Virus record (IMG/VR): IMGVR_UViG_3300036835_000480 | Coordinates: 1,224-65,223 of that record | Strand: one strand, 5' to 3' | Length of the DNA: 64,000 nucleotides | Source: a virus | Lineage: Duplodnaviria; Caudoviricetes | Part shown: piece by piece, positions 1-64,000 of the stretch | Layout: each line of letters begins with the position of its first letter | Numbering within the stretch: position 1 is the stretch's first letter | Notes under the pieces: model-generated | Databases searched by the model: none | What the model was told of the DNA's origin: nothing | Seen by the model: the letters and a program-made list of their open reading frames with translations, nothing else | Translations under genes and position numbers: made by a program

Positions 1-40
1 TGCCCTGCACCACGTCGGCGCCGGTGACCTTGACGGGCAC
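1..40 (-). CDS. 5' fragment of a probable HK97 gp10-like tail-component gene (runs off the window)
   Basis: GTG start reads VPVKVTGADVVQG; follows the head-closure genes. Confidence 0.4.
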   Translation of the reverse strand, partial: MPVKVTGADVVQG

Positions 41-41
41 G

Positions 42-203
42 CTAGCTCTCCTTGCGCTTGCTCTTGCCCTTCGGCGCCTCGTCGTCCTCCGCGGGCCCGA
101 CGACCTCCGCGCCGGGGTTGTCTTTCAGGTACGCCTGGACCTGGTCGGCGCTGACGTGCACGACCGTATTGCCGTGCTTGATGGCAACGGTCTCCTCGGC
201 CAT
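42..203 (-). CDS. small hypothetical virion-module protein (53 aa)
   Basis: MAEETVAIKHGNTVVHVS...KRKES* with GGAGG RBS; below the ORF-track cutoff. Confidence 0.65.
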   Translation of the reverse strand: MAEETVAIKHGNTVVHVSADQVQAYLKDNPGAEVVGPAEDDEAPKGKSKRKES

Positions 204-212
204 CACTGCCTC

Positions 213-554
213 CTAGCGGATGCCACTGGTGCGCACTTCGAGCAGCGGCGCCTCGGCGGCCTGGCCGAAGGCGTCGACCTTCAGCCGCCGATCGCCCTGG
301 CTGGTGACGGTGATCCGCCAGTCCACGGCGAGCACCGTTGCGCGGCTGAACCAGACCGTCGGGCTCTGCACCGTCGGCGCGGCGCCCGGCGTCGTGATCA
401 CCGCGCCCGTGTCGCGGCCGAGGCGGCAGGGCACGTCCGCCGCGGCGACGGCGAAGCCGCCGGGCGCGCTGCGATCGGGCCGCTCCAGGGTGGCGCGGTC
501 GACCAGCCAGCGCTCGGCGAAGGCGACGCCCAGCGGGACGCCGGGCAGGACCAC
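213..554 (-). CDS. putative head-closure/head-tail adaptor protein
   Basis: 113 aa, beta-rich, directly after the connector gene, GGAGG RBS. Confidence 0.55.
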   Translation of the reverse strand: MVLPGVPLGVAFAERWLVDRATLERPDRSAPGGFAVAAADVPCRLGRDTGAVITTPGAAPTVQSPTVWFSRATVLAVDWRITVTSQGDRRLKVDAFGQAAEAPLLEVRTSGIR

Positions 555-565
555 GGGACCTCCTT

Positions 566-1210
566 TCAGGCCAGGACGATCGGCGCGTCGCGCAGCGGGT
601 CGAGCAGGCGCCGCGCCTCGGGCGGCACCGCGGCCTCGCCGCCGTCGCGTAGCTTGACGCTGAGCTGGCCGGTGATGGTGAACGCCTCGACAGCAGACGT
701 GATCCCCGCGAGCTGCGGCCCGAGCGCATCGGCGGCGATCATCGTCGCGGCCTGCTCCACGCTGGCCGGCAGGCTGGTCCCGGGCGTGTAGTCCACCACC
801 AGCCAGGGCTCCGAACCGCCGTAGGGCGTCGGCCAGCGGTAGGCGCTCCAGCCGCCGCCGTAGCCGCAGTAGCCGTAGGGCTGCGTGAGCAGGCGCCCGT
901 GCGCGGCGTCGACCAGCTCGTAGTCCTGGCCGGCCACGAGCGGCGCGCCGCCGCGGTCGAACGGCCAGCGCAAGGTGACGGCCTCGACGGAGAGCACCGG
1001 GATGGCGCGCAGGTAGGCCGTCGGGCGGGCGGGCAGGATCTGCTCGCCGAGGATCGGCCCCGTCAGCCAGGTATGGCCGGTGTAGTCGTCGATCGTCTGC
1101 TCGACCGCGGGCAGCAGCGCCTCGACGGCCGCGGCCTGGGCCGGCGTGAGCGGGACGCCGAGGTAGACGCCGACGGCATCGCTGGTGGTGTAGCCCTTCG
1201 CGTCAGCCAT
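566..1210 (-). CDS. head-tail connector protein (gp6/gp15-like)
   Basis: N-terminal YTT..V..YLG, IDDYTG, LPASVEQAATMIAA, C-terminal VPPEARRLLDPLR; position after the capsid gene. Confidence 0.75.
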   Translation of the reverse strand: MADAKGYTTSDAVGVYLGVPLTPAQAAAVEALLPAVEQTIDDYTGHTWLTGPILGEQILPARPTAYLRAIPVLSVEAVTLRWPFDRGGAPLVAGQDYELVDAAHGRLLTQPYGYCGYGGGWSAYRWPTPYGGSEPWLVVDYTPGTSLPASVEQAATMIAADALGPQLAGITSAVEAFTITGQLSVKLRDGGEAAVPPEARRLLDPLRDAPIVLA

Positions 1211-1385
1211 CGCGCCGCTCCTTGGTCGCGTAGTCGCGGTCGGGAGCCTGCGCCATGTCCGCGTAGTAGGGCGGGTGGGGCGGCGCGGGCCGCCCCGGCG
1301 CGGGGTCCGGCGGCCCGCGTCTGGGCCGCGCGAGCCACCAGGCCCAGCGCCAGGGTCGCAGCGCGTTAGTCAGGCGGGCTTTCAT
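1203..1385 (-). CDS. small hypothetical protein
   Basis: overlaps both neighbours; RBS-like GGAG upstream. Confidence 0.5.
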   Translation of the reverse strand: MKARLTNALRPWRWAWWLARPRRGPPDPAPGRPAPPHPPYYADMAQAPDRDYATKERRDG

Positions 1386-2280
1386 CGGCGGCTCCGTTCA
1401 GCGCCGCGAGCTGGGCGCGGAGAGCCATGACCTGGGCCTCGGCTGCGGCGAGGCGCTCGTTTAGTCGCTCCTTCGCCTTGCGCCGATCGTCGCCAGTCTT
1501 CGAGCGATGAGCCGCCCGTGAGAGCAGTTGCAGGTTGTCTAGGCCATTCTGGTCCCTTACTCCGTTGATGTGGTCGACCTCTTCGTAGGATTCCAGCGCG
1601 CGCCCCTTGGCGTTCGACATGACCAGGCGGTGCTCCAGAACCCAGCCGCTCGGCTTCGCGTTGGGATGGTCCGGCTGCCAGACCAGGACGTAGCCGAGCC
1701 CGTCGTAGCGCGCGGGCTTGCCGTTGTGGAGGCGCGGTAGCGTGTTCTTGAAGCGCGCCTGCGTGCTGCAAGTGCGCGAGCAGTATTTCTTGTCGCGATG
1801 GGCCGGGAGTAACGCCATCTGCCGGCCGCAGGTCGCACAGGCCCGCTCGATCCGCGGCGCGCGTTTGGCCACGACCGTACACGCTTTGGAGCAATAGATG
1901 GTGACGCGCTGGCGCCGCCGCCCCGGCGTCGAGTAGACAAGCGTTCCACAGGTCGCGCAGGGACGCTCGTCGCCGGTCCGGACGTGAGCGGTCTCCGAGG
2001 TCGGGCGACCGCACGCGCGCGAGCAGTACCAGGGCTGGTCGTAGTTGGCCTCGGTCACGTAGCGCTCGCGGGTCGACGCGCCGCAGCGCGCGCACGTCCG
2101 CGACTCGCGCAGACCACGGAAGCGATTGCGGTCCCAGCGAGCGGAGAGCGCGCCCCGCGCGTGGCGTAGATAGGCCGCACAAGAGCGGCTGCAAGTCCAG
2201 AACGCCCAGACCTCGCCGGGCTTTCGGTAGCGTGTCGCGAGCGTGCCACAGCGTTCGCATGGACGGGTTTCCAGAGCCAC
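1366..2280 (-). CDS. free-standing HNH homing endonuclease with tandem CxxC...CSxxC zinc repeats
   Basis: GWVLEHRLVM...EEVDHINGVRDQNGLDNLQLL; four Cys-rich repeats. Confidence 0.85.
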   Translation of the reverse strand: MALETRPCERCGTLATRYRKPGEVWAFWTCSRSCAAYLRHARGALSARWDRNRFRGLRESRTCARCGASTRERYVTEANYDQPWYCSRACGRPTSETAHVRTGDERPCATCGTLVYSTPGRRRQRVTIYCSKACTVVAKRAPRIERACATCGRQMALLPAHRDKKYCSRTCSTQARFKNTLPRLHNGKPARYDGLGYVLVWQPDHPNAKPSGWVLEHRLVMSNAKGRALESYEEVDHINGVRDQNGLDNLQLLSRAAHRSKTGDDRRKAKERLNERLAAAEAQVMALRAQLAALNGAADESPPD

Positions 2281-2287
2281 GGACTAC

Positions 2288-2328
2288 CTCCTCACAGGGG
2301 AACTCTGCGCCCCCCTGTGAGGAGTATA
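2288..2328 (-). promoter_or_regulatory. 13-bp RBS-sequestering hairpin overlapped by a TATACT -10 element
   Basis: CTCCTCACAGGGG (2288-2300) pairs with CCCCTGTGAGGAG (2312-2324); the 3' arm holds the GAGGAG RBS of the HNH gene. Confidence 0.75.
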
Positions 2329-2349
2329 GCATATATCTTGTTAGACTTC

Positions 2350-3675
2350 TCACAGCCCTGATACAGAACAGAAGCTGTTTGGTCTGAAGACGGCCAAGTT
2401 TCCTCTCGCCTCAACAAGCAGCGTGGACATATTTCTAACAAACTGGTCGTTAACTAAGCCGCTCCTTAGTACAGCTCCTTCCCTCTCGAAATAAAGCGCT
2501 CCCAGCCGCCAGCTCGCGACGAGGCCCGTGCCGACGGGCATGGCCTGGGAGAGCACCACACGGTAGCCCCAGAGCGTGTCGGCGCCGGCGAGCGCGGGCG
2601 GACCCATCAGGTAGCCGCCGATGAAGCCGGAGCCGCTGCCCTCGCGGGCGAGGCGGATGGTCTGCCAGTCGAGGGGATGCAGGATGATGTTCTCGGGCGG
2701 GCTCTGCCCCGTCACGGCGACCTGCACGGCGGCCTTGTAGAGGGCGTCCTGCTGCGTGTCGGTGCCCCGCCCGCGGGTCTGGATGCCGGCGTTGAGCACG
2801 CCGAGCATGTTCTCGCCGGCCCCGTTACCGCTGAGGATCTGGCTCTCGATGGTCTGCTCCAGCATGACCATCAACCGCTGGTCGATCACGCCGCGGATGG
2901 CCGGCGCGTCGGCGAGCATGTTGTTCGTGACGGGGATCCAGGTCGCCGCCGTGCGGATCGGGAGGGTCTGGCGGCTAAAGGCGATCGCCGACTCGGGCTT
3001 GAGGCCCGACGTACCGGTGCTGGCCGTGGCCTCGGGCACCATCGCGGCGTTGTTGGTGAACGTGTCCTCCCGCACGTAGGAGATCGTGTTCGAGGTCGTC
3101 GGCGTCGTGGGCACCACGTCCAGGACGGTCAGCGGTCGCTGGAGGAGCTGGATCACGCCCGGCTGATAGTCCGGGGTGACGAACGCGCCGCCGACGCCGG
3201 AGCCGGAGTAGACGAGCGCCTTGGAGCTGCGCGGGTTTTTGATGCGGTCGATGATCGACGCCTTGCGACCGAGATCGACGGAGAAGTTCACCACGTTGTT
3301 CGGCGAGTCGAACACGCCGCTCTGGAGTAGGCGGGTGTACTCGTCGTCGTCGGTGAGGATGCGCCCGATCGACTTCATGTCTTTTTCGTCGAGGCCGCCC
3401 TCGCCGAACGCCTGCATGCTGTGGCCGCCGTTGCCGCGGGCGCCCGGCTGGCGCAGGCTAGTGAGCGAGCGATTGATGCGGTCGAGGTCTAGCTCGGCGT
3501 CCTGGAGCGCGAGGCTCTGCCGCTCGAAGTCGCTGCCCTCGGCCATCAGCCGCTTCACTTCGGCCTGGTCCGCGGGGTCGGTAGGCGCGCTGCCGTCGTA
3601 CTTGGCGAAGATCGCCCGCGCCGCCTCGAAGCGGGTGAGGGCCTCGTGGTTCAGCTCAGCTACGGTCGGCATCAT
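2350..3675 (-). CDS. major capsid protein, HK97 family
   Basis: N-terminal delta-domain coiled coil, GGAFVTPDY, ATWIPVTNNMLADAP, QILSGNG, FVRNMSTLLVEAR. Confidence 0.95.
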   Translation of the reverse strand: MMPTVAELNHEALTRFEAARAIFAKYDGSAPTDPADQAEVKRLMAEGSDFERQSLALQDAELDLDRINRSLTSLRQPGARGNGGHSMQAFGEGGLDEKDMKSIGRILTDDDEYTRLLQSGVFDSPNNVVNFSVDLGRKASIIDRIKNPRSSKALVYSGSGVGGAFVTPDYQPGVIQLLQRPLTVLDVVPTTPTTSNTISYVREDTFTNNAAMVPEATASTGTSGLKPESAIAFSRQTLPIRTAATWIPVTNNMLADAPAIRGVIDQRLMVMLEQTIESQILSGNGAGENMLGVLNAGIQTRGRGTDTQQDALYKAAVQVAVTGQSPPENIILHPLDWQTIRLAREGSGSGFIGGYLMGPPALAGADTLWGYRVVLSQAMPVGTGLVASWRLGALYFEREGAVLRSGLVNDQFVRNMSTLLVEARGNLAVFRPNSFCSVSGL

Positions 3676-4798
3676 CGGTCCCTTCCGCGGCGAGGAGGCC
3701 GCGCAGGCGCAGGCGGGATTCCAGCGCCCGAAACTCGATCCATTCCAGCCAGCCCTTGGCGGGGGGTGGGGCGGGCTCGGTGTCAGCGAGGAGCTGCTCG
3801 ATCACGTCGAAGGCGGCGGTCAGCGCGCCGCGGGCATCGAGCACCTGGCGGAGCTTCTGGCGGGTGGACTCGGAGAGCGTGCGGCCCTCCTTCGCGGCGA
3901 AGCGGGACTGGGCGAGGGCGCGCAGATGGAACGCCTCGACCTGGCCGTAGGCGCCCTGGAGCGCCTCCAACACGCGGCCCAGGTGCTCGTCCCAGGCGTC
4001 GCGGCTAGCGAGGAGTACGTCGTCGGCGGCACGGAGCAGGGGGTCGGCGTCGGCCTTGCCCTCTGAGGCGGGCTCGAAGGAGGCGCCGTCGTGGCTATCG
4101 CAGTGAGCGCGGGCCGCGTCGACAGTCCAGGTGTCGGTGGGGTAGCGGTAGGATTGCTCCGTCATGGCATCCGCCCCTTTGAGGCGGCCCATGATGATCG
4201 CGTACTCCTTGCCCTCGTGGGTGCGCGTAGTGCGGCGGAAGGAGTCGGCCTCGAACAGCGATGGGTCCTTGAGCCTGCACGCGCTTTCGTTGGGGAAGGG
4301 TTTGAGGTCGCGGGCCTTGACCTCCGCTACGCGGGCGGCGTCGTCCGCCGGTAGCAACACGAGGCTGACCTCGACCAACGACACCTCTTGCAGTAGACGT
4401 GTGCCGTTAGGCCCGGATGCGGACTTGACGGGGTAATACCCGATGGAGAGCCCCATCCGTTTACCGGCAGCCAGGCGCTCCTGCGTGATCTGGCGCGCCT
4501 CCTGTGCGGCCGCGGTGCCGTGGAAGGTGGCCTCGATCCAGAGGCCGTGATCGTCCTCCCGAGCGGCAGTAGGGTAGGCGACCGGGATACGGTCGTCATG
4601 GCTCCAGCCAATGAAGCCATCACTGAGAAACTTGGGGATCGTATCGGCATAGGCGCCCGGTACGATCGTGTCCCCGTAGGCGTCAACCCCCGAGAACACG
4701 CTGGCATGGCCCGCAAAGGAGCCAGTCGAGGCGTCAAATGCCAGATCGAGGAGAGAAACCTGCTTGCGTTCGAGCGTCGGCGCGGGTGGAGCGGGCAT
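3656..4798 (-). CDS. HK97-family prohead protease with C-terminal extension
   Basis: FAGHASVFSGVDAYGDTIVPGAY, WSHD, GLSIGY, LVEVSLV..PA. Confidence 0.9.
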   Translation of the reverse strand: MPAPPAPTLERKQVSLLDLAFDASTGSFAGHASVFSGVDAYGDTIVPGAYADTIPKFLSDGFIGWSHDDRIPVAYPTAAREDDHGLWIEATFHGTAAAQEARQITQERLAAGKRMGLSIGYYPVKSASGPNGTRLLQEVSLVEVSLVLLPADDAARVAEVKARDLKPFPNESACRLKDPSLFEADSFRRTTRTHEGKEYAIIMGRLKGADAMTEQSYRYPTDTWTVDAARAHCDSHDGASFEPASEGKADADPLLRAADDVLLASRDAWDEHLGRVLEALQGAYGQVEAFHLRALAQSRFAAKEGRTLSESTRQKLRQVLDARGALTAAFDVIEQLLADTEPAPPPAKGWLEWIEFRALESRLRLRGLLAAEGTDDADRS

Positions 4799-4805
4799 AA
4801 ACAAA

Positions 4806-4919
4806 GCCCTACTAGCAGCCGCGCTCTTGCGCACTGGCTAGTAGGGCACCATGCCCGATCAGAGATGTGGGGCATTCCCCACGGACGCTAGATTATCACT
4901 GCGTATTTGGGCATGTCAA
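4806..4919 (-). promoter_or_regulatory. putative promoter and hairpin leader for the protease/capsid genes
   Basis: TTGACA (4919-4914)-16 bp-GATAAT; 11-bp inverted repeat 4806-4816/4837-4847 next to the start codon. Confidence 0.5.
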
Positions 4920-4923
4920 GAGC

Positions 4924-5118
4924 TTAGCGATAGCGCAGGGGATCGGGGCGCCGGGAGGATGGCGCCCGACGATCTCTGCGCGGATCGCTCGCATCCCCCG
5001 TCTGGAGCAGCTTCCCGGTCCGACAGCCATTACACCGGGGCACGCGAATGACGTAGCCCGGCGGAGCATCGGTCTCGGCGAGATGCCGGCCGCAGTCCGG
5101 GCAAGCGAGCTTCCGCAC
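4924..5118 (-). CDS. Com-like (Mu com family) zinc-ribbon protein, copy 1
   Basis: LACPDCGRHLAE...VPRCNGC. Confidence 0.6.
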   Translation of the reverse strand: MRKLACPDCGRHLAETDAPPGYVIRVPRCNGCRTGKLLQTGDASDPRRDRRAPSSRRPDPLRYR

Positions 5119-5278
5119 CGCGTCGCCTCCAACTACCGCCCGGCAGGAGACGCCAGGGGGCGCTGAGCCGTGGGCGTATAGCTACCACCCCGAATCATCC
5201 CAGCGCCGGCTAGCGTAGCACGGGTGCCGGCCGCTCTGCAAGCGCGGGCGATAATCGGCCCGCGGATGGGAGGGCAGG

Positions 5279-5524
5279 ATGCGGCAGGCGGCGCGGATCG
5301 CGGAGCTGGAGGCGGAGCCTCTAAGTCTCGTTCTGCGGAACGAGACGGCTTGCTGCGCAATGCTCGGCGCGCTCGTGGGGACGCTGGAGCACTACCCGCG
5401 GACGCACGAGGTCGCCGTCATCGCCGCGCTAGCCGTGGCGGCGAAGGTGCTCGGGCGGCGCAAGGTAGAGCAGGCGACCGGGCGCGCGCTGATCGAGGTG
5501 CTCGCCGAGCTGGAGCGGGACTAG
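5279..5524 (+). CDS. hypothetical protein
   Basis: GGAGG RBS, helical 81-aa ORF. Confidence 0.55.
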   Translation: MRQAARIAELEAEPLSLVLRNETACCAMLGALVGTLEHYPRTHEVAVIAALAVAAKVLGRRKVEQATGRALIEVLAELERD

Positions 5525-5564
5525 GCAATTCCGAAAACTGCTCGCTGTTTGGGCTCGAAACTGC

Positions 5565-5593
5565 TTGCATTTATCATTGGATAGGTGTACTAT
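5565..5593 (+). promoter_or_regulatory. conserved cassette promoter P1
   Basis: TTGCAT-17-TACTAT, spacer TTATCATTGGATAGGTG. Confidence 0.8.
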
Positions 5594-5632
5594 ATTGGTA
5601 GGAACAGGAACGCACGAGCGAAGGAGAGCGAG

Positions 5633-6229
5633 ATGACGAACCAGTGCCCAGGCAGCAAGCAGACCCCGATCGAGACCATCCAGGCCGTGGACGCGACGAC
5701 CGCCGCGCCGCCGGTCTGCCCCGAGTGCCTCCAGCCGGTGAAGCTGCTCAAGAGCGGCCGCGTGGCCGTCCACAAGGCGCTCGCGCCGCAGGGCGGCTAC
5801 CCGGTCCTCCGCGGCGACTGGGGCCAGGAGCGCGGCTGGATCGACCTCACCAGCGACGCGAGCTGCGACAAGTGTGGCCGCGACAACCACGTCGAGGCGG
5901 CCATCTACAGCCACCCGACCTGCCCGCTAATGCTCTGCCAGGAAGACGCCGCGGAGTGGGAGCGCGGCCAGCAGCCCGAGGACGAGGCGCCCGCCGACAA
6001 CGGCAGCGAGGGCGAGCAGGCTCCCGACGAGGCGCCGAGCGGGATCGACGTAGCGATCCGCCTGGCCGAGCGCGCGGCGCTCCAGACGGCGCTCCGCAAG
6101 GTGCCCGCCGACGACCTCAAGGCGCGGCTGCTCCGCCTGGTGGAGATCACAACGATGCCCCGTACCCTGACCGAGATCAAGAACCTGATCGTCGACGCCG
6201 AGCTACCGCTGCCCGCGGTCGCCGGCTAG
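5633..6229 (+). CDS. Cys-rich hypothetical protein
   Basis: AAGGAG RBS after P1; CPGS...CPEC...H and CDKC motifs. Confidence 0.7.
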   Translation: MTNQCPGSKQTPIETIQAVDATTAAPPVCPECLQPVKLLKSGRVAVHKALAPQGGYPVLRGDWGQERGWIDLTSDASCDKCGRDNHVEAAIYSHPTCPLMLCQEDAAEWERGQQPEDEAPADNGSEGEQAPDEAPSGIDVAIRLAERAALQTALRKVPADDLKARLLRLVEITTMPRTLTEIKNLIVDAELPLPAVAG

Positions 6230-6251
6230 ACGCGGACGAGAGGAGCCGACG

Positions 6252-6557
6252 ATGACCAGCCGCGAAGCCCGCCGCGCCGCCGAGGCCGCCGCCTCGGCGG
6301 CCAAGGCGACCCAGGCCGACGCCGACGCGCTGGCCACTCGCCTGGTCGCTACCAGCGGCCGCCCGCGCGCGAAGGTCCGCATCCTGGCCGCAGACGCGAC
6401 CGCGCTCACGACCAGCGCGGCCGGCTACTGGGACCACCACGGCCTCGGCGCCGCGGGAACGCTGGCCGACGGGCGGACCTGGCGGCTGGAGTGCCTGAAC
6501 CCCTGGAGCGGCTACCACCTGGTGATTCCGCGAACCACCCCAGGAGAACGACGATGA
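6252..6557 (+). CDS. hypothetical protein
   Basis: GAGGAG RBS; ATGA overlap with the next ORF (6554-6691). Confidence 0.65.
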   Translation: MTSREARRAAEAAASAAKATQADADALATRLVATSGRPRAKVRILAADATALTTSAAGYWDHHGLGAAGTLADGRTWRLECLNPWSGYHLVIPRTTPGERR

Positions 6558-6743
6558 GTGGCAGCAATCACCGGTCCCCGCGAGTCGAGCCCGAGGATGA
6601 CGGCTGGGACAGCGCCGAGACCGCGGCCTACTACCGGGCGCAGCGCGAGCGCGGCCCGAACCCCTGCGTCTGCGGGCGCCAGGCGCAGTGATCCTACTGG
6701 GAGAGCCCCTGCCCGTACCGCTACGCGGAGCCCGACTAAGTGC

Positions 6744-6772
6744 TTGCATTTATTATCGTACTACTGTACTAT
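6744..6772 (+). promoter_or_regulatory. conserved cassette promoter P2
   Basis: TTGCAT-17-TACTAT, spacer TTATTATCGTACTACTG. Confidence 0.8.
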
Positions 6773-6823
6773 TAGATTGTAGGGCGCGGGCGCGCAAAGG
6801 CGCCGGCCGACGAGGAGCCCCCG

Positions 6824-7039
6824 ATGAGCCGCTACACCACCCACCCGGCGCTGAAGGCCCAGGACCGCTACGCGCGCGCCTGCGCGAACTTCGACCGCCG
6901 CCTCGACGGCTACCTGCGGGTCCGCGAACACGCGACCCGCGATAGCGCCCCCGCCCAGGCCGCGCTCGCCGCCCTCCAGTCGGCCAAGGCGCTCCGCCTG
7001 GCGACCTGGAACGCCTGGCAGGGCTGGTGCCATGCCTAG
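6824..7039 (+). CDS. hypothetical protein
   Basis: GAGGAG RBS downstream of P2. Confidence 0.65.
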   Translation: MSRYTTHPALKAQDRYARACANFDRRLDGYLRVREHATRDSAPAQAALAALQSAKALRLATWNAWQGWCHA

Positions 7040-7104
7040 CGTCCCCGTCCCGCGGTGATGCTCCGCGGCTGACGAGCCCCAGCAGGGCGAAACGGGGAGG
7101 CAGG

Positions 7105-7260
7105 ATGCGCTACACGCTCTACGCCAGCGGCGGCCTGGACTGGCACGACCGCACCTATTACCGAGTGATGGCGGGTGGGCTCTTCTGCGGCCCACGGTTC
7201 CCGACCAAGGCCGCGGCGCACGCCTGGGCTCAGGCCCAGGGCTGGGAGCCCGAGCCATGA
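7105..7260 (+). CDS. small hypothetical protein
   Basis: GGAGG RBS; MRYTLYASGG...FPTKAAAHAWA. Confidence 0.55.
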   Translation: MRYTLYASGGLDWHDRTYYRVMAGGLFCGPRFPTKAAAHAWAQAQGWEPEP

Positions 7261-7637
7261 TCGGCTGGCGCTGCCACGGCCCCGCACACGACCACCGCGG
7301 CTGCGACGACCGCGCCTGCGCCTGTCCCTGCCACCAGCCCTGCCGCATCTGCCACCAGCCACGGCACAGCCACGACGGGCTCGCGCACGCCCTGGCCTGG
7401 CTCGGGCTCCCACCGATCGCCGGCGGCGCGCTCGACGCCAACGGCTGGCACCGCGCTGACTGCAAGAAACGCTATCAGTGTGCCCGTTGCCCGAACTGGC
7501 CCGAGTGGGGCTGGTGGCGCGACGGGGAGATCATCTGCAACGCCTGCCACGGCGACCCGCCCGACGCGCTGACCGCCTACGACCGGCGACTGCCCGTCGA
7601 GGTCCAGACTAGCGCGGGCAGGGGCGATTGCGACTAG
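7257..7637 (+). CDS. Cys/His-rich hypothetical protein
   Basis: ATGA overlap; CACPCH and several CxxC motifs. Confidence 0.6.
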   Translation: MIGWRCHGPAHDHRGCDDRACACPCHQPCRICHQPRHSHDGLAHALAWLGLPPIAGGALDANGWHRADCKKRYQCARCPNWPEWGWWRDGEIICNACHGDPPDALTAYDRRLPVEVQTSAGRGDCD

Positions 7638-7743
7638 GACGCGATCTGCGGGCGCTCCGCAGCACGCAGGTCGGGAAATACCTGATCGCCCCCCGGACGG
7701 CACGATACGCCGTCCTGGGGGCAATACGGGGGTACCGGGCGAG

Positions 7744-7926
7744 CTAGCGGTAGCGCAGCGGATCGGGCCGCCGCCCCTCAGGCTGGCTCGCCGCCCGCTT
7801 GCCGTCGGCGGTCCGCAGCACGCGCTCCTGGCGGCAGCGGGGGCACCGCTGGAGGATCGTGTAGCCAGGGGGGCAATCCGTCTCGGAGAGGTGGCGGCCG
7901 CAGACCGGGCAGACGAGCTTACGCAT
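7744..7926 (-). CDS. Com-like zinc-ribbon protein, copy 2
   Basis: MRKLVCPVCGRHLSETDCPPGY...RCPRC...RRPDPLRYR; clear paralogue of 4924-5118. Confidence 0.65.
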   Translation of the reverse strand: MRKLVCPVCGRHLSETDCPPGYTILQRCPRCRQERVLRTADGKRAASQPEGRRPDPLRYR

Positions 7927-8215
7927 CGGGTAGCCTCCCGCCCCCGCCCAACCGCGGCGCCACCCCGCGCCGTAGCGTCCCGACCATCTCCAGCCGGCGC
8001 AGCGCCGCCTCGCAGTCTGCGCGGTAGGTGCTGATCTCCGCGAGTACTGGCCCCTCGATGTAGTCGCGCTGGCAGGCCGCTTCGAGCCGCCGCGCACCGG
8101 TCACGAGGTCGCGCTGGATCGCCACCAGCTCGGCGTCCGAGTGCGCCTCGCAGACCGCGCGCAGCATCATCCCCTGGAGCACCCGCAGCCCCTCGTGCGC
8201 CTGCCGCGCGTTCAC
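7919..8215 (-). CDS. hypothetical protein
   Basis: GTGA overlap with the upstream glycosyltransferase stop. Confidence 0.55.
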   Translation of the reverse strand: MNARQAHEGLRVLQGMMLRAVCEAHSDAELVAIQRDLVTGARRLEAACQRDYIEGPVLAEISTYRADCEAALRRLEMVGTLRRGVAPRLGGGGRLPDA

Positions 8216-9300
8216 GCCGGCACCGCCCGCGCCGCCTCGCGGATCGCTTGCCAGGCCGCCGGCCAGCGGGCGAGCTGCCCCGCCAGGCTGAACTCCCGCT
8301 CCACCCGCCGCCCCCAGGCGCGCACGAGCCGTCGCCGTAGGGCCGCGTCCTCGACCAGCCGCGCCAGCGCCGCCTCCCACTCGTCCGCCGTCTCGGCAAT
8401 CAGCCCGTCGCGCCCGTCGCGCAGGGTGCCGCCGTAGACCGTCGGGGAGGCGACCACAGCGGCCTCGGCGGCACCGTATTCTAGTATCTTGCAGGTCGAT
8501 TTCATGTGGTTGAACGGCTTGTCCTCCAGCGGCGCGCAGCCGATGTCCCACCCCGCGTAGGCCCGCGGATAGACCGCCACCGGCAGCCAGTCGCACGCGG
8601 CCAGCCGCTCCCGCGGCACCGCCTCCAGCAGACACGGCGCCAGCCAACCAGCAACCACGAAGCAGGTCTCGGGATAGCGCGCGGCGATCCGCCGCCAGGC
8701 CGCCGCCAGCGGCAGCAGGTCGCCCGCCTCGCGCTTGCCGCCCGCCCAGCCGATCACGACCGCGCCGTGCTCGCGCGCGAACGGCGGGCGCGTCTGGGCC
8801 CACGGCCCGCGGAAGCCCTCCCAGTCGATCGCGTTCGGCACCACCAGCACCGGCCGATCGGTATAGCTGCGGATCAGCGTCGCCAGGCGCGGCGTCGAGA
8901 CGACGACGCCATCACACGCCTGCAGCGTCTTCCGCCGGTAGCGCGCGTCTTCGCGGAGCAGGGCGGCCGGGCGATCGGGCGCCATCACGCGCGCCTGGGC
9001 GAGGAAGGCGTCGGAGAAGATATCGTCGTCCGTCTCGTAGATCAGCGTATTGCCCTGCGCGCGGCGCTGCGCCAGCCAGCGGAGCCCACCCAGCCAGTCG
9101 CCGGGCTGGTAGCCGAAGCGCGTCATGACGACGACCTCGGACTGGCGGGCGATGACCTCGGCGCGGTCGTCCTCGATGTTCATCCAGAGCACGGGATAGC
9201 CGCGCGCGAAGAGCATCTGGCAGGGCGCCGCCACCCGCCAGTAGAAGCAGCCGTCCTGCTGGCGGTAGAGATACAGCGTCCGCGGCAGCGCCTCAGCCAT
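8212..9300 (-). CDS. GT-B fold glycosyltransferase (GT4-like)
   Basis: GCFYWR, YETDDD, DGVVVSTPRL, VVPNAID, IGWAGG, DIGCAPLEDKPFNHMKSTCKILEY. Confidence 0.9.
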   Translation of the reverse strand: MAEALPRTLYLYRQQDGCFYWRVAAPCQMLFARGYPVLWMNIEDDRAEVIARQSEVVVMTRFGYQPGDWLGGLRWLAQRRAQGNTLIYETDDDIFSDAFLAQARVMAPDRPAALLREDARYRRKTLQACDGVVVSTPRLATLIRSYTDRPVLVVPNAIDWEGFRGPWAQTRPPFAREHGAVVIGWAGGKREAGDLLPLAAAWRRIAARYPETCFVVAGWLAPCLLEAVPRERLAACDWLPVAVYPRAYAGWDIGCAPLEDKPFNHMKSTCKILEYGAAEAAVVASPTVYGGTLRDGRDGLIAETADEWEAALARLVEDAALRRRLVRAWGRRVEREFSLAGQLARWPAAWQAIREAARAVPA

Positions 9301-9931
9301 CGGATCGCCGCAAGTAGCCCCCGTTATTCCACGTCAAGCCTAGTCGCTCACACGAACGATCCACATCGAACCCCAGGTGTTGCTCCCCCAGCCATTGCTC
9401 GACCGCCTCCGCGGGACCAGGGCCGAAGTCGGGGATAACTTCGCGCCCCAAGTTGCAGTCCTCGCAGATTAAATAGCTGCCGCGCGTGACCAGCGGTGCG
9501 TACAGACGCAGTTCGGCGAGGACGTGCGGCGCGGCGTGGTCGCTGTCCAGGATCACCAGGCGTGGGCCGGGCGCGCGGGCCACGCGCTGCACGACCGCCT
9601 CCGCGGTGGCCGGATCGGCGCTATCCCCGAGCAGGTAGTGGATACCCGCGTGGACCGGGCGCGCGGCGTTGTACTCGATGTCGATCGAGATGACCTCGCA
9701 CTCGAAGCCGGCCAGAGCCGCAATGCTCGCCAGGTAGAGCGCCGAGCCGCCCAGCCAGCTACCAGTTTCAATAATCCAACGGGGGCGGATGTCCCAGAGG
9801 AGCTGCTGATACAGCCATAGGTCGCAGGGGTTCTTGAGCAGCGGCACCCCGAGCCAGGTCATAGTCTTCCAGGTCTCGGTTTCGGCGCCGTACCACTCCC
9901 GATTGAACGCCTGGACAATGTCGGCGTCCAT
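9293..9931 (-). CDS. CmcI-family (rhamnosyl O-methyltransferase/cephalosporin hydroxylase) methyltransferase
   Basis: WLGVPLLKNPCDLWLYQQLLWDIRP, IIETGSWLGGSA, VILDSDH, GSYLICED. Confidence 0.9.
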   Translation of the reverse strand: MDADIVQAFNREWYGAETETWKTMTWLGVPLLKNPCDLWLYQQLLWDIRPRWIIETGSWLGGSALYLASIAALAGFECEVISIDIEYNAARPVHAGIHYLLGDSADPATAEAVVQRVARAPGPRLVILDSDHAAPHVLAELRLYAPLVTRGSYLICEDCNLGREVIPDFGPGPAEAVEQWLGEQHLGFDVDRSCERLGLTWNNGGYLRRSDG

Positions 9932-10542
9932 CACTCGCCTCCATGCGGCCCCGTCGGGCGAACGGACAACAGGAACGGCTCGAAGACGATCTGCCCCTCC
10001 CAGCGGGCCACGGTCTCGCGGATAAAATCCCAATCCCCAGCATAGTGAGGCGCCCAGGCCCCCAGGCGCGACGGATCGTTCGGAATCGCGATCCCGTCAG
10101 CATCACAATCCCCGTAGGCCAGGCGCGGCTCGCGCCAGACCGTGCCGCCGTAGCGGGTCTCCACACGGAAGAGCCGCGGGCCGGGCGGCGCCGCGGCGAT
10201 CGACGCCTGGAGCGCCGCGATCGCGCCCGGCGCGAGCACCTGATCATCCTGGCTCCACAGCAGCCACTCACCGCGCGCGAGCGCCAGTCCGTGCTGCCGC
10301 TGCGGCTGCCCCCACGCATGGAGCCCGCCATCGTAGGGGGCATAGCCGGCCTGGTACTGGGCACAGAGCCCCGGCACGGGGACGAGCGCCGCGGCGTGGG
10401 TGCCGGCGTGCGTATCGCCGACGACCAGGATCTCGCAGACCGCCGGCCCGGCCTGGCCGCGGATGGCGCCGAGCGTGTGGACGAGCCCCCGCCGCCCGCA
10501 GGTCGGGACGATCACCGAGACGAGCGGCGCTACTCGATCCAC
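9931..10542 (-). CDS. GT-A fold glycosyltransferase (GT2-like)
   Basis: VSVIVPTCGR, EILVVGD, ARGEWLLWSQDD, YAGDWDF. Confidence 0.85.
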   Translation of the reverse strand: MDRVAPLVSVIVPTCGRRGLVHTLGAIRGQAGPAVCEILVVGDTHAGTHAAALVPVPGLCAQYQAGYAPYDGGLHAWGQPQRQHGLALARGEWLLWSQDDQVLAPGAIAALQASIAAAPPGPRLFRVETRYGGTVWREPRLAYGDCDADGIAIPNDPSRLGAWAPHYAGDWDFIRETVARWEGQIVFEPFLLSVRPTGPHGGE

Positions 10543-10631
10543 GGCCAGCCGCCTTTCACGACCGCGACCAGATAGACCGCCACCAGCAGGCACACGATAA
10601 GCTCCAGGATGGCCAGCAGGTCAATCAGCAC
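10530..10631 (-). CDS. small single-TM membrane protein
   Basis: LIDLLAILELIVCLLVAVYLVAVV hydrophobic stretch. Confidence 0.45.
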   Translation of the reverse strand: MLIDLLAILELIVCLLVAVYLVAVVKGGWPWIE

Positions 10632-10649
10632 GGGGCACTCCGACGATTC

Positions 10650-10746
10650 TGGCGTGATTGCGCCAGTTTTGGCTATAATTGGGCACGCCAAATGCCCGCG
10701 TGCCGCTAGGGACGGCCGCGGGCGTAGCACCGAAGGAGATGCTTCG
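10650..10746 (+). promoter_or_regulatory. endonuclease-cassette palindrome/-10 plus leader hairpin
   Basis: TGGCGTgattGCGCCA-8-TATAAT; hairpin 10693-10724. Confidence 0.75.
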
Positions 10747-11817
10747 ATGCCTCGTCAGGCTAGCACACGCCAGCCCCCGGTGACGCTTTCGTGCGCCCAG
10801 TGCGGCACGCCGTTTTGGCGTCACGTCTCGGAGGTCCGCAAGAACCCACCAGGGAGCCCCGCCTACTGCTCGCGGGCTTGCTGGCGCCGCGCCATACACG
10901 CCCAGCCCCAGGTCACCTGTACCTGTGAGCACTGCGGCGTGACATTCCAGCGCTGGGCCGCCATCGTCGAGAGTGGCCGAGGCCGCTTCTGTAGCCGGGC
11001 CTGCACCAACGATGGCCGTGATTCGCGGATTGCGCTGACGTGTGAACAGTGTGGTATTACGGTCTACCGCTGGCCCGCCGAACTGCGCCGCTCCCGCGCA
11101 TCCCAACATACCTACTGCTCGCGGGCCTGCGCTACCGAGGCCAAGCGCTCGTCGCTCCCTCGCATGGCCGTGTATGCCATCGTCCATCTGGCGAGTGGCC
11201 GGCTCTACATCGGGGCCACCACGCACCTCGTGCGCCGCTGGGGCAGCCACCGCTGGAAACTCGGCAACGGGTCGCACGAGAACCCCGTCCTGCAAGCGGC
11301 CTGGACGCGCGAAGGTGCCACCGCATTCGAGTTTCGCGTGTTGGAGACGGTGAGTGATCCAACCCAGTTGCCGGTCCGGGAACAAGCGTGGCTGGACGGC
11401 TCCCATAGTGCCGAGCCGGCACAGGGCTTTAATATCCACCCCCAAGCGGAGAGCCCGCGCGGGCGCAAACAGCGACCCGAGGTCATCGCTCGGATGGCCG
11501 AGCGACAGCGAGGGCGCCCCCACTCGGCCGCGACGCGGGCACGTATATCGGCGAGCGCGATGGGGAACCAGCGCGGCGTCGCGACCTTGAGACGGTATAC
11601 CGCACAGGCCCGTGCCTTGTCGGATACGCAAGTGGCCGCGATTAAACAGGCTCTCGCCGCTGGCGACTACGTCGCCGCCATCGCCAGACGGGCAGGGATC
11701 GCGACGTATGCAGTTGAACATATCGCCAGAGGGGACACCTATCGCCATGTCTTGCCCGAATTGGATGCGGCCCTGCGGCAGCGGGCCGATGGGCGCAAGC
11801 GCCGGCGGGGCTCTTAG
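10747..11817 (+). CDS. free-standing GIY-YIG homing endonuclease with zinc repeats and NUMOD3-like motifs
   Basis: AVYAIVHLASGRLYIGAT...RWGSH...HENPVLQAAW...REQAWLD...GFN; HSAATRARIS. Confidence 0.88.
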   Translation: MPRQASTRQPPVTLSCAQCGTPFWRHVSEVRKNPPGSPAYCSRACWRRAIHAQPQVTCTCEHCGVTFQRWAAIVESGRGRFCSRACTNDGRDSRIALTCEQCGITVYRWPAELRRSRASQHTYCSRACATEAKRSSLPRMAVYAIVHLASGRLYIGATTHLVRRWGSHRWKLGNGSHENPVLQAAWTREGATAFEFRVLETVSDPTQLPVREQAWLDGSHSAEPAQGFNIHPQAESPRGRKQRPEVIARMAERQRGRPHSAATRARISASAMGNQRGVATLRRYTAQARALSDTQVAAIKQALAAGDYVAAIARRAGIATYAVEHIARGDTYRHVLPELDAALRQRADGRKRRRGS

Positions 11818-11828
11818 AGCCAGGCCGT

Positions 11829-12359
11829 TCATGCCTCCACCGCCTCTCCCGCAGGGATAATGTCAATGGAACATTGACAATTTCCTAGTCAGGTTCTAGA
11901 GCCCACTTCGGGCAGAGTCCCCACCGGGACGGGGCCGCGATCGGTTAACTCCTGACATTCATCGCAGCTAGCCGCCGATTCACTCAAGACGTTCTGCTCC
12001 ATCGCATCTTCCGGAGCATCTCTGCGGATCACACCGCTATAGGTACCGCGAACCGCACCGCCGTACATGCTCAATCTTTGCATCGCCTGGGGCCCAAAAT
12101 CGCCTGGCGCCGTATCTAAACCTAGTACACTCAAATACGAGTACTGCTGTCTAAGCCGACTCCCCACAAACCCCCGCGTCGAGGCATCCATCTGGTCCCA
12201 GCCGCCCCTGGCCAGCGCCGCCGACGTGACGTGCGCATTCTTGAGGGTTTGTTGAACCCCGAGCCGCCAGGAAAGCGTGTCGAGCCCCTCCGCGCGCCGC
12301 TGGCCCCAGACGGCGAGCTCGGCTTTTGTGGCCGCTACCAGGTCGTCGAGGTTACTCAC
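11829..12359 (-). CDS. minor capsid/head morphogenesis (MuF-like) protein with an in-frame TGA at 11889-11891
   Basis: CDEC...LPEVGSRT[TGA]LGNCQCSIDII; frame continues 19 codons past the TGA; located after the portal gene. Confidence 0.7.
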
Positions 12360-12592
12360 GCCCCGCCTCCGAACTCGGCGCGCAGCGCCGCGGGGTCGAG
12401 GTCGAGCGCCGCGCAGGTGCGGCCGATGGCCCCCTGCGCGCGGACCAGGAAGGCGCGCTGCTCGGGCGCCAGCTCGGTCGCCACGCTGAGCACCAGCGCG
12501 CAGTAGCTCTGCGTGGCGATCAGCAGCGTCACCAGGTCGTAGACCGTGCTAAGCACGGCCACCGTCTGGGCCTCTTGTTCGAGCTGCCCCAT
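12356..12592 (-). CDS. hypothetical protein
   Basis: GTGA overlap with the minor capsid gene. Confidence 0.6.
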   Translation of the reverse strand: MGQLEQEAQTVAVLSTVYDLVTLLIATQSYCALVLSVATELAPEQRAFLVRAQGAIGRTCAALDLDPAALRAEFGGGA

Positions 12593-13003
12593 AGAACGTG
12601 CGGCAGGGGACTGTCGCCTTCAGGCGACAGAGGAATGCCGTCAGCCCGCAGGCTGAGCGCGTCCTCGTCCCCGCCTCACTCCTTCCGTTTATTGGCGTCG
12701 TTACGCCAAATCTCGTATACTACTAGGAGTCGGCTCTCCCTTGCGGACGGCGCCTCCGGGATGCCTCCAACCGCGTAAACGGTGACCCGACATGACCGGG
12801 GTAGCATGGCGAGCCGTGAGGCTCCCGGCGGGCAATCAGCGTACTGCCGTCCGCCCCGGCCGGGCTGCCCTAGGCCCTCGGGCCTAGCTCTCTCGCTAAG
12901 AGCATCACCCAGCCCAACGTAGGGGAGCGGGTGTCGCGAGTCCGGTGTCACGGGTCGAACGCTCCACTTACAAGCCGTTCGCCTTTAGGCGACGGTCGGT
13001 GAT
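12593..13003 (+). mobile_element. non-autonomous, ORF-less IS200/IS605-type element (411 bp)
   Basis: left hairpin CTGTCGCC-TTCA-GGCGACAG; right end CAAGCCGTTCGCCTTTAGGCGACGGTCGGTGAT; removal restores a TGATG stop/start overlap. Confidence 0.8.
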
Positions 13004-13023
13004 CAGCGCACCTGCCAGTTATC
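12726..13023 (+). ncRNA. candidate TnpB omegaRNA-like structured RNA with flank-derived guide
   Basis: downstream of TATACT (12716-12721); several hairpins (GAGCC-GTGA-GGCTC, CTAGGCC-CTCG-GGCCTAG); ends in the IS605 right-end hairpin. Confidence 0.5.
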
Positions 13024-13194
13024 CAGCCGCGGGTTCGGTCGCGGTGCGGGTACGGGCGGGCGCGCTGCGTTCCAGATGGTCGCGCGCGCGATCGCCTTGT
13101 AGGTCACCGCGTAGCCGTTGCCCGTGCCCCCGGCCTTCCCGCTCAGGCGCCAGGCCCAATCGGGGAGATCCCGCCGCGGCGTGCGGGCGCTCAT
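13003..13194 (-). CDS. hypothetical protein
   Basis: TGATG overlap with the upstream ORF. Confidence 0.55.
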   Translation of the reverse strand: MSARTPRRDLPDWAWRLSGKAGGTGNGYAVTYKAIARATIWNAARPPVPAPRPNPRLDNWQVR

Positions 13195-13403
13195 CAGCAC
13201 TGCCGCTGGTACCGCTGCGCCCACTCCCCCGCGAGCGTCAGCAGTCGCGCGAGATAGGGGCTCGCCAGCCACTCGGTCGGCTCGTCGTTGCCCGCTGCCC
13301 GCCGCGCGGCCCACTCGCGTTCGGTCGCCAGGAGCAAGGCCGACTGGAGCGGCTCCGGGTACCGCTCGATCGGCACGCCCCAAACGGACGCCAGGTCACT
13401 CAC
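13194..13403 (-). CDS. hypothetical protein
   Basis: overlaps the portal stop codon. Confidence 0.55.
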   Translation of the reverse strand: MSDLASVWGVPIERYPEPLQSALLLATEREWAARRAAGNDEPTEWLASPYLARLLTLAGEWAQRYQRQC

Positions 13404-14958
13404 GGTGCCGCCCGTTCGCGTGCCCGTTGCGCCGCGCCTTGCCGCTCCCGGCCAGCGCCGCCTCTAGGTCGGGCAGGCCCAACCCCGCGACCCACTCCTG
13501 GGCGCGGGCGATATCCGCAGCGGTGATCCGCACCGGCGGCGGCTCGGCCTTCACCAGCACCTCCCAGCCGCTCGCGGCCTGGAGCGCCGAGGGCTCTAGC
13601 TCGGGGATCGTGTCGCTCGCGCCCGGCTCGGGCGTGGCGGCCGGCGCCGCGGGCTCCTCCGCGGGCACGGGCTCCGGGGCCGGCGGCGGCTGGAGCTGAT
13701 CGGACGGCAGGGCCACGACGGCGACGGGAACGAACAGCACGTCGCCGTCACTGAGCGCCGGCCGCCCGAGGTCGGCGCGCGCCTCATTCACCGTCAAGAA
13801 TGGGCCGCCCACCGCTTCTTTGAGCCGCGCGTATTTCTGCGTCTCGTCCTCGGCGAAGGCGCGCAGGTCGGAGAGGTCGCGAGCGATGCGGATCGTCGGG
13901 TCGTCGGTGAAGTCGGGCAGGAGCTGCGCCTGCAGCTTGGCGTCGTCCTGCGCCCAGAGCCCGACCAGGGTGGCCTCGGTGAAGTACTCGCGCGCCTGGC
14001 GGGCGTTGGCGTAGGTCGCCGCGTCGAGGCCGGCGCCCAGGCCGGCGATGATCGCGGGCACGCGCAAGACGGCGCTGATCCTTTCCTCTGGCACAGAATG
14101 GATGTCACGCAGGAGCATCTGCTCGGGCGAGAAGCCGACCTGGGCCATCGTGGCGTCGCCGCCGATCACGCCGACCCGCCCGCGGCGCTCCTCGCTGTAG
14201 AGCCACTGCGCCGTCTCGGCGAGCTGGCGCGCCTGCTGCTCGGTCAGCGCGTTCTTAGTCGTGATCATCATCCCCGGCAGGGCGTAGTTGCCGAGCAGGG
14301 TATCCGTCCAGCGCGCGGCCCGCTCGTCGGTGGTCACGGCGCGGACCAGGCGCGCCAGCGGCGAGAGGCCGCGGCGGGGGTCGCGGTCGTCGAGGCCGAG
14401 GCGGAAGTGGATCACGTCGCGCGGGTCGAGGTCCTCGAACTGGCCCGAGGCGTAGAACCAGCGGTAGTAGCTGATGAAGTCATTGCCGGTGCTGAAAATC
14501 TGGACCCGCGTCGGGCTCATCGGCCAGAGGCGCACGACCGCGCCGCGCTTCGACGTGCGCTCCTTGCGGACGAAAGCATTGCCGTCAAGGTGGTAGGCCC
14601 AGGTCGCCCAGCCCCATAGCTCCAGCGCGGTGATAAACGGGTTGGGGTTGTCGAGCAGGAGCTGGCAGGGATGGTCGGGCAGCCATGCGCGCTCCTCGTC
14701 GGCGTCGATCTGCCACACCTTGAGCGGCGGCTCGCAGTAGGAGGTGCCGAGCGCGGCCAGGCAGGCGAAGACGGCGCTATTGCCGTCGCCATAGGCCACC
14801 GCGCCGGCGGCCGGCACCGCGGCGGCGCTGCCGCCGTAGGGCGCGAGCCCGTCGGGGTAGACGGGCAGCAGGTCGAGCGCCGCCTTCTGCGCGGGCGCGG
14901 GCGCCGCGGCGCGGGCCAGGAGCGGCGGGCCGAAGCGCAGCCAGTTAGGCACGGGCAC
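13396..14958 (-). CDS. portal protein, HK97 family
   Basis: NSAVFAC, LLDNPNPF, LDGNAF, VIHFR...GLSPL, ATYANA, LTVNEARADLG. Confidence 0.95.
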   Translation of the reverse strand: MPVPNWLRFGPPLLARAAAPAPAQKAALDLLPVYPDGLAPYGGSAAAVPAAGAVAYGDGNSAVFACLAALGTSYCEPPLKVWQIDADEERAWLPDHPCQLLLDNPNPFITALELWGWATWAYHLDGNAFVRKERTSKRGAVVRLWPMSPTRVQIFSTGNDFISYYRWFYASGQFEDLDPRDVIHFRLGLDDRDPRRGLSPLARLVRAVTTDERAARWTDTLLGNYALPGMMITTKNALTEQQARQLAETAQWLYSEERRGRVGVIGGDATMAQVGFSPEQMLLRDIHSVPEERISAVLRVPAIIAGLGAGLDAATYANARQAREYFTEATLVGLWAQDDAKLQAQLLPDFTDDPTIRIARDLSDLRAFAEDETQKYARLKEAVGGPFLTVNEARADLGRPALSDGDVLFVPVAVVALPSDQLQPPPAPEPVPAEEPAAPAATPEPGASDTIPELEPSALQAASGWEVLVKAEPPPVRITAADIARAQEWVAGLGLPDLEAALAGSGKARRNGHANGRHRE

Positions 14959-15133
14959 GACGAGCCTCCTTCCACTCCCAGAGGTCGAGCTGACGGGCGA
15001 TCAGCAGCGGGCCACGCCCGCGGCGCGGCCGCTCGATCTGGTAGACCACGCCGCACTGCGGGCAGCGAATCTCGATGCCGGCCGGCGAGATGCGCGGCAG
15101 GGCGAAGGCGGTGCGGCACTCCCAGCAGGTCAA
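14945..15133 (-). CDS. Com-like zinc-ribbon protein, copy 3
   Basis: TCWECRTAF...IEIRCPQCG; TTG start after GGAG. Confidence 0.55.
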   Translation of the reverse strand: MTCWECRTAFALPRISPAGIEIRCPQCGVVYQIERPRRGRGPLLIARQLDLWEWKEARRARA

Positions 15134-15172
15134 CGAGTTTTCTCCGTATCCGCTGTCTGGTCCCAAAACCCC

Positions 15173-15201
15173 TTGTATTTATCATCAGATAGGTGTACTA
15201 T
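15173..15201 (+). promoter_or_regulatory. conserved cassette promoter P3
   Basis: TTGTAT-17-TACTAT, spacer TTATCATCAGATAGGTG. Confidence 0.8.
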
Positions 15202-15239
15202 AAGAGTAGGATAGGAACGCAGCACGAAGGAGACGCCCG

Positions 15240-15758
15240 ATGACCGAGACCATGACCGCCGCCCAGTCCGTCGCGATCTTCAACGACCTGATCGCCAGGC
15301 AGGCCGCCCGCGTGCGGGGCTACGGCGAGAGCATCGCCACCATCGCCGCCGACCTCGACCCCGCCAGCATCGAGCAACTCGAAACGCTCCAGATGATGAA
15401 GGACGGCCTGGGCCGCGAGCTGGGCCGCCTGAACGACCTGATGCGCGACGCCGCGGCCCGCCGCGCGGAGGCCGCCCGCGAAGCCGCCGCGGCGAAGGCG
15501 CCGCTGGATCTCCAGCGCGCGGCGCTCGACCTGGCCAGCAAGCTGCACGCCGTCCGCGGCGAGCGGCACGACGGGATCCTGCTCTGGAACCGCGCGCTGC
15601 GCGCCAGCCTGAAGAAGGCCATCGACGGGCTGGTCAGCAAGGACCTGCGCCAGATGCGCGAGGCCGTTCAGATCACCCGCGGCTGCCTCTACGCCACGAG
15701 TATGGACCACCAGCCGCTCCGCGAGCAGGCGAACGCCCTGGCCGAGCGGCTGGGCTAG
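15240..15758 (+). CDS. coiled-coil hypothetical protein
   Basis: AAGGAG RBS, strong GC3 codon bias. Confidence 0.75.
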   Translation: MTETMTAAQSVAIFNDLIARQAARVRGYGESIATIAADLDPASIEQLETLQMMKDGLGRELGRLNDLMRDAAARRAEAAREAAAAKAPLDLQRAALDLASKLHAVRGERHDGILLWNRALRASLKKAIDGLVSKDLRQMREAVQITRGCLYATSMDHQPLREQANALAERLG

Positions 15759-15770
15759 CAGGAGAGAACG

Positions 15771-16094
15771 ATGGACACCCCGATCATCATGCACGGTCCC
15801 GGTATCACCGTCGAGGACCACGGCGCGATCCGCCTGGTCCGCACCCTTACCGAGACGCTCCTGGCGCGTACCGACCGCCCGAATGGCCGCGCCTTCCGCG
15901 TGGCCCGCCGCGGCGACGACGACGCCTGGTGGATCTGGGAGCACCACCCCACCGAGGCCCAGCGCTGGGCACGCGGTCGGGCGCACGCGGGCTGTAACCA
16001 GGAGCGCTGCCGCCTCGGCCCGCTGGGCGGGCACCAGGAGCGCGAGCGCACCGAGTTCTGGGCGCGCTACCTGCTCAGCGACCAGGCCCGCTAG
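15771..16094 (+). CDS. hypothetical protein
   Basis: AGGAG RBS. Confidence 0.65.
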   Translation: MDTPIIMHGPGITVEDHGAIRLVRTLTETLLARTDRPNGRAFRVARRGDDDAWWIWEHHPTEAQRWARGRAHAGCNQERCRLGPLGGHQERERTEFWARYLLSDQAR

Positions 16095-16099
16095 ATAAT

Positions 16100-16128
16100 T
16101 TGCAACTATCGCTGTACTACTGTACAAT
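16100..16128 (+). promoter_or_regulatory. conserved cassette promoter P4
   Basis: TTGCAA-17-TACAAT, spacer CTATCGCTGTACTACTG. Confidence 0.8.
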
Positions 16129-16169
16129 GTGATTAGGTCAGGTATAGCGACGCGAAGGGAGTACATCAA

Positions 16170-17252
16170 GTGGCACACGAGATCCTGGGTAAGCGCTTCG
16201 GCCAGGTCGAGGGGCGCCGCCCCGCCTGGCACGGCATCCAGGGCGCGACGTTCGCGGTCGGCACGTCGGCCACCGCGGCGGCCGAGGCCATCGGCGCGCT
16301 CTACGAGGTCAGCAAGGAACAAGCCTACGTCCAGGTCGACGGCGTCTGGACGCCGATCCCCGACCAGTACGCCCTGGTCCGCCCCGACTTCGGCGGCAGC
16401 GAGGCCGGCGACGCGGGGCGCGTCATGCCGCAGGTCGTCAGCGGCAGCTACGAGCTGATCCAGCACCGCGACTTCGCCAGCATCCTCGATCCGCTCAGCG
16501 AGCGCTGGCAGGTCGAGACCGCCGGCGTCCTCTCTAACGGCGGCCAGCTCTTCTTCTGCTTCGCCGCCGGCCAGTACGTCGTCAACCAGGACGCAATCAA
16601 GCTCTACTGGATCGCCTCCGACTTCAAGAACGGCCGCGCCGCGCGCCTCTTCTCGGCGCACACCCGCGTCGTCTGCAATAACACGTTCATCATCGCCGAG
16701 AGCGGCGCCATCGCTAGCCTCAAGTTTCCCCACACCCGCGGCGTCGCCGCCGAGCTGGAGTTCGCCGTCGCGGCGCTCGCCGCCGCCGAGGCGCAGCAAG
16801 CGCAGGTCGCCGCGCAGCTCGAAGCGATGGGCCGCCATCCCCTCACCACCCAGGAGCTGCACACGCTGCTCGCCGCCACCTACCCGATGCCCCAGGCCCC
16901 CCGCCGCGTGCGCACCGTCGAGGCGCTGGAGCGCGGGCGCGCCTTCCTCGCCGAGCACGCCCCGCTGGCCGCCTACTCCGCGGACATCGCGCGGCTCGAC
17001 GAGGTCCACGCCCACAACCGCCAGCGCGTCGAGGAGCTGCGCGCGGCCACCCTGGAACGCTACCACGTCTTCGGCGCCGAGCGCTCCGACTACCGCGACA
17101 CGGCCTGGGCCGCCTGGAATGCGATCACCGAGGTGAGCAACCACCGCCAGGGGCGCAACGCGGCGACCGAGGGCGAGATGGTCCTCTTCGGCTACCGCGG
17201 CGACGAGATGCGCCGCGCCTGGCGCGAGCTGACTAGCCTGGCCGGCTGCTAG
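16170..17252 (+). CDS. DUF932-like phage/plasmid protein
   Basis: MAHEI...PAWHG, ETAGVL..G..LF, RVVCNNT, HT, TAWAAWNAITE..NH. Confidence 0.8.
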   Translation: MAHEILGKRFGQVEGRRPAWHGIQGATFAVGTSATAAAEAIGALYEVSKEQAYVQVDGVWTPIPDQYALVRPDFGGSEAGDAGRVMPQVVSGSYELIQHRDFASILDPLSERWQVETAGVLSNGGQLFFCFAAGQYVVNQDAIKLYWIASDFKNGRAARLFSAHTRVVCNNTFIIAESGAIASLKFPHTRGVAAELEFAVAALAAAEAQQAQVAAQLEAMGRHPLTTQELHTLLAATYPMPQAPRRVRTVEALERGRAFLAEHAPLAAYSADIARLDEVHAHNRQRVEELRAATLERYHVFGAERSDYRDTAWAAWNAITEVSNHRQGRNAATEGEMVLFGYRGDEMRRAWRELTSLAGC

Positions 17253-17343
17253 CCCGCGCGCGATGCAGCGGGGCGGCGCGGCCACGCGCCGCCCTCGCGC
17301 TGTCTGTCCGCCCGTCGCCCCCAGCGCCCGCACGGCGGTCTCC

Positions 17344-18816
17344 TCAGAACACGTAGAGCTGCGCCAGCGGCGCGGCGTAGTAGGCTAGCAGGAGCGCGTC
17401 CGCGTCGTCCGGGGAGCGCTTGAGCCGCTTCCGCGTCGCCTCCTTGGGCTCGATCTTGATGCGGTTCGCGCTGTCCCGCTGGTAGGTCGGCGCGACGAGC
17501 TGGCCCACCGTCACGTCGTCCACCGCCCGCAGATCCCAGGCGTGTGCCCGCGACAGCTCCCGCCCTACGTCCCACCAGAGGGCGTCGCGCAGCTTGTAGA
17601 AGCGCGTCGGGTCCGGCGCCGCCTCGCCGACGTTCACGCCGATCACCTGCGCGCCGTGCATGCCTTGCTCGCCTAGCTCGGCGAGCCGTCCGACGACGCC
17701 CCAGCCGATGCCGATCGTGTCGACCTTCACGCAGGTCGCGCCGGTCGCGCGGATCGCGTCGAGCACGAGATTCACCGCGTCGGCCCAGTCCGGCGTGCGC
17801 TTGCGCCAGGCGCGCCCGGCCACGGCGCCGCGGCGCTCGCGGATCGCCGTCTCGTCGCCGCCGGCGCCCACGTCCACGCCCAGCTCGACGGGGAGCTGCT
17901 GCTCGGCCGTCCACTCGGTATCGAGCGCCTGGCAGGCGCGCACCCAGCTCAGCGGGACGACCCCGTCAGCCACGTCGGCCGCGAACTGGCCGCGCACCTT
18001 CGCCAGGTAGACCGGGCTCTCCTCGCCGACCTCGGCGGCCAGCTCCGCAGCGTAGGTCGGCGAGATAAGCTGCTCGCGCAGCGCCTGCGGCAGCGTCGCG
18101 CCCTCGGCCGTGAAGTTAGGCGTCTCGTAGGCGTCGACCCCGATCGTCGTCCAGCCGCTCCCGGGCTGGCAGATCTGGGCGAAGTACGACTGCGGGTCGT
18201 CCGGGTTACCGATCGCCAGGATCCGCGAGTGCTCGTTCGCGGCGAGGCCGGCCGCGGCGCGGTAGATCGTCTCCGGTACGCCCGCCGCCTCGTCGATGAC
18301 CACCAGCACGTAGCGCGCGTGGATGCCCTGGAAGGCGTCGGGGTCGTAGTCGCTCGGCTTGCGGCCGAGCGCGACCATCTCGTCGTGCAGCCACCACTCG
18401 GTCTGGTTCACGCGGCCCGGCAGCGCGCCCTGGCGGTGCGCCCGCCCGATCTCGCGCCAGAGGATGGCGCGGACCTGGGCCCCCGTGGTCGCCGTGGTCA
18501 CGGCGAAGGCCTCGCCTGGCGTGTGGTTCGTCAGCCACCAGGCGACTAGCCGCGCGGCGAGCCAGGACTTGCCCGAGGCCCAGCAGGAATGGACGGCGAC
18601 GCGCCGCTGGGTCGCCACGGCCGCGGCGATCGCCCGCTGCTTGGACCAGACCGTCGCGCCGAGACGCTCGGTCATCCAGGCGCAGGGGTCCACGACCGCG
18701 ACGGCCGTGGCGGGCTGCTGCGCCGCGAGCAGGTTGTGGATCGCCTGCTGGACGATCGGATGGGCGCGCGCCAGGCGCGCTTCCGCCGCCTGCCGCTGTT
18801 CAGTCGCGGTGGGCAC
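17344..18816 (-). CDS. terL: terminase large subunit
   Basis: Walker A variant SCWASGKS, VVIDEAAG, AIGNP, LGVDVGAGGDET, SPDDADAL. Confidence 0.93.
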   Translation of the reverse strand: MPTATEQRQAAEARLARAHPIVQQAIHNLLAAQQPATAVAVVDPCAWMTERLGATVWSKQRAIAAAVATQRRVAVHSCWASGKSWLAARLVAWWLTNHTPGEAFAVTTATTGAQVRAILWREIGRAHRQGALPGRVNQTEWWLHDEMVALGRKPSDYDPDAFQGIHARYVLVVIDEAAGVPETIYRAAAGLAANEHSRILAIGNPDDPQSYFAQICQPGSGWTTIGVDAYETPNFTAEGATLPQALREQLISPTYAAELAAEVGEESPVYLAKVRGQFAADVADGVVPLSWVRACQALDTEWTAEQQLPVELGVDVGAGGDETAIRERRGAVAGRAWRKRTPDWADAVNLVLDAIRATGATCVKVDTIGIGWGVVGRLAELGEQGMHGAQVIGVNVGEAAPDPTRFYKLRDALWWDVGRELSRAHAWDLRAVDDVTVGQLVAPTYQRDSANRIKIEPKEATRKRLKRSPDDADALLLAYYAAPLAQLYVF

Positions 18817-19210
18817 GGGCCGCCTCCCGCAGCAGCCGCTGCGTCTCGCGCACGGCGGCGCGCCGCTCCAGGCCCAGCGCGTCGGCCAGCTCCTCGGCCT
18901 CGCCGCGCAGGGCCAGCTCCAGGCGATCGACGCGCCCGTAGTCCTGCGGCCGCCGCCGCTCCAGCCACCAGGCCGCGGCCTGCCAGGTCGTCGGCATCAC
19001 GTTGCGGACGTGCGCGACGGCTTCCGCCTCGGCGTCGGCCTGGGCTTTTTCGATCGCTGCCGAGAACTCCTGGTCACGCCGCTTGCAGACGCGATACGTA
19101 TCGTAGGCGACGCCGGCGTAAGCAGCCGCGTTCGTCTCCGTATTGCCCGCGCGGAGGGCGCGCAGGATCAGCTCCTGAATCCCAGGCGTCATCTTGGTCG
19201 GCCGCGCCAT
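18800..19210 (-). CDS. terS: terminase small subunit
   Basis: MARPTKMTP...AAAYAGV...WQAAAWWLERR; directly upstream of terL. Confidence 0.8.
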   Translation of the reverse strand: MARPTKMTPGIQELILRALRAGNTETNAAAYAGVAYDTYRVCKRRDQEFSAAIEKAQADAEAEAVAHVRNVMPTTWQAAAWWLERRRPQDYGRVDRLELALRGEAEELADALGLERRAAVRETQRLLREAARAHRD

Positions 19211-19722
19211 TAGGCGACTCCCGCCACGGCCTGCTCGACGGTCGGGTCGAAGCGCCGCCCCTGCATGATCGTCCAGGCCGCCTGCGGGCGCGCCAGCGGC
19301 GCGGGTACGTCGTAGACCAGCGCCACGTAGTAGGCGCCACCGCCGAGCCGCGGGTCGCGGCTGACTTTGTGCGGCGAATGCGAGTCCAGCAGGTAGAACG
19401 TACCGGCCGCCATCGGCGGCACCGTCGGATCGTCGGCCAGGCCGTGGACGCGCCAGCCGTCGTTGCGCACGATCCACTGGTAGGAGTAGCGCGTCGAGCC
19501 CGGATCCCAGTGCAGCGGTAGGCCGCCACGGACCCCGATCCAGTGCACCGTCTGGGCGTCGTGGCCCCAGGTCTGAATCCGCCGCGACGTGCCCGTGCCG
19601 AAACGCGGCGCGAGGACGCCGTCATCGGCGCGCGGCACCGGCTGGGCCGGCAGGTGGGCGCGCCAGAGAATCGCCTCGCGGACTTGATCGGGGCGGAGGA
19701 CCACGTCCGGCGGCAGGTTCAT
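19210..19722 (-). CDS. putative cupin/2OG-Fe(II) oxygenase-like protein
   Basis: PLHWD (HxD) and distal FYLLDSHSPHKV His motif. Confidence 0.5.
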   Translation of the reverse strand: MNLPPDVVLRPDQVREAILWRAHLPAQPVPRADDGVLAPRFGTGTSRRIQTWGHDAQTVHWIGVRGGLPLHWDPGSTRYSYQWIVRNDGWRVHGLADDPTVPPMAAGTFYLLDSHSPHKVSRDPRLGGGAYYVALVYDVPAPLARPQAAWTIMQGRRFDPTVEQAVAGVA

Positions 19723-20387
19723 GGCGCGCCTCCTAGCGGCGAGCGCCCGGCCTGGCGGGCGATCGCGATCTGGCTCTGGGTCACCCAGGCGCGGTGGTAC
19801 TCGCGGTCGGCAAAGAGCTTGGAGAAGCCGGTGATGTGCTTGAGGCGGAGCAGCTCCTCGGGCTCCAGCCCCAGCTCGTTGCAGATCGCCGCGTCGGTCA
19901 TCCCCTGATCGAGCATGCGGAAGACCATGTTCGCCATGCCGTCGACCGAGTGCTTGCCGCGGGCGCGGTTATGGCGCACCGTCGAGGCCATACGGTCGTT
20001 GATATCCTTGTCGATCACGACACAGGGTAAGCAGCCCCCACAGCGCGCCCGGATGGCATCATCCTGGCGCATCACGTAGTAGCGGTGGAAGCCGTCCACG
20101 ATGCAGTAGCGGTCGCGCGCCGCATCGTAGACCGTGACTACCGGCTGAGTATATCCGTCGTGCTCGATCGAGAGCCGCAGGAGATTCATCTCGATGCGCG
20201 CCACGCTATTCGGGTTATAGTCGTTCGGCTCGACCTGCTCGAGGGGAATCCACTGCACGGCGTCGACCGGCTGATCGGCGCGCGGGCTCAGGCGATGCAG
20301 CAGCGCGCGCACCGCGGCGATGGCGGCCAGCGGCTCGGGCGCCGCGGTAATCGCCGCCTCCAGGCGCTCAAGCAGAGCGGCGTCCAC
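19719..20387 (-). CDS. IbrB-like ParB/Srx domain protein
   Basis: PNDYNPNSVA, DGYTQPVV, IVDGFHRY, RMASTVRHNRARGKH. Confidence 0.9.
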   Translation of the reverse strand: MDAALLERLEAAITAAPEPLAAIAAVRALLHRLSPRADQPVDAVQWIPLEQVEPNDYNPNSVARIEMNLLRLSIEHDGYTQPVVTVYDAARDRYCIVDGFHRYYVMRQDDAIRARCGGCLPCVVIDKDINDRMASTVRHNRARGKHSVDGMANMVFRMLDQGMTDAAICNELGLEPEELLRLKHITGFSKLFADREYHRAWVTQSQIAIARQAGRSPLGGAP

Positions 20388-21480
20388 TGATCCTCCCGCG
20401 GTTCTTGAAGGCGTAACCGTGGCTGGCGTGGAAATTGGCCGTCTTCGTGCCGTGGTGATCGTTCACCAGCAGCATCGCGATCTCCATGCGGATCAGCTCC
20501 GCCTGGACGGCGTCGATGAACAGCTCCTGCTGCTGGGCGAAGTGCTTGCGGTACCACGCCTGGTGGGCGGGATCGACGATCAGGTGCTCGACCAGGTAGT
20601 CGCGGTACTCGCGCCAGTCGGCGAACATCGGCGGCAGCTCTTTCGGACCCTGCCAGGCGCGGCCGAGGATGCCCGCGGTCTGCACGCCGGCCAGGCGCGC
20701 CGTAACGCGGTCCCAGGTCTCCGGCTCGACCTCCTGCAGGAAGTAGAGCGTGCGCACGGCGGTCTCATGGTGCACGTTGCTGACGCGCATCTCGCGCGTG
20801 GGGATGCCGTACTGGTACATCAGGTCGTAGAGGCGGCAGTAGGCCCAGCGGTGGTCGTGGATGGCCTTCCAGATGTCCAGGTAGGACCAGTCGTAGAGCG
20901 GGTAGAACGTGTAGTGCCCGCGCGCCTTCGAGCTGACGCGGCCCCAGGTCACGCCGCCGTAGGTCTCGTAGGACGTAAGTCCCTGGAAGCGGCCGGGGCT
21001 CTCCTCGCAGCGCACGCCGGCCAGGTAGACCGCCGGCGTCGTCGGGTAGTCGTGGGCGAAGATCGCCTCGAACAGCGCCGTAAAACGATCGGTGCCGTAG
21101 ACGTTGGCCTGGATGCTGGTCGGCTCCTTCGCGCGGATCCAGGGCGCGCCCTCCTGCCAGCAGTAGAGCCAGGGCTCGCGCGCCGAGGTGGCGTTGAACA
21201 GCTTGATCGGCACCTGGTACCAGCGCGGCGCGACCCGCGGATCGGCCATCACCGCGCGCACGTAGTCGATGACGCAGTCCCACTCCGCTTCCTGGTCGAT
21301 GAACGTCACCGGCAGCGGCAGGCGGCCGCGCTCGGCGGCGACCTGCATCGCCAGGTTCAGCAGCACCGTCGAGTCCTTGCCGCCCGAGAAATTGACGTGG
21401 ACGTGCTCGAACTCGTCGAACAGCCAACGCATCCGCGCCAGCGCCGCCTCGTAGACGTTCTCCCGTAGAAAGATTTTCAC
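20368..21480 (-). CDS. IbrA-like PAPS-reductase-family (PP-loop) protein
   Basis: NVYEAALARMRWLFDEF, FSGGKDST, FIDQEAE, GVRCEES, YPLYDW..DIW, MRVS. Confidence 0.9.
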   Translation of the reverse strand: MKIFLRENVYEAALARMRWLFDEFEHVHVNFSGGKDSTVLLNLAMQVAAERGRLPLPVTFIDQEAEWDCVIDYVRAVMADPRVAPRWYQVPIKLFNATSAREPWLYCWQEGAPWIRAKEPTSIQANVYGTDRFTALFEAIFAHDYPTTPAVYLAGVRCEESPGRFQGLTSYETYGGVTWGRVSSKARGHYTFYPLYDWSYLDIWKAIHDHRWAYCRLYDLMYQYGIPTREMRVSNVHHETAVRTLYFLQEVEPETWDRVTARLAGVQTAGILGRAWQGPKELPPMFADWREYRDYLVEHLIVDPAHQAWYRKHFAQQQELFIDAVQAELIRMEIAMLLVNDHHGTKTANFHASHGYAFKNRGRISGRRSA

Positions 21481-22277
21481 GCGCCGCCCTCCCAGCAGTC
21501 GAAGTCGCCGAGGCGCCGCGGCGCGCCCGCGAGCGGCAGCGGCGTATGCCGGTGCGGCACGGGGATGCCGCTGCGCTGGTAGGTGACGGGGACGTAGCCC
21601 GGCGCGTAGGCCATCGCCAGGTAGCGGCCGCCGGGCGCGCAGAGCGCGGGCAGGCGCGCGACCTCGGCGTCGCTGAGGTAGCTGGCGCTCCCGAAGAGGG
21701 CGAGCACGCGGTCGAAGGCGCCGTCGACGAAGGCGCTGAGCGGCGTGTAGACGGTGTGCGCGGCGGGATGCTTGGCGGCCAGGCGCGCCAGCATCGCGCG
21801 CGAGGGGTCGATCCCCGTATAGGCGCCGACCGCAGCGTGGTCGAGTAGCCAGCCCGTGCCGCAGCCCACGTCGAGCACGCGGTAGGGCGTCAGGTCGCCG
21901 AGGAGCGCCAGGACGGCGTGATCGAGGCGCTGATCCGCCGGCTCGCGGAAGAGCGTGTCGTAGACCGGCGCGATGGCGTCGTAGGGCGCCGCCGTCGCAC
22001 GCGCCTTGCGGTTGATTAGCAGCGTCCGTAGCAGCGGCCCCGGCATCGTCCAGTAGGTGTGCGCGTTCACGTCGAGCTGGGTATAGGGGCGCCCCTGGAA
22101 GCGCGTCGGGTAGCCGTGGTCGCGGATATACTGGGCGACGGCGAGGAACAAGGCGTCGTCGGCCCACTCGCGGCGCAAGGTGTACTCGTGCGGGTTAGCC
22201 GGCATCGTCTTAGCGAAGATCCAGCGCCCCTGCGCGAGCGCCCGCCCCACGGCCGGCAGGTCAAGCGTCGCGATCAA
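21477..22277 (-). CDS. class I SAM methyltransferase fused to an N-terminal FAKTMP-PHEY domain
   Basis: VLDVGCGTG, GIDPS..ML; TTG start after GAGGAG. Confidence 0.8.
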   Translation of the reverse strand: MIATLDLPAVGRALAQGRWIFAKTMPANPHEYTLRREWADDALFLAVAQYIRDHGYPTRFQGRPYTQLDVNAHTYWTMPGPLLRTLLINRKARATAAPYDAIAPVYDTLFREPADQRLDHAVLALLGDLTPYRVLDVGCGTGWLLDHAAVGAYTGIDPSRAMLARLAAKHPAAHTVYTPLSAFVDGAFDRVLALFGSASYLSDAEVARLPALCAPGGRYLAMAYAPGYVPVTYQRSGIPVPHRHTPLPLAGAPRRLGDFDCWEGGA

Positions 22278-22857
22278 GGTAGAACTCCTCGCCGCAGTGC
22301 GGGCACATGACCGCCTGCTGAGCGCGCGCGCCCTGGTACTGCGTCTCCAGGCGGGTCTCCGCGGCGGCGAGGGCGGCATCATCGACCGCGCGCGGCGGCT
22401 CCAGCGGCGGCGTGTAGTTCGGCTCGAACGGCCGCGCCCGCGTCGCCAGATCGGACATCAAGTCCTGGAGCGCCTGCTCGTTCGTCTGTACGTCGGCCAT
22501 CAGGCTATCGAGCGCGTCGCGGTCGAGCACGGCCAGGGCGGCGATGGGGTCGAAGGTAGCGAGGACCAGGCCCTCTTTCGCGGGCTCCACGTCGATGTCC
22601 AGCACGGGCACGGCGGCCATCCCGGCGGAGAGCGCCTCCTCGACGCGAGCGTGGCCGTCGAGCAAGTGGCCGGTCTGGACGTTCTGCAGCAGCGGGGCGA
22701 TCCAGCCGACCGCGCGCAGGGAGGCGCGCAGCGTCTCGCGCTGGCTGGCGGGATGACGGCGGGGATTGTGCGGATGGGCGAGCAACTGATCGGGCGGGAC
22801 GAGGCGGTAGCCGACGATCCGCACGTCGGTAAGCAGCGCGTCGGGCGTGGACATCAC
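22261..22857 (-). CDS. ParB N-terminal-like domain protein with C-terminal CPHCG
   Basis: HPHNPRRHP, LLDGHARV. Confidence 0.8.
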   Translation of the reverse strand: MMSTPDALLTDVRIVGYRLVPPDQLLAHPHNPRRHPASQRETLRASLRAVGWIAPLLQNVQTGHLLDGHARVEEALSAGMAAVPVLDIDVEPAKEGLVLATFDPIAALAVLDRDALDSLMADVQTNEQALQDLMSDLATRARPFEPNYTPPLEPPRAVDDAALAAAETRLETQYQGARAQQAVMCPHCGEEFYLDRDA

Positions 22858-22916
22858 TTATCCTCGCAAGTGCAGCCTGCACCGTTGGGCAGCATAGCAC
22901 GTCTCGCGCCCGCTGG

Positions 22917-23189
22917 CTACTCCGCGCCGCGCACCTGCTGCGCCAGCGCCAGGTAGAGCCGCGCGAAGGCGTGGACGAGATGATCCTCCGGCAGCGGCGC
23001 CACGGCGCCGTCTCCCCAGCGCGCCAGATGATCGGCGGCGTGCGCGACGTGCTCGGCGGCCGGGATCCCCTGCCAGCTATAGACCAGGTCGCCCGCCGGC
23101 GGGTAGGCGCGGTGAGCGACGACGAGCCGCGCCCCGAGCAGCGCCAGGACGCGCCGATCGAGCTGCACCGCCGCGCGCTCAGGCGTCAT
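22917..23189 (-). CDS. putative dATP/dGTP diphosphohydrolase (DUF5664-like)
   Basis: WQGIP..EHVAHAADHLARW.DG...EDHLVHAFARL. Confidence 0.6.
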   Translation of the reverse strand: MTPERAAVQLDRRVLALLGARLVVAHRAYPPAGDLVYSWQGIPAAEHVAHAADHLARWGDGAVAPLPEDHLVHAFARLYLALAQQVRGAE

Positions 23190-23559
23190 CGGCTCCCTCC
23201 GGGAGCGCCAGCGGCGTCGGCCGCGGCTCCCGCTCCCAGGCGTAGGCCGCCACGGCGGCGAGCAGGATCCGCTCGTGGCGCAGGTGCCGCGGCTTCGGCG
23301 TACCGCCCTCGCCGGCCTCGGCATCGGCCCAGGCCAGCGCGGCGCCGACGATCGTCTCCGCCGCGGTGAGGGCGACTAGGATATCGCCCGCCCAGCGGGC
23401 CGGGCAGGTCGTCTGCTCGGCGAGCCGCGGCTGGGCGGGCGGCCAGTGGTAGCACTCATGGCGCAGGAGCCACGGCGCGCCGCAGGCGCAAACACCGTAG
23501 TCGCGCTCCGCCGGCAGCGCCGCGGCGAGTCGCGCCGGCGCCGCCTTCGCGCGGGGCAT
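23179..23559 (-). CDS. hypothetical protein
   Basis: overlapping operon gene. Confidence 0.5.
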   Translation of the reverse strand: MPRAKAAPARLAAALPAERDYGVCACGAPWLLRHECYHWPPAQPRLAEQTTCPARWAGDILVALTAAETIVGAALAWADAEAGEGGTPKPRHLRHERILLAAVAAYAWEREPRPTPLALPEGADDA

Positions 23560-23822
23560 CAGCGGCTCCCGTAGGCGCTGTGGTGCCAGCAGTAGGGGCC
23601 GGGAATGTCAATCCGCCGCCAACACTCGGGGTCCGCACACAGCCGCATCCCGTCGGCGCGCGGCCCGGGCCCGACGGCCTCGACGGCATCCAGCGCGGCA
23701 TAGAGCTGGGTGAGCGGCGCCGACGGCACCGGCGTCTGGCCGAGCGCGGCCGGCAACGGCGCCGCCGCGCGGACACTCCTTGCCGCGTTCGCAATCGCGG
23801 TCAAGGCTTCGAGATAGGTCAC
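23559..23822 (-). CDS. hypothetical protein with C-terminal Cys/His motif
   Basis: GTGA and TGATG overlaps; CADPEC...CWHH. Confidence 0.5.
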   Translation of the reverse strand: MTYLEALTAIANAARSVRAAAPLPAALGQTPVPSAPLTQLYAALDAVEAVGPGPRADGMRLCADPECWRRIDIPGPYCWHHSAYGSR

Positions 23823-24151
23823 CGCAGGACCTCGACCGCCGCGTAGTTGCCGTAGACCTGGGCGATCTCGGCGCGCCCGGCGGCGACGGTCGGCACCCAT
23901 ACGTCGAGGTGGGAGGGACCAAGGCGCCCGCGATCCTCACAGGTCACGATCCGGCCATCGGCGAAACGGAAGCGGGTGCCGATCTCCCAGCCGTAGGAGC
24001 AGGCCGCCACCCCCGCCCGAGCTTGCGTGCCCGAGGCGGTAGTGCCGCGATCGACGTAGAAAGTTACCCGTACGGTAGCCGTCTCCTGCGCTTGGGCGAT
24101 ACCGGATAGCAATACAGCGCCAAGGATCGCCAGCGGTAAGCCACGTGCCAC
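23819..24151 (-). CDS. secreted 3D-domain (lytic transglycosylase-like) protein
   Basis: signal peptide; VTFY...TASG...VAAC...GT...CEDRG...HLDVW. Confidence 0.75.
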   Translation of the reverse strand: MARGLPLAILGAVLLSGIAQAQETATVRVTFYVDRGTTASGTQARAGVAACSYGWEIGTRFRFADGRIVTCEDRGRLGPSHLDVWVPTVAAGRAEIAQVYGNYAAVEVLR

Positions 24152-24173
24152 GCGTCCAACCTCCTGCTAAGCC

Positions 24174-24533
24174 CTAGGCGAGGAGCTGCTCGATCTCGGA
24201 CCACTGCGCGGGCCGCCAGACGTAGGCCTCGCAGCCGGCACAGGTCCCGAGCACGTCCAGCCACGCCCGCTGCGCGGGCAAGACCGTCCCGGTGTCGGTC
24301 TTCAGCTCGGCAAAGATGCAGCGCCCGGCCCGGCCCTCCCGACCGGGCCGAGCGAGCACCAGATCCGGGAACCCGGCCGCGCTATGGTCCGAGCGCCAGG
24401 TGTGATAGACGACCCAGTGGTGGAGCTGCGCGAGCGCCACGACCTGCGCCTGAAAGCGCTTCTCGGATAGCCGCAAGCGCTGCACGCGCGACGGCCCGCG
24501 CGGGAGCGTGGCGTCCCGCCAGAAAGTCGCCAC
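24174..24533 (-). CDS. VRR-NUC domain nuclease
   Basis: SEKRFQ, GFPDLVL, FAELK, Q.AWL, VWRP. Confidence 0.85.
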   Translation of the reverse strand: MATFWRDATLPRGPSRVQRLRLSEKRFQAQVVALAQLHHWVVYHTWRSDHSAAGFPDLVLARPGREGRAGRCIFAELKTDTGTVLPAQRAWLDVLGTCAGCEAYVWRPAQWSEIEQLLA

Positions 24534-24998
24534 CTAGGCCTCCGTCGGCTCCTGGAGCGGGGCATCTCCCTCCTCGAGCTCGTCGTCGGGCTCCTCCTCG
24601 TCGTCGTCCTCGGGCGGTCGCTCGTCCAGGATGCTGGCGGACGCGATCATGCTGCTCTCCCCTCGTGCGGTATCGACCCGCGGCACATCCGCGAGCCGCT
24701 GATAAATCTCCAGCCCCAGCGCCCGCGCCCAGCCGGCCTCGCGGTCGGCGCCGGGGCTGGAGCCGATCCAGTAGAGCGCGTCACAGGCGCCGAGCCACTC
24801 CCGACACCAGCCCATCCACCAGGCGTAGCCGAGACGCTCGGTGGGATCCCAGTAGTGGCTCAGGTGCGGGAGGAAGGGATGCCATCCGCGCTCGGCGAGC
24901 GCCGTAGCCACCGCGATCGCCCGCCGCACGTTGCGCAGCCGCAGCGCCGGCGAGGGCGCCGACAGCGGCCCGGCGACGTAGATCCGCAGCGCGGTCAA
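24534..24998 (-). CDS. nucleoside 2-deoxyribosyltransferase-like (DUF4406-type) protein
   Basis: IYVAGP, PFLPHL, CDAL, SPGADRE. Confidence 0.75.
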   Translation of the reverse strand: MTALRIYVAGPLSAPSPALRLRNVRRAIAVATALAERGWHPFLPHLSHYWDPTERLGYAWWMGWCREWLGACDALYWIGSSPGADREAGWARALGLEIYQRLADVPRVDTARGESSMIASASILDERPPEDDDEEEPDDELEEGDAPLQEPTEA

Positions 24999-25687
24999 CG
25001 CTCGACCTCACGCTGCCAGTGGTAGCAGTGGAGATAGGCGCGGAAGGCGCCGAAATCGCGCGCCTGGTGGGCCGCGGCGAACTCGTGGACGTAGAGGCTG
25101 CCCGGCTGCGTGCGCGGGGTCTGGACGACGAGCCGCCGCGCCGGGTACTCGCCGTGGCTCTCGGCGTAGGCCTCCGCATAAGCGGCGAGCTGGAGGCGCC
25201 AGGCGGGATCGGGCGCGGGATTGCCGCGCGGGTGGGCGCTGCCGCTCTTCCAATCGACGATCGCCAGCCCACGGCCCTCGGTAAGCCGCGCGACGAGGTC
25301 CGCCGTGCCCGCGTAGCCGTGCTGGTGCGAGACGAGGAACAACTCAGCGCCGATCACGCGCGCGACGTGGCTATGCCACCAGCCGAGGAAGGCTTCGGCG
25401 AAGGGCTCCAGGTCGGGATCCAGCGACGGCGCCCAATGGCCCGCGGTCGGGTTCGTGGCGAACGCCTGGAAGCCCGCGTGGAGCCGCCGCCCGAAGGTCG
25501 CGCCCAGGTGCATGCGCTCGTCGGCGGCCTCGTTGCCGACGCTACCACGCCACTGCTCCAGCGATTCTTTGCGGATCATGTTCGTGATCGTCGAGACGCG
25601 GACGTAGGGGAAGCCGTCCACGAGATAGTGCGTCCCCTGGTCGGGATCGTCGCGCGGGAGGTACTGCGGGCGCGGCTGCTGGATCAT
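24995..25687 (-). CDS. PD-(D/E)xK exonuclease
   Basis: RVSTI, G.RLH, E.FL...YAGTADL...IVDWKS, QLAAYAEA. Confidence 0.85.
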   Translation of the reverse strand: MIQQPRPQYLPRDDPDQGTHYLVDGFPYVRVSTITNMIRKESLEQWRGSVGNEAADERMHLGATFGRRLHAGFQAFATNPTAGHWAPSLDPDLEPFAEAFLGWWHSHVARVIGAELFLVSHQHGYAGTADLVARLTEGRGLAIVDWKSGSAHPRGNPAPDPAWRLQLAAYAEAYAESHGEYPARRLVVQTPRTQPGSLYVHEFAAAHQARDFGAFRAYLHCYHWQREVER

Positions 25688-25743
25688 GCGACCTCCGCGC
25701 AGGCCCAGACCACGGCGTAGCGCTGGCTCTGCGTGCGGCGGCG
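25684..25743 (-). pseudogene. orphaned original 3' end of the winged-helix gene at 26578-26874
   Basis: translates RRRTQSQRYAVVWACAEVA*, matching RRRTQSKRYAVVW at 26605-26643; its TGA overlaps the next ATG. Confidence 0.85.
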
Positions 25744-25744
25744 G

Positions 25745-26482
25745 CTATTCGAGATGACGCCAGGACCTGCGGTGCTCGATCGCCCGTATCCCTTGCGGCG
25801 TGAGTCCATAGCGCCTCCCGAGTACTACCGATGACACCCCGGCGGCGCGTGCCGCACGTATGGCGCGCACGTCCGCTGCGGTGAGCTTCGCCCGACGGTT
25901 GTCCTCGCCGTAACGGCTGAGCGTCCGTCGAGTCGGGCCGCCCGCCTCCGCCCAGATATGCCCGCGCACGAGCGCCGTCAGCGTGCTATCGCTCAAGCCA
26001 AAGGCATGGCCCAGAGCGGCGAGCGACTCGCCTGCAGCATGGCGCTCGCGAATTGTCGCTGCCTGCTCCGCCGTGATCTTGGCGGCCGTATTGCGCTCAC
26101 CCAGCGGCAGCCTGCCATGTCGCCGCTTGTCGCCCTCGTTCTCTTCCCAGGTCGCCCAGCGCAGATTCCCCAGGTGGTTGTTCGTAGGATCGCCGTCGTA
26201 GTGCGCGACGACATGGCGCGGCGATGGACGCGATCCCAGGAACGCCTTAGCGACCTCGACATGGACCGCGTGCTGGGTCCGAACGTTATTGGCACTAAGG
26301 GTAACGAGCGGATAGCCGGCAGGAGCGGGGGTTTGCTTCAGCACGAGGCGGCGCGCGAAAGTCGTCTTGCCGTTGCGGAAGCGGATCGACGCAATCTGCC
26401 CGTCGGTAGAGACCTCGTAGAGCCCCTCGAAACCAACGACGGGGCGCCACTCGACGGAGGGCGTAGTACACTGGGGATACAT
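25745..26482 (-). CDS. free-standing NUMOD4-HNH homing endonuclease
   Basis: EWRPVVGFEGLYEVSTDG, VHVEVAKAF, HYDGDPTNNHLGNLRWAT..EN; two GE.N..AKLT HTH repeats. Confidence 0.9.
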   Translation of the reverse strand: MYPQCTTPSVEWRPVVGFEGLYEVSTDGQIASIRFRNGKTTFARRLVLKQTPAPAGYPLVTLSANNVRTQHAVHVEVAKAFLGSRPSPRHVVAHYDGDPTNNHLGNLRWATWEENEGDKRRHGRLPLGERNTAAKITAEQAATIRERHAAGESLAALGHAFGLSDSTLTALVRGHIWAEAGGPTRRTLSRYGEDNRRAKLTAADVRAIRAARAAGVSSVVLGRRYGLTPQGIRAIEHRRSWRHLE

Positions 26483-26585
26483 GGGAGTCAACTCCTTCCA
26501 TGTCGGCCCCCGGGGTGTTGGTAGCACCGCCGGGGGTACTCTATGCGGTTGCCTAAAGTATAGCGTTTCTGGCGTCATTACGCCG
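26483..26585 (-). promoter_or_regulatory. endonuclease-cassette palindrome/-10 plus leader hairpin
   Basis: CGGCGTaatgACGCCA-7-TATACT; hairpin 26507-26536. Confidence 0.75.
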
Positions 26586-26874
26586 ATTCCTGGCCCGCCA
26601 CGGTCCATACGACCGCGTAGCGTTTACTTTGCGTCCGGCGCCGCCGACCGCTATCCACGACGAGTCCCTCTCGACGCAGCTCGATCAAACGGGGGCGCGT
26701 TGAATTCTGCTCGATCCCCAGGATGATGCTGATCTGCTCCGCGGTCAGCCCGCCGTGCGCGTAGAGCGTCGCGTAGACCTGCTGCCGCTGGGCCGGCGCG
26801 CTATGGCGAACGGACTGGGCGGCGGCGTAGGACGTATCGGAGTGGGGGGCGTAGGGGGGATGGTCATCGATCAT
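26578..26874 (-). CDS. winged-helix DNA-binding protein
   Basis: DTSYAAA, GLTAEQI..LG...STRPRLIEL...GLVVDSG.RR.T....AVVW. Confidence 0.8.
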   Translation of the reverse strand: MIDDHPPYAPHSDTSYAAAQSVRHSAPAQRQQVYATLYAHGGLTAEQISIILGIEQNSTRPRLIELRREGLVVDSGRRRRTQSKRYAVVWTVAGQESA

Positions 26875-27446
26875 CCGAGAGCCTCCAGTAACGCGACCAG
26901 TTGCTCTGCGGTAAGGCGACGACGGAGGTAGGCCGCAAGAGTCACCATGTCGTCGAGCGGGACGGTCGCGGTCGGACGGCGGAAGCCTGCCTCGATCATG
27001 GCCGCGTGCGGGGAGCATTCGCCGGCGAGGACGCGGGCATGCAGATCAGGACGGTCGGATCGGAGCTTACGAAGGGCGTGCTGCGCTGTATTGCCATCTG
27101 GCCGCACAACTTCGTTTACATTGTAAACAAGGTCAGTGCGCTCACCTTGCCGCCCCATCGTTGCCTGATCAATCAGATCCAACACATCCAGGTAATCCCG
27201 ACACCAGCGCTTGAGTGAGCCGATATCCGTTCCTAGCCCCTCGGGCGGTCCACTCTGCACGAAACGGACGAACTCATCGAAGCGCACCACCTCACGCGTG
27301 CGTCGCACCTCGCGCTCGATCCAGCACTGCTCGATGATCACCCGCCGCAGCAGATCAGGGATCGCCTCCAGCCGTTGTCCACCATGAGCGACAGCCTCCT
27401 GGAGCGCCATCACGACGGAGTCATTAGCAGCGAGCGTATTCAGCAC
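26871..27446 (-). CDS. conserved-looking hypothetical phage protein
   Basis: PPEGLG, QGERTDL, LRKLRSDRPDLHARVLAGE.SPHAAM.EAGFR. Confidence 0.7.
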   Translation of the reverse strand: MLNTLAANDSVVMALQEAVAHGGQRLEAIPDLLRRVIIEQCWIEREVRRTREVVRFDEFVRFVQSGPPEGLGTDIGSLKRWCRDYLDVLDLIDQATMGRQGERTDLVYNVNEVVRPDGNTAQHALRKLRSDRPDLHARVLAGECSPHAAMIEAGFRRPTATVPLDDMVTLAAYLRRRLTAEQLVALLEALG

Positions 27447-29403
27447 GCGCCGCCTCCAGCCACCCCTCGTAGTCGGTCGGCGCCCAGGGATCTTGCGTGC
27501 GCGCCAGTAGCTCCTTCATCAGGCGCTCGCGAGCCTCGATCTGGGCCAGCGTGATCCGGTTACCCTGGAGCCAGGCGCCATCAAGACTAGCCTGGAGTCT
27601 ATAGACCTGAGCATGCGTCAGCCCTGTTGTCGCTACGAAACGGCTCGTAAGTCGACTCAGCGGCTGCTTCGCCTTGCGTAGCGCATCCTCGGGCGCGACT
27701 GCCGCAGATCCGGACGTAGGCAGCGATATCGCGGATACCGCGCCCCCATCGAGCTGAGCATTTAGCCGCAGGCAACGAGCGAGGAATGGAGCCGAGACGC
27801 TTGCAGTACCGGCGAGCCCGAGAATCAGCTCAGCGCGGGCAATCTCCTGCCGCGTATAGAGATCATGATCAAAAAAGACATCATCAGCTTCTGCGGTGGC
27901 ACCGATCGTCACCGCTAGATTGCTCTGCCGCGGCTTATCTGGATCGAGCGTAGCCGTGCAAGTGTGCTCCTGCTGCTCGGCCTCGTCGAGGGCGTGCTCG
28001 CGCTGCTCCTTGATCCGCTGCACGTACGCGACGAGCAGCGGTTCTCGCGGGATAAACCACCAGCCAGCCTCACCGTCGAGTAGCTCACCGCTTTCGGCGA
28101 TCAGCCGTACTAGGCGACCGACAGCCTGGCGGAAATACATCTCGGTCAAGACGTTGGTGGCGTAGACGCCAACGAACAGCCGGGGAATATCGATCCCCTC
28201 GCTGACCATCCGCACCGCGACGATCCAGCGTTCTTGCCCCTGGCGGAAAGCCTCGATCACGTCTCCCGCGTTGGGATCATCAGAGAGCGCGACGGACGGA
28301 TGCTCACCAGTAATCTCGTGTAGTAGGTCTGCAACACTACGAGCGTGGACCTGATCCATCGCAATCACGAGTCCCGCCGCTCGCGAGTAGACGGATTCAC
28401 GCACGTCGCGCAGTCGTGCATCCGCATCGCGGAGGACCGTCGGCAGCCAATCGGCCTGGGTTGAGAGGGCCGTCCGCAATCGCTGCATGCTCTCTTGCTC
28501 GTCCAACTCATCACGGAAGGTCGCTTCGCGCTGCCCATCTCGCGCTGAAAACCATTTCATCTGGCCTTCGTAGCTCGGGAAGTAAACCGGGCGCACAACC
28601 CCATCGCGCAGCGCGTCGCCATAGGTGTAAGTAAAGTGTGCTCGGCACTTCCCGTCGATGTAGCGCACGAACGGGATCGGATGATTATCGCTACGGAAGG
28701 GTGTCCCGGTAATCAGCAACCGCTGCTGAGCGTGCTCGAACGCATGTTGAAGCGCATCGCCCCATAGTAGTGAGTCGCCCATATGATGCGGCTCGTCGAA
28801 GATTACGAGCGTTGCGCGGCGGCACTGCCGGCGAAATACATCAGGGTTCGAGGCAACCTGGGCATAAGTCACCACTACGCCGTGAAACTGAGCATGCTCG
28901 TGATCATGCTCGTTCAGGAATTGGTGGCTCAGGCTGATCCCAACGGCAGCCCCCGCCTTTGCCCATTGACGGCGCAAGGCCGTAGTGGGGACGACGATGA
29001 CTACGCGCACCACTCGGCCGGTATAGAGGGCATCGTGGGCACAATACAATCCGAACCGAGTCTTACCCGCTCCGGGCGTGCCGTCGATCAGTACATCAGA
29101 GTCTAGCGAGCGCTGATACTCCTGAAATGCTTCGAGCGCCCATCGTCGGAGCAGTAGTCCCTCAGGCCAAGGCGTCTGAAGCGTCCCCAAGTCTCTTTCC
29201 CCCTTTACGTGATTGCACCGTGGACAGAGAGCCTGCCCGTTCCAGACATCCGTAGCGCCGCCTCGGGAATAGGCAGTAACGTGATCAGCGTGCCAATCAG
29301 GCGGGAGCGGCGCACCACAGCGTTCGCAATAGCCATCACTCTCGACGAGTAGTGCCCAGCGCTGGCGTCCTGAGAATCGCCGCGCCTGGCGCCGACGCAC
29401 CAT
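27424..29403 (-). CDS. HNH nuclease fused to a superfamily-2 (DExH) helicase
   Basis: CERCG..WHADH..GG.T...NGQALC..CN..K; TPGAGKT, IFDEPHH, TGTPFRSD, MVSEGIDIP, QAVGRLVR. Confidence 0.88.
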   Translation of the reverse strand: MVRRRQARRFSGRQRWALLVESDGYCERCGAPLPPDWHADHVTAYSRGGATDVWNGQALCPRCNHVKGERDLGTLQTPWPEGLLLRRWALEAFQEYQRSLDSDVLIDGTPGAGKTRFGLYCAHDALYTGRVVRVVIVVPTTALRRQWAKAGAAVGISLSHQFLNEHDHEHAQFHGVVVTYAQVASNPDVFRRQCRRATLVIFDEPHHMGDSLLWGDALQHAFEHAQQRLLITGTPFRSDNHPIPFVRYIDGKCRAHFTYTYGDALRDGVVRPVYFPSYEGQMKWFSARDGQREATFRDELDEQESMQRLRTALSTQADWLPTVLRDADARLRDVRESVYSRAAGLVIAMDQVHARSVADLLHEITGEHPSVALSDDPNAGDVIEAFRQGQERWIVAVRMVSEGIDIPRLFVGVYATNVLTEMYFRQAVGRLVRLIAESGELLDGEAGWWFIPREPLLVAYVQRIKEQREHALDEAEQQEHTCTATLDPDKPRQSNLAVTIGATAEADDVFFDHDLYTRQEIARAELILGLAGTASVSAPFLARCLRLNAQLDGGAVSAISLPTSGSAAVAPEDALRKAKQPLSRLTSRFVATTGLTHAQVYRLQASLDGAWLQGNRITLAQIEARERLMKELLARTQDPWAPTDYEGWLEAARAEYARC

Positions 29404-29410
29404 CGCCCAC

Positions 29411-29629
29411 CTACGCCTCCCTCCCCGCGCGGCGCTGGGCGGGGCGTGTAGCAGCGGCCCGGCGCTTGACCGCGAGCGCCTCCACGTCGCCGCGGCGGAT
29501 GAGGTGGCCGAGGCCCGTCGGGGTCGCGGGTAATTCCCCACGGCGGATCAGGTTGAGCACGGTCTGCGCGGAGCAACCGAGCACATGCCCCGCCTCGGTG
29601 GCGCCCAGCAGATCGTCAGCCGTCGTCAT
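29411..29629 (-). CDS. excisionase-like HTH DNA-binding protein
   Basis: LLGATEAGHVLGCSAQTV..LIRRGELPA. Confidence 0.8.
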   Translation of the reverse strand: MTTADDLLGATEAGHVLGCSAQTVLNLIRRGELPATPTGLGHLIRRGDVEALAVKRRAAATRPAQRRAGREA

Positions 29630-29677
29630 TATTCCCAAACTCGCATAGAAATCCGCCCACACTTGATGATAGCGTAG

Positions 29678-29706
29678 ACAGTACACCCGTCGGGACCGCT
29701 TGTCAA
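29678..29706 (-). promoter_or_regulatory. sigma70-type promoter
   Basis: TTGACA-17-TACTGT. Confidence 0.65.
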
Positions 29707-29715
29707 TAGGGCCAG

Positions 29716-30006
29716 CTAGCCGCTCTCGCCCGCGAGCGCCGCGGCGAGGTGCGCCGCGAGCAGGTTCGCGCCGTTCTGGTCGGTCTGCGCCTGGGCCACC
29801 CACCCCGGCTGGCCGCCCGGCCGGTCCGCGACGGCGGTGATCGTGAATACCGCGCTCGCCCCGTCCGGCCCGAGCCGACACGCCCAGCGGTCGCCCACCA
29901 CCGGCGCTCGCTGCGCCCCGTCCGCGAGCAGGAGCGGCCCGTCGGACTCCAGTTCGGCGCTCGTCGGCGAGGTCAGGGTCAATGCGACGCCGCAGAGATC
30001 ATCCAT
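29716..30006 (-). CDS. hypothetical protein
   Basis: GGAGG RBS. Confidence 0.55.
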   Translation of the reverse strand: MDDLCGVALTLTSPTSAELESDGPLLLADGAQRAPVVGDRWACRLGPDGASAVFTITAVADRPGGQPGWVAQAQTDQNGANLLAAHLAAALAGESG

Positions 30007-30229
30007 GCGCGTCCTCCCACTCGGGCAGTTCGCCCGCCGCGAGTCGCGGGAGCGACTGACTCCCGCGCCCCGGCACCCGCTGCGGCCAGCAGTAGGGGCA
30101 CGGCCACCAGCGGCCCGCCTCAGCCGCCTCCCGCGTCCGCTCGCGGGGCTTGCCGCGCACCTTGCCGCGGTAAGCGCAATCGGCGTCGCGGTGATACCGG
30201 CCACGGTCGCTCCAGGTGTAGACGGTCAC
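29999..30229 (-). CDS. small Cys/His metal-binding protein
   Basis: YHRDADC...WPCPYC. Confidence 0.55.
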   Translation of the reverse strand: MTVYTWSDRGRYHRDADCAYRGKVRGKPRERTREAAEAGRWWPCPYCWPQRVPGRGSQSLPRLAAGELPEWEDAHG

Positions 30230-30615
30230 TGGATGCCCCATTCGACGGGGAGCTGGGTCAGGTGCAACGTATTCGGGTGCAGGTTGACATAGTCCCGCGC
30301 ACGGGGCAGGATCATCGCCACGTCCACGTCGTCGGGGAAAAAGGCATCGCGCACCTGATGGACGGTCTCCCAGGTGGGCAGATGGGTCGGGTAGGCGACT
30401 GAGACGTGCAGTAACGTCCCGTGCTGACCCGTATCCGACGACACGATCACCTGCAAGCCCAGGAGCCCCGCAAAGGCCTGCCATTCAGCTATGCCCGGCT
30501 CCGCCCACGGAGCCCGAAGCGCGACCGGGCGCAGGATCTGGCCCCCACGCAGCGTGACCGGCGCGTGCGGGACCGCGAGTACACGCGGTGAATAGCGGAC
30601 GACATCATCGCTCAT
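30226..30615 (-). CDS. conserved phage protein
   Basis: LHVSV...PTWE...VRDAFF...PRARDYVNLHPNTLHL. Confidence 0.7.
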   Translation of the reverse strand: MSDDVVRYSPRVLAVPHAPVTLRGGQILRPVALRAPWAEPGIAEWQAFAGLLGLQVIVSSDTGQHGTLLHVSVAYPTHLPTWETVHQVRDAFFPDDVDVAMILPRARDYVNLHPNTLHLTQLPVEWGIQ

Positions 30616-30941
30616 GGGCCCTCCCTCTCCGCGGCCAGCCAGCGCTCCCACGCGCGCTGACACGCCACCCAATCCTCCAGCCACTCCGCCGTCCGCGCCT
30701 CCCGCTCCAGGGCGCGTAGGCGGGGCGTGGTGAGGTCCGGCCGCCGGCCGTCGGCGAAGACGTGCGCGCGCAGGCTGCGCTCTAGCGCGATCGCCTCGGC
30801 CTGGCTAGCGATCGTCCAGGTGCCGCGGGCGGCGGGGCGGAAGGCGACGACGGGCGCGGGCTCGGGTGGCGCTTCCTGCACCCAGGCCGCGACGCGGGCG
30901 AGCCAGTCATCGTCGAGGGGCGCGGGTTGCTGTAGCGCCAT
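30612..30941 (-). CDS. hypothetical protein
   Basis: TAATG and ATGA overlaps. Confidence 0.55.
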   Translation of the reverse strand: MALQQPAPLDDDWLARVAAWVQEAPPEPAPVVAFRPAARGTWTIASQAEAIALERSLRAHVFADGRRPDLTTPRLRALEREARTAEWLEDWVACQRAWERWLAAEREGP

Positions 30942-32017
30942 TACACCCCTCGCTCGCGCAGATTGCGCCCGCGTAGCTCTAACACGTCGCAGCACTCCAG
31001 AATGCGCCAGACGAGGCGTTTCCCCTCACGTAGGTCGTCATCCCCAGCGAGGCGTACAGCGATCTCCCCCGGGCTGTAGTTGCTCGTGACGATCGTCACG
31101 AGATCGTGGGTATCGCGGTGATTCAGGATCGCGAACAACCGATCCCGTCCCCAGCGAGTCAGGTATTCGGCGCCCAGGTCGTCGAGGACGAGAAAGGGCG
31201 TCGTCTGCACCTTCGCCATAATGCTGTCTGTCGTCTCCGCACTCTGACGGTCGTATGTCCGACGCACCCAGTCGAGGAACGCCGAGACGGTCACGAACAG
31301 GCACGGGCGGCGCGTCAGGATCCTGGCATTGAGCGCGGCGCAGGCCAGTCCGGTCTTCCCGACACCAAAGTCTCCCCAGAGATAAGCACCGCGCCTTGGC
31401 TCACGCGCGATGCTCAACTCTGCGAGGTGCTGGACGACGACGGCCTTCTCCAGCTCGAAGGGGAACGTCTCGAATGTGGCTTCGCGGTAATGTGGCGGGA
31501 TATTCGCGCGCTCCTGCCGATCTTGCGTCTCGTGCCGCTCGCGGGCCGCAGACTCGATCGCGACCTGCGCCTGCCGCTCGACTTCGGCGACCGCGGCGGC
31601 GCGCTCATACTCAGCCTCACGGGCGAGCCCCTCGGGACAAGTGCACCAACGCTGGTCGAGCAGGACGCCCATCCCGAGACAACGGCAGTCTGGCGGGCGG
31701 GCCGCTTGCAAGGCGTCGCGCTCCGTCGCCAGCGCCAGCTCATCATTGGCCGCCGTGAGCCGCGCCTCGTGCTGTCGAAGCGCCGCGGCGTGTTGCGCTT
31801 TCGCCATGGCACGGCTGCTCGGACTGAGCAGGCAGGACGGCTCATCCAGAGCCAGGATCGCCGTACGCCACCGCGCGATCTGCGCAAGCAGCAGATCGCG
31901 GTGTTCCAGGAGCGTGGCTGTATCGGTCAAACTCGCTAACATCCGCAGCCGTGGCGGTCCGGCCGGTAACCCGTCGCGGGCCATGAGTCGTGTGAGAGTC
32001 TCCCTGAGGGGTTCCAT
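30941..32017 (-). CDS. DnaC/IstB-like helicase loader ATPase
   Basis: GDFGVGKT, LVLDDLGAE, TIVTSN. Confidence 0.9.
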   Translation of the reverse strand: MEPLRETLTRLMARDGLPAGPPRLRMLASLTDTATLLEHRDLLLAQIARWRTAILALDEPSCLLSPSSRAMAKAQHAAALRQHEARLTAANDELALATERDALQAARPPDCRCLGMGVLLDQRWCTCPEGLAREAEYERAAAVAEVERQAQVAIESAARERHETQDRQERANIPPHYREATFETFPFELEKAVVVQHLAELSIAREPRRGAYLWGDFGVGKTGLACAALNARILTRRPCLFVTVSAFLDWVRRTYDRQSAETTDSIMAKVQTTPFLVLDDLGAEYLTRWGRDRLFAILNHRDTHDLVTIVTSNYSPGEIAVRLAGDDDLREGKRLVWRILECCDVLELRGRNLRERGV

Positions 32018-32744
32018 TCGGTCTATCCTTCTCGCGCTTGAGCCACTTGAGCATGAAGAGCACCGAGCACTGACGCTGCGCGCGGCGCTGCTTCGGCTCT
32101 TGCAGCCAACTCGCCATCTTGATCGCCTCTTCCTCCACGTCCAATCCATTCGCCGCGTACTGAGTGACTCGCGTAAAAAACGCGGCGGTGGGTTGGTAGC
32201 CGGGGAGACCGTCCAATACCGCGTGGAAAGCAGACAGCTCTGCGGGCGCCGCCGCCGCCGGCGCGCGCGCCTGCGCGCCTCCTCCGGCGGCTACCGGGAT
32301 TACCGGGGTAAGAGGATTACCGGTAGTACTCGTTAAGTGAGGTACGTTCGGGTAAAGCCGGTTTACTTCACTAGTAAACGTGGTTGACTTCACTCGGGTC
32401 TCTAAGTCAACGTGCTTTACTTCACCGTCGGTCGTGTCGTCAACGTGCTTTACTTCACCTGGGGGTGACGTAAACGTGGTTGACTTCACTCGGTAGAGGT
32501 TCGCCTGCGTCTTACCGCGCCGCTGGCGCTCGACGAGTCCGGCGCCGACCAGCTCATCGATCGCCTTGATCACCGTCGGACGACTCCAGCCGCTTTCCTC
32601 AGCCAACGTCGGCAGACTCGGCCAGCACTCCCCTTGCTCGTTGAGACGCGACGCCATCAACGTATAGACGAGCTTCGCCTGCCCGCTTAATCCGTGGGCA
32701 TGCAAAACGGCGCGCGCGACCCTGGCGAAGCCAGGCGCTGCCAT
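31842..32744 (-). CDS. replication initiator with N-terminal HTH
   Basis: LSGQAKLVY...CWPSLPTLAEESGWSRPTVIKAIDELV..GLV; internal DNA repeats; precedes the DnaC-like gene. Confidence 0.85.
   Translation of the reverse strand: MAAPGFARVARAVLHAHGLSGQAKLVYTLMASRLNEQGECWPSLPTLAEESGWSRPTVIKAIDELVGAGLVERQRRGKTQANLYRVKSTTFTSPPGEVKHVDDTTDGEVKHVDLETRVKSTTFTSEVNRLYPNVPHLTSTTGNPLTPVIPVAAGGGAQARAPAAAAPAELSAFHAVLDGLPGYQPTAAFFTRVTQYAANGLDVEEEAIKMASWLQEPKQRRAQRQCSVLFMLKWLKREKDRPNGTPQGDSHTTHGPRRVTGRTATAADVSEFDRYSHAPGTPRSAACADRAVAYGDPGSG
32352..32492. repeat. iterons / putative replication origin
   Basis: five copies of GT(A/C)AACGTG(G/C)TT(G/T)ACTTCAC-like units at 32352, 32374, 32406, 32439, 32470. Confidence 0.85.
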
Positions 32745-32748
32745 CGCC

Positions 32749-34026
32749 CTACTCCGTCGCGCTCAGCCGCCCCGGTACCGCCTCGTCGCGCCGCACCTTG
32801 CCCTCGATCACCGCCCAGACACGGTCGAGGCAGTCCGCGTCGCCCTTCCAGCCCTGGCTCGTGGCGTAGGCGCTGACGCTGCCGCCCAGTGCCCGCTCCA
32901 CGTCCGCCTGGGAGCACTCCAGCTCGTCCAGCGCCGCGGCCATCAGCGCCCGCAGCCCCGCGCCGGTGAACGGGAAGCGCACCGTCGTCGCCGCAGCGAG
33001 CGCCGCCTCGAAGCCGGCCAGGTCCTCCTCCGGCGTGCGCGTCGGACCCGGCGCGTCGGTCAGGACCGGCCGCGGCGGCGGGCGCTCGCCGTTCGACCAC
33101 GCCTTGCTGTCGGGACAGCTCGCCCAGTGCGTCTGGTCCGTCGCCTTGCCGTCGACCACGTCGTAGGGCATCGCCTTGCCGTTCTTGCTCTTCTCCCAGA
33201 CGATCGGGGCGTGGCAGGAGCGGCACTGCTCGAAGCTAGGCGCCGCGGCCCCCGGCGCGCCCACCCCGGCGGCCGCCAAATCCGCGGCGTGATCATCACG
33301 ACTTTGGGCAGGTTGCACAGGTCGCGGTGGGGCAGGCACTCCCTGCCCCAACCAATCCCGTAGAGCAGCGGCGAACTCGGCGCCCGGCCGCGCGATCACC
33401 GCATCGGTTAGCGCGGGGCAGCGCGACTTCGTGATGACCAGGTTGTGCTCGTGATCAAGATCGCCGCAGGCGTCGAACTCGAAGTCCATGTCTTGCCGTT
33501 GGATCGGTGCCAGCCCTATTTTACGGACAGTGGTTTTACCTGTCCGCTCATCCTTCTCCTGCACGTACTCCGTCTTCGCGCGCATCGTGGCGATGATGTG
33601 GCAGGTGCTGCCGAGCATCGCGTCGACCATCGCGTTGTGCTGGGGCGTGACCTTGCGCCAGGCACCGAAAGAGTTACCGCGCTCGCGCGTCGCCTCGCGG
33701 TCGACCATTTCCAGCGCGCCCTCTTTGCCGGTCCAGGCGTGGCTGAGGCTGTCGATAATCAATACGTCGTAGCCCGAAGCCTCGGCGGCCTGGATCGCCT
33801 CGACGTAGGTCGCTGGCGCGAACGTGGTCAGCTCCAACACGTCGAAGGTGAAGTCGCCAGCATACTTCGAGGCGCTACCGCGCTCGGTGTCGATCACCGC
33901 GACCCGCTCACCGAGCGCGGTAGCAACCTTAAGAGCGGTCATCGTCTTCCCCGAGCCAGCCGGTCCGACGAGCCCGAGCCGCAATCGTCCTTGTTGTTGG
34001 GTCGCGCGGCGGAACGTGAAAGCCAT
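32749..34026 (-). CDS. AAA-family ATPase (Sak4-like recombination protein)
   Basis: GPAGSGKT, IDTE, LIIDSLSHAW, HIIATMRAK, FEFD. Confidence 0.85.
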   Translation of the reverse strand: MAFTFRRATQQQGRLRLGLVGPAGSGKTMTALKVATALGERVAVIDTERGSASKYAGDFTFDVLELTTFAPATYVEAIQAAEASGYDVLIIDSLSHAWTGKEGALEMVDREATRERGNSFGAWRKVTPQHNAMVDAMLGSTCHIIATMRAKTEYVQEKDERTGKTTVRKIGLAPIQRQDMDFEFDACGDLDHEHNLVITKSRCPALTDAVIARPGAEFAAALRDWLGQGVPAPPRPVQPAQSRDDHAADLAAAGVGAPGAAAPSFEQCRSCHAPIVWEKSKNGKAMPYDVVDGKATDQTHWASCPDSKAWSNGERPPPRPVLTDAPGPTRTPEEDLAGFEAALAAATTVRFPFTGAGLRALMAAALDELECSQADVERALGGSVSAYATSQGWKGDADCLDRVWAVIEGKVRRDEAVPGRLSATE

Positions 34027-34712
34027 TAGCCCTTCTCCTTCCAGGTCTTGCCTCGTAGAACGTGGCTAATCGTTTGCTGGCAGACGCCGAAGTCGAGGGC
34101 CAGTAGACGTTGAGAGTCCCCGCGGCGGGCGCGGATAGCGCGGACCGCTTCCCAGTTCAATCGCGCGTTCGGGTGGTCCTCGCCGGCCATTGGCGAGAGC
34201 GCGGCGTGGTGACGGCGATGCACGCTTCGCGTCAGTACCTGGAGATTCGCCGGGTCGTTATTGGCCTCATCGCCGTCGATGTGGTGCACGATCTCGCTGT
34301 CGAGCAACGGGCGCCCCAGCACACCCGCCGCGACCGCACGGTGCTGGGCAACATAATGGCTTACGCGATTACCGGGCTGGCGCACGTAGCGGTACCCGCG
34401 GCTCTGAACGACCCCGCCTTTCCAGTGAGGGTTATCTGCCCCAAGGCGCTGCGTTGAGAGCACCGCGCCGAGGCAGGTGGGTGAGCAATAGGCGCGGGTC
34501 TGGCGTCCAATCGCCAGATCGCGCGCCTGCAAGCGATTTGGGCGAAAGGTCGTCCCGCACCCGTCGCAGGCGCGTGGCTCACGCGGATACTGGACCTGGG
34601 CAGCGTAGCCACAGGCGCGCCCGCAATACCTGCCGCGCTTGGGGTCCGTCGAGATCACCCGCGCGGTAAACGGTGCGCCGCAGTGCTGGCATAGGCGGGT
34701 CTCGGTCTTCAT
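34026..34712 (-). CDS. free-standing HNH homing endonuclease
   Basis: NPHWKGG, HRAVA...IVHHIDGDEANNDPANLQVL; GEDHPNARL HTH. Confidence 0.88.
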   Translation of the reverse strand: MKTETRLCQHCGAPFTARVISTDPKRGRYCGRACGYAAQVQYPREPRACDGCGTTFRPNRLQARDLAIGRQTRAYCSPTCLGAVLSTQRLGADNPHWKGGVVQSRGYRYVRQPGNRVSHYVAQHRAVAAGVLGRPLLDSEIVHHIDGDEANNDPANLQVLTRSVHRRHHAALSPMAGEDHPNARLNWEAVRAIRARRGDSQRLLALDFGVCQQTISHVLRGKTWKEKG

Positions 34713-34960
34713 GCCGCCACCGCCAGGTAGCGCAGAAACGCGTTTACGAGCGCCGCGTGAGAGCAGCGCGCGCCGTGGGTGCCGGCCATGCACGAGCAGG
34801 CGATCCGCCCGTTGGGGTTGGCGTAGACCTGGTGCGGCGCGCCGCCCGAGGCGCTGGAGACGGTGAAGCGCCGGCCGTCCACGCTGAGGATGCGCGGGCG
34901 ATCGGGTCGATCGAGCAGCGCGCGGTCGTGCGAGTCGAGGTGTAGGGTGGCCATGCTCAT
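34709..34960 (-). CDS. small SWIM-type zinc-finger protein
   Basis: FTVSS.S...H.V...CSC......CSH; AAGGAG RBS. Confidence 0.65.
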   Translation of the reverse strand: MSMATLHLDSHDRALLDRPDRPRILSVDGRRFTVSSASGGAPHQVYANPNGRIACSCMAGTHGARCSHAALVNAFLRYLAVAA

Positions 34961-34974
34961 CTCCTTGCGTAGTA

Positions 34975-35040
34975 GGATAGTTGTCTACTAGTACAATTGT
35001 AGCATAGACTGTAAAACAATGGCTCTGTGGTACAATGGGC
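34975..35040. promoter_or_regulatory. AT-rich divergent promoter region with palindrome
   Basis: GTCTA..TACAATTGTA..TAGAC and TGGTACAAT between divergent genes. Confidence 0.6.
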
Positions 35041-35056
35041 TATGTGTGGAGGAGCA

Positions 35057-35248
35057 ATGGTCACGGTGAAAGAAGTCCTGGCCGAGTTTCCCATGTCCCG
35101 CGCCAATCTTTACCGTCTAATCAAGACGAAGAAAATCCCCGCTCACGTCGAGCGCCAGCCCTGGCATGATCGGCAGCACTATCGCTTCTGCCTCGATGAG
35201 GTTCGCGCGGCCTTCGAGGCGTTGAAGCAGGAGCGCCCACCCTGCTAG
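35057..35248 (+). CDS. AlpA/excisionase-like HTH regulator
   Basis: MVTVKEV...MSRANLYRLIK...IPA; GGAGGAG RBS. Confidence 0.75.
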   Translation: MVTVKEVLAEFPMSRANLYRLIKTKKIPAHVERQPWHDRQHYRFCLDEVRAAFEALKQERPPC

Positions 35249-35481
35249 CCCCGCTCCTCCTCGAACCCCTCCAGCGGCAACTGCCCCCGCTTACCGCGCC
35301 GCCGCCGGCGCGCCCGCGGCTCCCCCGCGGCGCCCTCTGCCGCGGGCTGCTTCTCTAGTCGCTGCAGCACCGCCTCAGCGTCGGCCTCGCTCCGGTAGAA
35401 TCCGTACTCCAGCGGCGTCCCGCCCGGGGTCTCGACGAGCACGCGCCAGCCGAGCGCGGTCAGCTCACGCCGTCCCGCCAT
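35245..35481 (-). CDS. hypothetical protein
   Basis: GGAGG RBS. Confidence 0.5.
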   Translation of the reverse strand: MAGRRELTALGWRVLVETPGGTPLEYGFYRSEADAEAVLQRLEKQPAAEGAAGEPRARRRRRGKRGQLPLEGFEEERG

Positions 35482-35761
35482 GCTCCCTCCGCGCTACTAG
35501 CCGGGCATCCGCCGCCAGCGCCGCCAGCCACACCGGCGCGTAGCCGGCGGCCAGCGCCAGCCGCTCCCGGTCGCGCGGCTCCAGCCCCAGCGCTGCGGCG
35601 AGCCCGTCGACCACCTCTCGCCGCGGCGGCGCCCGGTCGGCGCGCTCCAGCCGCGAGACGTAGGTCGGGTCGATCCCCGCCGCCCGCGCCAGAGCGTGCT
35701 GCGTCAGCCCCGCGGCCAGGCGGTAGCGCTGGAGCAGTTCGGCGAAGGGGTAACTGCTCAT
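35465..35761 (-). CDS. XRE-family HTH protein
   Basis: GLTQHALARAAGIDPTYVSRLER. Confidence 0.85.
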   Translation of the reverse strand: MSSYPFAELLQRYRLAAGLTQHALARAAGIDPTYVSRLERADRAPPRREVVDGLAAALGLEPRDRERLALAAGYAPVWLAALAADARLVARREHGGTA

Positions 35762-36549
35762 GCGGCCGCCCGCCCGCGGCGATACGTTTCCAGGTCGCGG
35801 GCGCGCACGGCCCAGGCGACGCCGCGGCGACTCGCGGTCGGCTGGCGGACCGCCGGCAGTCGCCCCGCGCGGATCGCCCGCCAGAGCTGATGTCGGCTAA
35901 GGCCGCTATACGCGCTGGCCAGCGGGATCGACAGCCAGTGGTCCCGCCGCTGCGCGGCGACTACGATGGCCCGGTAGGGACTCGGCGGCATCAGCGCGGG
36001 GTTGAGCTGCGCGGCGTGCTCGTCGCAGAAGCGCCGGAGCGTCGCCGGGGGCACAGCCCAGGGCGCGTTGCGCGGGCGCTGTGCGCTCCACGCCGGCAGA
36101 CGCAGCCAGCCGCGTGCGCACCACAAGTGCGGCGTGCGCCCGGCCACGCCACAGTAGGCGGCCACCTGCGCGCACGTCAGGAGATTGGCCACCAGCGCCG
36201 AGGCGCCGTGTTTCTTGAGGCGCGACCGCACGGCGCTTTCGGTGCGCACGATGCCGAAGGCGGCTGAGAGCTGCGCGGCCAACACGGGGAGGGGCCACCG
36301 GCCGCTGTGCGCGTCCAGCCAGGCGTCGTGCTCGGCCGTCCAGGCCGTCCACAGTTTGGCCGGCAGCAACCAGCCCTCGCGGATCAGCAGGCGCCGCACG
36401 CGCGCGGGGACCGCTGCCCGGCCCGTTTCCCACCAGCCGATGGCGCTTTTCGAGACGCCGAACAGCGCGCCGGCTTCGGTGCCGGTATAGCCCGCGGCAT
36501 GGCGCCAGGCCCTCAGCGCCGTAGCCGGGTCACGAGCGGGCACTTGCAC
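35758..36549 (-). CDS. multi-HTH DNA-binding protein
   Basis: XRE HTH (FGVSKSAIGWWETG) plus WT..D and excisionase-like HTH segments. Confidence 0.7.
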   Translation of the reverse strand: MQVPARDPATALRAWRHAAGYTGTEAGALFGVSKSAIGWWETGRAAVPARVRRLLIREGWLLPAKLWTAWTAEHDAWLDAHSGRWPLPVLAAQLSAAFGIVRTESAVRSRLKKHGASALVANLLTCAQVAAYCGVAGRTPHLWCARGWLRLPAWSAQRPRNAPWAVPPATLRRFCDEHAAQLNPALMPPSPYRAIVVAAQRRDHWLSIPLASAYSGLSRHQLWRAIRAGRLPAVRQPTASRRGVAWAVRARDLETYRRGRAAA

Positions 36550-36664
36550 AGCAGTCCCTCTCCAGGCTAGTTCTAACGAGCCGACGGGTTACTCCCGTGT
36601 TACACTGAGAGCAGCCCTCTCGGCTCGGTCCCGTCCGGTCGCCACCCGGACGGGACCATCCCCT

Positions 36665-36856
36665 TTAGTCAGCTCCGAGCGCCGCGTCCAGGGCGCGCGC
36701 GAAGGCGCGCTCGGCGGCGCGGTAGGTCGCCCGCGCGAGCGACTCGTAGCCCTCGGCGCGGAGCAGCCGCGCGTAGGCGTAGAGCGTCGCGGCATCGGCG
36801 TAGAGCGCCTCCGTTGTCGGGCTCACGATCTCCACCGCTCCCTCCGCTACCGCCAC
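36665..36856 (-). CDS. hypothetical protein
   Basis: short helical ORF in the early operon. Confidence 0.45.
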   Translation of the reverse strand: MAVAEGAVEIVSPTTEALYADAATLYAYARLLRAEGYESLARATYRAAERAFARALDAALGAD

Positions 36857-36920
36857 CAGACGGCGGCGAGCAGCAGGACCAGGATCGCCAGGTAGCAGGC
36901 CACGTCCTCGCAGTAGCGGA

Positions 36921-37166
36921 TCATCGCGCCGCCGCCTTGCCGCGCGCGGCTCTCATCCGTGCACAATGCACCCACTGCAGGGCGGCCACGCGCGCGGCGC
37001 GCTCGGGCGGCGTGAGCCGCTCGCCGCGCGCCGCCGCGGCGGCGTCGACCTCGCGCTCCCAGCGGGCGCGCTGGCCGGCACGGGCGCGGGCGGCGACCTG
37101 CCGCGCGCCCTGGGTGATCATGGTCATCCGCCCGCCGATCTGGCCGCGCGCTTGCGCAGCGTTCAC
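36921..37166 (-). CDS. hypothetical protein
   Basis: GTGA overlap with the Cro-like gene. Confidence 0.55.
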   Translation of the reverse strand: MNAAQARGQIGGRMTMITQGARQVAARARAGQRARWEREVDAAAAARGERLTPPERAARVAALQWVHCARMRAARGKAAAR

Positions 37167-37408
37167 GCTGCCTCCTCGGGCTCGATCGGGCTAATGAGGG
37201 CGTCGATATCCGCCTGGGGAAAGAGCCGGCGGACGTTCGCGTAGAAGCGCAGGGACGGCTTCACCTCGCCGCTGCGGATGCGGCTGATCGTCGCGCCGCT
37301 GTAGCGCAGGCGGGCGGCGAGCTGCTCGTCGGTCCAGCCGAGCTGCGCCACCAGGGCAAAAATCCCGCGCACGTCCCAGCGAATCTCGGGACCTAAAACC
37401 GCAGACAT
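37163..37408 (-). CDS. Cro-like HTH protein
   Basis: GWTDEQLAARLRYSGATISRIRSGEVKPS; divergent from the repressor. Confidence 0.75.
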   Translation of the reverse strand: MSAVLGPEIRWDVRGIFALVAQLGWTDEQLAARLRYSGATISRIRSGEVKPSLRFYANVRRLFPQADIDALISPIEPEEAA

Positions 37409-37663
37409 TCTCTGCACCTCTGCAAACTCGCCGCCGAGGTATATAGTACGCCCCGGGCGCCAACTGTGCAAGGAGCGCTCCCGCGTTTGGTCGGATTGCA
37501 ACCGTGCAGCGCCGCGCGCGGTGGAGCTGGCGTCACAATGCGGTAAAGTTTCGCTCGGATATGCAAGATTGCAATAATACTGTGTTAGGATAGGGAGGGT
37601 CGCCGGCACGGCGGTCGCCGCGAGGGGAGTCGCATGCTCGCTACTGCGAATGGTGGGGCACAG

Positions 37664-38050
37664 GTGGAGACGCTGGGCCACTTCCTACGCCGCCGCCGGC
37701 GCGCGCTACACCCGCCGCTCTCTCAGGAGGACGTGGGCCGCCTGGCCGGCCTCTCGGGCTCGACCATCTCGCGGCTGGAGAACGACCAGGCGCCGCGCCC
37801 CCCGTTCGAGACGCTGGCCCGCGTGGCGCACTACTACGGCGTGCCGGTGCTGGAGCTGTGGACCCGCGCGGGCTACCTCGCCGCGGCCGACGCTGACAGC
37901 CTGCGCGCGCTGCTCGGCGAGATCGCGCCGCTCACGCTCCTCGCCTACGCCCTCGACGCCCTGCCGCTGGACCCTATCGCGCGCAACCTCATCGCGCAAC
38001 TCGTACGGGCCGCGCTGGAGCGGCCGGACGCTCTCCCTCCCACGTCCTGA
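37664..38050 (+). CDS. immunity repressor-like XRE HTH protein
   Basis: LSQEDVGRLAGLSGSTISRLEN...TLARVA...GVP..EL...AGY. Confidence 0.8.
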   Translation: METLGHFLRRRRRALHPPLSQEDVGRLAGLSGSTISRLENDQAPRPPFETLARVAHYYGVPVLELWTRAGYLAAADADSLRALLGEIAPLTLLAYALDALPLDPIARNLIAQLVRAALERPDALPPTS

Positions 38051-38370
38051 TCACCTCCCCGCTCCCGTCGCGGGCCTCGCCCCACTCGCCGCCGCAGGCG
38101 CGGCAGACGTAGCGTACGACGCCGTAGAGGCACGCCCCGGGCGGGGCGTCGTAGGTCCAGTGAATACGAGTGGTGCAGCGGGGGCAGATGGCCGTCGTGG
38201 CTGGTGGCGTATAGCGGTCGGTGCTCACTCTGTGTGCTCCCCGGGCGCAGGACCTCGCAGGACCTGCGTACTCCACGCTCCAGAGTCAAGGGGATCGGCC
38301 GGGGCCCACCCGCACCCCACCGGCCTGAAGTAGAGTATCTATCCTAGCACACCTATCCGCCGGCGCGGCG

Positions 38371-39297
38371 CTACAGATCGTCGCCGGGAGCCAGTCTTTT
38401 ATGCGCGGCGATCGCGCGCTCCTGGGCGACCGAGGCGCCGTAGCGGTCCAATTGAGCGCGCTGGCTCCACCCCGCCAAGCGCATCAGCTCGCCCTCGGAG
38501 CCGCCTTTCTCGAGATAGCGGTGGGCGAAGCTGTGCCGCAGCATGTGCGGCCAGATCGGGCCCAGCCCGGCGCGCTCGGCGCGGGCGCGCAGGCGCCCGT
38601 AGAGCCCGCTGCCCGAGAGCGGGCCGCGGCTACCCAGCCAGAGCGCCGCCTCGCCGGCGCGGGGGTGCCGCTCGCGGGCGCGGCGGTAGCGATCCAGCGC
38701 TAGCGCCGTCTTGTGCCCGAAGTGGACGAGGCGCTCTCGCGGGCCGCGCCGGCCGCGCCCCTTGCCGCGGATGCGGATCGTATCCTCCGCCCAGTCCACG
38801 TCCGCGAGGGCGATCCCGACCAGCTCGCCGCGGCGCAGGCCGGTATCGACGAGCAGGCGCAGGATCGCCTGGTCGCGGCGGTCGTCGAAGCTCGCTCCCT
38901 CGCAGGTGCGCAGCAGCGCGCGGAGCTGGGCGGCGCTCAGGACCGGCGTCGTCACCTCCTCGGGCCGCGGCGGGGTGATCCGCGCGCAGGGATTGTCGGG
39001 CCGCTCGCCCTCGTCGACCAGCCAGGCGAACCAGAGGCGCGCGGCGGTAAAGTACAAGCTACAGGTAGCACCCCTCCGTCCCGCCGTGCGCAGGTCGCCG
39101 AGCCAGACCTCGACGTGCTCGCGGGTGAGCACGGTTGGGTCGGCCGGCAGCCCGCGCTGCTGGATGGTGGCGGCGAGCGAGCGCAGGGCGGCGCGGTAGA
39201 CGCGGCGGCTGCCGGCCGGGGCGCCGCTCGCGCGCAGCGAGAGGTCCCAGCTCTGGGCCAGCGTGTCGAAGAGCGCGCGGCGCGTGGCGGTCGGCAT
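38371..39297 (-). CDS. int: tyrosine integrase/recombinase
   Basis: [32 protein letters not shown]. Confidence 0.93.
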
Positions 39298-39660
39298 GGC
39301 CCTCCCCCTCGGACAGTAGTTCGTGGCGGCAACTACCGCTAGTTAATGCGTCAAACGTTTGTAGAGCGTACTCCAGACAGTATATCCGAGCGCAAGTTTG
39401 GCGCCGGTGCTGGGCAAACGGCACGCGGGCGGCGCGCGCGCTCAGACGTAAACAGGGCGTTAACGGCCCCAGTCTTGTAGAAACGACGCCAGAAACCGCG
39501 TGTTCTGCGCTCTTGTAGAGCGCCCTCTTTACGGCTGAACGCCGGCGCGTTAAGCGGGACGTTTCGTCCGGTCCTGTGACGCGATTGTGATCCGTGGCGG
39601 GACCGGCCGGGACAGCGCGCGCCGGCCGGTCGACCAAACGCGCAGGGCTAGCATTTCGGG
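39298..39660. other. candidate attP/regulatory intergenic region
   Basis: non-coding gap next to the integrase; TTGTAGA repeats at 39359, 39475, 39513. Confidence 0.4.
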
Positions 39661-39661
39661 C

Positions 39662-39690
39662 TTGCAATTATTATTGGACTACTGTAGAAT
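39662..39690 (+). promoter_or_regulatory. conserved cassette promoter P5
   Basis: TTGCAA-17-TAGAAT, spacer TTATTATTGGACTACTG. Confidence 0.8.
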
Positions 39691-39731
39691 GAGAGTGTAG
39701 AAACCAAGCGCGCAAGGGAAGGAGCCCGAGA

Positions 39732-40136
39732 ATGCAGACCGAGATCACCCGCTACCACCGCACGGTGACCCAGTTAATCCCGCGCTACCGCGGGCGCTGG
39801 CTGGTGCCCGCGTCGAGCGGCAAGGCGGCCTACCAGATCGACGCCGCGGCGCGTACCTGCACCTGCCCCGACTATCAGCACCGCGGCGTCCGCTGCAAGC
39901 ACCGACTCTCGGTGAGCGTCGCCCTGCTCCTGGAGCGCGCCGAGGTCGAGGCGCTCGACCCGACGCCGCTGCCGATAGCCGGCGGCGCCGACGACGCCGA
40001 TTGGCAGGAGCAGGCGCCGCAGGGCGCCCCCGTCCAGGCCGACGCCCCCATCCCGCTCGAACTAACCGCTCGCGGCCTGCTCGCGGTCCTGCTCCCCGGC
40101 GCGGCCGTCGCGCCGCTGGGGGTGCGCCGTGGGTAA
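39732..40136 (+). CDS. SWIM zinc-finger protein
   Basis: CTCPDYQHRGVRCKH. Confidence 0.8.
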   Translation: MQTEITRYHRTVTQLIPRYRGRWLVPASSGKAAYQIDAAARTCTCPDYQHRGVRCKHRLSVSVALLLERAEVEALDPTPLPIAGGADDADWQEQAPQGAPVQADAPIPLELTARGLLAVLLPGAAVAPLGVRRG

Positions 40137-40248
40137 CAGCTTCTGGCTCTGGTTCGCCGTGATGCTCTTCTGGTCGATCGTCATCGGTTGGACGATTTTC
40201 AGCTTCACGCACGCCGTCGTCGCACGGCTGCCGTTCTAGGAGGACAGA

Positions 40249-41483
40249 ATGATCGAGCGTGAGCCGATCCTGCACCTGGACCGCGCCGCCGTCGCGCGCG
40301 TCGCCGACGACCTGGCGGCGCAGGGCGCCGACCCACGGACCGTGCAGCTTCTCCGCGACCTAGCGGCGCGCGAGGCGCTGCCCGCCGGCTGGAGCTGGGC
40401 GCTCTGCTGCACCCGCTGCCACACCCTGAGCATCGACGTAGCGCCCCGCTGGACGGCCCAGTACCGCCGCGCGCTCCCGCTCTGCGAGGGCTGCGCGACG
40501 ATCCTGAGCCAGACGGCGGGCTGGTAGGAGGCGGCAATGATCCCTGAGCTGCGCGCCCTGATCGCGCACTTTCACGAGATCGGAGACGAGACGATGACTC
40601 GCTTTCACGACACGCCCGATTGGGACACCAGCAATGCCCGCGGCATCGCCGAGGCGCTGCGCGACGAGATCGCTGCGGACTGGCGCTGGATGCAGCAGTG
40701 CCGCAAGGTGCTGCGCCTGCACGAGGCGCAGCCCGTCGATCCACAAGGCTACGACGTGGTGAGCGCGCGCCAGAGGGCCGACCGCGCCGAGCGGCGCCTG
40801 CTGCGGCTGATCGCGATTAGACGTGAAGGGATGGGCCGCCGTCCCCTGGGGCAGTATTACGAGCTGCCATCGGGGCAACCGAAAGCGCGCGAGGAGATCG
40901 CCCGATGAACGAGCAGCCCGATTGGGTCCGTGAGGCGCTCGCCGCCGCTGAGGCGCGCGACGCCCAGCAGGCCGCGCTTCAGCACGACCGCGAAGCCCAG
41001 GAGGTCGCGGACGACCGCCATCGCCTGGAGCGGCAACTGGAGCGCTGCGGCGTGCCGCTGGAGCGCGCGACGCTCACCTACCAGCGGGAGATCGAGCAGT
41101 GGTACGCCGCCGTCGACGGCCACCTGTTCACCTACCAAAACCGCGGCCTCGTGCGCCTGATCCCCTGCCCTGCTTGCGCGCGGCTCCTGCCGACCGTGCA
41201 CAGCGCGCAGGTGCTCGGCGCCGACATGGGCGCCCTGCTCCGCGCCGAGCAGGTCGAGTACCACCGCTGCTACGGGCGCCCGACGACCGATGCCGACTTC
41301 GACGAGAACGGCGACCTGCTCCCGGACTGCGACGACTGCCGTGCGATCCGCATGCTGTGCAGTATGCACTATCAGCGGCGCAGCCAGCCTATGCCGCAGC
41401 CGCCATCGACCCGCGAGGCGCTGCTGCTGGCGCTGGATGCCTACGTCGAGGAGCGGCTCGCCGGTAGCCTGAGAGACGATTAG
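40249..41483 (+). CDS. run of three hypothetical genes (40249-40527, 40537-40908, 40905-41483)
   Basis: each has an RBS or ATGA overlap; CxxC motifs in the first and third. Confidence 0.6.
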
Positions 41484-41611
41484 CGCGCCTCGCGCCTGGA
41501 GTGGATCATCGCGGGCTCGCTACCCGCCAGGCGCGCCGCGGGCCGGGAGCCCGAACCTCCCGACCCGCTCGCCGGCAGGCCCGCTAAAGGGGCCGCGGCA
41601 GGAGTAGTCTA

Positions 41612-41902
41612 ATGCGCACGCACCTCTCGCGCCTAGTCCTCGGCGGGATCGCCGCCGCCGCGCTCGCCGTCGGGATCGCCGGCACCGCGCCGCAGAGCGC
41701 GGCCGCGGCGCCCGACGAGCAGTACGTCACCTACTGGCCAACCGGCCTGAGCGGCGGCTGGTACTACGGCGGCTACGGGCTCGACCCCGTGGCCTACACG
41801 CCGACCATCAGCTACGGCTACTCGTACAGCCTGCCGTACCGCGGCGGCTACGTCCACCACGGCTACCGCCACTACTACCACGGGCACCGCCACTGGCGCT
41901 AA
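41612..41902 (+). CDS. secreted Gly/Tyr/His-rich small protein
   Basis: signal peptide then Y/G-rich region and YVHHGYRHYYHGHRHWR. Confidence 0.7.
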   Translation: MRTHLSRLVLGGIAAAALAVGIAGTAPQSAAAAPDEQYVTYWPTGLSGGWYYGGYGLDPVAYTPTISYGYSYSLPYRGGYVHHGYRHYYHGHRHWR

Positions 41903-41919
41903 GCCCCGCATCCCACGGC

Positions 41920-41952
41920 AGAGCCCCCGGTGCGACAACGCGCCGGGGGCTC
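41920..41952. terminator. GC-rich hairpin between convergent genes
   Basis: GAGCCCCCGG...CCGGGGGCTC. Confidence 0.55.
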
Positions 41953-41973
41953 CGCGGTCTCCCGCGCCCGCGC

Positions 41974-42255
41974 TCAGGCGGGGATCGGGTCGCTGGCCGC
42001 AGGATCGGGCGAGCTGCGCGCCGCCCCGCGCCCACGCCAGGAGCGCTTGACGGTGGGATGGTTGCGGCGGTAGTAGGCCGCAGCGTTGCAGTTCGGGCCG
42101 CAGTAGAGCTGGCGCGCCTGGGCCGGAAACTCGGTGCCGCAGACGGCGCAGCGCCGCGGACTCCGCTTGCGGCGGCTGGCGTTCTGCTTCATCGCCGCGA
42201 CGTAGCGCGCGGCATCCGCGGGATCCGCAAGGTCGTACTTCCGGGGGCGAGGCAT
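41974..42255 (-). CDS. small zinc-finger DNA-binding-like protein
   Basis: MPRPRK...CAVCG.EF......YCGPNC; AAGGAG RBS. Confidence 0.7.
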   Translation of the reverse strand: MPRPRKYDLADPADAARYVAAMKQNASRRKRSPRRCAVCGTEFPAQARQLYCGPNCNAAAYYRRNHPTVKRSWRGRGAARSSPDPAASDPIPA

Positions 42256-42357
42256 CGGCCACTCCTTAGTAATTCTCATGGTACTATAGCACATCCGTAC
42301 TAATCCGCAGCAAGGGGGCACGTCATCTGATACCGCGCAAGTCTCGCTCCCGCCTAT

Positions 42358-42386
42358 TTGCATTTATTATCGCACTACTGTACAAT
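42358..42386 (+). promoter_or_regulatory. conserved cassette promoter P6
   Basis: TTGCAT-17-TACAAT, spacer TTATTATCGCACTACTG. Confidence 0.8.
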
Positions 42387-42419
42387 GAGTGTAGAACGAG
42401 AGCACGAAGGAGGCCTACT

Positions 42420-42737
42420 GTGATCGAGCAGACGCTTAGCCCGGAGCGCGAGATGCTCGCCGCGTGGGCGCGGGCGATGACGGCGTATGATGTCGCCGCT
42501 GAAGCGGCAGGCACGCTGATACAGCCTTATTGCTGCATCGGGGGCTACCGCTGGGATGCCCCCGCCTACGTTGCGCCGCTGGACGAGCTGCTGTGCAGCC
42601 TCCTGATCCCACCGGCGCCGCACTACAGCAAGCTCGGCCCGCCGCCCCTGGCGAAGTCGTGGACCAAGGTTCGGAAATTGGAGCGCCTGACGGCCCAGAT
42701 CGTCGCCGCGACGCAAGCCGCCCAGAGGGGGGAGTGA
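42420..42737 (+). CDS. hypothetical protein
   Basis: AAGGAGG RBS after P6. Confidence 0.65.
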   Translation: MIEQTLSPEREMLAAWARAMTAYDVAAEAAGTLIQPYCCIGGYRWDAPAYVAPLDELLCSLLIPPAPHYSKLGPPPLAKSWTKVRKLERLTAQIVAATQAAQRGE

Positions 42738-42739
42738 GA

Positions 42740-43279
42740 ATGTCCCGCGCAATGCTGCTCATTGGCCTGATCATACTGGGCCTCGGCACCTTCGTCTGGG
42801 CCGCCACGCGCGGCGCACCACCGCCGCCCGTAGATACGCTCGCCGGCCTGACCGCGGCGGAGAAGGCCGCCGCCTACCAGGCGCAGCTCGACGCGATGCG
42901 GCCCACGCCCGAGCTACAGCCGACCGAGGCGCCCTGGACCGAGCGCGCGATCCACGGCGCGCCGCCCGCCGAGCGTACGCCAGTCGCCGTCGCCATGTGT
43001 GGCCCGGAGGCCCTCCAGGCAGCGCGCGCCTACCGTGCGCCGGGCGCGAGCGCTCCGATCGACCAGACCGTGATCCACAATCTTCAGCGCGGGCATAAGC
43101 CGCTGGGCGCCGTGCGGGACTGGAAGATCGCCGAGCGCTCGCGGGATACCTGCAGCATCGGGCTCCATGTGGTCTACGGCAACGAGCTGCTGATGCTCTC
43201 CTGGGTCTGGCGCCCGGCGACGGGCACGCTGCAGGTGAGCGGGCCGGATTGGGAGACGAAATACTACTCCGGCTGGTAA
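42740..43279 (+). CDS. membrane-anchored hypothetical protein
   Basis: N-terminal TM helix MLLIGLIILGLGTFVWAA. Confidence 0.65.
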   Translation: MSRAMLLIGLIILGLGTFVWAATRGAPPPPVDTLAGLTAAEKAAAYQAQLDAMRPTPELQPTEAPWTERAIHGAPPAERTPVAVAMCGPEALQAARAYRAPGASAPIDQTVIHNLQRGHKPLGAVRDWKIAERSRDTCSIGLHVVYGNELLMLSWVWRPATGTLQVSGPDWETKYYSGW

Positions 43280-43286
43280 TCCCCGC

Positions 43287-43315
43287 TGGTTGTTAGCATC
43301 GGGCTACTGTACAAT
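43287..43315 (+). promoter_or_regulatory. conserved cassette promoter P7 (degenerate -35)
   Basis: spacer TTAGCATCGGGCTACTG then TACAAT. Confidence 0.65.
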
Positions 43316-43345
43316 GAGAACAGAGACGCGCAAGGAGGAGCCCTG

Positions 43346-45440
43346 ATGCCTGAGCCGCCCACGCATCTCACCGTCGCCATCCGCCGGCTACCCTGGCCGA
43401 CGTTCCATCTGGTGCTCGCCAGCGGCGGGCCGGCCGACGGCAGCCTCTACGGCTTCACGACGCTCTGCGGTCGCCCGATCCGCGATCTTGATGGCTGGCA
43501 GGAGCGCCCGAATCAGCCTGGTACCTGCCGCGTCTGCTGCCGCGCGCTCGCCGCGGCCGACGCTCGACTCAAAGGAGGCATCGCCCATGCCTGAGACCTG
43601 CGTCCACTGCCACGCGCGCCCCGTGCAGCTCCACTACGGCGCCCCGATCTGCTATCTCTGCTACTGCAACGCCACGGGCTACGGCCCCGAGGAGCTGGCC
43701 GAGCAGCTCGCCACCAGCGAGGCCGACTACACCGCCCGCCTCACCGCGCTCCGCGCCGAGCTGGTCCCGCTCCTGCTCGCCGAGCCGAACGGTCGGGCCT
43801 ACTGGCGCGACAAGGGTTACGCATGGGCGCAGGAGGCGACCGATGACTGACTCCGACGAGATTCGCGTCGAGTCGCTCTACGGCGCGCGCACCGACGCGC
43901 CGCTGGTGAAGCTGATCGCTGGCCCGCACGAATGGATCATGCCTCCTGCCAAGGCACAAGCCATCGCCGGTATGCTGTTGGAAGCGGCTGAGGCCAGCAT
44001 TTCGGACGCTTTCCTGGTGCGCTGGATCATGAAAACGGTCGGCGCTCCGCGTGAGGCAACGGCCCCGGTCCTACGCGAGTTCCGCCAGTTCCGCGAGTTG
44101 TCCCGCCGCCAGGGCCGCGAGCAGGAAGAAGCCGATCAGGCGGAGTGGGAGGCGCGCGATGAATAAGCCGGGCTGGCAGTGTCCCCTATGCGGGCGCGTC
44201 TCCTACCATCCCGAGGATGCGGCCAATCGCTACTGCTCGTGCTGTGGTGGGCCGTACTTGCCGAAGCAGTGTCCGCACCAGCACGAGGCCAGGTGGGAGG
44301 AGCGCGATGATCAGTGACCTGGCAACGACGGAGGGGCAGAGATGACGCCGGAGCAATTACAGGATTTGCAGGCGGACTGTGTCGAACTGCGCGACCACGG
44401 GTGCGACCCCGGCGGGTTCGCGCCGCGCTGTCTGGAGTTGCTCGCCGCGTACGATGCCCAGACCACCCAGCTCGCCACCGCCGAGCAGGCGCGGGACGAT
44501 GCGCTGGAGCGGATAGCGACGCTCGAAGCAGTCATGAAGAGTGACGCCACCATGAACCGCATCCAGGCCGACAGTGCTCAGTTGCGGCGTGTCAATCTGG
44601 ACCTCGTACAGCGGGTGCACCGCCTGGCCGCCCTGGCGCAGGCCGCGCGGGACTACCTGGACCGCAACAAGTTTCACGATGCGGCGATTGAGGCGGCCGT
44701 CGCGGCGCTCGACGCGGCACCCGCGGCCGATGAGAGCGGTCAGCTTGCGTAAAGGAGCTAGAGGAAAGGGTAAATAGGATTGGACCACCCCGGGAGGCGC
44801 ACAATGCATGACCTCGGCCGCCACCCGCTCCTAGATGCGCTGTGGGAGAGTCTCCCGCCGGCCGGCAGCCCGTGGCCGCTCGCGGAGCAGGAGGCGTGGC
44901 TGGCGGTCGCCCGCGCGGTGCTGCCGCTGGTGTATCCGAGTGGGGAGCCGGCCTGATGGTCTACCAGCTCGACCTGACGCGCGATGCCACCTGTTATATC
45001 TGCGACAAGGCGATGTACGCCGGCGACCCGTGCTACGCCACCGGCCGCGGCGGGAGTCGCCGCCTCTACTGCTCGTCCTGGTGCGCCGACCCGCGGCCCT
45101 GTACCGGCTGCCGGCACCCCCAGCGGTATCACGCGGCGTGGGGCTGCTTCGCGCCGGTGGTCGATCGGTACGGGAACGAGGGCGCCTGTTCATGTCGCAT
45201 AGGACGAGTGGACTAACAATGAGCGAATCCGAGCCACTCGCCCGCGGCGACGTGATCCAGCTCGACCCCGCCCACGACACGACGTTTGGGGGCTGCCTGT
45301 TCATCGTCACCGCGGTCAAGACGTGGGGCGTGCAGGCCGTCTGCATCATGCCGCACACGGAGGGCCCCCGGCAGGCGTACTACCGCGCGCCGTGGGGCCG
45401 CTTCGCGCGCGTGGGCGCCGCGCCCTGGCCGCTGGAGTAG
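43346..45440 (+). CDS. operon of short hypothetical genes (43346-43594, 43587-43850, 43843-44166, 44159-44317, 44342-44752, 44956-45216, 45219-45440)
   Basis: overlapping starts/stops, GGAGG-type RBSs, several CxxC motifs. Confidence 0.6.
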
Positions 45441-45960
45441 GAGGCCCGCCGTGACGCGCCGCCTGACCGCCGCGCAGACGACCTGGCGCGCCGCCCGCCG
45501 CGCCTGGGGCGGCTTACTCTGCTACTACCTCCGCGCCTACCTGGCGCGCCGGGAGGCCGCCTGCCCGAGCGCCCCCGCTCCTACCACCCGGGCAACCACC
45601 GCCCTCGGCCTACGCGCCGACGCCCCAGCCGAGGAGCACCCCCAGGAGCGCGACGAGCAGCAGCGCCAGCGCGACCAGGACGGCGCGGAGCAGTAGCGCG
45701 CGCGGCGTCACCCCAGCCCCCTCCCCCCGTTGCCCCTGCGCGGCGTTCTCGGCCGTCGGGGGTGCTAACTACCTACGCGAACCCCGGACCGCCCCTACGG
45801 CCGTCCTGGTGCGAATACGGGCCTACCGGTGGCCCCGCCGCGGGGCACGGGCGCTCCTAGCTCGGCGCCAGCCAGAGCAGCAGGTTCACCAGCGCCAGGA
45901 CCGCGCCCAGCAGCGCCATGTCGCTCCAGGTCCAGTGCTCGGTCATGCGCGACTGCTTTC

Positions 45961-46058
45961 TGGCGTCGTTACGCCAATTCTGCTAGAATTGTAGACCGCA
46001 AAAGGCCGGGCGCTGTTAGAGCAGCCCCGACCGTGACGCCGAGCGCTGGAGACGCCCG
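45961..46058 (+). promoter_or_regulatory. endonuclease-cassette palindrome/-10 plus leader hairpin
   Basis: TGGCGTcgttACGCCA-7-TAGAAT; hairpin 46004-46032. Confidence 0.78.
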
Positions 46059-46763
46059 ATGCCTCATCAGTCTACCAAGCTCCTCCGAGCCTGTGAATAC
46101 TGCGGTAGTTCGTTTTCTATCTACCCCGCCTGGCTTAGACTTGGTGCAGGCCGGCATTGTTCCAACGTATGCGCGGGCCGGTCACGCCGACGCTCATTAG
46201 CCGATCGCCTCTGGGCGCGCGTGGTGAAGACTCCCACTTGCTGGCTCGTAAGCGGCCATCTGCTGCCTAGCGGGTATGCGCGAGTTATGCGTGGCGATGG
46301 CGATCGGACTAGTATCAGCGCACATCGGGCAGCCTGGATGCTCGCCAGCGGAGCCACGATCCCGCCTGGATACTCGGTGCTCCATACTTGTGACAATCGC
46401 GCCTGCGTCCGCAATGATGAGCCCGGTATCTATATCATCCACGGCGTTGAATATCAGCGGTGGGGGCACCTGTTTCTCGGGACCCAGCAACAGAATATCC
46501 ACGATATGTATTCCAAAGGACGCGGCTACAGTCGGACCGAGTGGCATCGGGAGAGCGCCAGGGCGCATCTCGCCGAGGTGCGTAACCGCGCTCGTGGAGA
46601 AGCACATCATCGGGCTCGGCTGACGGAAGCACAAGTCTTAGCCATCAGGGCCGAGTATCTACCCTTCAAGATGACTGCTCGCATGCTTGCCGCTCGCTAC
46701 GGGGTCAGCATCCCAACTATCAGGTTTATCCTACGGCGACGTATCTGGCAGCATCTGCCCTAA
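46059..46763 (+). CDS. free-standing HNH homing endonuclease
   Basis: CWL...GY...AHRAAW...VLHTCDNRACV...HLFLGT.QQN..DM..KGR; GE.H.RARLT HTH. Confidence 0.9.
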   Translation: MPHQSTKLLRACEYCGSSFSIYPAWLRLGAGRHCSNVCAGRSRRRSLADRLWARVVKTPTCWLVSGHLLPSGYARVMRGDGDRTSISAHRAAWMLASGATIPPGYSVLHTCDNRACVRNDEPGIYIIHGVEYQRWGHLFLGTQQQNIHDMYSKGRGYSRTEWHRESARAHLAEVRNRARGEAHHRARLTEAQVLAIRAEYLPFKMTARMLAARYGVSIPTIRFILRRRIWQHLP

Positions 46764-47431
46764 TGCCCAACACCGCGCACGGTATTGATAACCGCCTGTC
46801 CCGACTGTGCTGCTGCCCCAAATCCTTCTTGATCCGTAGCAAGGTGCGTATTCACCATGCTATCCAGCGCGCTCTGCATCGCGTCCATGCAATCGCCCTG
46901 GATATACCCCAACTGGTTGATCAGGGCTTCGACTTCGGCGCTGCTCACATCGTCCTCCTCGTAGGGCATGACAACCATCGAGAATGGACCCAGGCCCTCG
47001 AACTGGGCGCGGCTCATCGCCTGTCCGACGCCCTTCCAGCCAGGCGCACTATTCGCCAGCGCCAGCGTGCCGTCCGCATTGATTCCGCGGCAGCCGCACC
47101 AGTGGTACCAGCCGCGGCCCCCGAGCAGGACCGGATACGTCCCGGCTAGCGCCAGCACGTTCTCCCACGTCGCATAGGCGATATTCGCCGCGGGTACCGC
47201 GTAGTGCTCCTGGATGTACTGCACGAGCCCAGCGCCCGAGGCGTCGAGCAGCCCGACCGCCGGGTCTACCGGCCACGGCGACATGTCCGCCACCAGGGCA
47301 GCTTTATCCACCTCGTAGCCCAGACTCGTGAGCCCCCACCAGGTCGAACAGATCGAGCACGTCCAGTCGGTCATCTGGAGATGCACCGGCGCGCTCGCAT
47401 CGTACGGCTCGGGCGCGATCCCGTCACTCAT
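46760..47431 (-). CDS. putative endolysin, C39-like cysteine peptidase
   Basis: Q..DWTCS (Cys), WYHW (His), LANSAPG (Asn); follows tail genes and a holin-like gene. Confidence 0.7.
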   Translation of the reverse strand: MSDGIAPEPYDASAPVHLQMTDWTCSICSTWWGLTSLGYEVDKAALVADMSPWPVDPAVGLLDASGAGLVQYIQEHYAVPAANIAYATWENVLALAGTYPVLLGGRGWYHWCGCRGINADGTLALANSAPGWKGVGQAMSRAQFEGLGPFSMVVMPYEEDDVSSAEVEALINQLGYIQGDCMDAMQSALDSMVNTHLATDQEGFGAAAQSGQAVINTVRGVGH

Positions 47432-47435
47432 CCCC

Positions 47436-47636
47436 TTACGCCTCGCGCTCCCGGCCCAGCGCTTCGCGCATCGTCGCGCGATACTGCGCCGCTTCCTCCG
47501 TCAGGCGCTCGATCTGGGCGCTCATCATCTTGCTGTAGGCGAACCAGAGCGCGCTGATCGCTCCCGCCAGCGCGACGAGCAGCGCGGTGATCACAGTGAT
47601 CTCCCCGCCCGAGAAGCAGACCGGCCCGCTCTCCAC
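47436..47636 (-). CDS. putative holin-like TM protein
   Basis: one TM helix plus charged coiled-coil, directly upstream of the endolysin. Confidence 0.55.
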   Translation of the reverse strand: MESGPVCFSGGEITVITALLVALAGAISALWFAYSKMMSAQIERLTEEAAQYRATMREALGREREA

Positions 47637-47684
47637 CGCCCCCTCCCTACGCCGCGCCCCGCGCGCCGCGCATCGCCGCCCGCC

Positions 47685-47978
47685 TTAATTCGGCGCCCCG
47701 GCGTAGGCGTTGAACAGGCTGATGACGACGAACTCCAGGTCGTTGTCCGGGCTGTCCGCCGTGATTACCGGGTTCGTGGCCACCCCCAGCGCCATATTCA
47801 TGCCGTGGACCTCCGGCTGGAGTAGGCACTGGTTGGCGTACGCCGTGCGCTCGTCGTGGTGCAGCGTCGTGCGGTCCTCGGCCATTACGTCGATAGACAC
47901 TTTCGTTAGCGCCATCGTCACTCGCTGCTGAAAGACCGGATCGTTCGCCAGCGCGTAGCCCTCCTGAAAGCTGCTCAT
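47685..47978 (-). CDS. hypothetical tail-module protein
   Basis: ATGA overlap, 97 aa. Confidence 0.65.
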   Translation of the reverse strand: MSSFQEGYALANDPVFQQRVTMALTKVSIDVMAEDRTTLHHDERTAYANQCLLQPEVHGMNMALGVATNPVITADSPDNDLEFVVISLFNAYAGAPN

Positions 47979-48271
47979 GGCGGACTCGCAATCTGGCGCT
48001 CTTGCGCGAGCGCCGCCTTCGCCGCTAACCGCTCGTCGAGCGTCGGCGTGGGTGGTCTCGTCGGGTCGTGCGCCGCGACGACGGCATCGACCTCAGCCAC
48101 CGGCGTCGCCTCCGGCCAGGTGATCTGTACGAACGTCGCGTCCCCCTCGACGCTATAGTGCGCCGTCCGCTCCCCGGCCGCGTTCGTCGTCGTCCACGCC
48201 GGGAATGCCGCGGCTAGCTCCTCCGTGAGCTTGGGTAGGCGCACTGGCGTGTCATAGCGTTTCGTCGTCAT
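47975..48271 (-). CDS. hypothetical tail-module protein (possible fibre chaperone)
   Basis: LTEEL...VVAAHDP; follows the fibre gene. Confidence 0.6.
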   Translation of the reverse strand: MTTKRYDTPVRLPKLTEELAAAFPAWTTTNAAGERTAHYSVEGDATFVQITWPEATPVAEVDAVVAAHDPTRPPTPTLDERLAAKAALAQERQIASPP

Positions 48272-49644
48272 TGGCTGCTCAGTCGCACACAGGCAAAGTA
48301 CGACTCTGCCGCACCGACGGTGATCGCGCCGCCGCTGTTTTGATAGAAATCGACGTTGACCCAGGCCCCCACGTTCAGGCGCGCCAGTCCCACGATGCCC
48401 ATCCGCGGGTAGGCCGACGCTGACGGCGCCACCGCATTGCCCCCAATGACGAGCCCGCTATCCGTCACGAACCGCCCCAGGCGGGTGCCCACCGCGCTGA
48501 GATTGTTGATCTGGAGCAGCGCCGTAAACAGATACAGCCCCCCGAGTCCGGTCGGGATCGTAATCCGATCATTGTTCGTCGCATTGTCATGGAACGCATC
48601 CGTATCGCTAAACTCCGTATTCCAGGTAATCGGCGTAAAGACCGAATCGTTCACGCTCTGATCGCCGCCGCTCTTCGCCACGATCGCGTAGGGGCTGCGC
48701 GGCAGATCGCCGAGCGCGATCGCCGCCAGCGCGTGCGCGTGGTCGCGCCGCGCGGCGACGCCCGCGCTCCCGACGGCGCCCGCGCCGCCGTAGGCCAGCG
48801 CCGGCGGCAGCGTGGCGTCGAAGAGCGGCAGCGTGGCATCCGATCGCAGCAGCGTCGGCGCACTGCCGGGCGCCGCGGCGGTGCCGAAGACGAGCGCCGG
48901 CGTGGCGAACGCCTCGCGCCCGTGTTTATGGTCGCTCCGCGCTACCGTCGTCGCGCTACCCGCCGCGGCGGCATCCCCGACCGCGCTGGTGCCGGGCGTC
49001 CCGAAGGCTTCGCGCCCGTGCTTATGATCGGCGCGCGCCAGCGTCGTCGCGGTGCCGTCCGCCGCCGCATCGCCGACCGCACTGCTCCCCGGGCTGCCGT
49101 AGCCCGGCATGGGGTTCGCCGGCATCCCGTGCTTGTGATCCGAGCGCGCATCCGTCGTCGCCGTCCCTGCCGCCGGACTATCCCCGAACGCCGCGGTGCC
49201 GGGCGTGCCATAGCCTTCCCGCCCGTGGACGTGGTCGCTGCGCGCCAGCGTCCCCGCCGTCCCGGCGCTCGCGCTATCCCCGACCGCGGAGTTACCGGGC
49301 GTCCCAAACGCCTCGCGCCCGTGCCGGTGGTCGCTGCGCGCGAGGCTCGCTGCCGCCCCCGCCGCGGCGCTGTCCCCCGGTGCGGAGCCGCCGGGCGTGC
49401 CGAACGCCTCCCGCCCGTGCGTGTGCTGGCGCCGCGCCGCGAACCCGTCCGCCGCGCCGGCCGCCGCCGCATCACCGGGCGCCGAGGTCGAGGGCAGCGT
49501 CGTGTCGTCGAAGGCCACGCCTGGATCGCCCGGGGGGCCCTGTGGGCCGGTAGGGCCGGGGGCGCCGGGGCTTCCCGCCGGGCCCGTGGCCCCATCTGCC
49601 CCAGGCGGACCCGCGATGTTACCCGTAAGCGTCCAGACCATCAA
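48268..49644 (-). CDS. tail fibre protein with collagen start, DHxH repeats and C1q-like tip
   Basis: ARSDHxHGREAFGTPG repeats; ITWNTEFSDTDAFH...RITIPTG.GGLY. Confidence 0.8.
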   Translation of the reverse strand: MMVWTLTGNIAGPPGADGATGPAGSPGAPGPTGPQGPPGDPGVAFDDTTLPSTSAPGDAAAAGAADGFAARRQHTHGREAFGTPGGSAPGDSAAAGAAASLARSDHRHGREAFGTPGNSAVGDSASAGTAGTLARSDHVHGREGYGTPGTAAFGDSPAAGTATTDARSDHKHGMPANPMPGYGSPGSSAVGDAAADGTATTLARADHKHGREAFGTPGTSAVGDAAAAGSATTVARSDHKHGREAFATPALVFGTAAAPGSAPTLLRSDATLPLFDATLPPALAYGGAGAVGSAGVAARRDHAHALAAIALGDLPRSPYAIVAKSGGDQSVNDSVFTPITWNTEFSDTDAFHDNATNNDRITIPTGLGGLYLFTALLQINNLSAVGTRLGRFVTDSGLVIGGNAVAPSASAYPRMGIVGLARLNVGAWVNVDFYQNSGGAITVGAAESYFACVRLSSQ

Positions 49645-49648
49645 AAAC

Positions 49649-49748
49649 TCCCGTCTGGACGCCGAATTCGGGTATACTGTAAATACCTGAATAGCCCCGC
49701 GGCGCTAGAGACGCCCGGGGCCGCGGCACCCCAACGTTGGAGGTTAGG
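49649..49748 (+). promoter_or_regulatory. endonuclease-cassette (partial) palindrome/-10 plus leader hairpin
   Basis: TCCCGTctggACGCCG-8-TATACT; hairpin 49694-49721. Confidence 0.68.
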
Positions 49749-50342
49749 ATGCTTCCGCAGTCTACCACGCCCCATCATTGCGCGGTCCCCACCTGCACGC
49801 GCGCGCCTCGTGGCGGTCGCCAGTATTGCTCCTTGCATTACGGTCGGCTGCGAGCCGGCCGCCCCCTCGACGCGCCGGTACGGGCCTGGTCGCATACGAA
49901 AGTCCCTTGCCTCGTGGCGGGCTGCGCTACTCCCGGTCGCATCAATGGGTTGTGTCCGACTCACGCCAGTCGCCAGTGGCGTGGGGCCCCCTTGGAAGGA
50001 CCGATCCAACAAAAGCTGCGTGGCACGTTGGAGGAACGGATTGCGGCCTACTCGCATCGCGAGCCATCTGGTTGCTGGATCTGGGATGGCACACTGAACG
50101 AGCATGGCTACGGCGTCATCGGATACCGTGGGCGGATGCGGCGCGTCCACCGCATTACCTACCGCCTCGCTTATGGCGACGATGCGTTGCCTGAGGGCTG
50201 GCATATCGATCATTTTGTCTGCCGTACGCCTCGCTGTATCGAGCCCGAACACCTACGTGCACTCCCACAGAGCGGTCATAGCCGGCATCATTACGGTGAA
50301 CGCCTGATCGGTCCCGACGGTCGACTCCTGCCTAAGACTTAA
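49749..50342 (+). CDS. free-standing HNH homing endonuclease
   Basis: two C..P.C...C..H repeats; GCWIWDG...GYG...VHR..Y...IDHFVCRTPRCIEPEHL. Confidence 0.88.
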   Translation: MLPQSTTPHHCAVPTCTRAPRGGRQYCSLHYGRLRAGRPLDAPVRAWSHTKVPCLVAGCATPGRINGLCPTHASRQWRGAPLEGPIQQKLRGTLEERIAAYSHREPSGCWIWDGTLNEHGYGVIGYRGRMRRVHRITYRLAYGDDALPEGWHIDHFVCRTPRCIEPEHLRALPQSGHSRHHYGERLIGPDGRLLPKT

Positions 50343-51717
50343 GGTACGTATTTCCCGTATCCACATCTACGTATGAATCGCCGACGTGGCCCAGACTATC
50401 TGACGGAACGCCAGATCCCGATAACATCGCTGCACCCGCCGGCCCGGCTGGGCCTGGTGGTCCCGGTGGCCCAGGGCTCCCGCCGCCATCACCGCCGCCG
50501 CCCTGCGCCAGCAGGTCCCAGCTCTCGGGGTGTAGATCGGGCGGCGCGTTCTCGCTGATCGCCGTCGCCACGTAGGAGCTGCCGTTATAGGCGACGGCAT
50601 CGGGCGGCTGGTAGCGTATCGCGGCGCTCCAGTCGCCGCGCCAGACCAGCCCTGGCGGGCCGGGAACGCCGGCGCCGCCGCCCCCACCGCCGACGATGGC
50701 GACGCTACCGGGGGGGCCGGGCCGGCCCTCTGGGCCTCGCGGGCCCGGGCTGCCCGTCTCGCCGCGGGGTCCTTGCGGACCAGCCACGCCCGGCGCTCCA
50801 TCACGTCCTACAGGGCCCGGTGCACCATCGCGTCCAGCGGGCCCGCGGCTCCCCCGGGCGCCTGGCGCGCCGTCCTGTCCGTCCCGCCCCGGGGCGCCAT
50901 CCCGCCCGTCCTGGCCGTCCTTACCGGGGAGACCCCGCGGGCCACGCGGCCCGACCGGACCGACCTCGCCCGGCGCGGCGACGAGGTCCCAGGCGCTCGG
51001 CGTCTCGGTGGGCGGCTCGCCGCGCGTCGGCCGGCGCGCCACCCAGGCGCCGCCGCCGTAGCCGACGATATCGCCCGCGGCGTAGGGGGCGTCCGGCCGC
51101 CAGGCGCCGGCCCAGCGCACGGCCGACCCTCCCGCGAGGCCAGCCGGGCCGATCCTGCCTGGCGGCCCAGGGGGACCAGCAGGCCCGACCACACCCCGCG
51201 GGAGGGTCAGCGCGAGAATCGCCGCGTGCGGCGTGCCAACGTTGCGGACCGCGGCATCGCTGCCCGGCGGCCCGGTCGTCGTCGTCCCGACCTCGATGGT
51301 CGCCGCTTTCCCCGCCGCGCCATCCTGCCCCGGACTCCCATCCCGGCCCGCCGGGCCACTGGGCCCCGGCGGCGGGAGCGGCTGGAACGGTGGCAGCAGC
51401 GGCGGCGCGAGGAGCGAGGGGACCGCCGCGCGCTCGGCCGGCCCCATACGGGCCACCACGCGCGCGTAGCCGGGGAGCCCCGTACGCGCGATGGCGAGGC
51501 GGCTAGCGAGCTGGAGCAGCGCGGGCTCGTAGGGCTCCGCAGCCAGCGCCTCGGCGGCCGCGGCCTGCTCCAGCCCGGCGAGCAGGTGCCCGCTGGCCTC
51601 CGCCCAGCGGTCCGGGGCGAGGAGCCCCGCGGCCAGTTGATCGGTGAGGCTGCGGAGCGCGCCGCGCGTGCGGTCGATCTGCGCGGCGACCGCGCGCGCC
51701 CCGATGCAGACGGCCAT
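50332..51717 (-). CDS. collagen-like fibre protein with carbohydrate-binding-like repeats
   Basis: long Gly-X-Y tracts; W.G.W....Y..GD.V.Y.G..Y/W modules. Confidence 0.8.
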
Positions 51718-51736
51718 CGGCCGGCCCTCCCGCGCG

Positions 51737-52006
51737 CTATGATACCACGGGCGCCGGGTCGCCCGCGTCTGGGTGCGCCCCGTTCGCCGCCGCCGGGGGC
51801 GCCAGCCGCGCGTCGAGCTGGCGCCCGAGCGTCGCCAGCGTCCCGAGCGGCAGCTCGGGCCCGAGCGGCGGCAACCCGCTCGGCGCGCCGGCCTGCTCCA
51901 GCAACGTCTGGAGCCCGCAGGCCAGCCCGCACCAGGCCGCGGCGAGCTGCTGCGCGTGCGCCTTCTCGTGCAAGACCTGGATGACGAACTGGTCGCGGCT
52001 ATCCAT
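51737..52006 (-). CDS. hypothetical protein
   Basis: GAGGAGG RBS. Confidence 0.6.
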   Translation of the reverse strand: MDSRDQFVIQVLHEKAHAQQLAAAWCGLACGLQTLLEQAGAPSGLPPLGPELPLGTLATLGRQLDARLAPPAAANGAHPDAGDPAPVVS

Positions 52007-52018
52007 CGTCGCGCCTCC

Positions 52019-52987
52019 TCAGGCGTAGAGAAACTGGTCGCCGCCGCACAGGTCGGTCGCCACGCCGCTCGGCGGGTAGCTCGCTAGCAACACCGCCCAG
52101 GTCGTCGAGGTGTAGACCTCCAGCGAGCCCGTGAGCAGCCCGTCGCCGAGGGTCGCGATACTGATCGCCGCGCTGCCGCCGCTCTGCGTCGCGCTCGATG
52201 CGAGGAGCGTATGGCTCGCGTCGAACAGCCGCCAGGCTTGCGCCCCCGTGAGCCCGTTCACCGTGATCTGGTGGTCGCTGCTCACCAGCACCCAGTCCCA
52301 GAGGACGCTCCCGCCGCCGTAGGCCATCAGACCAGGATAGCCCGCCGCCGTCGGGCCGAGCGTGGGAGCGAACGGGACGGCCAGCGTCCCCAGCGCGGTC
52401 GTCGCGCTGTGGTCGAACCAGATCACGAACTGGCGCGTGCCCGTATAGCGGGCCTTCGCCGTGTGAAAGCTGCTGTTCATCGTACAGGTGAGGGTCCCGA
52501 CGCGCGCGTCGCTCGTCCCCGGCAGGGCGTGGTAGGCCAGCCACTTGTCCCCGTTGTTGGCGTCGAGATCGAGGTGCCAGTCGTTGCTGGCGTCGGCGGC
52601 GAGCAGGCGGAGCATCGCGTAGCGGCCGCCGGGCACCTGGAAGCGCGCCTCGTAGACGCCGCTGGTCCGCGCGGCGATGCCCGTCTGGCGGTTGCGGTCG
52701 AAGTTCCCGCCGCTGGTATTCGTGGCGAAGCCGCTGACGATCGCCCAGGTCCCCACGTCGTCGACCCAGCCGTTGTCGCCGCCGAGCGGGCGGTCGGAGC
52801 GACTGAAGTCGTCGTAGAAGACGATCCCCGACTGGGTGCGCGTCAGCGTCGCCGGCGGTGGGGCGCCCGGCAGGCCGAGCGCGCAGTCCGCGAGGTGCAG
52901 CCCGCGCGCGCCGCGCCGCCCGCGGTAGCCCCAGCGCGGGTACTTCAGCCGGTCGAGCGTCTGCGACTGGCCGCTCTTCCAGCTCAC
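52019..52987 (-). CDS. putative minor tail protein (lectin/beta-sandwich-like)
   Basis: FYDDFSRSD..LG...W....GTWAI motif. Confidence 0.6.
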   Translation of the reverse strand: MSWKSGQSQTLDRLKYPRWGYRGRRGARGLHLADCALGLPGAPPPATLTRTQSGIVFYDDFSRSDRPLGGDNGWVDDVGTWAIVSGFATNTSGGNFDRNRQTGIAARTSGVYEARFQVPGGRYAMLRLLAADASNDWHLDLDANNGDKWLAYHALPGTSDARVGTLTCTMNSSFHTAKARYTGTRQFVIWFDHSATTALGTLAVPFAPTLGPTAAGYPGLMAYGGGSVLWDWVLVSSDHQITVNGLTGAQAWRLFDASHTLLASSATQSGGSAAISIATLGDGLLTGSLEVYTSTTWAVLLASYPPSGVATDLCGGDQFLYA

Positions 52988-53310
52988 GAGCAATCCAGAG
53001 CGTCGGCGATGCAGATCAGCCCCGCCCCACTCGCGGCAAAGTAGAGCTTATCCGTCGGCTGCATCGGGAAGACCGGCAGGGCAACCAGGTCGTTCGCCCC
53101 GAGGGTGGCGTCGTAGGCGCGGTACTGGGCATCGACGGCCGCGGCGTCGGCGTACGCCTGGCGCACCCGAAAGGTGAGCGCGGCGCCGGTCTTGTTCGCC
53201 ACCCAGACGCGCGTCTCCCAGACATGGCTGGCCGGCACCGCGCCGCCAACGGCGACCTCCGCGCTGCTGCTCGGGGCGACGTGCCCGAGGTGGATCAGCG
53301 TTTGCGGCAT
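52984..53310 (-). CDS. hypothetical tail-module protein
   Basis: TGATG and GTGA overlaps. Confidence 0.65.
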   Translation of the reverse strand: MPQTLIHLGHVAPSSSAEVAVGGAVPASHVWETRVWVANKTGAALTFRVRQAYADAAAVDAQYRAYDATLGANDLVALPVFPMQPTDKLYFAASGAGLICIADALDCS

Positions 53311-54719
53311 CAGTACCCCCCATACCAGAGCGCGGTCTGTTGATCGGGGATCAGCGTTACCACGCTGGCGTTCGCCCCGCTATCGTCGGTCACCGTTACC
53401 AACGGGCCGACGAAGTTCAGCGCCGCCCGCGCCGGCAGCGGCGTGCCCTCGTCCCAGATGACGTGCCCCGGCTGCGGGCTTACTCCCCAGAGCGCATCGG
53501 TCCCGTTTGACTGGAGCACCTGCCCGCTCGGGCCCAGGCCCAGCCGCGTCGTCCCGCTGGCCCCGCGCACGATCAGGTCGCCGCGCGTGGTCATCGGGTC
53601 GGCAAAGCCGCTGGCGCTCGCCATCCACTTCACGGCATGGTCCGCCGGATCGACGCTCAGTACCTGCCCGTCGAGCCCCTTCCCGAGGCGCGCCGTGACG
53701 TTGCTGCCGTTGCGGTAGATCAGGTCGTAGGCGGTGGTCATCGGATCGGCGAAGCCGCCGCCGCCACCCGTCGGCGCCGCCCAGGCCGGCGCGCCGGCGA
53801 CCACCGTCAGGACCTGCCCCGCGGCGCCGATGCCCAGCCGGCCCGGCGCGCCGCCGGTCCCCGCGACGATTAGATCCGCAAGCGTCGTCATCGGGTTCGT
53901 CATGCCCGTGGGCGGGGCGGCCCAGGTAAGCAGCGAGCCCGTCACGTTGTCGTCCCCGTGCGCGGTGAGCACCTGCCCCGCGCTGCCGGGCACGAGCGTC
54001 TGAAAGTCCGAGCCGTTGTACTGGATGAGCGCGCCGACGCGCAGCCCGGTGGGGGCGATGATGCCGCTGCCCGGCGGGGTCGACGGCACCGCCGCCCAGG
54101 CCGGCACCGCACCGCTGCCGTTCGCCGTGAGGACGAACCCCGTCGTGCCGGGCGCGAGGTAGCTCCAGGTCGCCGTCGCATCCTTGAGCAGGACGGCCCC
54201 GACCGGTGCCCCGTGCGGATCGGCGATATAGTCCGGCGTCAGCCAGGCCGGCAGCCCGTTGCTGATCCCGAGCACTTGCCCCGCCAGCCCGATGCCGAGC
54301 CGCGCGGTGACGTTGGTGCCGTCACGATAGATCAGATCGCCCGGCGTGGTCGTCGGGTCAATGAGCGCGCCGGCCGCCCCGGGCGCCCAGGCTGGCAGGC
54401 CGCCAACCACGGTGAGCACCTGCCCGGCCGTGCCGATGCCGAGGCGGTCGGTTACGTTACTCGCGTTCCGTAGCAGCAGGTCGCCGGCCGTCGTCAGGGG
54501 GTCCGTTAGCGGGTCAAGCGCCTCCAGCGCTTTGAGCCGTCCTTCGACGCTCGGCGTCGCGGCCGGGTCGCTATCCGGCCCCACCTTGATCTCGATCCGC
54601 GCCAGCAAGTCGTACACCCAGTTGAGGTCGGCGGCCTCGACGATCGTACCCACGGTGCCGCTACCGTCGTCGTCGACCTCGTGCGCCCGCGTCTCGACGG
54701 GGCCCGTCGGCCAGGGCAT
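53310..54719 (-). CDS. tail fibre-like repeat protein
   Basis: repeats of DPMTT.GDLI.R....RLG.G..GQVL....G.PAW. Confidence 0.8.
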   Translation of the reverse strand: MPWPTGPVETRAHEVDDDGSGTVGTIVEAADLNWVYDLLARIEIKVGPDSDPAATPSVEGRLKALEALDPLTDPLTTAGDLLLRNASNVTDRLGIGTAGQVLTVVGGLPAWAPGAAGALIDPTTTPGDLIYRDGTNVTARLGIGLAGQVLGISNGLPAWLTPDYIADPHGAPVGAVLLKDATATWSYLAPGTTGFVLTANGSGAVPAWAAVPSTPPGSGIIAPTGLRVGALIQYNGSDFQTLVPGSAGQVLTAHGDDNVTGSLLTWAAPPTGMTNPMTTLADLIVAGTGGAPGRLGIGAAGQVLTVVAGAPAWAAPTGGGGGFADPMTTAYDLIYRNGSNVTARLGKGLDGQVLSVDPADHAVKWMASASGFADPMTTRGDLIVRGASGTTRLGLGPSGQVLQSNGTDALWGVSPQPGHVIWDEGTPLPARAALNFVGPLVTVTDDSGANASVVTLIPDQQTALWYGGY

Positions 54720-54728
54720 CGCCGCCTC

Positions 54729-56384
54729 CTATCCCGCCGGTCGAATAAAGCCCGCCGGCCGGTACTGGCGCTCGTCGCGCGCCTGCCAGCCGGCGGGGAC
54801 GGGCGTCCACGACTGGCCGGCATCGGCGCTGTAATAGGTTGGGCTATCCGCGAAGCCGAGGCGCAGCAACAACGCGCTCAACTCGCGATCCCAGGCGAGC
54901 AGTTGGAGAAAGGCGCCCCCGGTGCCGAGTCCGGCGGGAAAGGGCGTCCAGGTGTTCCCGTCGTCGCTACTCTGGCCCCAGAGCGGCGTCTGCGCTGCCG
55001 CTGCATCCTGCCAGGCCGCGATCAGGCGCACGCTGTCGCTGCCGCCCGGCCCGGCCGCCATCAAACTCACGTTGCGCGGCGCGAGCCCCTGGGGGATGCG
55101 CCGCACCGTCCGCTCCGACACGATCGCCAGGGCGGGCACGTTCGGCGGCGGCGGCGGCGGCGGCGCCAGCGTCGGGTAGCCGTCGAACCAGGGCCCCTCC
55201 AGCGGCGGGCCGAATGGCGCGACCGGACGGTGCTCTGAGTTGGCATCCATCCCCAGGCGCAAGGCGAGCGCTCCGGGCGCGGCGCTACTCAGTTCGCCGG
55301 CCTGCCAGGTCCAGAGGAAGCAGCCCGAGGGGTTCGCGTAGATATCCCCGCCACTGGTATCCTGGTAGCCGTCCGCGTGGCCGGTACCGCCCGGCTCGCT
55401 GGCGGACCAGCTCCAGCGCTGCGTCGTCGTATCGTAGCTCTGGACGCTGGCCAGGTCGCTCCGTCCCCCCGCGACCAGGGCGACGAAGTCAAAGAAGCTC
55501 ACCCGCTGCTCGGTGGTCTCGAAGTCGATCATCTGGCCCGGGGGGTCGCCGATCAGCGTCGTATGTTTGTGACTCTGGAGCCGGACGGTCGTGTAGCGCT
55601 CTCGCTGGACGAGCGCACCGCTCTGGCCGGGCGTCGGGTCGATCCAGAGCCAGTTATCCCCTGCCCCGAGCACCGCGCTCGCCGTCCGGGTCCACGGGGC
55701 GGTCGGGTCCGCCGCCGGGCCGTAGGCCTCCAGGGTCTGTCCGGCCCCGGCGAGCCAGATCTGCCCGAGGCCATCCACGCCGACGAGGAGCTGATGGTTG
55801 CGCCCGACGAGGAGGAGCTGGGGCCGCTCATCGGCGACGGGCGGCCAGGAGAGGCGGTAGATCGAGGGCGTGAGCTTCGCGCCCGGCCCGACCCCCTCCG
55901 CGGTGAGCACCTGGTAGTAGAAGTACGCCCCGCCGGGCACCTTGATCCAGGGCGGGCCGTCGTCCACCGGCCCGACCGCCAGCCGCGTTCCCTCCGGCGG
56001 GAGCTGCACGGGAAAATGGACCGGGTACACGTCGTGTAGCGTCGGGCGGTTCGGGCCGTAGAGCACGCCCGTGACCGGCTCGTCGATGCCCGCGATGGCA
56101 ACGGTGCAGGTCTTGCCCGTGATCGCCAGCACCTCGCCGGGCAGGACGCGGCGCACCCACGGCAGCGCGCCCCACTTCTGACGCCAGTAGCGGTCGTAGG
56201 CGTCCCAGAAGGCCTCCGTCAGCGGGCCGGCTGCCTCGACGGGCGTCTCGCCCGCCTCGATCGCCGCCACCAGCGCGTCGGCCACCTCGGGCACGACCAG
56301 CGCGGTCGTGACCGCATCGAAGGCGCGCGGCGGATCACCGACCAGGTCGGCGTAGGTGACGGGCTTCTCTACGGGCTCGGCCAC
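54729..56384 (-). CDS. minor tail/baseplate protein with Asp-box motifs
   Basis: SSDDGNTW, SADAGQSW. Confidence 0.65.
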   Translation of the reverse strand: MAEPVEKPVTYADLVGDPPRAFDAVTTALVVPEVADALVAAIEAGETPVEAAGPLTEAFWDAYDRYWRQKWGALPWVRRVLPGEVLAITGKTCTVAIAGIDEPVTGVLYGPNRPTLHDVYPVHFPVQLPPEGTRLAVGPVDDGPPWIKVPGGAYFYYQVLTAEGVGPGAKLTPSIYRLSWPPVADERPQLLLVGRNHQLLVGVDGLGQIWLAGAGQTLEAYGPAADPTAPWTRTASAVLGAGDNWLWIDPTPGQSGALVQRERYTTVRLQSHKHTTLIGDPPGQMIDFETTEQRVSFFDFVALVAGGRSDLASVQSYDTTTQRWSWSASEPGGTGHADGYQDTSGGDIYANPSGCFLWTWQAGELSSAAPGALALRLGMDANSEHRPVAPFGPPLEGPWFDGYPTLAPPPPPPPNVPALAIVSERTVRRIPQGLAPRNVSLMAAGPGGSDSVRLIAAWQDAAAAQTPLWGQSSDDGNTWTPFPAGLGTGGAFLQLLAWDRELSALLLRLGFADSPTYYSADAGQSWTPVPAGWQARDERQYRPAGFIRPAG

Positions 56385-56387
56385 GCC

Positions 56388-56744
56388 TCACTCCAGCACG
56401 TCGTCGATCCACATCGTCTTGGTCTCGTCGTCGATGAACACGCGCACCCGTTTGCCGACGATCTGCGCCGGGCTCCAGCTCTTGCGCCCCCAGGCCGCGC
56501 GGGTGCCCGGCTGCGCCACGCCCTGCGGGAAGGGATCGAGATTGACCGTCGCCGTCTTGCCCGCGGTGTTCAGCCCCGTGCAGGTGCCCAGCCAGGGCCG
56601 CGCCTGGGGACGGTATTTTTTGAATAATTCATCCGTGTAATCTTTCAAACTCTGAATATATTGCTCCACCGCCGCCTGGATGCGCGCGCGGTGCCCCTCG
56701 ACGCTGGCATCCTCCGGGAGGGGGCGGTCCGGCATGTCCGCCAC
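56388..56744 (-). CDS. hypothetical tail-module protein (OB-fold-like C-terminus)
   Basis: TAGTG overlap; GTCTGL...ATVNL...VGKRVRV. Confidence 0.6.
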   Translation of the reverse strand: MADMPDRPLPEDASVEGHRARIQAAVEQYIQSLKDYTDELFKKYRPQARPWLGTCTGLNTAGKTATVNLDPFPQGVAQPGTRAAWGRKSWSPAQIVGKRVRVFIDDETKTMWIDDVLE

Positions 56745-58267
56745 TAGCCGTCTCCATCCGCGACCCACTCCGCGCTGAGCGTCCCCACGCTCTCGTCGAG
56801 CGGCTGGGAGACCCCCGTGAGTCGGTACCACCCATTGACGATGGCGCCATCAGCAATTCGGACCTCGTCCCCCAGGTCATAAAAGGGTACCGCTGAGTCG
56901 GCGGTGATACTCAGCGTATCCGCGGCGCCGAGTTCCGTCGCCAGCAGATAGGCGGCGTAGGCGTTCGCCGTACCGAACGGCGCGGTGCTGGTACCCGGCT
57001 GTCGGTCCGTAATCTGCTGCGTCTTCGTCACCCCCGGGCGGTGCGGGTTCACGCTCGACGCCGAGACGGCGAGCCCGCCGTAATCGACGGTCATGGGGAA
57101 TCCGCCCACGGGTAGCCCCACGGCGTCGGAGCGATTCTCGATGCCTCTCCCCGAGAACATTCTGCGGCTGCCTGGTAGCTCGGGGAACCCCCCGCCCCCC
57201 GCGCCGGCATCTTGCCCCGTCGGGTCGTTCGCCACCATCTGGTAGTGGACGGCGGTAAAGCTGGCATCGCGCACCGCGCGGCTGAGCTGCTCCCAGGGTA
57301 GCGCCAGCAGCCCGCCGACGGCCGGATCGCGGCTCACCACCCACGGCCCCGCCCGCCGCAGGAGCCCCGGGCGGAGCGCCGGCCGTCCCTGGCTGTCGTA
57401 GGTGATGCGGAACGGCTCGTAGTTCCACAGGTAGTCGAACAGGTCGCCCCAGGTGGCCGGCTGGCCGGCGTTGGTGATCAGCACGGGTACGTCACCGAAT
57501 AGCCCCGGGTGCCCCCCGGGTAATTCAGGGATATCGCGCGCGCCACCGTCCGCCGGCGGCGTGGGTGCCACGGGCGCGCCGCGCAGGTCGACGCCGGCCC
57601 AGGCGGGGTCGATCACCAACCCCAGCGCGCCCTTGTCCCAGAGCTGGGCGGCGATGTAGGTGGCGACCGTATCCGGCCCGCCGATCGGCGGCATGCCGCG
57701 GCCGATCTGAAAGGCCGCGTCGCTCTGCAGGCGGCCCCAGGACATGTAGCCGGAGGCGCTGTACTCGGCGCGGTAGACGTGCGTCAGCCAGTCCACGGCG
57801 GTATGCGTGAGCGGGTTGCCGCCCAGCGCGTCGTCGTCGCGGCTCGGGCAGCTATCGTTGACGTAGACCGGGCTCTGCCAGGTGAGCGGCCCGCCGCCGG
57901 CGCTCTCGACCGTCCAGACCACGCGCAGCGCGTTGCTCAGCGCCACGTAGCCGGCCAGCGGCCCGCCGGGCAGATAGCCCGCCGGATCGTTCAGCACCAA
58001 CCGCAGCGTCTCCTGCTGATAGCGGCGGTTGACCAGTTGCGCCTCGCGGCGCGAGCCGACGCCGACGCTGGGGAGCGCCGTCAGGTTCGAGTAGTCGCTG
58101 ATCTCGACCTGGTAGACCGTCGTCGTGGCGGCCCGCCAGGGCATGGTGAACGCGCCCAGCCAGGGCGCCGGCCCGCTGAACACCGCGCGCGTCTCGTCCA
58201 TCCCCGGCGGGAGCTGCCAGGGCCCGTAGTAAGGGCTGCCGTAGCGCACACTGCCGTAGACCGGCAC
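56744..58267 (-). CDS. tail hub/baseplate-type protein
   Basis: second gene after the tape measure; YDLGDEVRI...WYRLTGVS C-terminus. Confidence 0.65.
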   Translation of the reverse strand: MPVYGSVRYGSPYYGPWQLPPGMDETRAVFSGPAPWLGAFTMPWRAATTTVYQVEISDYSNLTALPSVGVGSRREAQLVNRRYQQETLRLVLNDPAGYLPGGPLAGYVALSNALRVVWTVESAGGGPLTWQSPVYVNDSCPSRDDDALGGNPLTHTAVDWLTHVYRAEYSASGYMSWGRLQSDAAFQIGRGMPPIGGPDTVATYIAAQLWDKGALGLVIDPAWAGVDLRGAPVAPTPPADGGARDIPELPGGHPGLFGDVPVLITNAGQPATWGDLFDYLWNYEPFRITYDSQGRPALRPGLLRRAGPWVVSRDPAVGGLLALPWEQLSRAVRDASFTAVHYQMVANDPTGQDAGAGGGGFPELPGSRRMFSGRGIENRSDAVGLPVGGFPMTVDYGGLAVSASSVNPHRPGVTKTQQITDRQPGTSTAPFGTANAYAAYLLATELGAADTLSITADSAVPFYDLGDEVRIADGAIVNGWYRLTGVSQPLDESVGTLSAEWVADGDG

Positions 58268-58269
58268 GG

Positions 58270-58644
58270 CTAGACCTCCGCCAGCGTGGCGCTGAGCATG
58301 AAATACCCCGAGAAATCCTGTTCGCCGAGCCCCTGGCTGGTATCGAAGATGACGTTGAGGATCTCGCGGTGGGTATAGAGTACGTAGGGACCGCGCTGCT
58401 CGTAGGCGTTGCGGATCACGTTCAGGCGCGCCTCCAGGTCAACCCCCCAGGGCACGTACATCACGATCGGGAGGGTGCGCTTGGCGAGCGGATCGCCGCG
58501 CGTGATCAGCGTCGGCGGACCCCCGTTCGGGTCGTCGGCCTTGCGCGCGCGCGCCGGCCGCTGCCACTGCGGATCGCCCGTGACGTAGACCGTTACGTCC
58601 ACGCCGAGCGCGCCGGAGCCAAAGCGCCAGGGAACGGGGGTCAT
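58270..58644 (-). CDS. distal tail-like protein
   Basis: ATGA overlap with the tape measure; ends LSATLAEV. Confidence 0.55.
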   Translation of the reverse strand: MTPVPWRFGSGALGVDVTVYVTGDPQWQRPARARKADDPNGGPPTLITRGDPLAKRTLPIVMYVPWGVDLEARLNVIRNAYEQRGPYVLYTHREILNVIFDTSQGLGEQDFSGYFMLSATLAEV

Positions 58645-61600
58645 ACGCGCAGCCGCGCTTTCGCCACGTCGGCGGCCTTGCTGAGCATGTCTTTGCTGGT
58701 CTCGAGTATGTTCGTCTGGCCCAGCGTCACCGACGGGCCGGCGGCCTTCTCCACCGCCCGGCGGATAGCGCGCAGGTTTTCGAGCTGCTCGTCGAGGTTC
58801 TTCTTCTGCTCCTGGAAATCGCGCTCGGCCTTCGCCTGCTCGCGGCGCCGCTGCGCTTCCTGCTCGTCGAACTGCACTTCCGCCGCTGTGCGCCCCTGCT
58901 GTTTGGGGTCGCGCGCGCGCTCCTCGGCCTCCTTGATTAGCGCATCCCAGTATTTCTGGCGCGCCGCCGCTTCCTGCTCGTCCAGCTTCTTCTGGCGCGC
59001 GGCGTTGTCCTCGATCGCCTTCTCCTGGGCAGCGCCGAACTGCTGGGTCGTCTTCCCCTGCGCGGCGGCCCCGTCGCGGATCGCCTTCTCCAGCGCGTCG
59101 TCGGCCGTCTTCACGCGGGTATCGCGCTCCTTCGCGGCCTGGGCGACCTGCTGGTTGTACGTCGCGATCAGCTTGCCGACCTGCTCGTTGAGCTTGTTCA
59201 TTTGGTCGGCAGCCTTCTCCGTCGCTTTCTGGAGCTGCTGGTTGCTGCTCTGGAGCGTCTGGTTGAGCTGGTTAGCCTGGCTCTGCTGGTTCAGGGCGTC
59301 GGTCCCCTGCTGCTGGATCTCGGCCAGCCGCCGCGCGGACTCCTTGCTCTGGGCATCGGTAAACCCGAAGGCGTCGAGCGCGGCATTTTGCTGGCGGATC
59401 GAGATTGCGTTGGCCTGCTGCCGCTGCTGATCGTTGAACGCCTCCATCGCCTGGGCCTGCGCCCGCAGCCCCTGCGCGGCGGCCTCGCCGATCTGCTTGA
59501 CGATGTCGGCCATCTGCTGGCCGACGCCCTGCAGCCCCTGCGTGAGCGTCTGCTGGGCGCTGGTGACGGCGTCGCGGTACTGCTGCTGTGCATCCCGGAT
59601 CGCCGCGGCGTGCTGCGTGATCGCGGCCTGGATCGCCTGATCGGTTTGGATAGTCGCGTCGTTCGCCGCGCGGCTCGCGGTCGCAATGTCGCGCCCGACC
59701 TGCTGGCTCGACGCCGTGCGCGCCGCGTCGATCTCGCGCAGGCTGTTGCGGAAATCCGTCTGCACCTCGTCGCGAGTCCGCTGCGCGTCGACCTGCTGCA
59801 CCGCAAATTGGCGCTGCGCCTGGTCCTCGGCGCGCGCGCGCTCGGCCTGGCCCTCCTGGAAATTGCGCTGGAGCTTGCCGAGCGCGTCCTCGGTCTTCTG
59901 AATGTCCACGTCGATCTTGAGGGTGAGCTGGCCGTTCTGGCGCACGAACGTCGTGAGCGCGCTGATCTGCTCGCGCGCGTCCTGCGCCGCGGTGCCCCCG
60001 GCCTCCAGATCGCGCACGAGCCGGTCGGTGAGCCCGCCCGCGCCGAGCGCCGTCAGCAGCGTACGGTATGCCTCGGTGCTCTGCCCGGTCGCCGCCAGGA
60101 ACTTCGCCTGCGCCGCAGTCGCGCTATCGGTCGCCTCGGCGAGCGCGGTCATTCCCCCGCCGAGCCGCGCCCGCTGCTCCTCCTCCAGGAAGCCCGCGAA
60201 GCCCTTGGCCAGCGCGCCGACCTGGTCCACGATGAGCTTGAGCTGCTGCTGGGTAAGCTGCGTCACGTCGCCGAACTGGCCCAGGTCGATACCGGCCTGC
60301 CGCGCCGCCTCGGCCATCGCTGCATACGGGCCTTCTGTCGCCTTGACCGCTTCGACGTTGGCGATCTGCTGCGCCGTGAGCGCGGGATAGACCGCGCTGG
60401 CGAGATCATTCAGCGGCTTCGCCAGCGCGCTCGCACTCGCCGCCGCCGCGGCCGCGCTCTTGGCCTGCGCGTCGAGCGCGGCCGCCGCCAGGTCGCCGGC
60501 CTGCTTCTGGAGCGCCAGCGCCTCGGCCAGGTCGGTGCTCTTGGCCGCCGCGTCACGGAGCGCGATCACCTGCGCGGCGATCGTCTTGTCGTGGATCTCG
60601 AAGACCTGGCTGGACTCCTCGGTCGCCTCCTTCGCCTTGAGGATCCCCTCGACCAGCGCGCCGCTGGTGACGCCCGAGAGGTTCTTCACGGGATCGAGGG
60701 CCTTCACCAGCTCGGCATTCCAGTCGACCTGGACGCCGATGGCGGCGGCAAGGCCCGCCGCCAGCCGTTCTTGCGCGGTTTTCTGCAGCTCGATCTGTTG
60801 TGCCTGCGCGGCCGCCGCCGCGGCCGCCTTCTGCTGCGCCTCGGTCAGCCCCTCTTGAGCGCTCGTGCCCGCCTCGATGGAGCGCTGGAGGTCGGCGTGG
60901 GATTCGGCGAGGAGCGCGTTGGCCAGGGTGGCGTCCCTGGTCTCCTTCTCGTTCGCGATGATCATCGCGTTCAGATCGTCGATCACGTTCGTGGTGTTCG
61001 CGATCCTGGCGATATCCGCGTCGGAGGCTGCGGTGCTGACCTTGAGCGGCCCCTGCGGCACGCCCTCCGCGGGCTTGAGCTGCCCCGTGCCGGGATCGAC
61101 GCCGGTGGCCGGCGCCGGCGAGCCCGGCAGCGGCTGGCCGCCGAGCGCCTGGATCAGCCGCGCCGCCTCGCGCGTCCGCGGATCGGCGAGAAACTTGTCG
61201 ATCGCCTCCCCGACCTTGCCCATTCCCGTAACAAAGCCGCTGAGCGCGGTGACGACCTCGGTCAGGGTCGGGAGCAGCGTATCGCCGAGCTGGCCCGCGA
61301 GCGCCGTGACCGACTGCTCGAAGCGCTTCGTCGCGGAGACGGCGGTATCGGCCATCGTGTTGTAGGCGTCGCTCGTGCTGCCCGCCTGCTCCTGGTTCGT
61401 GCGCAGCGCCTCGCGGACCGTATCGAGCTGGTTCAGCAGCACCTGCGCCGCCTGCCGCGCCTGCAGATCGGGGAAGAGCTGCTGTAAGACGTTCGCCTTC
61501 TGGGCTTCGCTCAGCCCCTCTAGACGGCGCCGCAGGGCATCGAGGATCTCGATCGGCGCTGCCAGCTTCCCGTTCGCGTCGGCGACGGCAATCCCCAGGT

Positions 61601-62477
61601 CTTTGAAATCCTGCGTGGTCTCTTTCGTGACCAGCTTGAGCAGGAGATTGTTCAGGTTGTTCAGGTTCTGCGCCGCATCGCCGCCTTCCTTCGTTACGCC
61701 GACGATGAGCGCGCCCATCTCTTCGAGGGAGACGCCGGCGGCCTTCGCGCTGGCGGTGATCGGGCCTAGCCCGGCGGCAAGCTGCTGGCCGGTGACGACG
61801 CCATCGCGCACGGTGTTAAAGAACACGTCCGCGACGTGCGTGGCGTCAGTAGTCGCGAGCTTATAGGCGTTCAGGATGCCGACGATCGCCGTCCCGAAGG
61901 TCGAGGCGTCGGTCTGCGCGGCGACGGCGCCCTGGGCGAACGTGCGCAGCAGCTCGATCGCTTGCTGCTGGGGCACGTTGATCGAGGAGAAGAGGTTGTA
62001 CAGCCCCTTCGCCAGGGAGTCGGCGGACTGGCCGGTCTCGGCGGCGAGCTGGCGGAGCGAGGCCGTCGCCGCGGTGGTATCCAGGTCCAGCTTGATCGAT
62101 TTGACCGCGGCGACCTGAAATTGCAGATCGGCGGCGACCTTCGCTGCCGCGGCCAGGCCGGCGATCAGCCCCGTGACCGCCGCGCCGAGCGCCGCGACCC
62201 CGGCGGTCGCCCCGCCGATCCCGAGGAGCGTCTGGGTCGCCTGCGGGGCGAGCCCCGACACCTGGCCTAACTCGGTGACGACGCCGCCTAGCGCGCCCTT
62301 GACCTGGGTCAGGTCCTGCGTGAGCTTATCCGCTTGCAGCCGCGGCTCGGGCACCTTGATCGAGCCGAAGAGCTGGTTGACGCGCGTGATCTCCTGGGCC
62401 AACTGGTTCGTCGCCGTGTTGACCTGAGAGATATCTAATAATGCTTCGGCGGTTATAGTTCCTGCTGAGATGGCCAC
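58641..62477 (-). CDS. tape measure protein (TP901 family core)
   Basis: 1278 aa Ala/Gln-rich; LAKGLY, ILNAY, VADVFFNTVRDG, AAGVSLEE. Confidence 0.92.
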   Translation of the reverse strand: MAISAGTITAEALLDISQVNTATNQLAQEITRVNQLFGSIKVPEPRLQADKLTQDLTQVKGALGGVVTELGQVSGLAPQATQTLLGIGGATAGVAALGAAVTGLIAGLAAAAKVAADLQFQVAAVKSIKLDLDTTAATASLRQLAAETGQSADSLAKGLYNLFSSINVPQQQAIELLRTFAQGAVAAQTDASTFGTAIVGILNAYKLATTDATHVADVFFNTVRDGVVTGQQLAAGLGPITASAKAAGVSLEEMGALIVGVTKEGGDAAQNLNNLNNLLLKLVTKETTQDFKDLGIAVADANGKLAAPIEILDALRRRLEGLSEAQKANVLQQLFPDLQARQAAQVLLNQLDTVREALRTNQEQAGSTSDAYNTMADTAVSATKRFEQSVTALAGQLGDTLLPTLTEVVTALSGFVTGMGKVGEAIDKFLADPRTREAARLIQALGGQPLPGSPAPATGVDPGTGQLKPAEGVPQGPLKVSTAASDADIARIANTTNVIDDLNAMIIANEKETRDATLANALLAESHADLQRSIEAGTSAQEGLTEAQQKAAAAAAAQAQQIELQKTAQERLAAGLAAAIGVQVDWNAELVKALDPVKNLSGVTSGALVEGILKAKEATEESSQVFEIHDKTIAAQVIALRDAAAKSTDLAEALALQKQAGDLAAAALDAQAKSAAAAAASASALAKPLNDLASAVYPALTAQQIANVEAVKATEGPYAAMAEAARQAGIDLGQFGDVTQLTQQQLKLIVDQVGALAKGFAGFLEEEQRARLGGGMTALAEATDSATAAQAKFLAATGQSTEAYRTLLTALGAGGLTDRLVRDLEAGGTAAQDAREQISALTTFVRQNGQLTLKIDVDIQKTEDALGKLQRNFQEGQAERARAEDQAQRQFAVQQVDAQRTRDEVQTDFRNSLREIDAARTASSQQVGRDIATASRAANDATIQTDQAIQAAITQHAAAIRDAQQQYRDAVTSAQQTLTQGLQGVGQQMADIVKQIGEAAAQGLRAQAQAMEAFNDQQRQQANAISIRQQNAALDAFGFTDAQSKESARRLAEIQQQGTDALNQQSQANQLNQTLQSSNQQLQKATEKAADQMNKLNEQVGKLIATYNQQVAQAAKERDTRVKTADDALEKAIRDGAAAQGKTTQQFGAAQEKAIEDNAARQKKLDEQEAAARQKYWDALIKEAEERARDPKQQGRTAAEVQFDEQEAQRRREQAKAERDFQEQKKNLDEQLENLRAIRRAVEKAAGPSVTLGQTNILETSKDMLSKAADVAKARLRV

Positions 62478-62480
62478 CGC

Positions 62481-62795
62481 TTAGCCCTCTCGTATCACGC
62501 GGCGCCACTGACCATCCGGCCCCTGTTCGACCCAGGGGATCGGCTGGTTCGGCTGGGCCCAGCGTACCTCGGTCCCGCTAATCGTGCCCACTGCCGGCAG
62601 CCCCGGCGGGGTCGGCGGGGCGACCGCCGGGGTCCGCCCCGCCTCCAGCGCCTCCCGCTCCGCCTGGCGGCGATGTGCCGCTAGATGCAGGGCTGCCTCG
62701 TCCAGCCACCAGCGGAGGTAGGCCGGCGCTCGCGGGATCAGAATGCTGCTCGGCCGCTGATGATACTCCTCCGCCATCACGCTTAGCGTGTGCAT
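62481..62795 (-). CDS. tail assembly chaperone, downstream (T-like) ORF
   Basis: MAEEYHQRPS...WWLDEAA; directly before the tape measure. Confidence 0.6.
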   Translation of the reverse strand: MHTLSVMAEEYHQRPSSILIPRAPAYLRWWLDEAALHLAAHRRQAEREALEAGRTPAVAPPTPPGLPAVGTISGTEVRWAQPNQPIPWVEQGPDGQWRRVIREG

Positions 62796-63333
62796 GCGGG
62801 TCGGGCGCCCGACGAACGCTTTTGAGCGCCTCCGCGCCGTTGTAGAAGAAGTCTGTCAGTCGGCGGCGCTGATCCGCGGTGAAGGCGCTGTACCAGAGAT
62901 GCCCCGCCGGGGGGCGACCGTCACGCACTCCCGCGGCGTAGGGTGGTGCGACGATCACGGCCGCCAGAAACTTGTCCTGGAGGTCGCGCGCTTCGGCCGC
63001 GGCGCGCCCCACGTCGACGATCGGCGGGGTAGGTACGTCCTGCGCGCGGTTCAGATTGCGCTGCGTCAGCGCCTCGTACGCGGCTATCGCGGTCGCAATC
63101 AGCGGATTCGCCACGTCGCCCTGGAAGGCGATCGCGTCGTAGCCGCGCGGGTCGATCAGGATCGGCGGGCGCGCGCCCTCGAAGATGTCGATCCAGATCG
63201 GACTGAGGTACTCCGCGAGCGCCGTGAAATCCTCCGCGCGCCAGGTCGGCGCCCGAAGCTCGGGCGCCGCTCGGGCTCCCAAAGCCCCTGCGCTCGCATC
63301 GGGGCTTTGGGAACCCTGACCGTTGCTGTGCAT
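62578..63333 (-). CDS. tail assembly chaperone (G-like)
   Basis: between the tail tube and tape measure; GAGG RBS. Confidence 0.6.
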   Translation of the reverse strand: MHSNGQGSQSPDASAGALGARAAPELRAPTWRAEDFTALAEYLSPIWIDIFEGARPPILIDPRGYDAIAFQGDVANPLIATAIAAYEALTQRNLNRAQDVPTPPIVDVGRAAAEARDLQDKFLAAVIVAPPYAAGVRDGRPPAGHLWYSAFTADQRRRLTDFFYNGAEALKSVRRAPDPHAHAKRDGGGVSSAAEQHSDPASAGLPPLVAGRGSPASSGTSPPGGAGGAGGGADPGGRPADPAGAAGSGHD

Positions 63334-63345
63334 CTGCGCCCCTCG

Positions 63346-64000
63346 TTACGCGGCGAGCGGCTCGCTGAACTCGCTCATCGGGATCATGCCGCCCGCGGTA
63401 TTCACGTTGCCGACGCTGTAGTGGATCGCCTGCGTCGCGCCGGGGATCGGCAGGCCGTTGATATCCACCGTCGTCGGGTTGGCCGACCAGTTGATCGGCG
63501 TGCCCTGGAGCGTGTTGTTGCCCGCCGTGCCCGGCACGAAGGGGTTCTGGAGCTGCGCCATCCAGATCAGGATGCGCTTGGTCACCGTCTTGTTCATGTC
63601 CGAGCCGTCGAGCGCCACCAAGTTGACGTGCATCTCGCACTGCGGATAGGTGCCCACCTGCGGGTGCATCAGGGAGAGCATGTCCGGCGGGATACCGGTT
63701 GTCTGGATGGGGATACCCATCGCGATCCAGAGCACGTCCTCGGGCCACTTGTTCGCCGTCAGCGTGCCCCGCAGCCCCTGCATGCGGAAGACGTGCTCGA
63801 CCGTGCCGTCGCCGGGGATAGCGATGTCCTGGATGTCCGTATTCGGCGTCCAGTCGGCGGTCTTGAGCACCTGCACGCCCTGGCGAATGAGCAGCGACGC
63901 GCCGCTAGCGTGGATCGCCGGCGTCGTGCCCTCGCGGCCGCGGACGCAGGGCGCCGAGGCGCCGGAGCCGGTGACGTAGATAATCTCGGTGTCGATCTTC
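63346..64000 (-). CDS. major tail (tube) protein, 5'-truncated by the window end
   Basis: frame open to the window end; GVQVL, IPGDG; position before the chaperones and tape measure. Confidence 0.65.
   Translation of the reverse strand, partial: KIDTEIIYVTGSGASAPCVRGREGTTPAIHASGASLLIRQGVQVLKTADWTPNTDIQDIAIPGDGTVEHVFRMQGLRGTLTANKWPEDVLWIAMGIPIQTTGIPPDMLSLMHPQVGTYPQCEMHVNLVALDGSDMNKTVTKRILIWMAQLQNPFVPGTAGNNTLQGTPINWSANPTTVDINGLPIPGATQAIHYSVGNVNTAGGMIPMSEFSEPLAA

What the first reader, a model, noticed from the sequence alone, without database searches (positions are those of the whole stretch)
10650..50480. Candidate system: co-regulated selfish nuclease cassettes with a shared promoter box, a shared leader RNA and recoded neighbouring genes
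Seen: four endonuclease genes of different architecture (GIY-YIG 10747, NUMOD4-HNH 26482, HNH 46059, HNH 49749) share the same upstream layout of palindrome, -10 hexamer, bulged hairpin and RBS. Each abuts a phage gene whose adjacent end has atypical AT-rich synonymous codons. An ORF-less IS200/IS605 element carries the same promoter box. Established: free-standing homing endonucleases in T-even phages spread by intronless homing and spare their own allele through target-site divergence. Inference: unrelated selfish nucleases have converged on one induction signal and one translational switch, forming a portable cassette type. I do not know of a description of this combination.
Basis: partly seen in the sequence, partly recalled or inferred. 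Interest (0 to 1): 0.88.

Follow-up and report, generated by a model that had tools for sequence, protein, structure and literature searches.

The report
Shared leader heading phage nuclease cassettes
In an uncultured high-GC soil phage, four different selfish nuclease genes begin with the same inherited promoter and folded-RNA leader, which in related phage fragments also heads a helicase-methylase gene and a lipoprotein-like gene, so it looks like a portable expression module rather than a convergent nuclease-only signal.

Summary
The core observation is real. The window is a 65-kb, 70% GC phage record. Four Pfam-confirmed nuclease genes each follow a homologous ~130-nt module: a TGGCGT-N4-ACGCCA palindrome, a GCTATAAT-like -10, hairpin P1 with a bulged C, helix P2 pairing the AUG, GGAG, and six nucleotide-conserved codons. 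A profile finds exactly these four copies (E 1e-29 to 1e-30), plus a box-only copy before a 410-bp ORF-less insert.

I found six more copies in four other records. Overall 8 of 10 cargos are nucleases; the others are an SNF2-methylase and a lipoprotein-like gene. Two further HNH genes in this genome lack the leader.

- **Structure:** both helices covary (14 of 18 pairs compensatory; 0 of 500 shuffles reach it).
- **Age:** copies are only 41-69% identical, so they are old homologues, not convergent and not recent duplicates.
- **Insertion:** one cassette replaced its target gene's last 20 codons and left the ancestral end as an orphan. That proves insertion with recoding there; elsewhere only low GC3 is seen.
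- **Unsupported:** the IS200/IS605 label, DNA-damage induction and a translational switch.

The closest known analogues are T4 PeSL cassettes and T4 homing-endonuclease regulation. I rate it a new variant of a known kind, of moderate interest.

The parts
10646..10770 (+). Leader copy 1: palindrome 10650-10665 (1 mismatch), -10 TATAAT 10674-10679, P1 hairpin about 10694-10723, P2 about 10727-10750 enclosing GGAG and the ATG at 10747, then conserved codons 2-6.
   Evidence: nhmmer E 1.2e-30; CM R1 77.4 bits; palindrome; fold.
10747..11817 (+). GIY-YIG + NUMOD3 free-standing endonuclease gene with N-terminal Cys-rich repeats, antisense to its flanking minus-strand genes.
   Evidence: Pfam PF01541 31.7 bits, PF07460; PF01541 genome scan.
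11889..12359 (-). Neighbour gene (phrog_24776, function unknown), convergent with the GIY-YIG gene. Its 3' half has low GC3 (0.5-0.7).
12593..13002 (+). 410-bp ORF-less insert between the stop of 13003-13200(-) and the ATG of 12356-12592(-). It carries box copy 5 (perfect palindrome 12693-12708, -10 TATACT 12716-12721) but not P1 or P2. Similar hairpins lie near both ends (12610-12632, 12975-12995).
   Evidence: No Rfam hit; no TnpA or TnpB.
26459..26596 (-). Leader copy 2: palindrome 26570-26585 overlapping the stop codon of the winged-helix gene, -10 TATACT 26557-26562, and P1/P2/TIR within 26459-26550.
   Evidence: nhmmer E 5.3e-29; CM 87.3 bits.
25745..26482 (-). NUMOD4 + HNH_3 endonuclease gene with a C-terminal HTH.
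   Evidence: Pfam; HNH_3 genome scan.
26578..26637 (-). Cassette-borne, recoded last 20 codons of the winged-helix (MarR-like) gene 26578-26874(-).
   Evidence: the C-termini of relatives differ from it; PHROG.
25684..25758 (-). Orphan ancestral 3' end of the winged-helix gene, starting at the HNH stop codon. Its TGA overlaps the ATG of the exonuclease-like gene 24995-25687(-). 12 of 13 residues and 30 of 39 nt match the attached end.
45953..46082 (+). Leader copy 3: perfect palindrome 45961-45976, TGC-TAGAAT extended -10 at 45981-45989, then P1/P2/TIR.
   Evidence: nhmmer E 5.7e-30; CM 70.4 bits.
46059..46763 (+). HNH_3 endonuclease gene (Cys-rich N-terminus, C-terminal HTH). Its stop overlaps the stop of the convergent gene 46760-47431(-).
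   Evidence: Pfam.
46760..46840 (-). Low-GC3 tail (0.45 over the last 20 codons) of gene 46760-47431(-). The tail still codes for a segment shared with the one full-length homologue found.
49641..49772 (+). Leader copy 4: degenerate palindrome (only the right arm ACGCC is kept), -10 TATACT 49673-49678, then P1/P2/TIR.
   Evidence: nhmmer E 1.8e-30; CM 85.3 bits.
49749..50342 (+). HNH_3 endonuclease gene lying antisense between two collagen-like tail-fibre genes.
   Evidence: Pfam; PHROGs of the neighbours.
50332..50470 (-). Low-GC3 tail (0.5-0.55) of tail-fibre gene 50332-51717(-), overlapping the HNH stop.
1366..2340 (-). HNH_3 gene WITHOUT the shared leader. It has its own GCTATACT -10 (about 2330), a different hairpin, and a GTG start.
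34026..34793 (-). HNH_3 gene WITHOUT the shared leader. It is the second gene behind the TGCTACAAT promoter at about 35003.

Best explanation
The four nuclease genes are free-standing homing-endonuclease cassettes. Each carries a copy of one ancient, homologous expression head.

The head has three parts. First, a host-type extended -10 promoter whose -35/spacer region (-35 to -20) is occupied by a sequence-conserved palindrome, probably an operator for one trans-acting DNA-binding protein. Second, a ~60-nt 5'UTR with a stable hairpin P1 (11 bp, conserved bulged C) and a weaker helix P2 that holds the SD in or near its loop and pairs the AUG. Third, a translation-initiation region conserved at nucleotide level to about +18.

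The module gives an inserted gene its own transcription and translation start, whatever its site or orientation; three of the four lie antisense inside late operons. It travels with, or recombines onto, mobile accessory genes of this phage lineage. These are mostly endonucleases, but also a helicase-methylase and a lipoprotein-like gene.

Shown: the homology, the copy distribution, the covariation, the cargo spectrum, and one insertion with target-end replacement. Inferred: promoter activity, operator function, RNA-level function of P1 and P2, and the mode of spread.
For: - Exactly four full copies in the genome, all directly 5' of nuclease ORFs. The hypergeometric P is 5.6e-6, given 6 nuclease genes among about 91 crude gene calls.
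- Six further copies in four other records, found by cargo-blind pattern scans and a covariance model. Cargos by Pfam: HNH_3 x2; HNH_3 just below the cut-off x1; PF01844 HNH x1; SNF2+N6_N4 methylase x1; none (a lipoprotein-like signal read by eye) x1.
- Covariation: 94.4% of cells paired versus 71.7% in shuffles (0 of 500 reach it); 14 of 18 pairs have compensatory changes; slid controls reach at most 48%; P1 9 of 11 pairs, P2 5 of 7.
- P1 is in the MFE fold of 9 of 9 copies folded alone.
- Codons 2-6 are conserved by nucleotide, not residue. The third base of codon 5 and the first of codon 6 are invariant while residues vary.
- Pairwise identity is 41-69%, and window copies are not each other's closest relatives in 2 of 4 cases.
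- Insertion evidence: the orphan 3' end at 25684-25758 matches the C-termini of cassette-free relatives. In L007 the leader and its gene sit between homologues of two genes that are adjacent in the window.
- Precedents for each element exist in T4-type phages.
Against: - There are no expression data. The TSS, promoter activity and operator binding are inferred from consensus only. The consensus scan flagged just the 12692 box as sigma-70-like among the three box copies in the 19 kb it covered.
- Predicted SD/AUG accessibility of the four leaders does not differ from 53 control genes (start unpaired 0.27 vs 0.44, one-sided MWU p = 0.19; the SD region is if anything more open).
- P1 has no G-U pairs, so it would fold equally on either strand or as DNA. 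RNA-level function is therefore not proven.
- The alignment used for the pair counts was fitted to the model. The independent MAFFT/RNAalifold runs gave the same two helices but with more broken cells.
- The palindrome is missing or degenerate in 5 of the 10 full-leader copies (window 49641, L033 and all three in the L027 record), so it is not integral to the module.
- There are only ten copies from five records, and no cassette-free close relative could be fetched at DNA level.
Confidence: 0.6

Rival explanations
1. Autoregulation of the I-TevI type. The palindrome is an operator bound by the endonucleases themselves, through the C-terminal HTH module that several of them share. Each nuclease, or any one of them in trans, would then repress all the cassettes.
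For: The palindrome overlaps the -35/spacer region of the promoter. NUMOD4-HNH, HNH 46059 and GIY-YIG share a C-terminal HTH-like module (blastp; HTH_38 hints). The window copy whose nuclease lacks that module (49749) has the most degenerate palindrome. I-TevI autorepression is established (passages in PMC2988022).
Against: L007's perfect palindrome heads a helicase-methylase with no such module. The L027 HNH with the HTH has no palindrome. The palindrome also heads an ORF-less unit. I made no test of binding, or of similarity between the operator and any homing site.
Confidence: 0.15
2. A DNA-level recombination linker (the PeSL mechanism). The conserved ~130 bp matters mainly as a patch of homology, or as a DNA hairpin, at which cassettes are exchanged between co-infecting phages. 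Expression would be secondary.
For: P1 is all Watson-Crick, so strand-neutral. Homology ends sharply at about +18, and different ORFs are fused behind it. PeSLs of ~100 bp mediate such shuffling (PMC2839356). Window copies are sometimes closest to copies in other records.
Against: Cassettes carry one copy at the 5' side only, not flanking pairs. At 41-69% identity the copies are too diverged for efficient homologous recombination with each other. Compensatory changes in P2 around the AUG, and the conserved GGAG-to-ATG spacing, point to selection on expression.
Confidence: 0.15
3. One reading: unrelated nucleases converged independently on one induction signal and one translational switch.
For: The nucleases belong to different families, and the layout is the same.
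Against: Alignable similarity extends through spacers, the bulge and the first codons. Helices change by compensatory substitution, as expected of diverging homologues. Non-nuclease cargos carry the leader. Two nuclease genes lack it. There is no evidence for an induction signal, and accessibility is no different from controls.
Confidence: 0.04

Closest known systems
PeSL (promoter-early stem-loop) regulatory cassettes of T4-type phages (Arbiol et al. 2010, PMC2839356; Comeau et al. 2014, PMC4122927; abstracts and passages read).
   Same: A composite module of ~100 bp, repeated within a phage genome: a sigma-70-type promoter, a GC-rich stem-loop, then the SD and ATG of the downstream gene. It is associated with variable accessory genes and gives them autonomous expression. 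One PeSL subclass has the stem-loop downstream of the -10.
   Different: PeSLs flank ORFans on both sides, cluster in hyperplastic regions, and act as terminators and as recombination sites, making mini-circles. In the passages I read they are treated as a mechanism separate from homing endonucleases. Here the module is 5'-only and sits mostly on endonuclease genes, several inside structural operons. It also has a protein-type palindrome, a second helix over the AUG, and conserved first codons. It occurs in a 70% GC phage unrelated to T4.
Regulation of T4-family homing endonuclease genes: I-TevI/II/III, segB, and mobE of Aeh1 (Edgell, Gibb and Belfort 2010 review, PMC2988022; passages read).
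   Same: Nuclease genes with their own promoters just upstream. RNA hairpins at the ribosome-binding site. An operator overlapping the promoter (I-TevI autorepression). Free-standing genes spread by intronless homing with co-conversion of flanks, some in antisense orientation (segD).
   Different: In T4 each nuclease has its own, non-homologous regulatory region. The inhibitory hairpin forms only on read-through transcripts and is bypassed by the late promoter. Here one homologous leader serves different nuclease families, and both helices lie downstream of the promoter, so they are present on its own transcript.
C-terminal partial duplications of genes beside homing endonuclease ORFs in fungal mitochondria, e.g. 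atp6 and cob of Endoconidiophora resinifera (PMC6279837; passages read).
   Same: An endonuclease ORF sits between a gene and a duplicated C-terminal fragment of that gene, as with the winged-helix gene at 25684-26637.
   Different: Those are organellar, LAGLIDADG or GIY-YIG, and often degenerate. Here it is a phage HNH cassette whose promoter box is written over the replacement stop codon.
Repeated regulatory motifs of actinobacteriophages: Cluster O 17-bp dyad repeats with SigA-like promoters (PMC4351075; passages read) and Cluster K start-associated sequences (PMC3203893; search listing only).
   Same: Short, sequence-invariant palindromes or start-proximal motifs repeated before many genes of a high-GC phage, suggesting one trans-acting factor.
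   Different: Those motifs are short (13-17 bp), are not attached to a covarying RNA structure, and are not linked to endonuclease or other mobile cargos.

Membership tests
Free-standing homing endonuclease cassette (intronless homing) | Encodes a GIY-YIG, HNH or similar homing-type nuclease domain. | tested here: met
   Pfam hits above cut-off for all four.
Free-standing homing endonuclease cassette (intronless homing) | Not embedded in an intron or intein; lies between or at the ends of host genes. | tested here: met
   No Rfam intron family anywhere in the window. The ORFs lie between genes.
Free-standing homing endonuclease cassette (intronless homing) | Presence/absence polymorphism, with altered (cleavage-immune) flanking sequence in the carrier. 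| tested here: inconclusive
   Met for one cassette by internal evidence (orphan ancestral end plus a recoded attached end). For the other three there is only low GC3 at one flank and no orphan. No cassette-free relative's DNA could be fetched.
Free-standing homing endonuclease cassette (intronless homing) | The enzyme cleaves the nuclease-less allele near the insertion site. | not testable with these tools
   Needs biochemistry or co-infection crosses.
PeSL cassettes | A composite conserved promoter + stem-loop + SD/ATG module of ~100 bp, repeated in one genome. | tested here: met
PeSL cassettes | Copies flank the mobile ORF on both sides and can recombine to excise it. | tested here: not met
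   Only one copy per cassette, at the 5' side. No second copy within the genome other than those listed.
PeSL cassettes | The stem-loop acts as a transcription terminator or attenuator. | not testable with these tools
   P1 lacks a U tract. Only the GIY-YIG copy's palindrome was flagged as terminator-like.
IS200/IS605 (for the ORF-less element 12593-13002) | A TnpA (Y1) and/or TnpB gene, or for a derivative a cognate one in the same genome. | tested here: not met
   PF01797 and PF07282 give no match in the record at E <= 1. The record is an estimated 75% complete.
IS200/IS605 (for the ORF-less element 12593-13002) | A recognisable omega-RNA / IS605-associated RNA, or multiple copies. | tested here: not met
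   No Rfam hit at E <= 10 other than one chance lncRNA match. Single copy by blastn. No match in the phage collection.
IS200/IS605 (for the ORF-less element 12593-13002) | Subterminal hairpins at both ends; insertion without target duplication. | tested here: inconclusive
   Similar hairpins lie near both ends, and the insert sits exactly between a stop and the next ATG. Such hairpins are not specific to this family.
RBS-sequestering hairpin control (T4 type) | A stable structure occludes the SD and/or AUG and lowers translation. | tested here: inconclusive
   P2 pairs the U and G of the AUG in all copies and covaries. Predicted accessibility is no lower than in 53 control genes.
Any described RNA family (Rfam 15) | Match at the gathering score. 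| tested here: not met
   0 matches in the whole window.

The most novel reading that the evidence does not exclude
The leader is an undescribed cis-regulatory RNA plus operator that forms a regulon of selfish and accessory genes. One phage (or host) DNA-binding protein would act at the palindrome. One RNA-binding protein would recognise the bulged-C hairpin P1, much as a coat-protein or RegA-type translational operator is recognised. Together they would time and limit expression of otherwise unrelated endonucleases and morons across a lineage of high-GC soil phages. The module including the first six codons would be the unit that captures new cargos.
Probability: 0.3. Interest if true: 0.75.

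Novelty: new variant of a known kind. Interest (0 to 1): 0.55.

Why it matters
Free-standing homing endonucleases are usually pictured as lone invaders, each improvising its own regulation. Here different nuclease families, and other accessory genes, share one inherited promoter and leader, including a covarying two-helix RNA with no Rfam match.

That gives a concrete, searchable marker for mobile cassettes in uncultured high-GC phages. It is also a candidate new cis-regulatory RNA family, and a compact natural expression module for GC-rich hosts.

The orphaned gene end at the NUMOD4-HNH cassette is a clean record, within a single genome, of how such an insertion keeps its target gene intact while changing the sequence at the probable target site.

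Tried and rejected
- **Close relatives at DNA level.**
  - The search for related loci with the portal protein gave none. With the exonuclease-like neighbour it gave only a 26%-identical locus at 38% GC. With the winged-helix alignment it gave one 41%-identical provirus with no leader.
  - So cassette-free junctions could be judged only at protein level.
- **Sequencing runs.**
  - Six soil-metagenome runs hold the stretch.
  - Laying four of them on 9000-28999 gave contigs identical to the window and many short spurious joints. None matched a cassette boundary. No conclusion is drawn from this.
  - In three runs the contigs break at the 12610-12638 hairpin, which may be only an assembler effect of the palindrome.
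- **Pattern hits rejected as chance.** I rejected these by nhmmer, GC content and eye.
  - L001-L006 and L008-L011.
  - L015-L017.
  - L026, L028 and L029.
  - 37 of 38 genome-contig loci, including L040 (E 5e-4, but no hairpin).
  - The covariance-model hit at window 36593-36670 (14 bits) is a terminator-like hairpin.
- **Orphan 3' ends.** I searched for them at the GIY-YIG, HNH 46059 and HNH 49749 cassettes and found none.
- **ORF-less element.** It shows no similarity to any of the four nucleases. Its fold is not unusual (z = -1.55).
- **Pairing ideas.** I examined by eye whether the conserved CAGUCUACC pairs with the 5' end of the transcript or with the P1 loop, and dropped the idea as inconsistent between copies. 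An SD:CCUC (codons 2-3) pairing appears in some MFE folds but was not tested further.
- **Palindrome alone.** At up to 2 mismatches it is not enriched in the window (9 found versus 4.8 expected). Its significance comes from its fixed position before the -10.
PeSL supplementary tables might list endonuclease-associated PeSLs that I could not see.

Full report
**What the window is.** The window is bases 1224-65223 of a single 65,223-bp IMG/VR virus record, estimated 75% complete. It is 64-75% GC throughout.
- It encodes a major head protein, a protease, a portal, a large terminase, a DnaC-like loader, tail fibres and an HNH-fused helicase. The helicase is 39% identical to that of a Saccharomonospora phage.
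- There are no tRNAs and no Rfam family at gathering score.
- Because raw ORF lists are noise at this GC content, I made a crude gene map of about 91 genes from GC3-minus-GC2 bias.

**Checking the observation.** Pfam confirms the four nuclease genes and their different architectures:
- GIY-YIG+NUMOD3 at 10747-11817(+);
- NUMOD4+HNH_3 at 26482-25745(-);
- HNH_3 at 46059-46763(+);
- HNH_3 at 49749-50342(+).

Their upstream regions align over about 130 nt. A profile built from the four and run over the whole record returns exactly those four sites (E 1.2e-30 to 5.3e-29). Next comes a box-only match at 12688-12728 (E 6.5e-4), and nothing else is below E 0.04.

With 6 nuclease genes among about 91 genes, four of four leaders landing on nucleases has P = 5.6e-6.

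- The first has its own, unrelated -10, hairpin and GTG leader.
- The second is the second gene behind a TGCTACAAT promoter.

So 4 of 6 nuclease genes carry the shared leader.

**Anatomy of the leader.** From 5' to 3' the elements are as follows.
1. A palindrome, TGGCGT-N4-ACGCCA.
   - It is perfect at 12693 and 45961, has one mismatch at 10650 and 26570, and is degenerate at 49650.
   - If the TSS lies about 7 nt after the -10, it spans about -35 to -20.
   - It is sequence-conserved rather than covarying, which suggests a protein site.
   - Its left arm was read as a weak -35 by the consensus scan at 12692 only.
2. A GC-TATAAT / TGC-TAGAAT type -10, which is an extended -10 in two window copies.
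3. 12-20 unstructured nt.
4. P1, an 11-bp GC-rich hairpin with a 6-7-nt loop. It has a bulged nucleotide (C in 8 of the 9 aligned copies) between two invariant G-C pairs (alignment printed).
5. P2, whose 5' arm (an invariant CA plus flanks) pairs with the UG of the AUG and flanking bases, with GGAG in or next to the loop.
6. The ATG and five codons fitting ATG NNN CNN CAG KST ASY. Here the third base of codon 5 and the first of codon 6 are invariant while the residues differ (P/Y/L/Q/S/H; A/C/S). This is nucleotide-level constraint, ending at about +18, roughly the span of an initiating ribosome (the last point is my inference).

**Structure tests.**
- RNAalifold on MAFFT alignments of six and then eight copies predicts P1 and P2, with 12 of 18 pairs showing compensatory change.
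- On a model-fitted alignment of nine copies, 94.4% of cells pair against 71.7% in shuffles (0 of 500 reach it). 14 of 18 pairs have changes on both sides. Slid controls give 37-48%. P1 covaries at 9 of 11 pairs and P2 at 5 of 7. The fit to the model biases this upward.
- P1 appears in the MFE fold of all nine copies folded alone.
- P1 contains no G-U pair, so it cannot be assigned to one strand or to RNA rather than DNA.
- A partition-function test found the AUG and SD of the four window leaders no less accessible than those of 53 other genes (0.27 vs 0.44 for the start, p = 0.19; the SD is more open). A translational switch is therefore not demonstrated.

**The leader elsewhere.** Cargo-blind DNA patterns, filtered with the profile, and a covariance model R1 found six more copies in four records.
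- L007 (IMG/VR, 17 kb): perfect palindrome. The cargo is a 751-aa SNF2 helicase + N6_N4 methylase.
- L018 (metagenome, 1.3 kb): perfect palindrome. The cargo is an HNH_3-like ORF just below Pfam's cut-off, sharing the MYPQCT start of the window's NUMOD4 gene.
- The L027 record (IMG/VR, 24 kb): three copies without the palindrome. One heads a lipoprotein-like ORF next to the tape-measure gene. It has no Pfam hit; I read the signal peptide and Cys by eye. Two head HNH_3 genes, and both of those were found by the model without any constraint on the codons.
- L033 (a 4-kb contig binned in a MAG): a PF01844 HNH.

The tally is 8 of 10 nuclease cargos, or 4 of 6 outside the window. Four of the external copies were found with patterns that required the conserved codons, so diversity at the 3' end is under-sampled.

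**Descent, not convergence.** Pairwise identity over the transcribed part is 41-69%. The NUMOD4 leader is closest to L007's, and the HNH 46059 leader is closest to L018's. The copies are therefore old and have moved between genomes with, or onto, their cargos.

The nuclease proteins themselves are mosaics. They share Cys-rich N-terminal repeats (GIY-YIG and HNH 46059) and C-terminal HTH modules. The leader behaves as one more shuffled module.

**Insertion and recoding.**
- Immediately after the NUMOD4-HNH stop, in another frame, lies ...SRRRTQSQRYAVVWACAEVA*. Its TGA overlaps the ATG of the next gene.
- The winged-helix gene upstream of the cassette now ends ...RRRRTQSKRYAVVWTVAGQESA*. That is 12 of 13 identical residues and 9 of 39 nt different, 7 of them synonymous. 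Its last codons and stop are written into the palindrome.
- Homologues from other metagenomes end ...QSQRYAVVWAVAEIEL, like the orphan. So the orphan is ancestral, and the cassette brought a replacement end.
- A first-reader side note (e1-6206542) pointed me to this junction. I re-derived it independently.
- No orphan exists at the other three cassettes. There, the gene whose 3' end meets the nuclease's 3' end has GC3 of 0.45-0.7 against a genome mean of 0.85.
- For 46760-47431, the low-GC3 tail still encodes a segment conserved in the only full-length homologue. This fits co-converted donor sequence, but it is untested.
- In L007 the leader and its gene lie between homologues of two genes that are adjacent in the window.

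**The ORF-less element.** The stretch 12593-13002 sits exactly between a stop and the next ATG of a tightly packed minus-strand operon.
- It carries a perfect box, 95% identical over 21 nt to that of HNH 46059, but not P1 or P2.
- It has no ORF, no similarity to the nucleases, no Rfam match, an unremarkable fold, no TnpA or TnpB in the record, and no relatives in 50,697 phage records.
- It may be a small-RNA unit or a decayed cassette. The IS200/IS605 label rests only on two similar end hairpins.

**Context.** The phage also has a second, unrelated repeated promoter family (TTGCAT-N17-TAC(A/T)AT). Its seven copies all face plus-strand genes (compare note e1-6206534). Repeated promoter modules are therefore a general habit of this genome.

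**Comparison with the literature.**
- PeSLs in T4-type phages are ~100-bp promoter + stem-loop + SD/ATG modules attached to variable genes. They mediate shuffling (PMC2839356 and PMC4122927; abstracts and passages).
- T4-family endonuclease genes have their own promoters, RBS hairpins and, for I-TevI, an operator over the promoter (PMC2988022; passages).
- C-terminal gene duplications beside endonuclease ORFs are recorded in fungal mitochondria (PMC6279837; passages).
- Cluster O mycobacteriophages carry 34 copies of a 17-bp dyad repeat (PMC4351075; passages).
- Full-text searches combining homing endonuclease, promoter, hairpin/stem-loop and phage or actinobacteriophage terms returned no report of a homologous leader shared by different endonuclease families. 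This covers only the held library, and supplements were closed.

**Verdict.** The interpretation needs correcting: this is a homologous, portable expression head preferentially (not exclusively) attached to homing-endonuclease cassettes. It carries a probable shared operator in some lineages and a covarying two-helix leader of unproven function. It is a new variant of known kinds (PeSL-like modules; regulated free-standing endonucleases).

Noticed in passing
window 5565, 6744, 15173, 16100, 39662, 42358, 43287 (all +): A second repeated promoter family: seven copies of about 32 nt, TTGCAT-N17-TAC(A/T)AT, each facing a plus-strand gene or gene block. Two copies (5543-5603 and 15151-15211) are 80% identical over 61 nt.
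   Followed up: partly
window 2280-2340 (-): The leaderless HNH_3 gene 1366-2280 has its own GCTATACT -10. It is followed by a perfect 11-bp hairpin whose 3' arm overlaps the SD, then a GTG start. The design matches the shared leader but the sequence is unrelated.
   Followed up: partly
window 34501-34516: A one-mismatch copy of the TGGCGT-N4-ACGCCA palindrome lies inside the leaderless HNH_3 gene 34026-34793. It may be chance.
   Followed up: no
window 7676-7738 and 45767-45829: A 63-nt repeat (71% identity) containing a GC-rich hairpin. The second copy lies about 130 nt upstream of the HNH 46059 leader. It may be a terminator of the preceding plus-strand genes.
   Followed up: no
window 12610-12638: In three soil-metagenome runs the assembled contigs that match the window perfectly end and restart within the left-end hairpin of the ORF-less element. 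This could be an assembler effect of the palindrome, or a hint of a population variant.
   Followed up: no
window 48897-49479: Four tandem-like ~96-184-nt repeats (65-70% identity) inside tail-fibre gene 48268-49644. They match its repeated '...DHKHGREAFGTPG...' protein units.
   Followed up: no
window 27424-29541 (-): A 705-aa helicase with an N-terminal PF01844 HNH domain. This is a fused nuclease-helicase, not a homing cassette.
   Followed up: partly
window 34960-35030: Divergent promoter-like -10 boxes (TGCTACAAT on the minus strand, GGTACAAT on the plus strand) in an AT-rich gap. The gap lies next to several small HTH genes (35027-35248, 35465-35761, 35758-36549), so this is a likely regulatory centre and a source of candidate palindrome-binding proteins.
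   Followed up: no
window 11829-11900 and 19210-22857: First-reader side notes mention a UGA / SECIS-like hairpin at the end of gene 11889-12359 and a ParB-methyltransferase-PAPS-reductase-like operon. I saw the PAPS-reductase-like PHROG hit but did not examine either claim.
   Followed up: no

Follow-up and report, generated by a model that had tools for sequence, protein, structure and literature searches.

Palindrome-headed cassettes in the phage genome

The window analysed here comprises 64,000 nucleotides (positions 1,224 to 65,223) of the Caudoviricetes virus record IMGVR_UViG_3300036835_000480. This uncultured soil phage is temperate, with an integrase gene (38371-39297) and CI/Cro-type helix-turn-helix (HTH) genes. 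Five copies of the palindrome TGGCGT-N4-ACGCCA precede -10 boxes at a distance of 7-8 nt in gene heads designated A to E (Table 1). Re-reading of the sequence placed all five where a sequence-only reading of this DNA had put them, and the 17-bp identity between 12693-12709 and 45961-45977 was likewise reproduced. That reading had assigned the copies to five mobile elements: four do precede homing-endonuclease genes (HEGs), whereas head B is an orphan without a nuclease gene, having a remnant start ATGCCTCCAACCGCGTAA downstream and then about 280 nt without an open reading frame. In head E the left arm is lost (three of 12 arm positions are wrong, two of them on the left) and the rest of the head is kept.

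Table 1. Heads, leaders, genes and promoters in the window (positions from the first nucleotide of the window)
Feature	Position	Strand	Description
Head A	10646-10679	+	ATTC, palindrome 10650-10665 (TGGCGTgattGCGCCA), 8 nt, TATAAT at 10674-10679
Leader A	10680-10746	+	Hairpin HP1 about 10692-10725; hairpin HP2 about 10727-10750, pairing across SD and start codon; folds, covariation, model R1 72.8 bits
HEG A	10747-11817	+	GIY-YIG and NUMOD3, 356 aa
HEG A reverse -10 box	10757-10762	opposite	TAGCCT, TGC in front
Head B (orphan)	12689-12721	+	Palindrome 12693-12708 (TGGCGTcgttACGCCA), 7 nt, TATACT at 12716-12721
Head C	26557-26589	-	Palindrome 26585-26570 (CGGCGTaatgACGCCA), 7 nt, TATACT at 26562-26557
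Leader C	26556-26483	-	Folds, covariation, leader model
HEG C	26482-25745	-	NUMOD4, HNH_3 and HTH, 245 aa
HEG C reverse -10 box	26467-26472	+	TACACT
Head D	45957-45989	+	TTTC, palindrome 45961-45976 (TGGCGTcgttACGCCA), 7 nt, TGC and TAGAAT at 45984-45989
Leader D	45990-46058	+	Folds, covariation, leader model
HEG D	46059-46763	+	HNH_3 and C-terminal HTH, 234 aa
HEG D reverse promoter (scan-called)	46097-46069	-	TTCACA, 17 nt, TAGACT, with TG
Head E (degenerate)	49645-49678	+	TCCCGTctggACGCCG at 49649-49664, 8 nt, TATACT at 49673-49678
Leader E	49679-49748	+	Folds; leader model 84.8 bits
HEG E	49749-50342	+	HNH_3, 197 aa
HEG E reverse -10 box	49764-49759	-	TAGACT, TGG in front
Core promoters without palindrome	6767, 16123, 39685, 42381, 43310, 5591 (variant)	+	TTGCAT-like, 17 nt, TACAAT-like

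The surroundings of three heads show further overlaps and close neighbours. The palindrome of head C contains the stop codon of the upstream gene (26578-27018, minus strand); the start codon of a small minus-strand open reading frame lies 14 nt to the left of the palindrome of head D, at 45946; and the left arm of head E, read on the other strand, overlaps the Shine-Dalgarno sequence (SD; GGGAG) of the neighbouring gene (48268-49644, minus strand).

With at most one mismatch, the palindrome occurs five times in the 65,223-bp record (once for the backwards control), and a TAnnnT box follows 7-8 nt downstream in four of these five near-perfect copies. Among 150 simulated first-order Markov sequences, scored for a palindrome with at most one mismatch and TAnnnT 7-8 nt further on, two contained one such site and none contained more. 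The possibility, raised in the sequence-only reading, that the motif occurs merely at background frequency therefore fails for the palindrome with its -10 box (four observed, simulated mean 0.013). The bare palindrome with up to two mismatches is not significantly enriched (nine matches, 4.84 expected; six of 100 shuffles reach nine), and the signal thus resides in near-perfect copies at a fixed distance from the -10 box.

Ending 7-8 nt before a strong -10 box, the 6-4-6 dyad extends from about -35 to -20 of the predicted promoter. No usable -35 hexamer was found in the palindrome-headed promoters, and a consensus promoter scan left those of D and E uncalled because no -35 box reaches four of six matches. 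The core promoters of the phage are of the TTGCAT-N17-TACAAT type, so that the headed promoters form a separate class; none of the six plus-strand core promoters read carries the palindrome, which agrees with the sequence-only reading, where it had not been noticed at core promoters.

Heads outside the window and conservation of the arms

The leader that follows the -10 box is widespread among uncultured high-GC phages, but the palindrome is not. It was present in one of 17 leader-bearing loci from a start-region scan, and L314, a portal relative at 49% identity, possesses the leader without it. Outside the window we found the palindrome only in a distant relative, G001, and in three metagenome fragments, at the same spacing to the -10 box. 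In G001 it heads a SNF2-helicase/DNA-methylase gene, which means that the head is not tied to endonucleases. The genes on either side of this headed block are direct neighbours in the window, and cassette A is itself an insertion relative to G001, where the two flanking genes overlap by 4 nt; the head marks the edge of insertions. Heads outlast their cassettes: those of D and fragment L164 agree at 22 of 22 bases, but the alignment drops to 0.65 over the remaining cassette (about 0.5 for the unrelated remainder of B, taken as baseline) and the neighbouring protein is just 32% identical. The portable unit measures about 130 nt and runs from the palindrome, its first conserved element, through the -10 box, a GC-rich hairpin and a hairpin hiding the ribosome-binding site and start to codons 4-6.

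We aligned eight heads (A, B, C, D, G001, L164, L207 and L161). In the arms, seven to eight of the eight are identical at each column, although the last four heads were found by an exact-palindrome search and have perfect arms by construction. Columns of the 4-nt centre, which varies (GATT, CGTT, AATG, ACTC, CAGG) while the arms are kept, are identical in four to seven; those beyond -5 upstream in two to six, mostly three to four. Conservation ends 4-5 nt upstream of the palindrome. Heads B, D, L164 and L207 also have flanks and centre in common (TTTC...CGTY...AAT; 19-22 of 22 bases shared), a pattern that common ancestry or gene conversion could produce without any selection for binding.

Such sharing is what would be expected if no regulator were involved and the palindrome were simply the upstream part of a promoter head spread by duplication, gene conversion or recombination between cassettes, its dyad being incidental or a small DNA or RNA hairpin. 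Read one base over, the sequence does give CTGGCG or TTGGCG, which weakly resembles a -35 box and has an 18-nt spacer; the leader is preceded by quite different upstream sequences in other phages; and PMC4122927 describes PeSL units of T4-type phages, short promoter-plus-stem-loop elements on either side of variable accessory genes that probably act as exchange points. We nevertheless regard this explanation as rather unlikely: heads A, C, G001 and L161 keep both arms despite independent centres and flanks, a -35 box needs no symmetry of both arms, and the G001 copy is symmetric over longer, perfect 10-bp arms (GAACTGGCGT and ACGCCAGTTC). PeSL units are moreover described as terminator/early-promoter units of AT-rich myoviruses with the terminator stem-loop directly upstream of the promoter, whereas the stem-loops here lie downstream of it and come with a dyad; we rejected an assignment to this type. 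Recombination at the gene head is only suggested, by the identity of D and L164.

Leader hairpins and the reverse -10 box

Two predicted hairpins, HP1 and then HP2, follow the -10 box, and HP2 pairs across the Shine-Dalgarno sequence and AUG. Compensatory changes support 13 of the 15 predicted leader pairs across 18 sequences; HP2 appears with such changes in the consensus fold and forms also when A, C and G001 are folded singly. On the strand opposite codons 4-6, a TAnnnT box, often with TG in front, is kept at a fixed offset in all eight headed or related cassettes. It recurs at that offset in five of six cassettes that were not selected for the box (A and C, Table 1; L164, TATCGT; L207, TACACT; L314, TACAGT), lying 4 nt away in L161, and the residues encoded there vary (Q/N and S/C/A/D). 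Outside D and L164 the reverse -35 boxes are of poor quality; the D promoter was called by the scan. From these boxes we infer a short antisense RNA. In a rough MAFFT alignment, HP2 shows better pairing when read on the antisense strand (16 wobble and 9 mismatched cells) than when read on the sense strand (4 and 21). A strict scan of the opposite strand for terminators did not pick out HP1.

The hairpin potential of the palindrome could instead belong to the other strand, where a 6-bp tetraloop stem in a late-operon transcript that reads A, B, D and E backwards, just upstream of the ribosome site of the next gene, would affect processing or stability. In A, D and E a minus-strand start codon does follow the palindrome at a distance of 5-20 nt, and an RNA-library contig (45829-46055) crosses palindrome and promoter, though it shows neither strand nor start and may be carried-over DNA. 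We consider this very improbable, as the stem is short, the fixed distance of 7-8 nt to the -10 box would be meaningless for an other-strand RNA, and cassette C, oriented like its neighbours, still keeps the distance from the palindrome to its own -10 box.

A predicted operator and its relation to known systems

Judging from position, symmetry and arm conservation, the palindrome is most likely the docking site of a regulator that keeps selfish nuclease genes off until they are needed. More specifically, we give about an even chance to its being the operator of a regulated sigma-70-type promoter with which a portable expression head begins. Within a narrow lineage of temperate soil siphoviruses, this head serves free-standing homing-endonuclease genes and occasionally accessory genes of other kinds. 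A dimeric DNA-binding protein encoded by phage or host, most probably a repressor, would sit on the dyad and block RNA polymerase. The reverse promoter in the first codons would yield an antisense RNA of about 70 nt, covering the start codon and ribosome site and ending at HP1. Between them, repressor and antisense RNA would place nuclease production under a double lock that opens once the regulator leaves. The earlier proposal of a dimeric-regulator site is still the preferred interpretation, given the dyad with kept arms at the -35 position, the end of conservation just upstream of it and the recurring spacing; a binding protein was not found. No copy of the palindrome lies at a regulator gene in the window or in G001, and hence there is no sign of autoregulation.

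The endonucleases themselves might bind the palindrome through a common C-terminal HTH, so that all copies would be mutually repressed. Homing endonucleases are generally regarded as monomers, which counts against this. On the other side, I-TevI of phage T4 binds an operator over its own promoter, together with hairpins at the ribosome-binding site (PMC2988022); related C-terminal HTH domains occur in HEGs A, C, D, L164 and L207; and HEG E, without one, has a degenerate palindrome. In G001, however, the head drives a SNF2-methylase without such a domain, the C-terminal domain of L161 is different, HEG 34026-34793 has the domain and no palindrome promoter, and relatives of HEG D often have this HTH family, yet none of 79 loci with such relatives has the palindrome. 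We therefore hold collective autorepression to be improbable.

The heads resemble the control of I-TevI, and also of I-TevII and I-TevIII (PMC2988022), in that a protein-binding site, here a predicted one, lies across the promoter belonging to an HEG and a hairpin (here the predicted HP2) sequesters the SD, with HP2 covering the start codon too. The T4 operators are asymmetric copies of the homing site of each enzyme, while a single symmetric site serves several families in the heads studied here; an own-homing-site operator was rejected since the same dyad precedes GIY-YIG, NUMOD4-HNH and HNH_3 enzymes and a SNF2-methylase. In T4, moreover, the promoter lies inside the hairpin and late transcripts escape, an arrangement rejected here because both HP2 arms lie downstream of the predicted start, 45-90 nt past the -10 box.

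The proposed double-lock logic is that of symE-symR of E. coli, where a nuclease-like toxin gene has a dimeric-repressor operator across its promoter and a reverse promoter in the 5' end of the gene gives a short antisense RNA over the ribosome-binding site (PMC3874152). The likeness to this type I toxin-antitoxin system would lie in the predicted operator over a nuclease promoter and in the candidate reverse promoter with its predicted antisense RNA; there is no sequence relation, the products are homing endonucleases and one SNF2-methylase, and the head is portable and multi-copy in a phage. Controller-protein and reverse-promoter control of restriction enzymes follows the same logic: small HTH dimers (C proteins) time nuclease expression from palindromic promoter operators in type II restriction-modification, and EcoRI and Eco29kI also use convergent reverse promoters with antisense RNA (PMC3874152). 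The phage cassettes share the palindrome at a nuclease promoter and have a candidate reverse promoter, but contain no C gene and have a single-dyad predicted operator. To our knowledge, the palindrome does not match the GACT/AGTC C-box.

A MerR-type operator, in which the dyad lies between -35 and -10 boxes 19-20 nt apart, was rejected, since the left arm is at the -35 position itself, 17-18 nt from the -10 box. A sigma-54 promoter, which has GG and GC at fixed -24/-12 spacing and no TATAAT box at -10, was rejected likewise: GC misses the required spacing by one base, and the sequence runs on into a strong TATAAT-like box.

The 16-bp dyad over a promoter has the geometry of an SOS box, and a host repressor, LexA or an equivalent, would release the nucleases after DNA damage or prophage induction, which would suit a temperate phage; symE-symR, the closest working analogue, is LexA-repressed (PMC3874152). 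No sign of such a regulon at SOS genes emerged in the genomes covered by the searches. The exact palindrome is absent from four weakly linked candidate host genomes (the control matched three), palindrome plus -10 box was found in one of 401 sampled genomes of one phylum (three for the backwards control), and the phage immunity region has no copy. We know of no LexA box that TGGCGT-N4-ACGCCA matches. The link to a DNA-damage response drawn in the sequence-only reading thus finds no support, and we put the chance of a host SOS-type repressor as very slight.

Few selfish genes of phages are as common as those for free-standing homing endonucleases, and the control that keeps them harmless to their carrier is known almost only from phage T4. 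If our reading of the palindrome as a regulated operator holds, a temperate high-GC soil phage would run several unrelated nucleases through one common operator and an antisense/hairpin lock, and the control unit would itself be a mobile module that serves other accessory genes too. The selfish genes would then form a regulon open to testing, the head would offer high-GC hosts a compact means of expression that is tightly off by default, and its sequence would be a signature by which to find nuclease insertions in metagenomes. A wider version is more tentative: a symE-symR-like double lock may have turned into a portable, roughly 130-bp head, in which an operator promoter faces a reverse promoter in codons 4-6 with its antisense RNA, and may be swapped by unrelated homing-endonuclease families and other accessory genes across uncultured high-GC phages, one dimeric regulator acting here through TGGCGT-N4-ACGCCA over all selfish nucleases as a single regulon. 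Elsewhere in the window, the promoter of the HEG at 1366-2280 is wrapped in an inverted repeat.

Palindromic heads and their promoter context

A TGGCGT-N4-ACGCCA palindrome had been noticed before the -10 box of five mobile elements, and direct reading confirmed all five sites (A–E, see Table); four of them head homing-endonuclease genes (HEGs), but site B at 12693 heads no ORF. Copies with at most one mismatch number five in the 65,223-bp record, versus one for the backwards control. Four of these five near-perfect copies are followed, 7–8 nt downstream, by TATAAT, TATACT, TATACT or TAGAAT; the remaining one, at 34501, lies inside an HNH gene, has no -10 box and may be a chance occurrence. 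The palindrome alone, at up to two mismatches, is not significant (nine observed versus 4.84 expected). The combination of palindrome and -10 box occurs above background frequency, with four sites against a simulated mean of 0.013 and a maximum of one (150 Markov simulations). At site E, three of the 12 arm positions are altered, the left arm accounting for two. On the opposite strand, this arm doubles as the ribosome site (GGGAG) of the adjacent gene 48268-49644; the copy has plausibly decayed because the two constraints conflict.

Outside the heads, a perfect dyad, CGGCGTctggACGCCG, is located at 16340-16355 (+) within gene 16170-17252, with no -10 box nearby, and has 13 consecutive bases (CGTCTGGACGCCG) in common with the degenerate site E. 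Counting this dyad, there are four perfect 5+5 cores (GGCGT-N4-ACGCC), with ~0.33 expected by hand estimate from base composition.

With its left arm at the -35 position, 17–18 nt before the -10 box, the dyad covers approximately -35 to -20. The promoters of D and E were not called by a consensus promoter scan, because no -35 hexamer attains 4/6. Other promoters of the phage form a tight family composed of TTGCAT, a conserved AT-rich 17-nt spacer (TTATTATCGnACTACTG), which may be a regulatory site in its own right, TACAAT and then GAG; they head plus-strand islands of small genes amid minus-strand structural and replication genes. Set against this uniform family, the -35-less palindrome promoters constitute a second promoter class.

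Site B is an orphan head, downstream of which a remnant start (ATGCCTCCAACCGCGTAA) is followed by ~280 nt free of ORFs. A decayed endonuclease gene was rejected here (best E 0.23, tblastn with the seven endonucleases of the window), as was a structured RNA (fold z-score -1.69, not unusual), and comparison of 12650-13100 with Rfam gave one chance-level match only (E 0.37). Across this ORF-free stretch (12722-13000, +), head B faces the 3' end of the minus-strand gene 13003-13383, beyond which the portal gene is situated; the region may represent either the remains of a cassette or an antisense promoter opposing the late operon.

A sixth endonuclease gene (HNH, 1366-2280) has a design unlike that of the heads: its upstream TATACT is enclosed by an inverted repeat, CTGTGAGaag ... 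cCTCACAG (2290-2345, minus strand), a promoter inside a hairpin as in T4. A similar arrangement, TTGCCTCC-N21-GGAGGCAA, flanks the -10 box in three IMG/VR loci (L131, L132 and L135).

Table. Features of the window and of related cassettes (reverse boxes lie at the same base position on the opposite strand)
Feature	Position (strand)	Description
Cassette A	palindrome 10650; HEG 10747-11817	reverse box TAGCCT
Head B	palindrome 12693	
Cassette C	palindrome 26585 (-); HEG 25745-26482 (-)	reverse box TACACT
Cassette D	palindrome 45961; HEG 46059-46763	
Cassette E	palindrome 49649; HEG 49749-50342	
Locus L164		HNH, 253 aa; adjoins a 32%-identical homologue of window gene 46760-47431, on that gene's other side; reverse box TATCGT
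Locus L207		HNH of MYPQCT type, metagenome scan; reverse box TACACT
Locus L161		GIY-YIG, 44% identical to HEG A, metagenome scan
Locus L314		reverse box TACAGT
TTGCAT/TACAAT promoters	6767, 15186, 16123, 39685, 42381, 43310 (+)	5591 (+) is a variant
Contigs, HEG D	45829-46055, 46027-46305, 46209-46359, 46417-46567	runs X7, X8
Contigs, HEG E	49773-49923, 49880-50045, 50073-50244	runs X7, X8
Contig, CI-like gene	37247-37427	runs X7, X8
XRE protein	35465-35761	candidate regulator; common to window and G001, 54% identical, similar recognition helices
HTH_31+HTH_17 protein	35758-36549	candidate regulator; common to window and G001, 36% identical
Winged-helix protein	26578-27018	candidate regulator; stop codon within palindrome C
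CI-like protein	37163-37408	candidate regulator
ParB-like proteins (two)	one at 19719-20387	candidate regulators; the one placed is IbrB-like
C-terminal HTH of the endonucleases		candidate regulator
Integrase	38371-39297	PHROG/Pfam
Cro/CI-type HTH genes (several)		PHROG/Pfam
Endonuclease genes (seven)		HNH or GIY-YIG type, PHROG/Pfam
Head, portal, terminase, tape-measure and tail-fibre genes	(-)	PHROG/Pfam

The leader and the distribution of the palindrome

A scan of IMG/VR, whose query comprised only the ribosome site, start codon and codons 4–6 of HEGs D and E, returned 43 loci. Seventeen of these (14 distinct sequences, G+C 0.50–0.70) are built alike: a -10 box comes first, then a GC-rich hairpin whose loop measures 7 nt, a Shine–Dalgarno sequence (SD) and the M-x-x-Q-S-T start of HNH, NUMOD4 or GIY-YIG genes. 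An alignment of 18 leaders contains two helices, with 13 of 15 pairs kept by double-sided changes in at least one sequence. The first, HP1, is the GC-rich hairpin; in the second, HP2, a conserved GCA pairs with the last two bases of the start codon (UG) and the base that follows, and the SD flanks pair together. The covariance model built from these leaders recovers the four of the window, those of the distant-relative fragment G001 and of L207, L164 and L161, plus a relative, L314, and no other notable match among 980,661 bases from related loci. Directly before the HTH_31+HTH_17 gene, 36596-36669 (-) gives a weak match (15.4 bits, E 0.087) in which a CAGTGTAAC motif accompanies a hairpin like HP1. 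Pairing of the HP1 loop or 5' end with the CAGUCUACC codons was dropped, the count by eye being 4–6 bp in some copies and zero in others.

The palindrome is present in one of the 17 leader-bearing loci, in none of 79 loci with HEG D relatives and in one of 80 portal-relative loci, that one being G001, and L314 has the leader with the palindrome absent. These unbiased locus sets indicate that the palindrome is lineage-specific. The exact palindrome with TAnnnT was found in 87 IMG/VR stretches, one of which (G001) has the leader; the other 86 were set aside as leader-less, and so were 53 of the 56 loci in a metagenome scan for the exact palindrome, the clear cassettes being L164, L207 and L161. 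Also discarded was G002 (L022/L097), with palindrome and TATAAT beside a tRNA 3' end, no leader and no relationship by BLAST. The 11 IMG/VR loci with the pattern ATGTAYCCNCAGTGTAC all lack an ORF and are thus chance matches. In two metagenome loci (L190 and L204, G+C 0.39 and 0.49), the exact palindrome and a -10 box precede homologous genes that both begin MAV.., then ..TEE.L....DK, probably an unrelated family with the same dyad by coincidence.

A leader-bearing HNH cassette of IMG/VR, L140, has tandem 10-bp palindromes (GGACATGTCC and GGACGTGTCC) 18–40 nt upstream of TATACT, and L122 has AAGTCttcgGACTT at a comparable place upstream of the leader. To judge from these repeats, other lineages may have operators of their own; we did not count them as support, because GC-rich DNA commonly contains short inverted repeats.

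G001 is a 17-kb fragment whose portal is 50% identical to that of the window and four other proteins 36–56%. Its head, with arms lengthened to 10 bp, drives a 750-aa SNF2-helicase/N6_N4-methylase gene with the start MQPQSTT. The headed block (4297-8040 of G001, also L096) comprises this helicase/DNA-methylase fusion and two small ORFs, is inserted between homologues of the XRE and HTH_31+HTH_17 genes, neighbours in the window, and looks like an accessory or defence-like module under a nuclease head.

Upstream conservation ends 4–5 nt before the palindrome, and HEG A with its head separates two genes, the G001 homologues of which share a 4-nt overlap. Between D and L164, all 22 head bases are identical, compared with 0.65 for the remaining cassette and a baseline of ~0.5 for unrelated sequences. 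We infer a portable double-lock head as the wider object of which the palindrome would be a part.

Predicted reverse promoter and antisense RNA

On the minus strand at the start of HEG D, a promoter scan found TTCACA-17-TAGACT preceded by TG; the conserved codons CAG-TCT-A read as TAGACT on this strand. A reverse T-A-n-n-n-T box occurs at the identical base position in five of the six cassettes chosen independently of those codons; the L161 box, TATACT, is offset by 4 nt. The preceding TG is found in A, D, E, G001 and L164. The residues encoded across the box vary (Q/N, S/C/A/D), and the rare codons TCT, TGT and GCT in this 70% G+C genome would be accounted for by retention of the reverse -10 box.

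A transcript from this promoter would run antisense across the start codon, SD and HP2 as far as HP1. On the antisense strand T-rich tails are next to HP1, e.g., CCTTTTGC in D; a strict terminator scan did not call HP1. Pairing in HP2 is better on the antisense strand, where its cells comprise 100 Watson–Crick, 16 wobble and 9 mismatched pairs, versus 100, 4 and 21 on the sense strand. Within 32001-52000, two soil metatranscriptome libraries (X7 and X8) supply contigs of identical sequence to segments of HEG D and HEG E, of the CI-like gene and of some late genes; these contigs give neither strand, start nor level, may stem from DNA carry-over, and hence allow no conclusion on expression. Low depth over HEG D in run X6 was set aside, because no contig spans this gene.

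The closest working likeness of the predicted double lock is symE-symR, which combines a repressor site over the promoter with a reverse-promoter antisense RNA across the ribosome site; the design also resembles the control of restriction enzymes by controller proteins and reverse promoters (PMC3874152). With T4 (PMC2988022), the predicted design has a principle in common, namely an operator lying over the promoter of a homing endonuclease together with a hairpin that masks the SD, but it differs in the details that define each of the two T4 mechanisms. For a mobile promoter-plus-hairpin unit, the nearest precedent is offered by the PeSL cassettes (PMC4122927). Titles and abstract openings on free-standing HEG promoters and stem-loops, mobile regulatory cassettes, the I-TevI autorepressor and antisense RNA on homing endonucleases did not mention a dyad operator common to the homing-endonuclease genes of a phage.

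The phage and candidate regulators

The window spans bases 1224-65223 of the IMG/VR record, which has a completeness estimate of 75% and 70% G+C and whose source runs are soil metagenomes. PHROG and Pfam scans show the window, by its annotated genes, to be a temperate siphovirus. A DNA search against cultured phages gave no match to the window; identities of the portal, capsid, ParB-like and HNH proteins do not exceed 55%, and the matched phages span many phyla. The portal sequence alone found no relative among the genome and viral contigs searched; an identical portal protein (P0001) is encoded on five other contigs, of which the longest has 130,221 bp. The top matches to a portal profile (44–45%) come from short contigs of two MAGs, one Terriglobales and one Mycobacterium, and are too weak for naming a host. 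No tRNA or tmRNA was detected in the window, and an Rfam scan of its whole length yielded zero families at gathering score.

The sequence-only reading took the palindrome for the site of a dimeric regulator, possibly one of a DNA-damage response. From its symmetry and position, a predicted operator is reasonable, but no binding protein was found, and the immunity region of the phage has no further dyad copy. The damage link is unsupported, the host-regulon test being negative in the genomes reached, possibly without the true host among them. Several candidate regulators are encoded (see Table). The IbrB-like protein, named IbrB in some matching phage records, adjoins a PAPS-reductase-like, IbrA-like protein (19719-22167, minus strand). 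Such pairs are described in other annotations as co-activating the expression of prophage genes, and this one is a possible candidate regulator of the heads.

Follow-up and report, generated by a model that had tools for sequence, protein, structure and literature searches.

A portable cassette at the start of homing endonuclease genes in uncultured soil phages, with a predicted two-hairpin antisense RNA

How free-standing homing endonucleases stay harmless to the phage that carries them is largely unknown, and for those of T4 the controls were given as unknown in 2009 (PMC2790892). The window analysed here is a stretch of 64,000 nucleotides from a Caudoviricetes genome. An earlier note had described four bulged hairpins in it, in the leaders of endonuclease genes. 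All four were present (SL1, Table 1), and each precedes such a gene, one GIY-YIG and three HNH_3, with a homing endonuclease catalytic domain in 4/4. The reported shape was also found: a lower stem, measured here at 6–9 bp, a single bulged pyrimidine on its 5′ side, and a 4-bp upper stem with a closing G-C pair under a loop of 6–7 nt. The lower stem of copy 3 contains a C.A mismatch, absent from that description; read on the opposite strand, these bases form a G.U pair. Each hairpin sits 11–20 nt downstream of a -10 box. Among the four copies, the stretch from promoter to codon 7 has a mean column identity of 68%, and the likeness of the four endonuclease proteins is at domain level only (~30%).

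Table 1. Positions in the window of the features of cassettes 1–4 (SL1 is entered without strand, with the strand read by the earlier note in brackets)
Feature	Position	Strand	Basis
Cassette 1			
Bulged hairpin SL1, copy 1	10692/10693-10725	. (+)	hairpin scan and inspection
Predicted antisense RNA	10685..10750	-	R3 58.9 bits, E 4.9e-11; fold computed
Antisense extended -10 TGC-TAGCCT, in codons 4-7 of GIY-YIG gene	10757..10765	-	read from sequence; family-wide conservation
Sense -10 TATAAT	10674..10679	+	sequence
Palindrome TGGCGTGATTGCGCCA, 5′ of sense -10	10650-10665		sequence
GIY-YIG + NUMOD3 endonuclease gene, 356 aa	10747..11817	+	domain search
Cassette 2			
Bulged hairpin SL1, copy 2	26507..26536	. 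(-, 26536-26507)	
Predicted antisense RNA	26479..26545	+	R3 37.8 bits, E 1.7e-6; fold computed
Antisense -10 TACACT, in codons 4-6 of HNH gene	26467..26472	+	
Sense -10 TATACT	26557..26562	-	
Palindrome GGCGTCATTACGCC	26571-26584		
HNH_3 + NUMOD4 endonuclease gene, 245 aa	25745..26482	-	domain search
Cassette 3			
Bulged hairpin SL1, copy 3	46004..46032	. (+)	
Predicted antisense RNA	45995..46062	-	R3 48.9 bits, E 6.9e-9; fold computed
Antisense promoter TTCACA-17 nt-TAGACT with TG extension, in codons 4-13 of HNH gene	46069..46097	-	independent consensus scan
Sense -10 TAGAAT	45984..45989	+	
Palindrome TGGCGTCGTTACGCCA	45961-45976		
HNH_3 endonuclease gene, 234 aa	46059..46763	+	domain search
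Cassette 4			
Bulged hairpin SL1, copy 4	49694..49721	. (+)	
Predicted antisense RNA	49684..49752	-	R3 53.7 bits, E 6.4e-10; fold computed
Antisense extended -10 TGG-TAGACT, in codons 4-7	49759..49767	-	
Sense -10 TATACT	49673..49678	+	
Degenerate palindrome	49650-49663		
HNH_3 endonuclease gene, 197 aa	49749..50342	+	domain search

The hairpins belong to a portable cassette of ~110 bp, found in uncultured soil phages where homing endonuclease genes begin. We gathered 37 different complete cassettes, drawn from the window and from IMG/VR and metagenome contigs. Phage records carried 0–8 copies: 4 in the window genome, 3 in G001, 8 in G002, 5 in G003, 3 in G005, 4 in G007 and 1 in G009, with six matches in G004 (three of them at E<1e-7) and no cassette copy in G006 or G008. 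A covariance model (R3), built without window sequence from 33 copies on other phage contigs, was run with filters off. It returned exactly the four window sites at 58.9, 53.7, 48.9 and 37.8 bits (E 5e-11 to 2e-6), and the fifth-best match scored 15.1 bits (E 0.14; 128 kb, both strands). Model R2 found no additional copy in the entire 65,223-bp genome. Rfam has no family for the motif: Rfam 15, including the HEARO/OMEGA-type HNH-associated RNAs, gave no match at gathering score over the whole window, and none at E<=1 on either strand of 10600–13400 and 45900–49900. Read by eye, a GACAC(C)GAAG-like direct repeat lies on both sides of SL1 in many copies.

The stems had been said to differ in sequence while pairing is kept, and the family bears this out. 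In a MAFFT alignment of the antisense strand (A9; 37 rows, 19 pairs, fitted to no model), 92.6% of 689 cells pair, compared with 74.6% in shuffles (0/500 reach the observed value) and 41.8–47.8% in slid controls; significance is overstated by the shuffle controls, since the aligned rows are related to one another. Two-sided changes occur at 15 pairs, with 120 compensatory cells against 34.8 in shuffles. The weaker stem that the earlier note placed around the SD is real, and it covaries across relatives.

The conserved fold fits the strand opposite the nuclease gene better than the sense strand. Cells that pair on one strand only number 93 for the antisense strand, as G.U where the sense strand has A.C, and 12 for the sense strand, or 25 and 6 after removal of the start-codon columns; so strong a bias to G.U rather than A.C on a single strand is characteristic of RNA. 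Opposite the A of AUG, 29/37 copies have C and 8/37 have U, which in every case makes a pair on the antisense strand. For SL1, pairing is 88.1% sense and 91.7% antisense. The SD-flanking stem, which is the 5′ stem-loop of the antisense strand, is 93.6% paired there and 72.9% on the sense strand. Between the hairpin end and ATG+1, 35/37 copies fold more stably on the antisense strand, with a mean gain of 5.0 kcal/mol (shuffles +0.4). The mean z of the SD-flanking stem relative to shuffles is -3.1 antisense and -0.6 sense, so the sense stem is no more stable than shuffles and the antisense stem clearly is, which favours the opposite strand. All 37 antisense RNAs have a predicted fold of two hairpins and a tail.

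The opposite strand also carries a conserved extended -10 element, TGGTAnnnT, in codons 4–7, with +1 opposite the base after the ATG. Sense A11 (33/37), T15 (35/37) and A16 (32/37) read as TAnnnT on the other strand, and C18 (30/37) and A19 (26/37) as its TG extension; model R1, with which part of the family was gathered, contains the start region and may inflate this conservation among its copies. Sense C4 (35/37) gives G at antisense +1, seven bases past the box. Conservation of T15 does not stem from amino-acid constraint, because it is a third codon base and codon 5 takes 13 different NNT codons in phage DNA of 52–69% GC. Judged by sequence, a putative promoter thus lies inside the 5′ end of its target gene on the opposite strand. 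The one in cassette 3 was among two promoter-like sites that a consensus scan found in 6.5 kb.

On balance, we think that converging promoters probably make a two-hairpin cis-antisense RNA that restrains the nuclease. Each cassette would carry two promoters pointing at each other. The sense promoter, a -10 box often reading TGGTAnAAT, would start the nuclease mRNA a few bases 5′ of SL1, and the antisense TGGTAnnnT would start transcription opposite the first base after the ATG. The predicted antisense RNA, of 61–77 nt, has two parts. A 5′ stem-loop of 8–11 bp would begin at nucleotide 1–2 and hold the anti-SD (CUCC) in or beside its loop. The reverse complement of SL1 and a U-rich tail would follow, probably as the terminator; cassette 1 reads in this order, with the 5′ stem-loop over the complement of AUG and SD. 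The RNA would be complementary throughout to the nuclease mRNA over its start codon, SD and entire 5′ UTR. Its complementarity to SD and start codon follows from position, and the two covarying stem-loops are antisense. The RNA should prevent ribosomes from binding, leave the duplex open to degradation, or do both, and transcriptional interference from the converging promoters could add to the repression.

The hairpin first noticed is more likely the 3′ stem (terminator) of this antisense sRNA. SL1 can fold in the mRNA as well, at its 5′ end, and would there serve as the target of the antisense RNA. Limiting nuclease expression is the most likely purpose of the motif. The earlier proposal of a cis-regulatory RNA that limits the nuclease stands as to a conserved, covarying element outside any Rfam family and tied to endonuclease genes of different families. 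Its placing of the functional fold in the mRNA leader is not supported, as the G.U-only cells, SD-stem stability, antisense -10 and U-rich tail point to the opposite strand.

The 8 nt 5′ of SL1 are 50% A (147/296), which gives the U-rich tail on the antisense strand, and the 8 nt 3′ of SL1 are 11% T. None of the hairpins was called by a consensus terminator scan, whose rule asks for 5 or more T in 8; the tails, though U-rich, are interrupted. The other promoter class of the phage, which has no hairpin, is likewise followed by A-rich starts, and the tail is for that reason weak evidence. In a soil metatranscriptome (X7), two contigs match the window with 100% identity, at 45829–46055 and 46027–46305; their 29-nt overlap falls between SL1 and the ATG, yet they are unjoined. 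The first stops 7 nt short of the predicted antisense start of cassette 3 and extends 166 nt past the predicted terminator. RNA therefore appears to run past a hairpin with a GC-rich stem and a tail of 50% U over 8 nt, and termination at SL1 would be partial at best. The contig ends are a weak hint of the antisense RNA, as the contigs are without strand information and may include DNA carry-over.

The first contig, which passes SL1 and crosses a 29-aa minus-strand ORF (45857–45946), would also suit an outward promoter serving to re-drive whichever phage gene lies left of the inserted nuclease gene. In that case the two hairpins would be the 5′ UTR of the mRNA of that gene, there would be no discrete sRNA, and repression of the nuclease would be a by-product of overlapping 5′ UTRs. 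A crude ORF test found a long, high-GC3 opposite-strand upstream ORF starting within ~100 nt in at least 12 of the 37 copies, and window copies 1 and 4 have one. We nevertheless judge this explanation unlikely, since co-oriented copies retain the box and both hairpins (window copy 2, and L012 and L039 by the same crude test). In cassette 2 the nuclease gene runs on the minus strand with its neighbours, so that an outward promoter would have no leftward gene to drive, yet all the antisense features are kept. Expression of the driven gene would, moreover, be lowered by so strong a GC-rich hairpin and its U-rich tail, and a 5′ stem from exactly +1 with the anti-SD in its loop fits a regulator.

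Less probable again is an action in the mRNA only, in which SL1 would stabilise the 5′ end or bind a protein, SL2 would partly mask the RBS and the antisense features would be incidental. SL1 lies 4–8 nt past the expected sense start, and its pairing on the sense strand makes an mRNA role possible. T-even homing endonuclease genes offer a precedent, being likewise held down by RNA structure at the 5′ end (PMC2988022, PMC2790892). I-TevI, I-TevII, I-TevIII, segB and Aeh1 mobE are described as regulated by RBS-masking hairpins, and seg43(25) as having a stable hairpin directly 5′ of the RBS (PMC2988022). The mobE hairpin, with its short U tract, is said to terminate transcription weakly, and the T-even structures are said to work in the sense transcript, through the choice of long or short transcripts (PMC2988022, PMC2790892). 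The cassette, by contrast, has a weak SD stem on the sense strand, and its conserved fold belongs to the antisense strand: a stable sense structure burying the SD in the T-even manner was not found among the 37 copies (mean z -0.6, 72.9% of cells paired). Action in the mRNA alone also sits poorly with the 93 to 12 ratio of strand-only cells, and leaves the TAnnnT/TG box in codons 4–7 and the third-position T of codon 5 unexplained.

A role at the DNA level, in which homing, recombination or cassette shuffling would make use of a cruciform or single-strand hairpin, would agree with the direct repeat flanking SL1 in many copies and with the portability of the cassette, as seen in G002, where copies L048 and L050 are identical over 88 nt and their HNH genes diverge after ~10 residues. 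We consider it very improbable, because the one-strand preference for G.U over A.C is an RNA signature and because promoter boxes, SD and AUG are precisely positioned relative to the stems. GC-rich inverted repeats are common in this 70% GC genome, and a simple hairpin scan also matched unrelated sites, but chance hairpins are refuted by the strong covariation across the family and by the separation of the four sites from all else under the independent model R3.

The antisense RNA proposed here has possible relatives in mode of action. In cyanophage S-PM2, an antisense RNA reportedly links psbA and the homing endonuclease F-CphI; it is said (Millard et al., 2010) to be one long RNA across the gene junction, in one phage. 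The cassette would share with it an antisense RNA overlapping a phage homing endonuclease locus, but differs from the S-PM2 case, as so described, in being a repeated two-hairpin unit over SD and AUG. RNA-OUT of IS10/Tn10 is a cis-antisense RNA of ~69 nt that controls the gene of a mobile element's DNA-cutting enzyme (PMC5006887). According to that source, RNA-OUT is transcribed from an outward-facing promoter at the gene's 5′ end, which converges with the promoter of the gene itself; through its complementarity to the translation initiation region the RNA prevents ribosomes from binding, and control rises with copy number. The predicted RNA resembles the RNA-OUT/RNA-IN pair as a small cis-antisense RNA with its promoter inside the 5′ end of a gene for a DNA-cutting enzyme. 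It differs from the IS10 system so described in that the enzyme is a phage homing endonuclease and not a transposase, and that two stem-loops would cover the whole 5′ UTR (35 nt in IS10). The two have no sequence or Rfam relation, and the likeness is one of working, not homology.

The art200/tnpA pair of IS200 is also similar, with a cis-encoded sRNA opposite the 5′ UTR and secondary structure in the mRNA that further limits translation of the mobile-element enzyme (PMC4513863). By that account, art200 has ~90 nt of complementarity, belongs to a transposon and involves Hfq; its sequence is unrelated to the cassette. The SymR/SymE pair of E. coli is a further case of the cis-antisense control predicted here, alike in working and not by homology, and a silent -10 mutation was the decisive test for it (PMC1891008). 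SymE is presented there as a chromosomal, SOS-induced toxin in single copy, with no portable cassette, and it has no sequence relation to the elements studied here.

If true, the antisense cassette would account in a general way for how such nucleases are kept harmless across a large group of soil phages. It would be common to genes for HNH, GIY-YIG and possibly further nucleases, would constitute a new RNA family, and would give annotators a marker of the true start and promoter of these genes. It is conceivable, though we advance it only tentatively, that many uncultured phage lineages equip free-standing homing endonucleases with a portable 'safety catch', a two-hairpin cis-antisense sRNA gene in the first codons and 5′ UTR. 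The variable SL1 would give each copy its own address, the shared SD stem would allow cross-talk between copies, and output would be tied to phage genome copy number or co-infection, as in multicopy inhibition. The cassette would move between nuclease genes of unrelated families. Among 16 ORFs behind copies found by model only, four had no family (one of these gave a weak, sub-cut-off match to Defensin_2, taken as spurious), one had a weak LAGLIDADG_1 match and one a weak Phage_rep_O match, three matched HNH_3 below the cut-off, and seven were above it.

All four bulged hairpins (SL1) that the earlier note had placed in endonuclease leaders, near 10693, 26536 (minus strand), 46004 and 49694 (copies 1-4 of the 5′ control cassette), were found at those positions and with the shape described, copy 3 carrying a C.A mismatch in the lower stem. 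Each lies 11-20 nt downstream of a good -10 box (TATAAT, TATACT, TAGAAT and TATACT) and 21-27 nt from the ATG of its endonuclease gene. One of the genes encodes a GIY-YIG+NUMOD3 protein and three encode HNH_3 proteins. The proteins show domain-level similarity only, at ~30%, while mean column identity over the stretch from promoter to codon 7 is 68%. Third-position GC of the nuclease genes is 0.62-0.76, below the frames passing the filter (GC3 ≥0.80), which fits mobile genes. Copies 1, 3 and 4 are on the strand opposite their neighbours, and copy 2 is co-oriented with its neighbours.

Searches beyond the window confirmed this observation and widened it from four sites to a family of 37 distinct full cassettes. 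Metagenomes contain homologues of the 46059 HNH protein, and the DNA of homologues in IMG/VR and metagenome contigs shares one layout: -10 box, bulged hairpin, '(G)ACACC', SD and ATG CCn nnn nAn nnT ACC. The covariance model R1 matched three sites in source record G001, eight in G002, five in G003, six in G004 (three of them strong) and three in G005; a second model, R2, matched four in G007, one in G009 and none in G006 or G008. The window's own genome holds exactly four copies. R3, a model seeded solely with 33 foreign copies and run with the filters disabled, recovered exactly the four window sites at 58.9, 53.7, 48.9 and 37.8 bits, with the next-best match at 15.1 bits; E-values from these models are rough, given their short calibration. 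Two R1 matches in the window, at 7409-7493 (17.7 bits) and 10172-10197, were rejected as spurious, both being inside coding sequence with no promoter.

Sixteen ORFs were examined behind copies that only the model had found. Seven pass the HNH_3 cut-off and three are HNH_3 just under it; one is a weak LAGLIDADG_1 match, one a weak Phage_rep_O match, and four are without family. Two cassettes of one phage (record G002) are identical over 88 nt, yet the HNH proteins that they head diverge after ~10 residues. The cassette is therefore portable, and the sequence identity suggests a recent event, either transfer of the cassette or gene conversion. Among five GenBank HNH homologue loci tested with R1, an SL1-like hairpin was present only in the uncultured Manatee Spring siphovirus MW202476 (18.8 bits), and none was found in the loci from Mycobacterium, Gordonia, Pseudomonas and Caulobacter phages. 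The Manatee Spring hairpin suggests that the family is not confined to soil phages. Among cultured phages, blastn of one cassette matched only Ralstonia phage RS-PII-1, at an intergenic hairpin that is unrelated.

Conservation within the coding sequence pointed to the opposite strand. Numbered from the A of ATG, the best-conserved post-start positions in the 37 copies were A11 (33/37), T15 (35/37) and A16 (32/37), with C18 (30/37), C17 and A19 (26/37 each) and C4 (35/37) next. Codons 4-7 read on the opposite strand as T-G-G-T-A-n-n-n-T, an extended -10 box, and C4 supplies an antisense G exactly 7 bases downstream of it; the usual +1 lies seven bases downstream of a -10 box. T15 is a third codon position, and codon 5 is filled by 13 different NNT codons, for Ser, Tyr, Cys, Phe, Arg, His, Gly, Asp, Pro, Leu, Val and Ala, in phage DNA with mostly G or C at third positions. 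This codon usage argues that the constraint on T15 acts on the nucleotide, not on the protein. The TGG-TAnnnT form recurs at the sense promoters, where TGG stands before the box in 15/37 copies by our own count. A consensus scan independently called TTCACA-17-TAGACT with TG at 46097-46069 (minus strand); the 6.5 kb scanned held one further promoter-like site.

Covariation was analysed on both strands. In the model-fitted sense alignment (A8), 93.0% of cells kept the hairpin pairs; shuffles kept 67.7% and slid controls 38-49%. Changes on both sides occurred in 10 of 11 hairpin pairs. For the opposite strand, a plain MAFFT alignment (A9) was scored against a hand-written 19-pair two-hairpin structure and had 92.6% of 689 cells paired, against 74.6% in shuffles (0/500 reached the observed value) and 42-48% in slid controls. 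Double changes occurred in 15 pairs and compensatory cells numbered 120 against 34.8 in shuffles. All of these values come from alignment rows that are kin, and the structure was derived from those same rows.

The cells that depart from Watson-Crick pairing, and the stem around the SD, favoured the antisense strand. On the sense strand the hairpin had 24 A.C cells (16 without the terminal pair) and three G.U cells; an A.C cell becomes G.U when read on the opposite strand. Across the two stems, 93 cells paired only antisense and 12 only sense, or 25 and 6 once the start-codon columns were removed. The stem around the SD was paired in 93.6% of cells antisense and 72.9% sense. The base opposite the A of AUG, C in 29/37 copies and U in 8/37, always pairs with the antisense U and seldom with the sense A. 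From the hairpin end to ATG+1, the antisense fold was the more stable in 35/37 copies, by a mean of 5.0 kcal/mol (shuffled controls +0.4), and mean z against shuffles was -3.1 antisense and -0.6 sense. The conserved 'ACACC' after the hairpin is thus accounted for as the 3′ arm of a stem, the 5′ arm of which complements (C)GAUG(C). The first reading, of an mRNA leader structure that limits nuclease translation, was borne out in part; the evidence departs from it over which strand folds, and a functional fold of the antisense strand is, in our judgement, likely.

Three further structural candidates were not retained. A pseudoknot between the loop and codons 4-6 was dropped, no consistent complement being seen by eye. 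The YUNR U-turn fits many 7-nt loops, which begin CUNR, and not the 6-nt loops, and only some copies have an outer CACG/CGUG helix enclosing SL1. A direct repeat flanks SL1 in many cassettes (e.g. L015:2938-3027), with (G)ACACGAAG before and GACACCGAAGG after, and the arrangement looks like a standard CACGAAGGAGG leader with the hairpin inserted into it.

The RNA predicted from the antisense +1 to just beyond the hairpin is 61-77 nt long in 37/37 copies. It begins with a stem-loop of 8-11 bp starting at nucleotide 1 or 2, with an anti-SD-like motif (CUCC, CCUC, UCCU or CCCC) in the loop columns of 20/37 copies and straddling the 3′ arm in some others. A linker of 0-4 nt, the reverse complement of SL1 and a U-rich tail follow. 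The 8 nt upstream of the hairpin, the source of this tail, are 50% A on the sense strand (147/296); the tails are broken, the scan (which requires ≥5 T in 8) called none of them, and A-rich starts also follow the phage's other promoter class. Because only 11% of the 8 nt downstream of the hairpin are T, SL1 is, to judge from its flanks, not a sense-strand terminator.

The explanation we favour is that the cassette is a gene for a cis-antisense sRNA, embedded in homing endonuclease genes at their 5′ end. Alternatively, the antisense promoter could re-drive the left-hand gene, as at least 12/37 copies adjoin a long, divergent, high-GC3 ORF, a lower bound from a crude ORF test in high-GC DNA, where spurious ORFs are common. 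Co-oriented copies, however, keep every antisense feature, which argues that the predicted RNA serves the cassette itself. We regard the full mechanism, in which a discrete antisense sRNA represses nuclease translation, as moderately probable.

RNA runs were present as contigs, which carry no strand and may include DNA carry-over; the evidence from them leaves out uncovered parts, depth and many joints with 20-24 nt sides in run X6. The contigs were short and identical to the phage. Those of metatranscriptome X7 at 45829-46055 and 46027-46305 share a 29-nt overlap between hairpin and ATG and are not joined, which weakly suggests that two transcripts end inside cassette 3. The former ends 7 nt short of the predicted antisense start (46062) and extends 166 nt past the predicted terminator, fully covering a 29-aa minus-strand ORF (45857-45946), a hint against clean termination at SL1. 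Two small hydrophobic ORFs lie immediately left of this cassette, that one and a 33-aa ORF at 45610-45711 (minus strand).

An antisense RNA at a cyanophage homing-endonuclease locus was reportedly described by Millard in 2010. The IS10 system, as described in PMC5006887, has a 69-nt antisense RNA, RNA-OUT, made from pOUT and complementary to the translation initiation region of RNA-IN; it blocks the ribosome, and control is copy-number-dependent. SymR is described as a 77-nt RNA with its promoter embedded in the SymE coding sequence (PMC1891008). To judge from its sequence, the cassette would work like both of these and like IS200 art200 (PMC4513863). It is unlike the T-even homing endonuclease controls described in PMC2988022 and PMC2790892, namely sense-strand RBS-masking hairpins, I-TevI autorepression and the mobE internal terminator. 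In the main texts of the open-access papers searched, no repeated cassette of this type was described.

The palindrome TGGCGT-N4-ACGCCA precedes sense -10 boxes at a fixed distance at the four nuclease genes and at an ORF-less element, and was not seen in foreign cassettes in the upstream listing of the 37-copy set. By itself, GGCGTNNNNACGCC is no rarer than expected by chance (12 matches, with 9.4 expected), and the one notable feature is its fixed position ahead of -10 boxes. The palindrome may be a phage-specific operator. At the ORF-less element, a fifth such promoter (TTGGCGTCGTTACGCCA...TATACT) is followed by ~470 nt without an ORF and with many GC-rich inverted repeats. The element had no Rfam match at E≤1 and no match to R1-R3, and could represent either a non-coding RNA or a mini-element. 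A second promoter class, TTGCAnnTATTAT...CTACTGTACAAT, is sigma-70-like with a TG extension and leads into a purine-rich leader and then an SD. It lacks the hairpin and probably comprises the phage's early promoters.

Positions of features in the window and at cassette-bearing loci of other phage records.
Feature	Position	Strand	Remark
Palindrome TGGCGT-N4-ACGCCA	10650-10665		
Palindrome TGGCGT-N4-ACGCCA	12693-12708		
Palindrome TGGCGT-N4-ACGCCA	26571-26584		
Palindrome TGGCGT-N4-ACGCCA	45961-45976		
Palindrome TGGCGT-N4-ACGCCA	49650-49663		degenerate
Fifth palindrome/-10 promoter	12690-12721		
ORF-less element	12690-13190	+	
Second-class promoters	16123, 39685, 42381, 43310	+	
Second-class promoter	6781	-	
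Identical 88-nt cassette	L048:1501-1588		record G002, one phage
Identical 88-nt cassette	L050:1501-1588		record G002, one phage
SL1-type canonical bulged hairpin, loop CGCUAA	L058:508-540		MW202476; after TGCTAAAT box, before annotated 'endonuclease' with GTG start

The window spans bases 1224-65223 of the source virus record, which comprises 65,223 bp at 69.8% GC. Genes for a portal protein, large terminase, major head protein, head protease and tape-measure protein are present, so the phage is, by its gene content, siphovirus-like. No tRNA genes and no Rfam matches were found in the window. Megablast of 9000-13000 against GenBank phages returned nothing, and neither a portal protein search of IMG/VR nor a scan of genome contigs with the HNH alignment found a relative; the tape-measure protein gave distant matches only, at <30% identity. 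Five soil DNA runs contain the whole stretch and a sixth contains 0.68 of its words, and three soil metatranscriptomes contain small shares of it. A 705-aa ORF at 27427-29541 (minus strand) has an N-terminal HNH/endonuclease VII-like domain fused to a DNA helicase domain (PHROGs).
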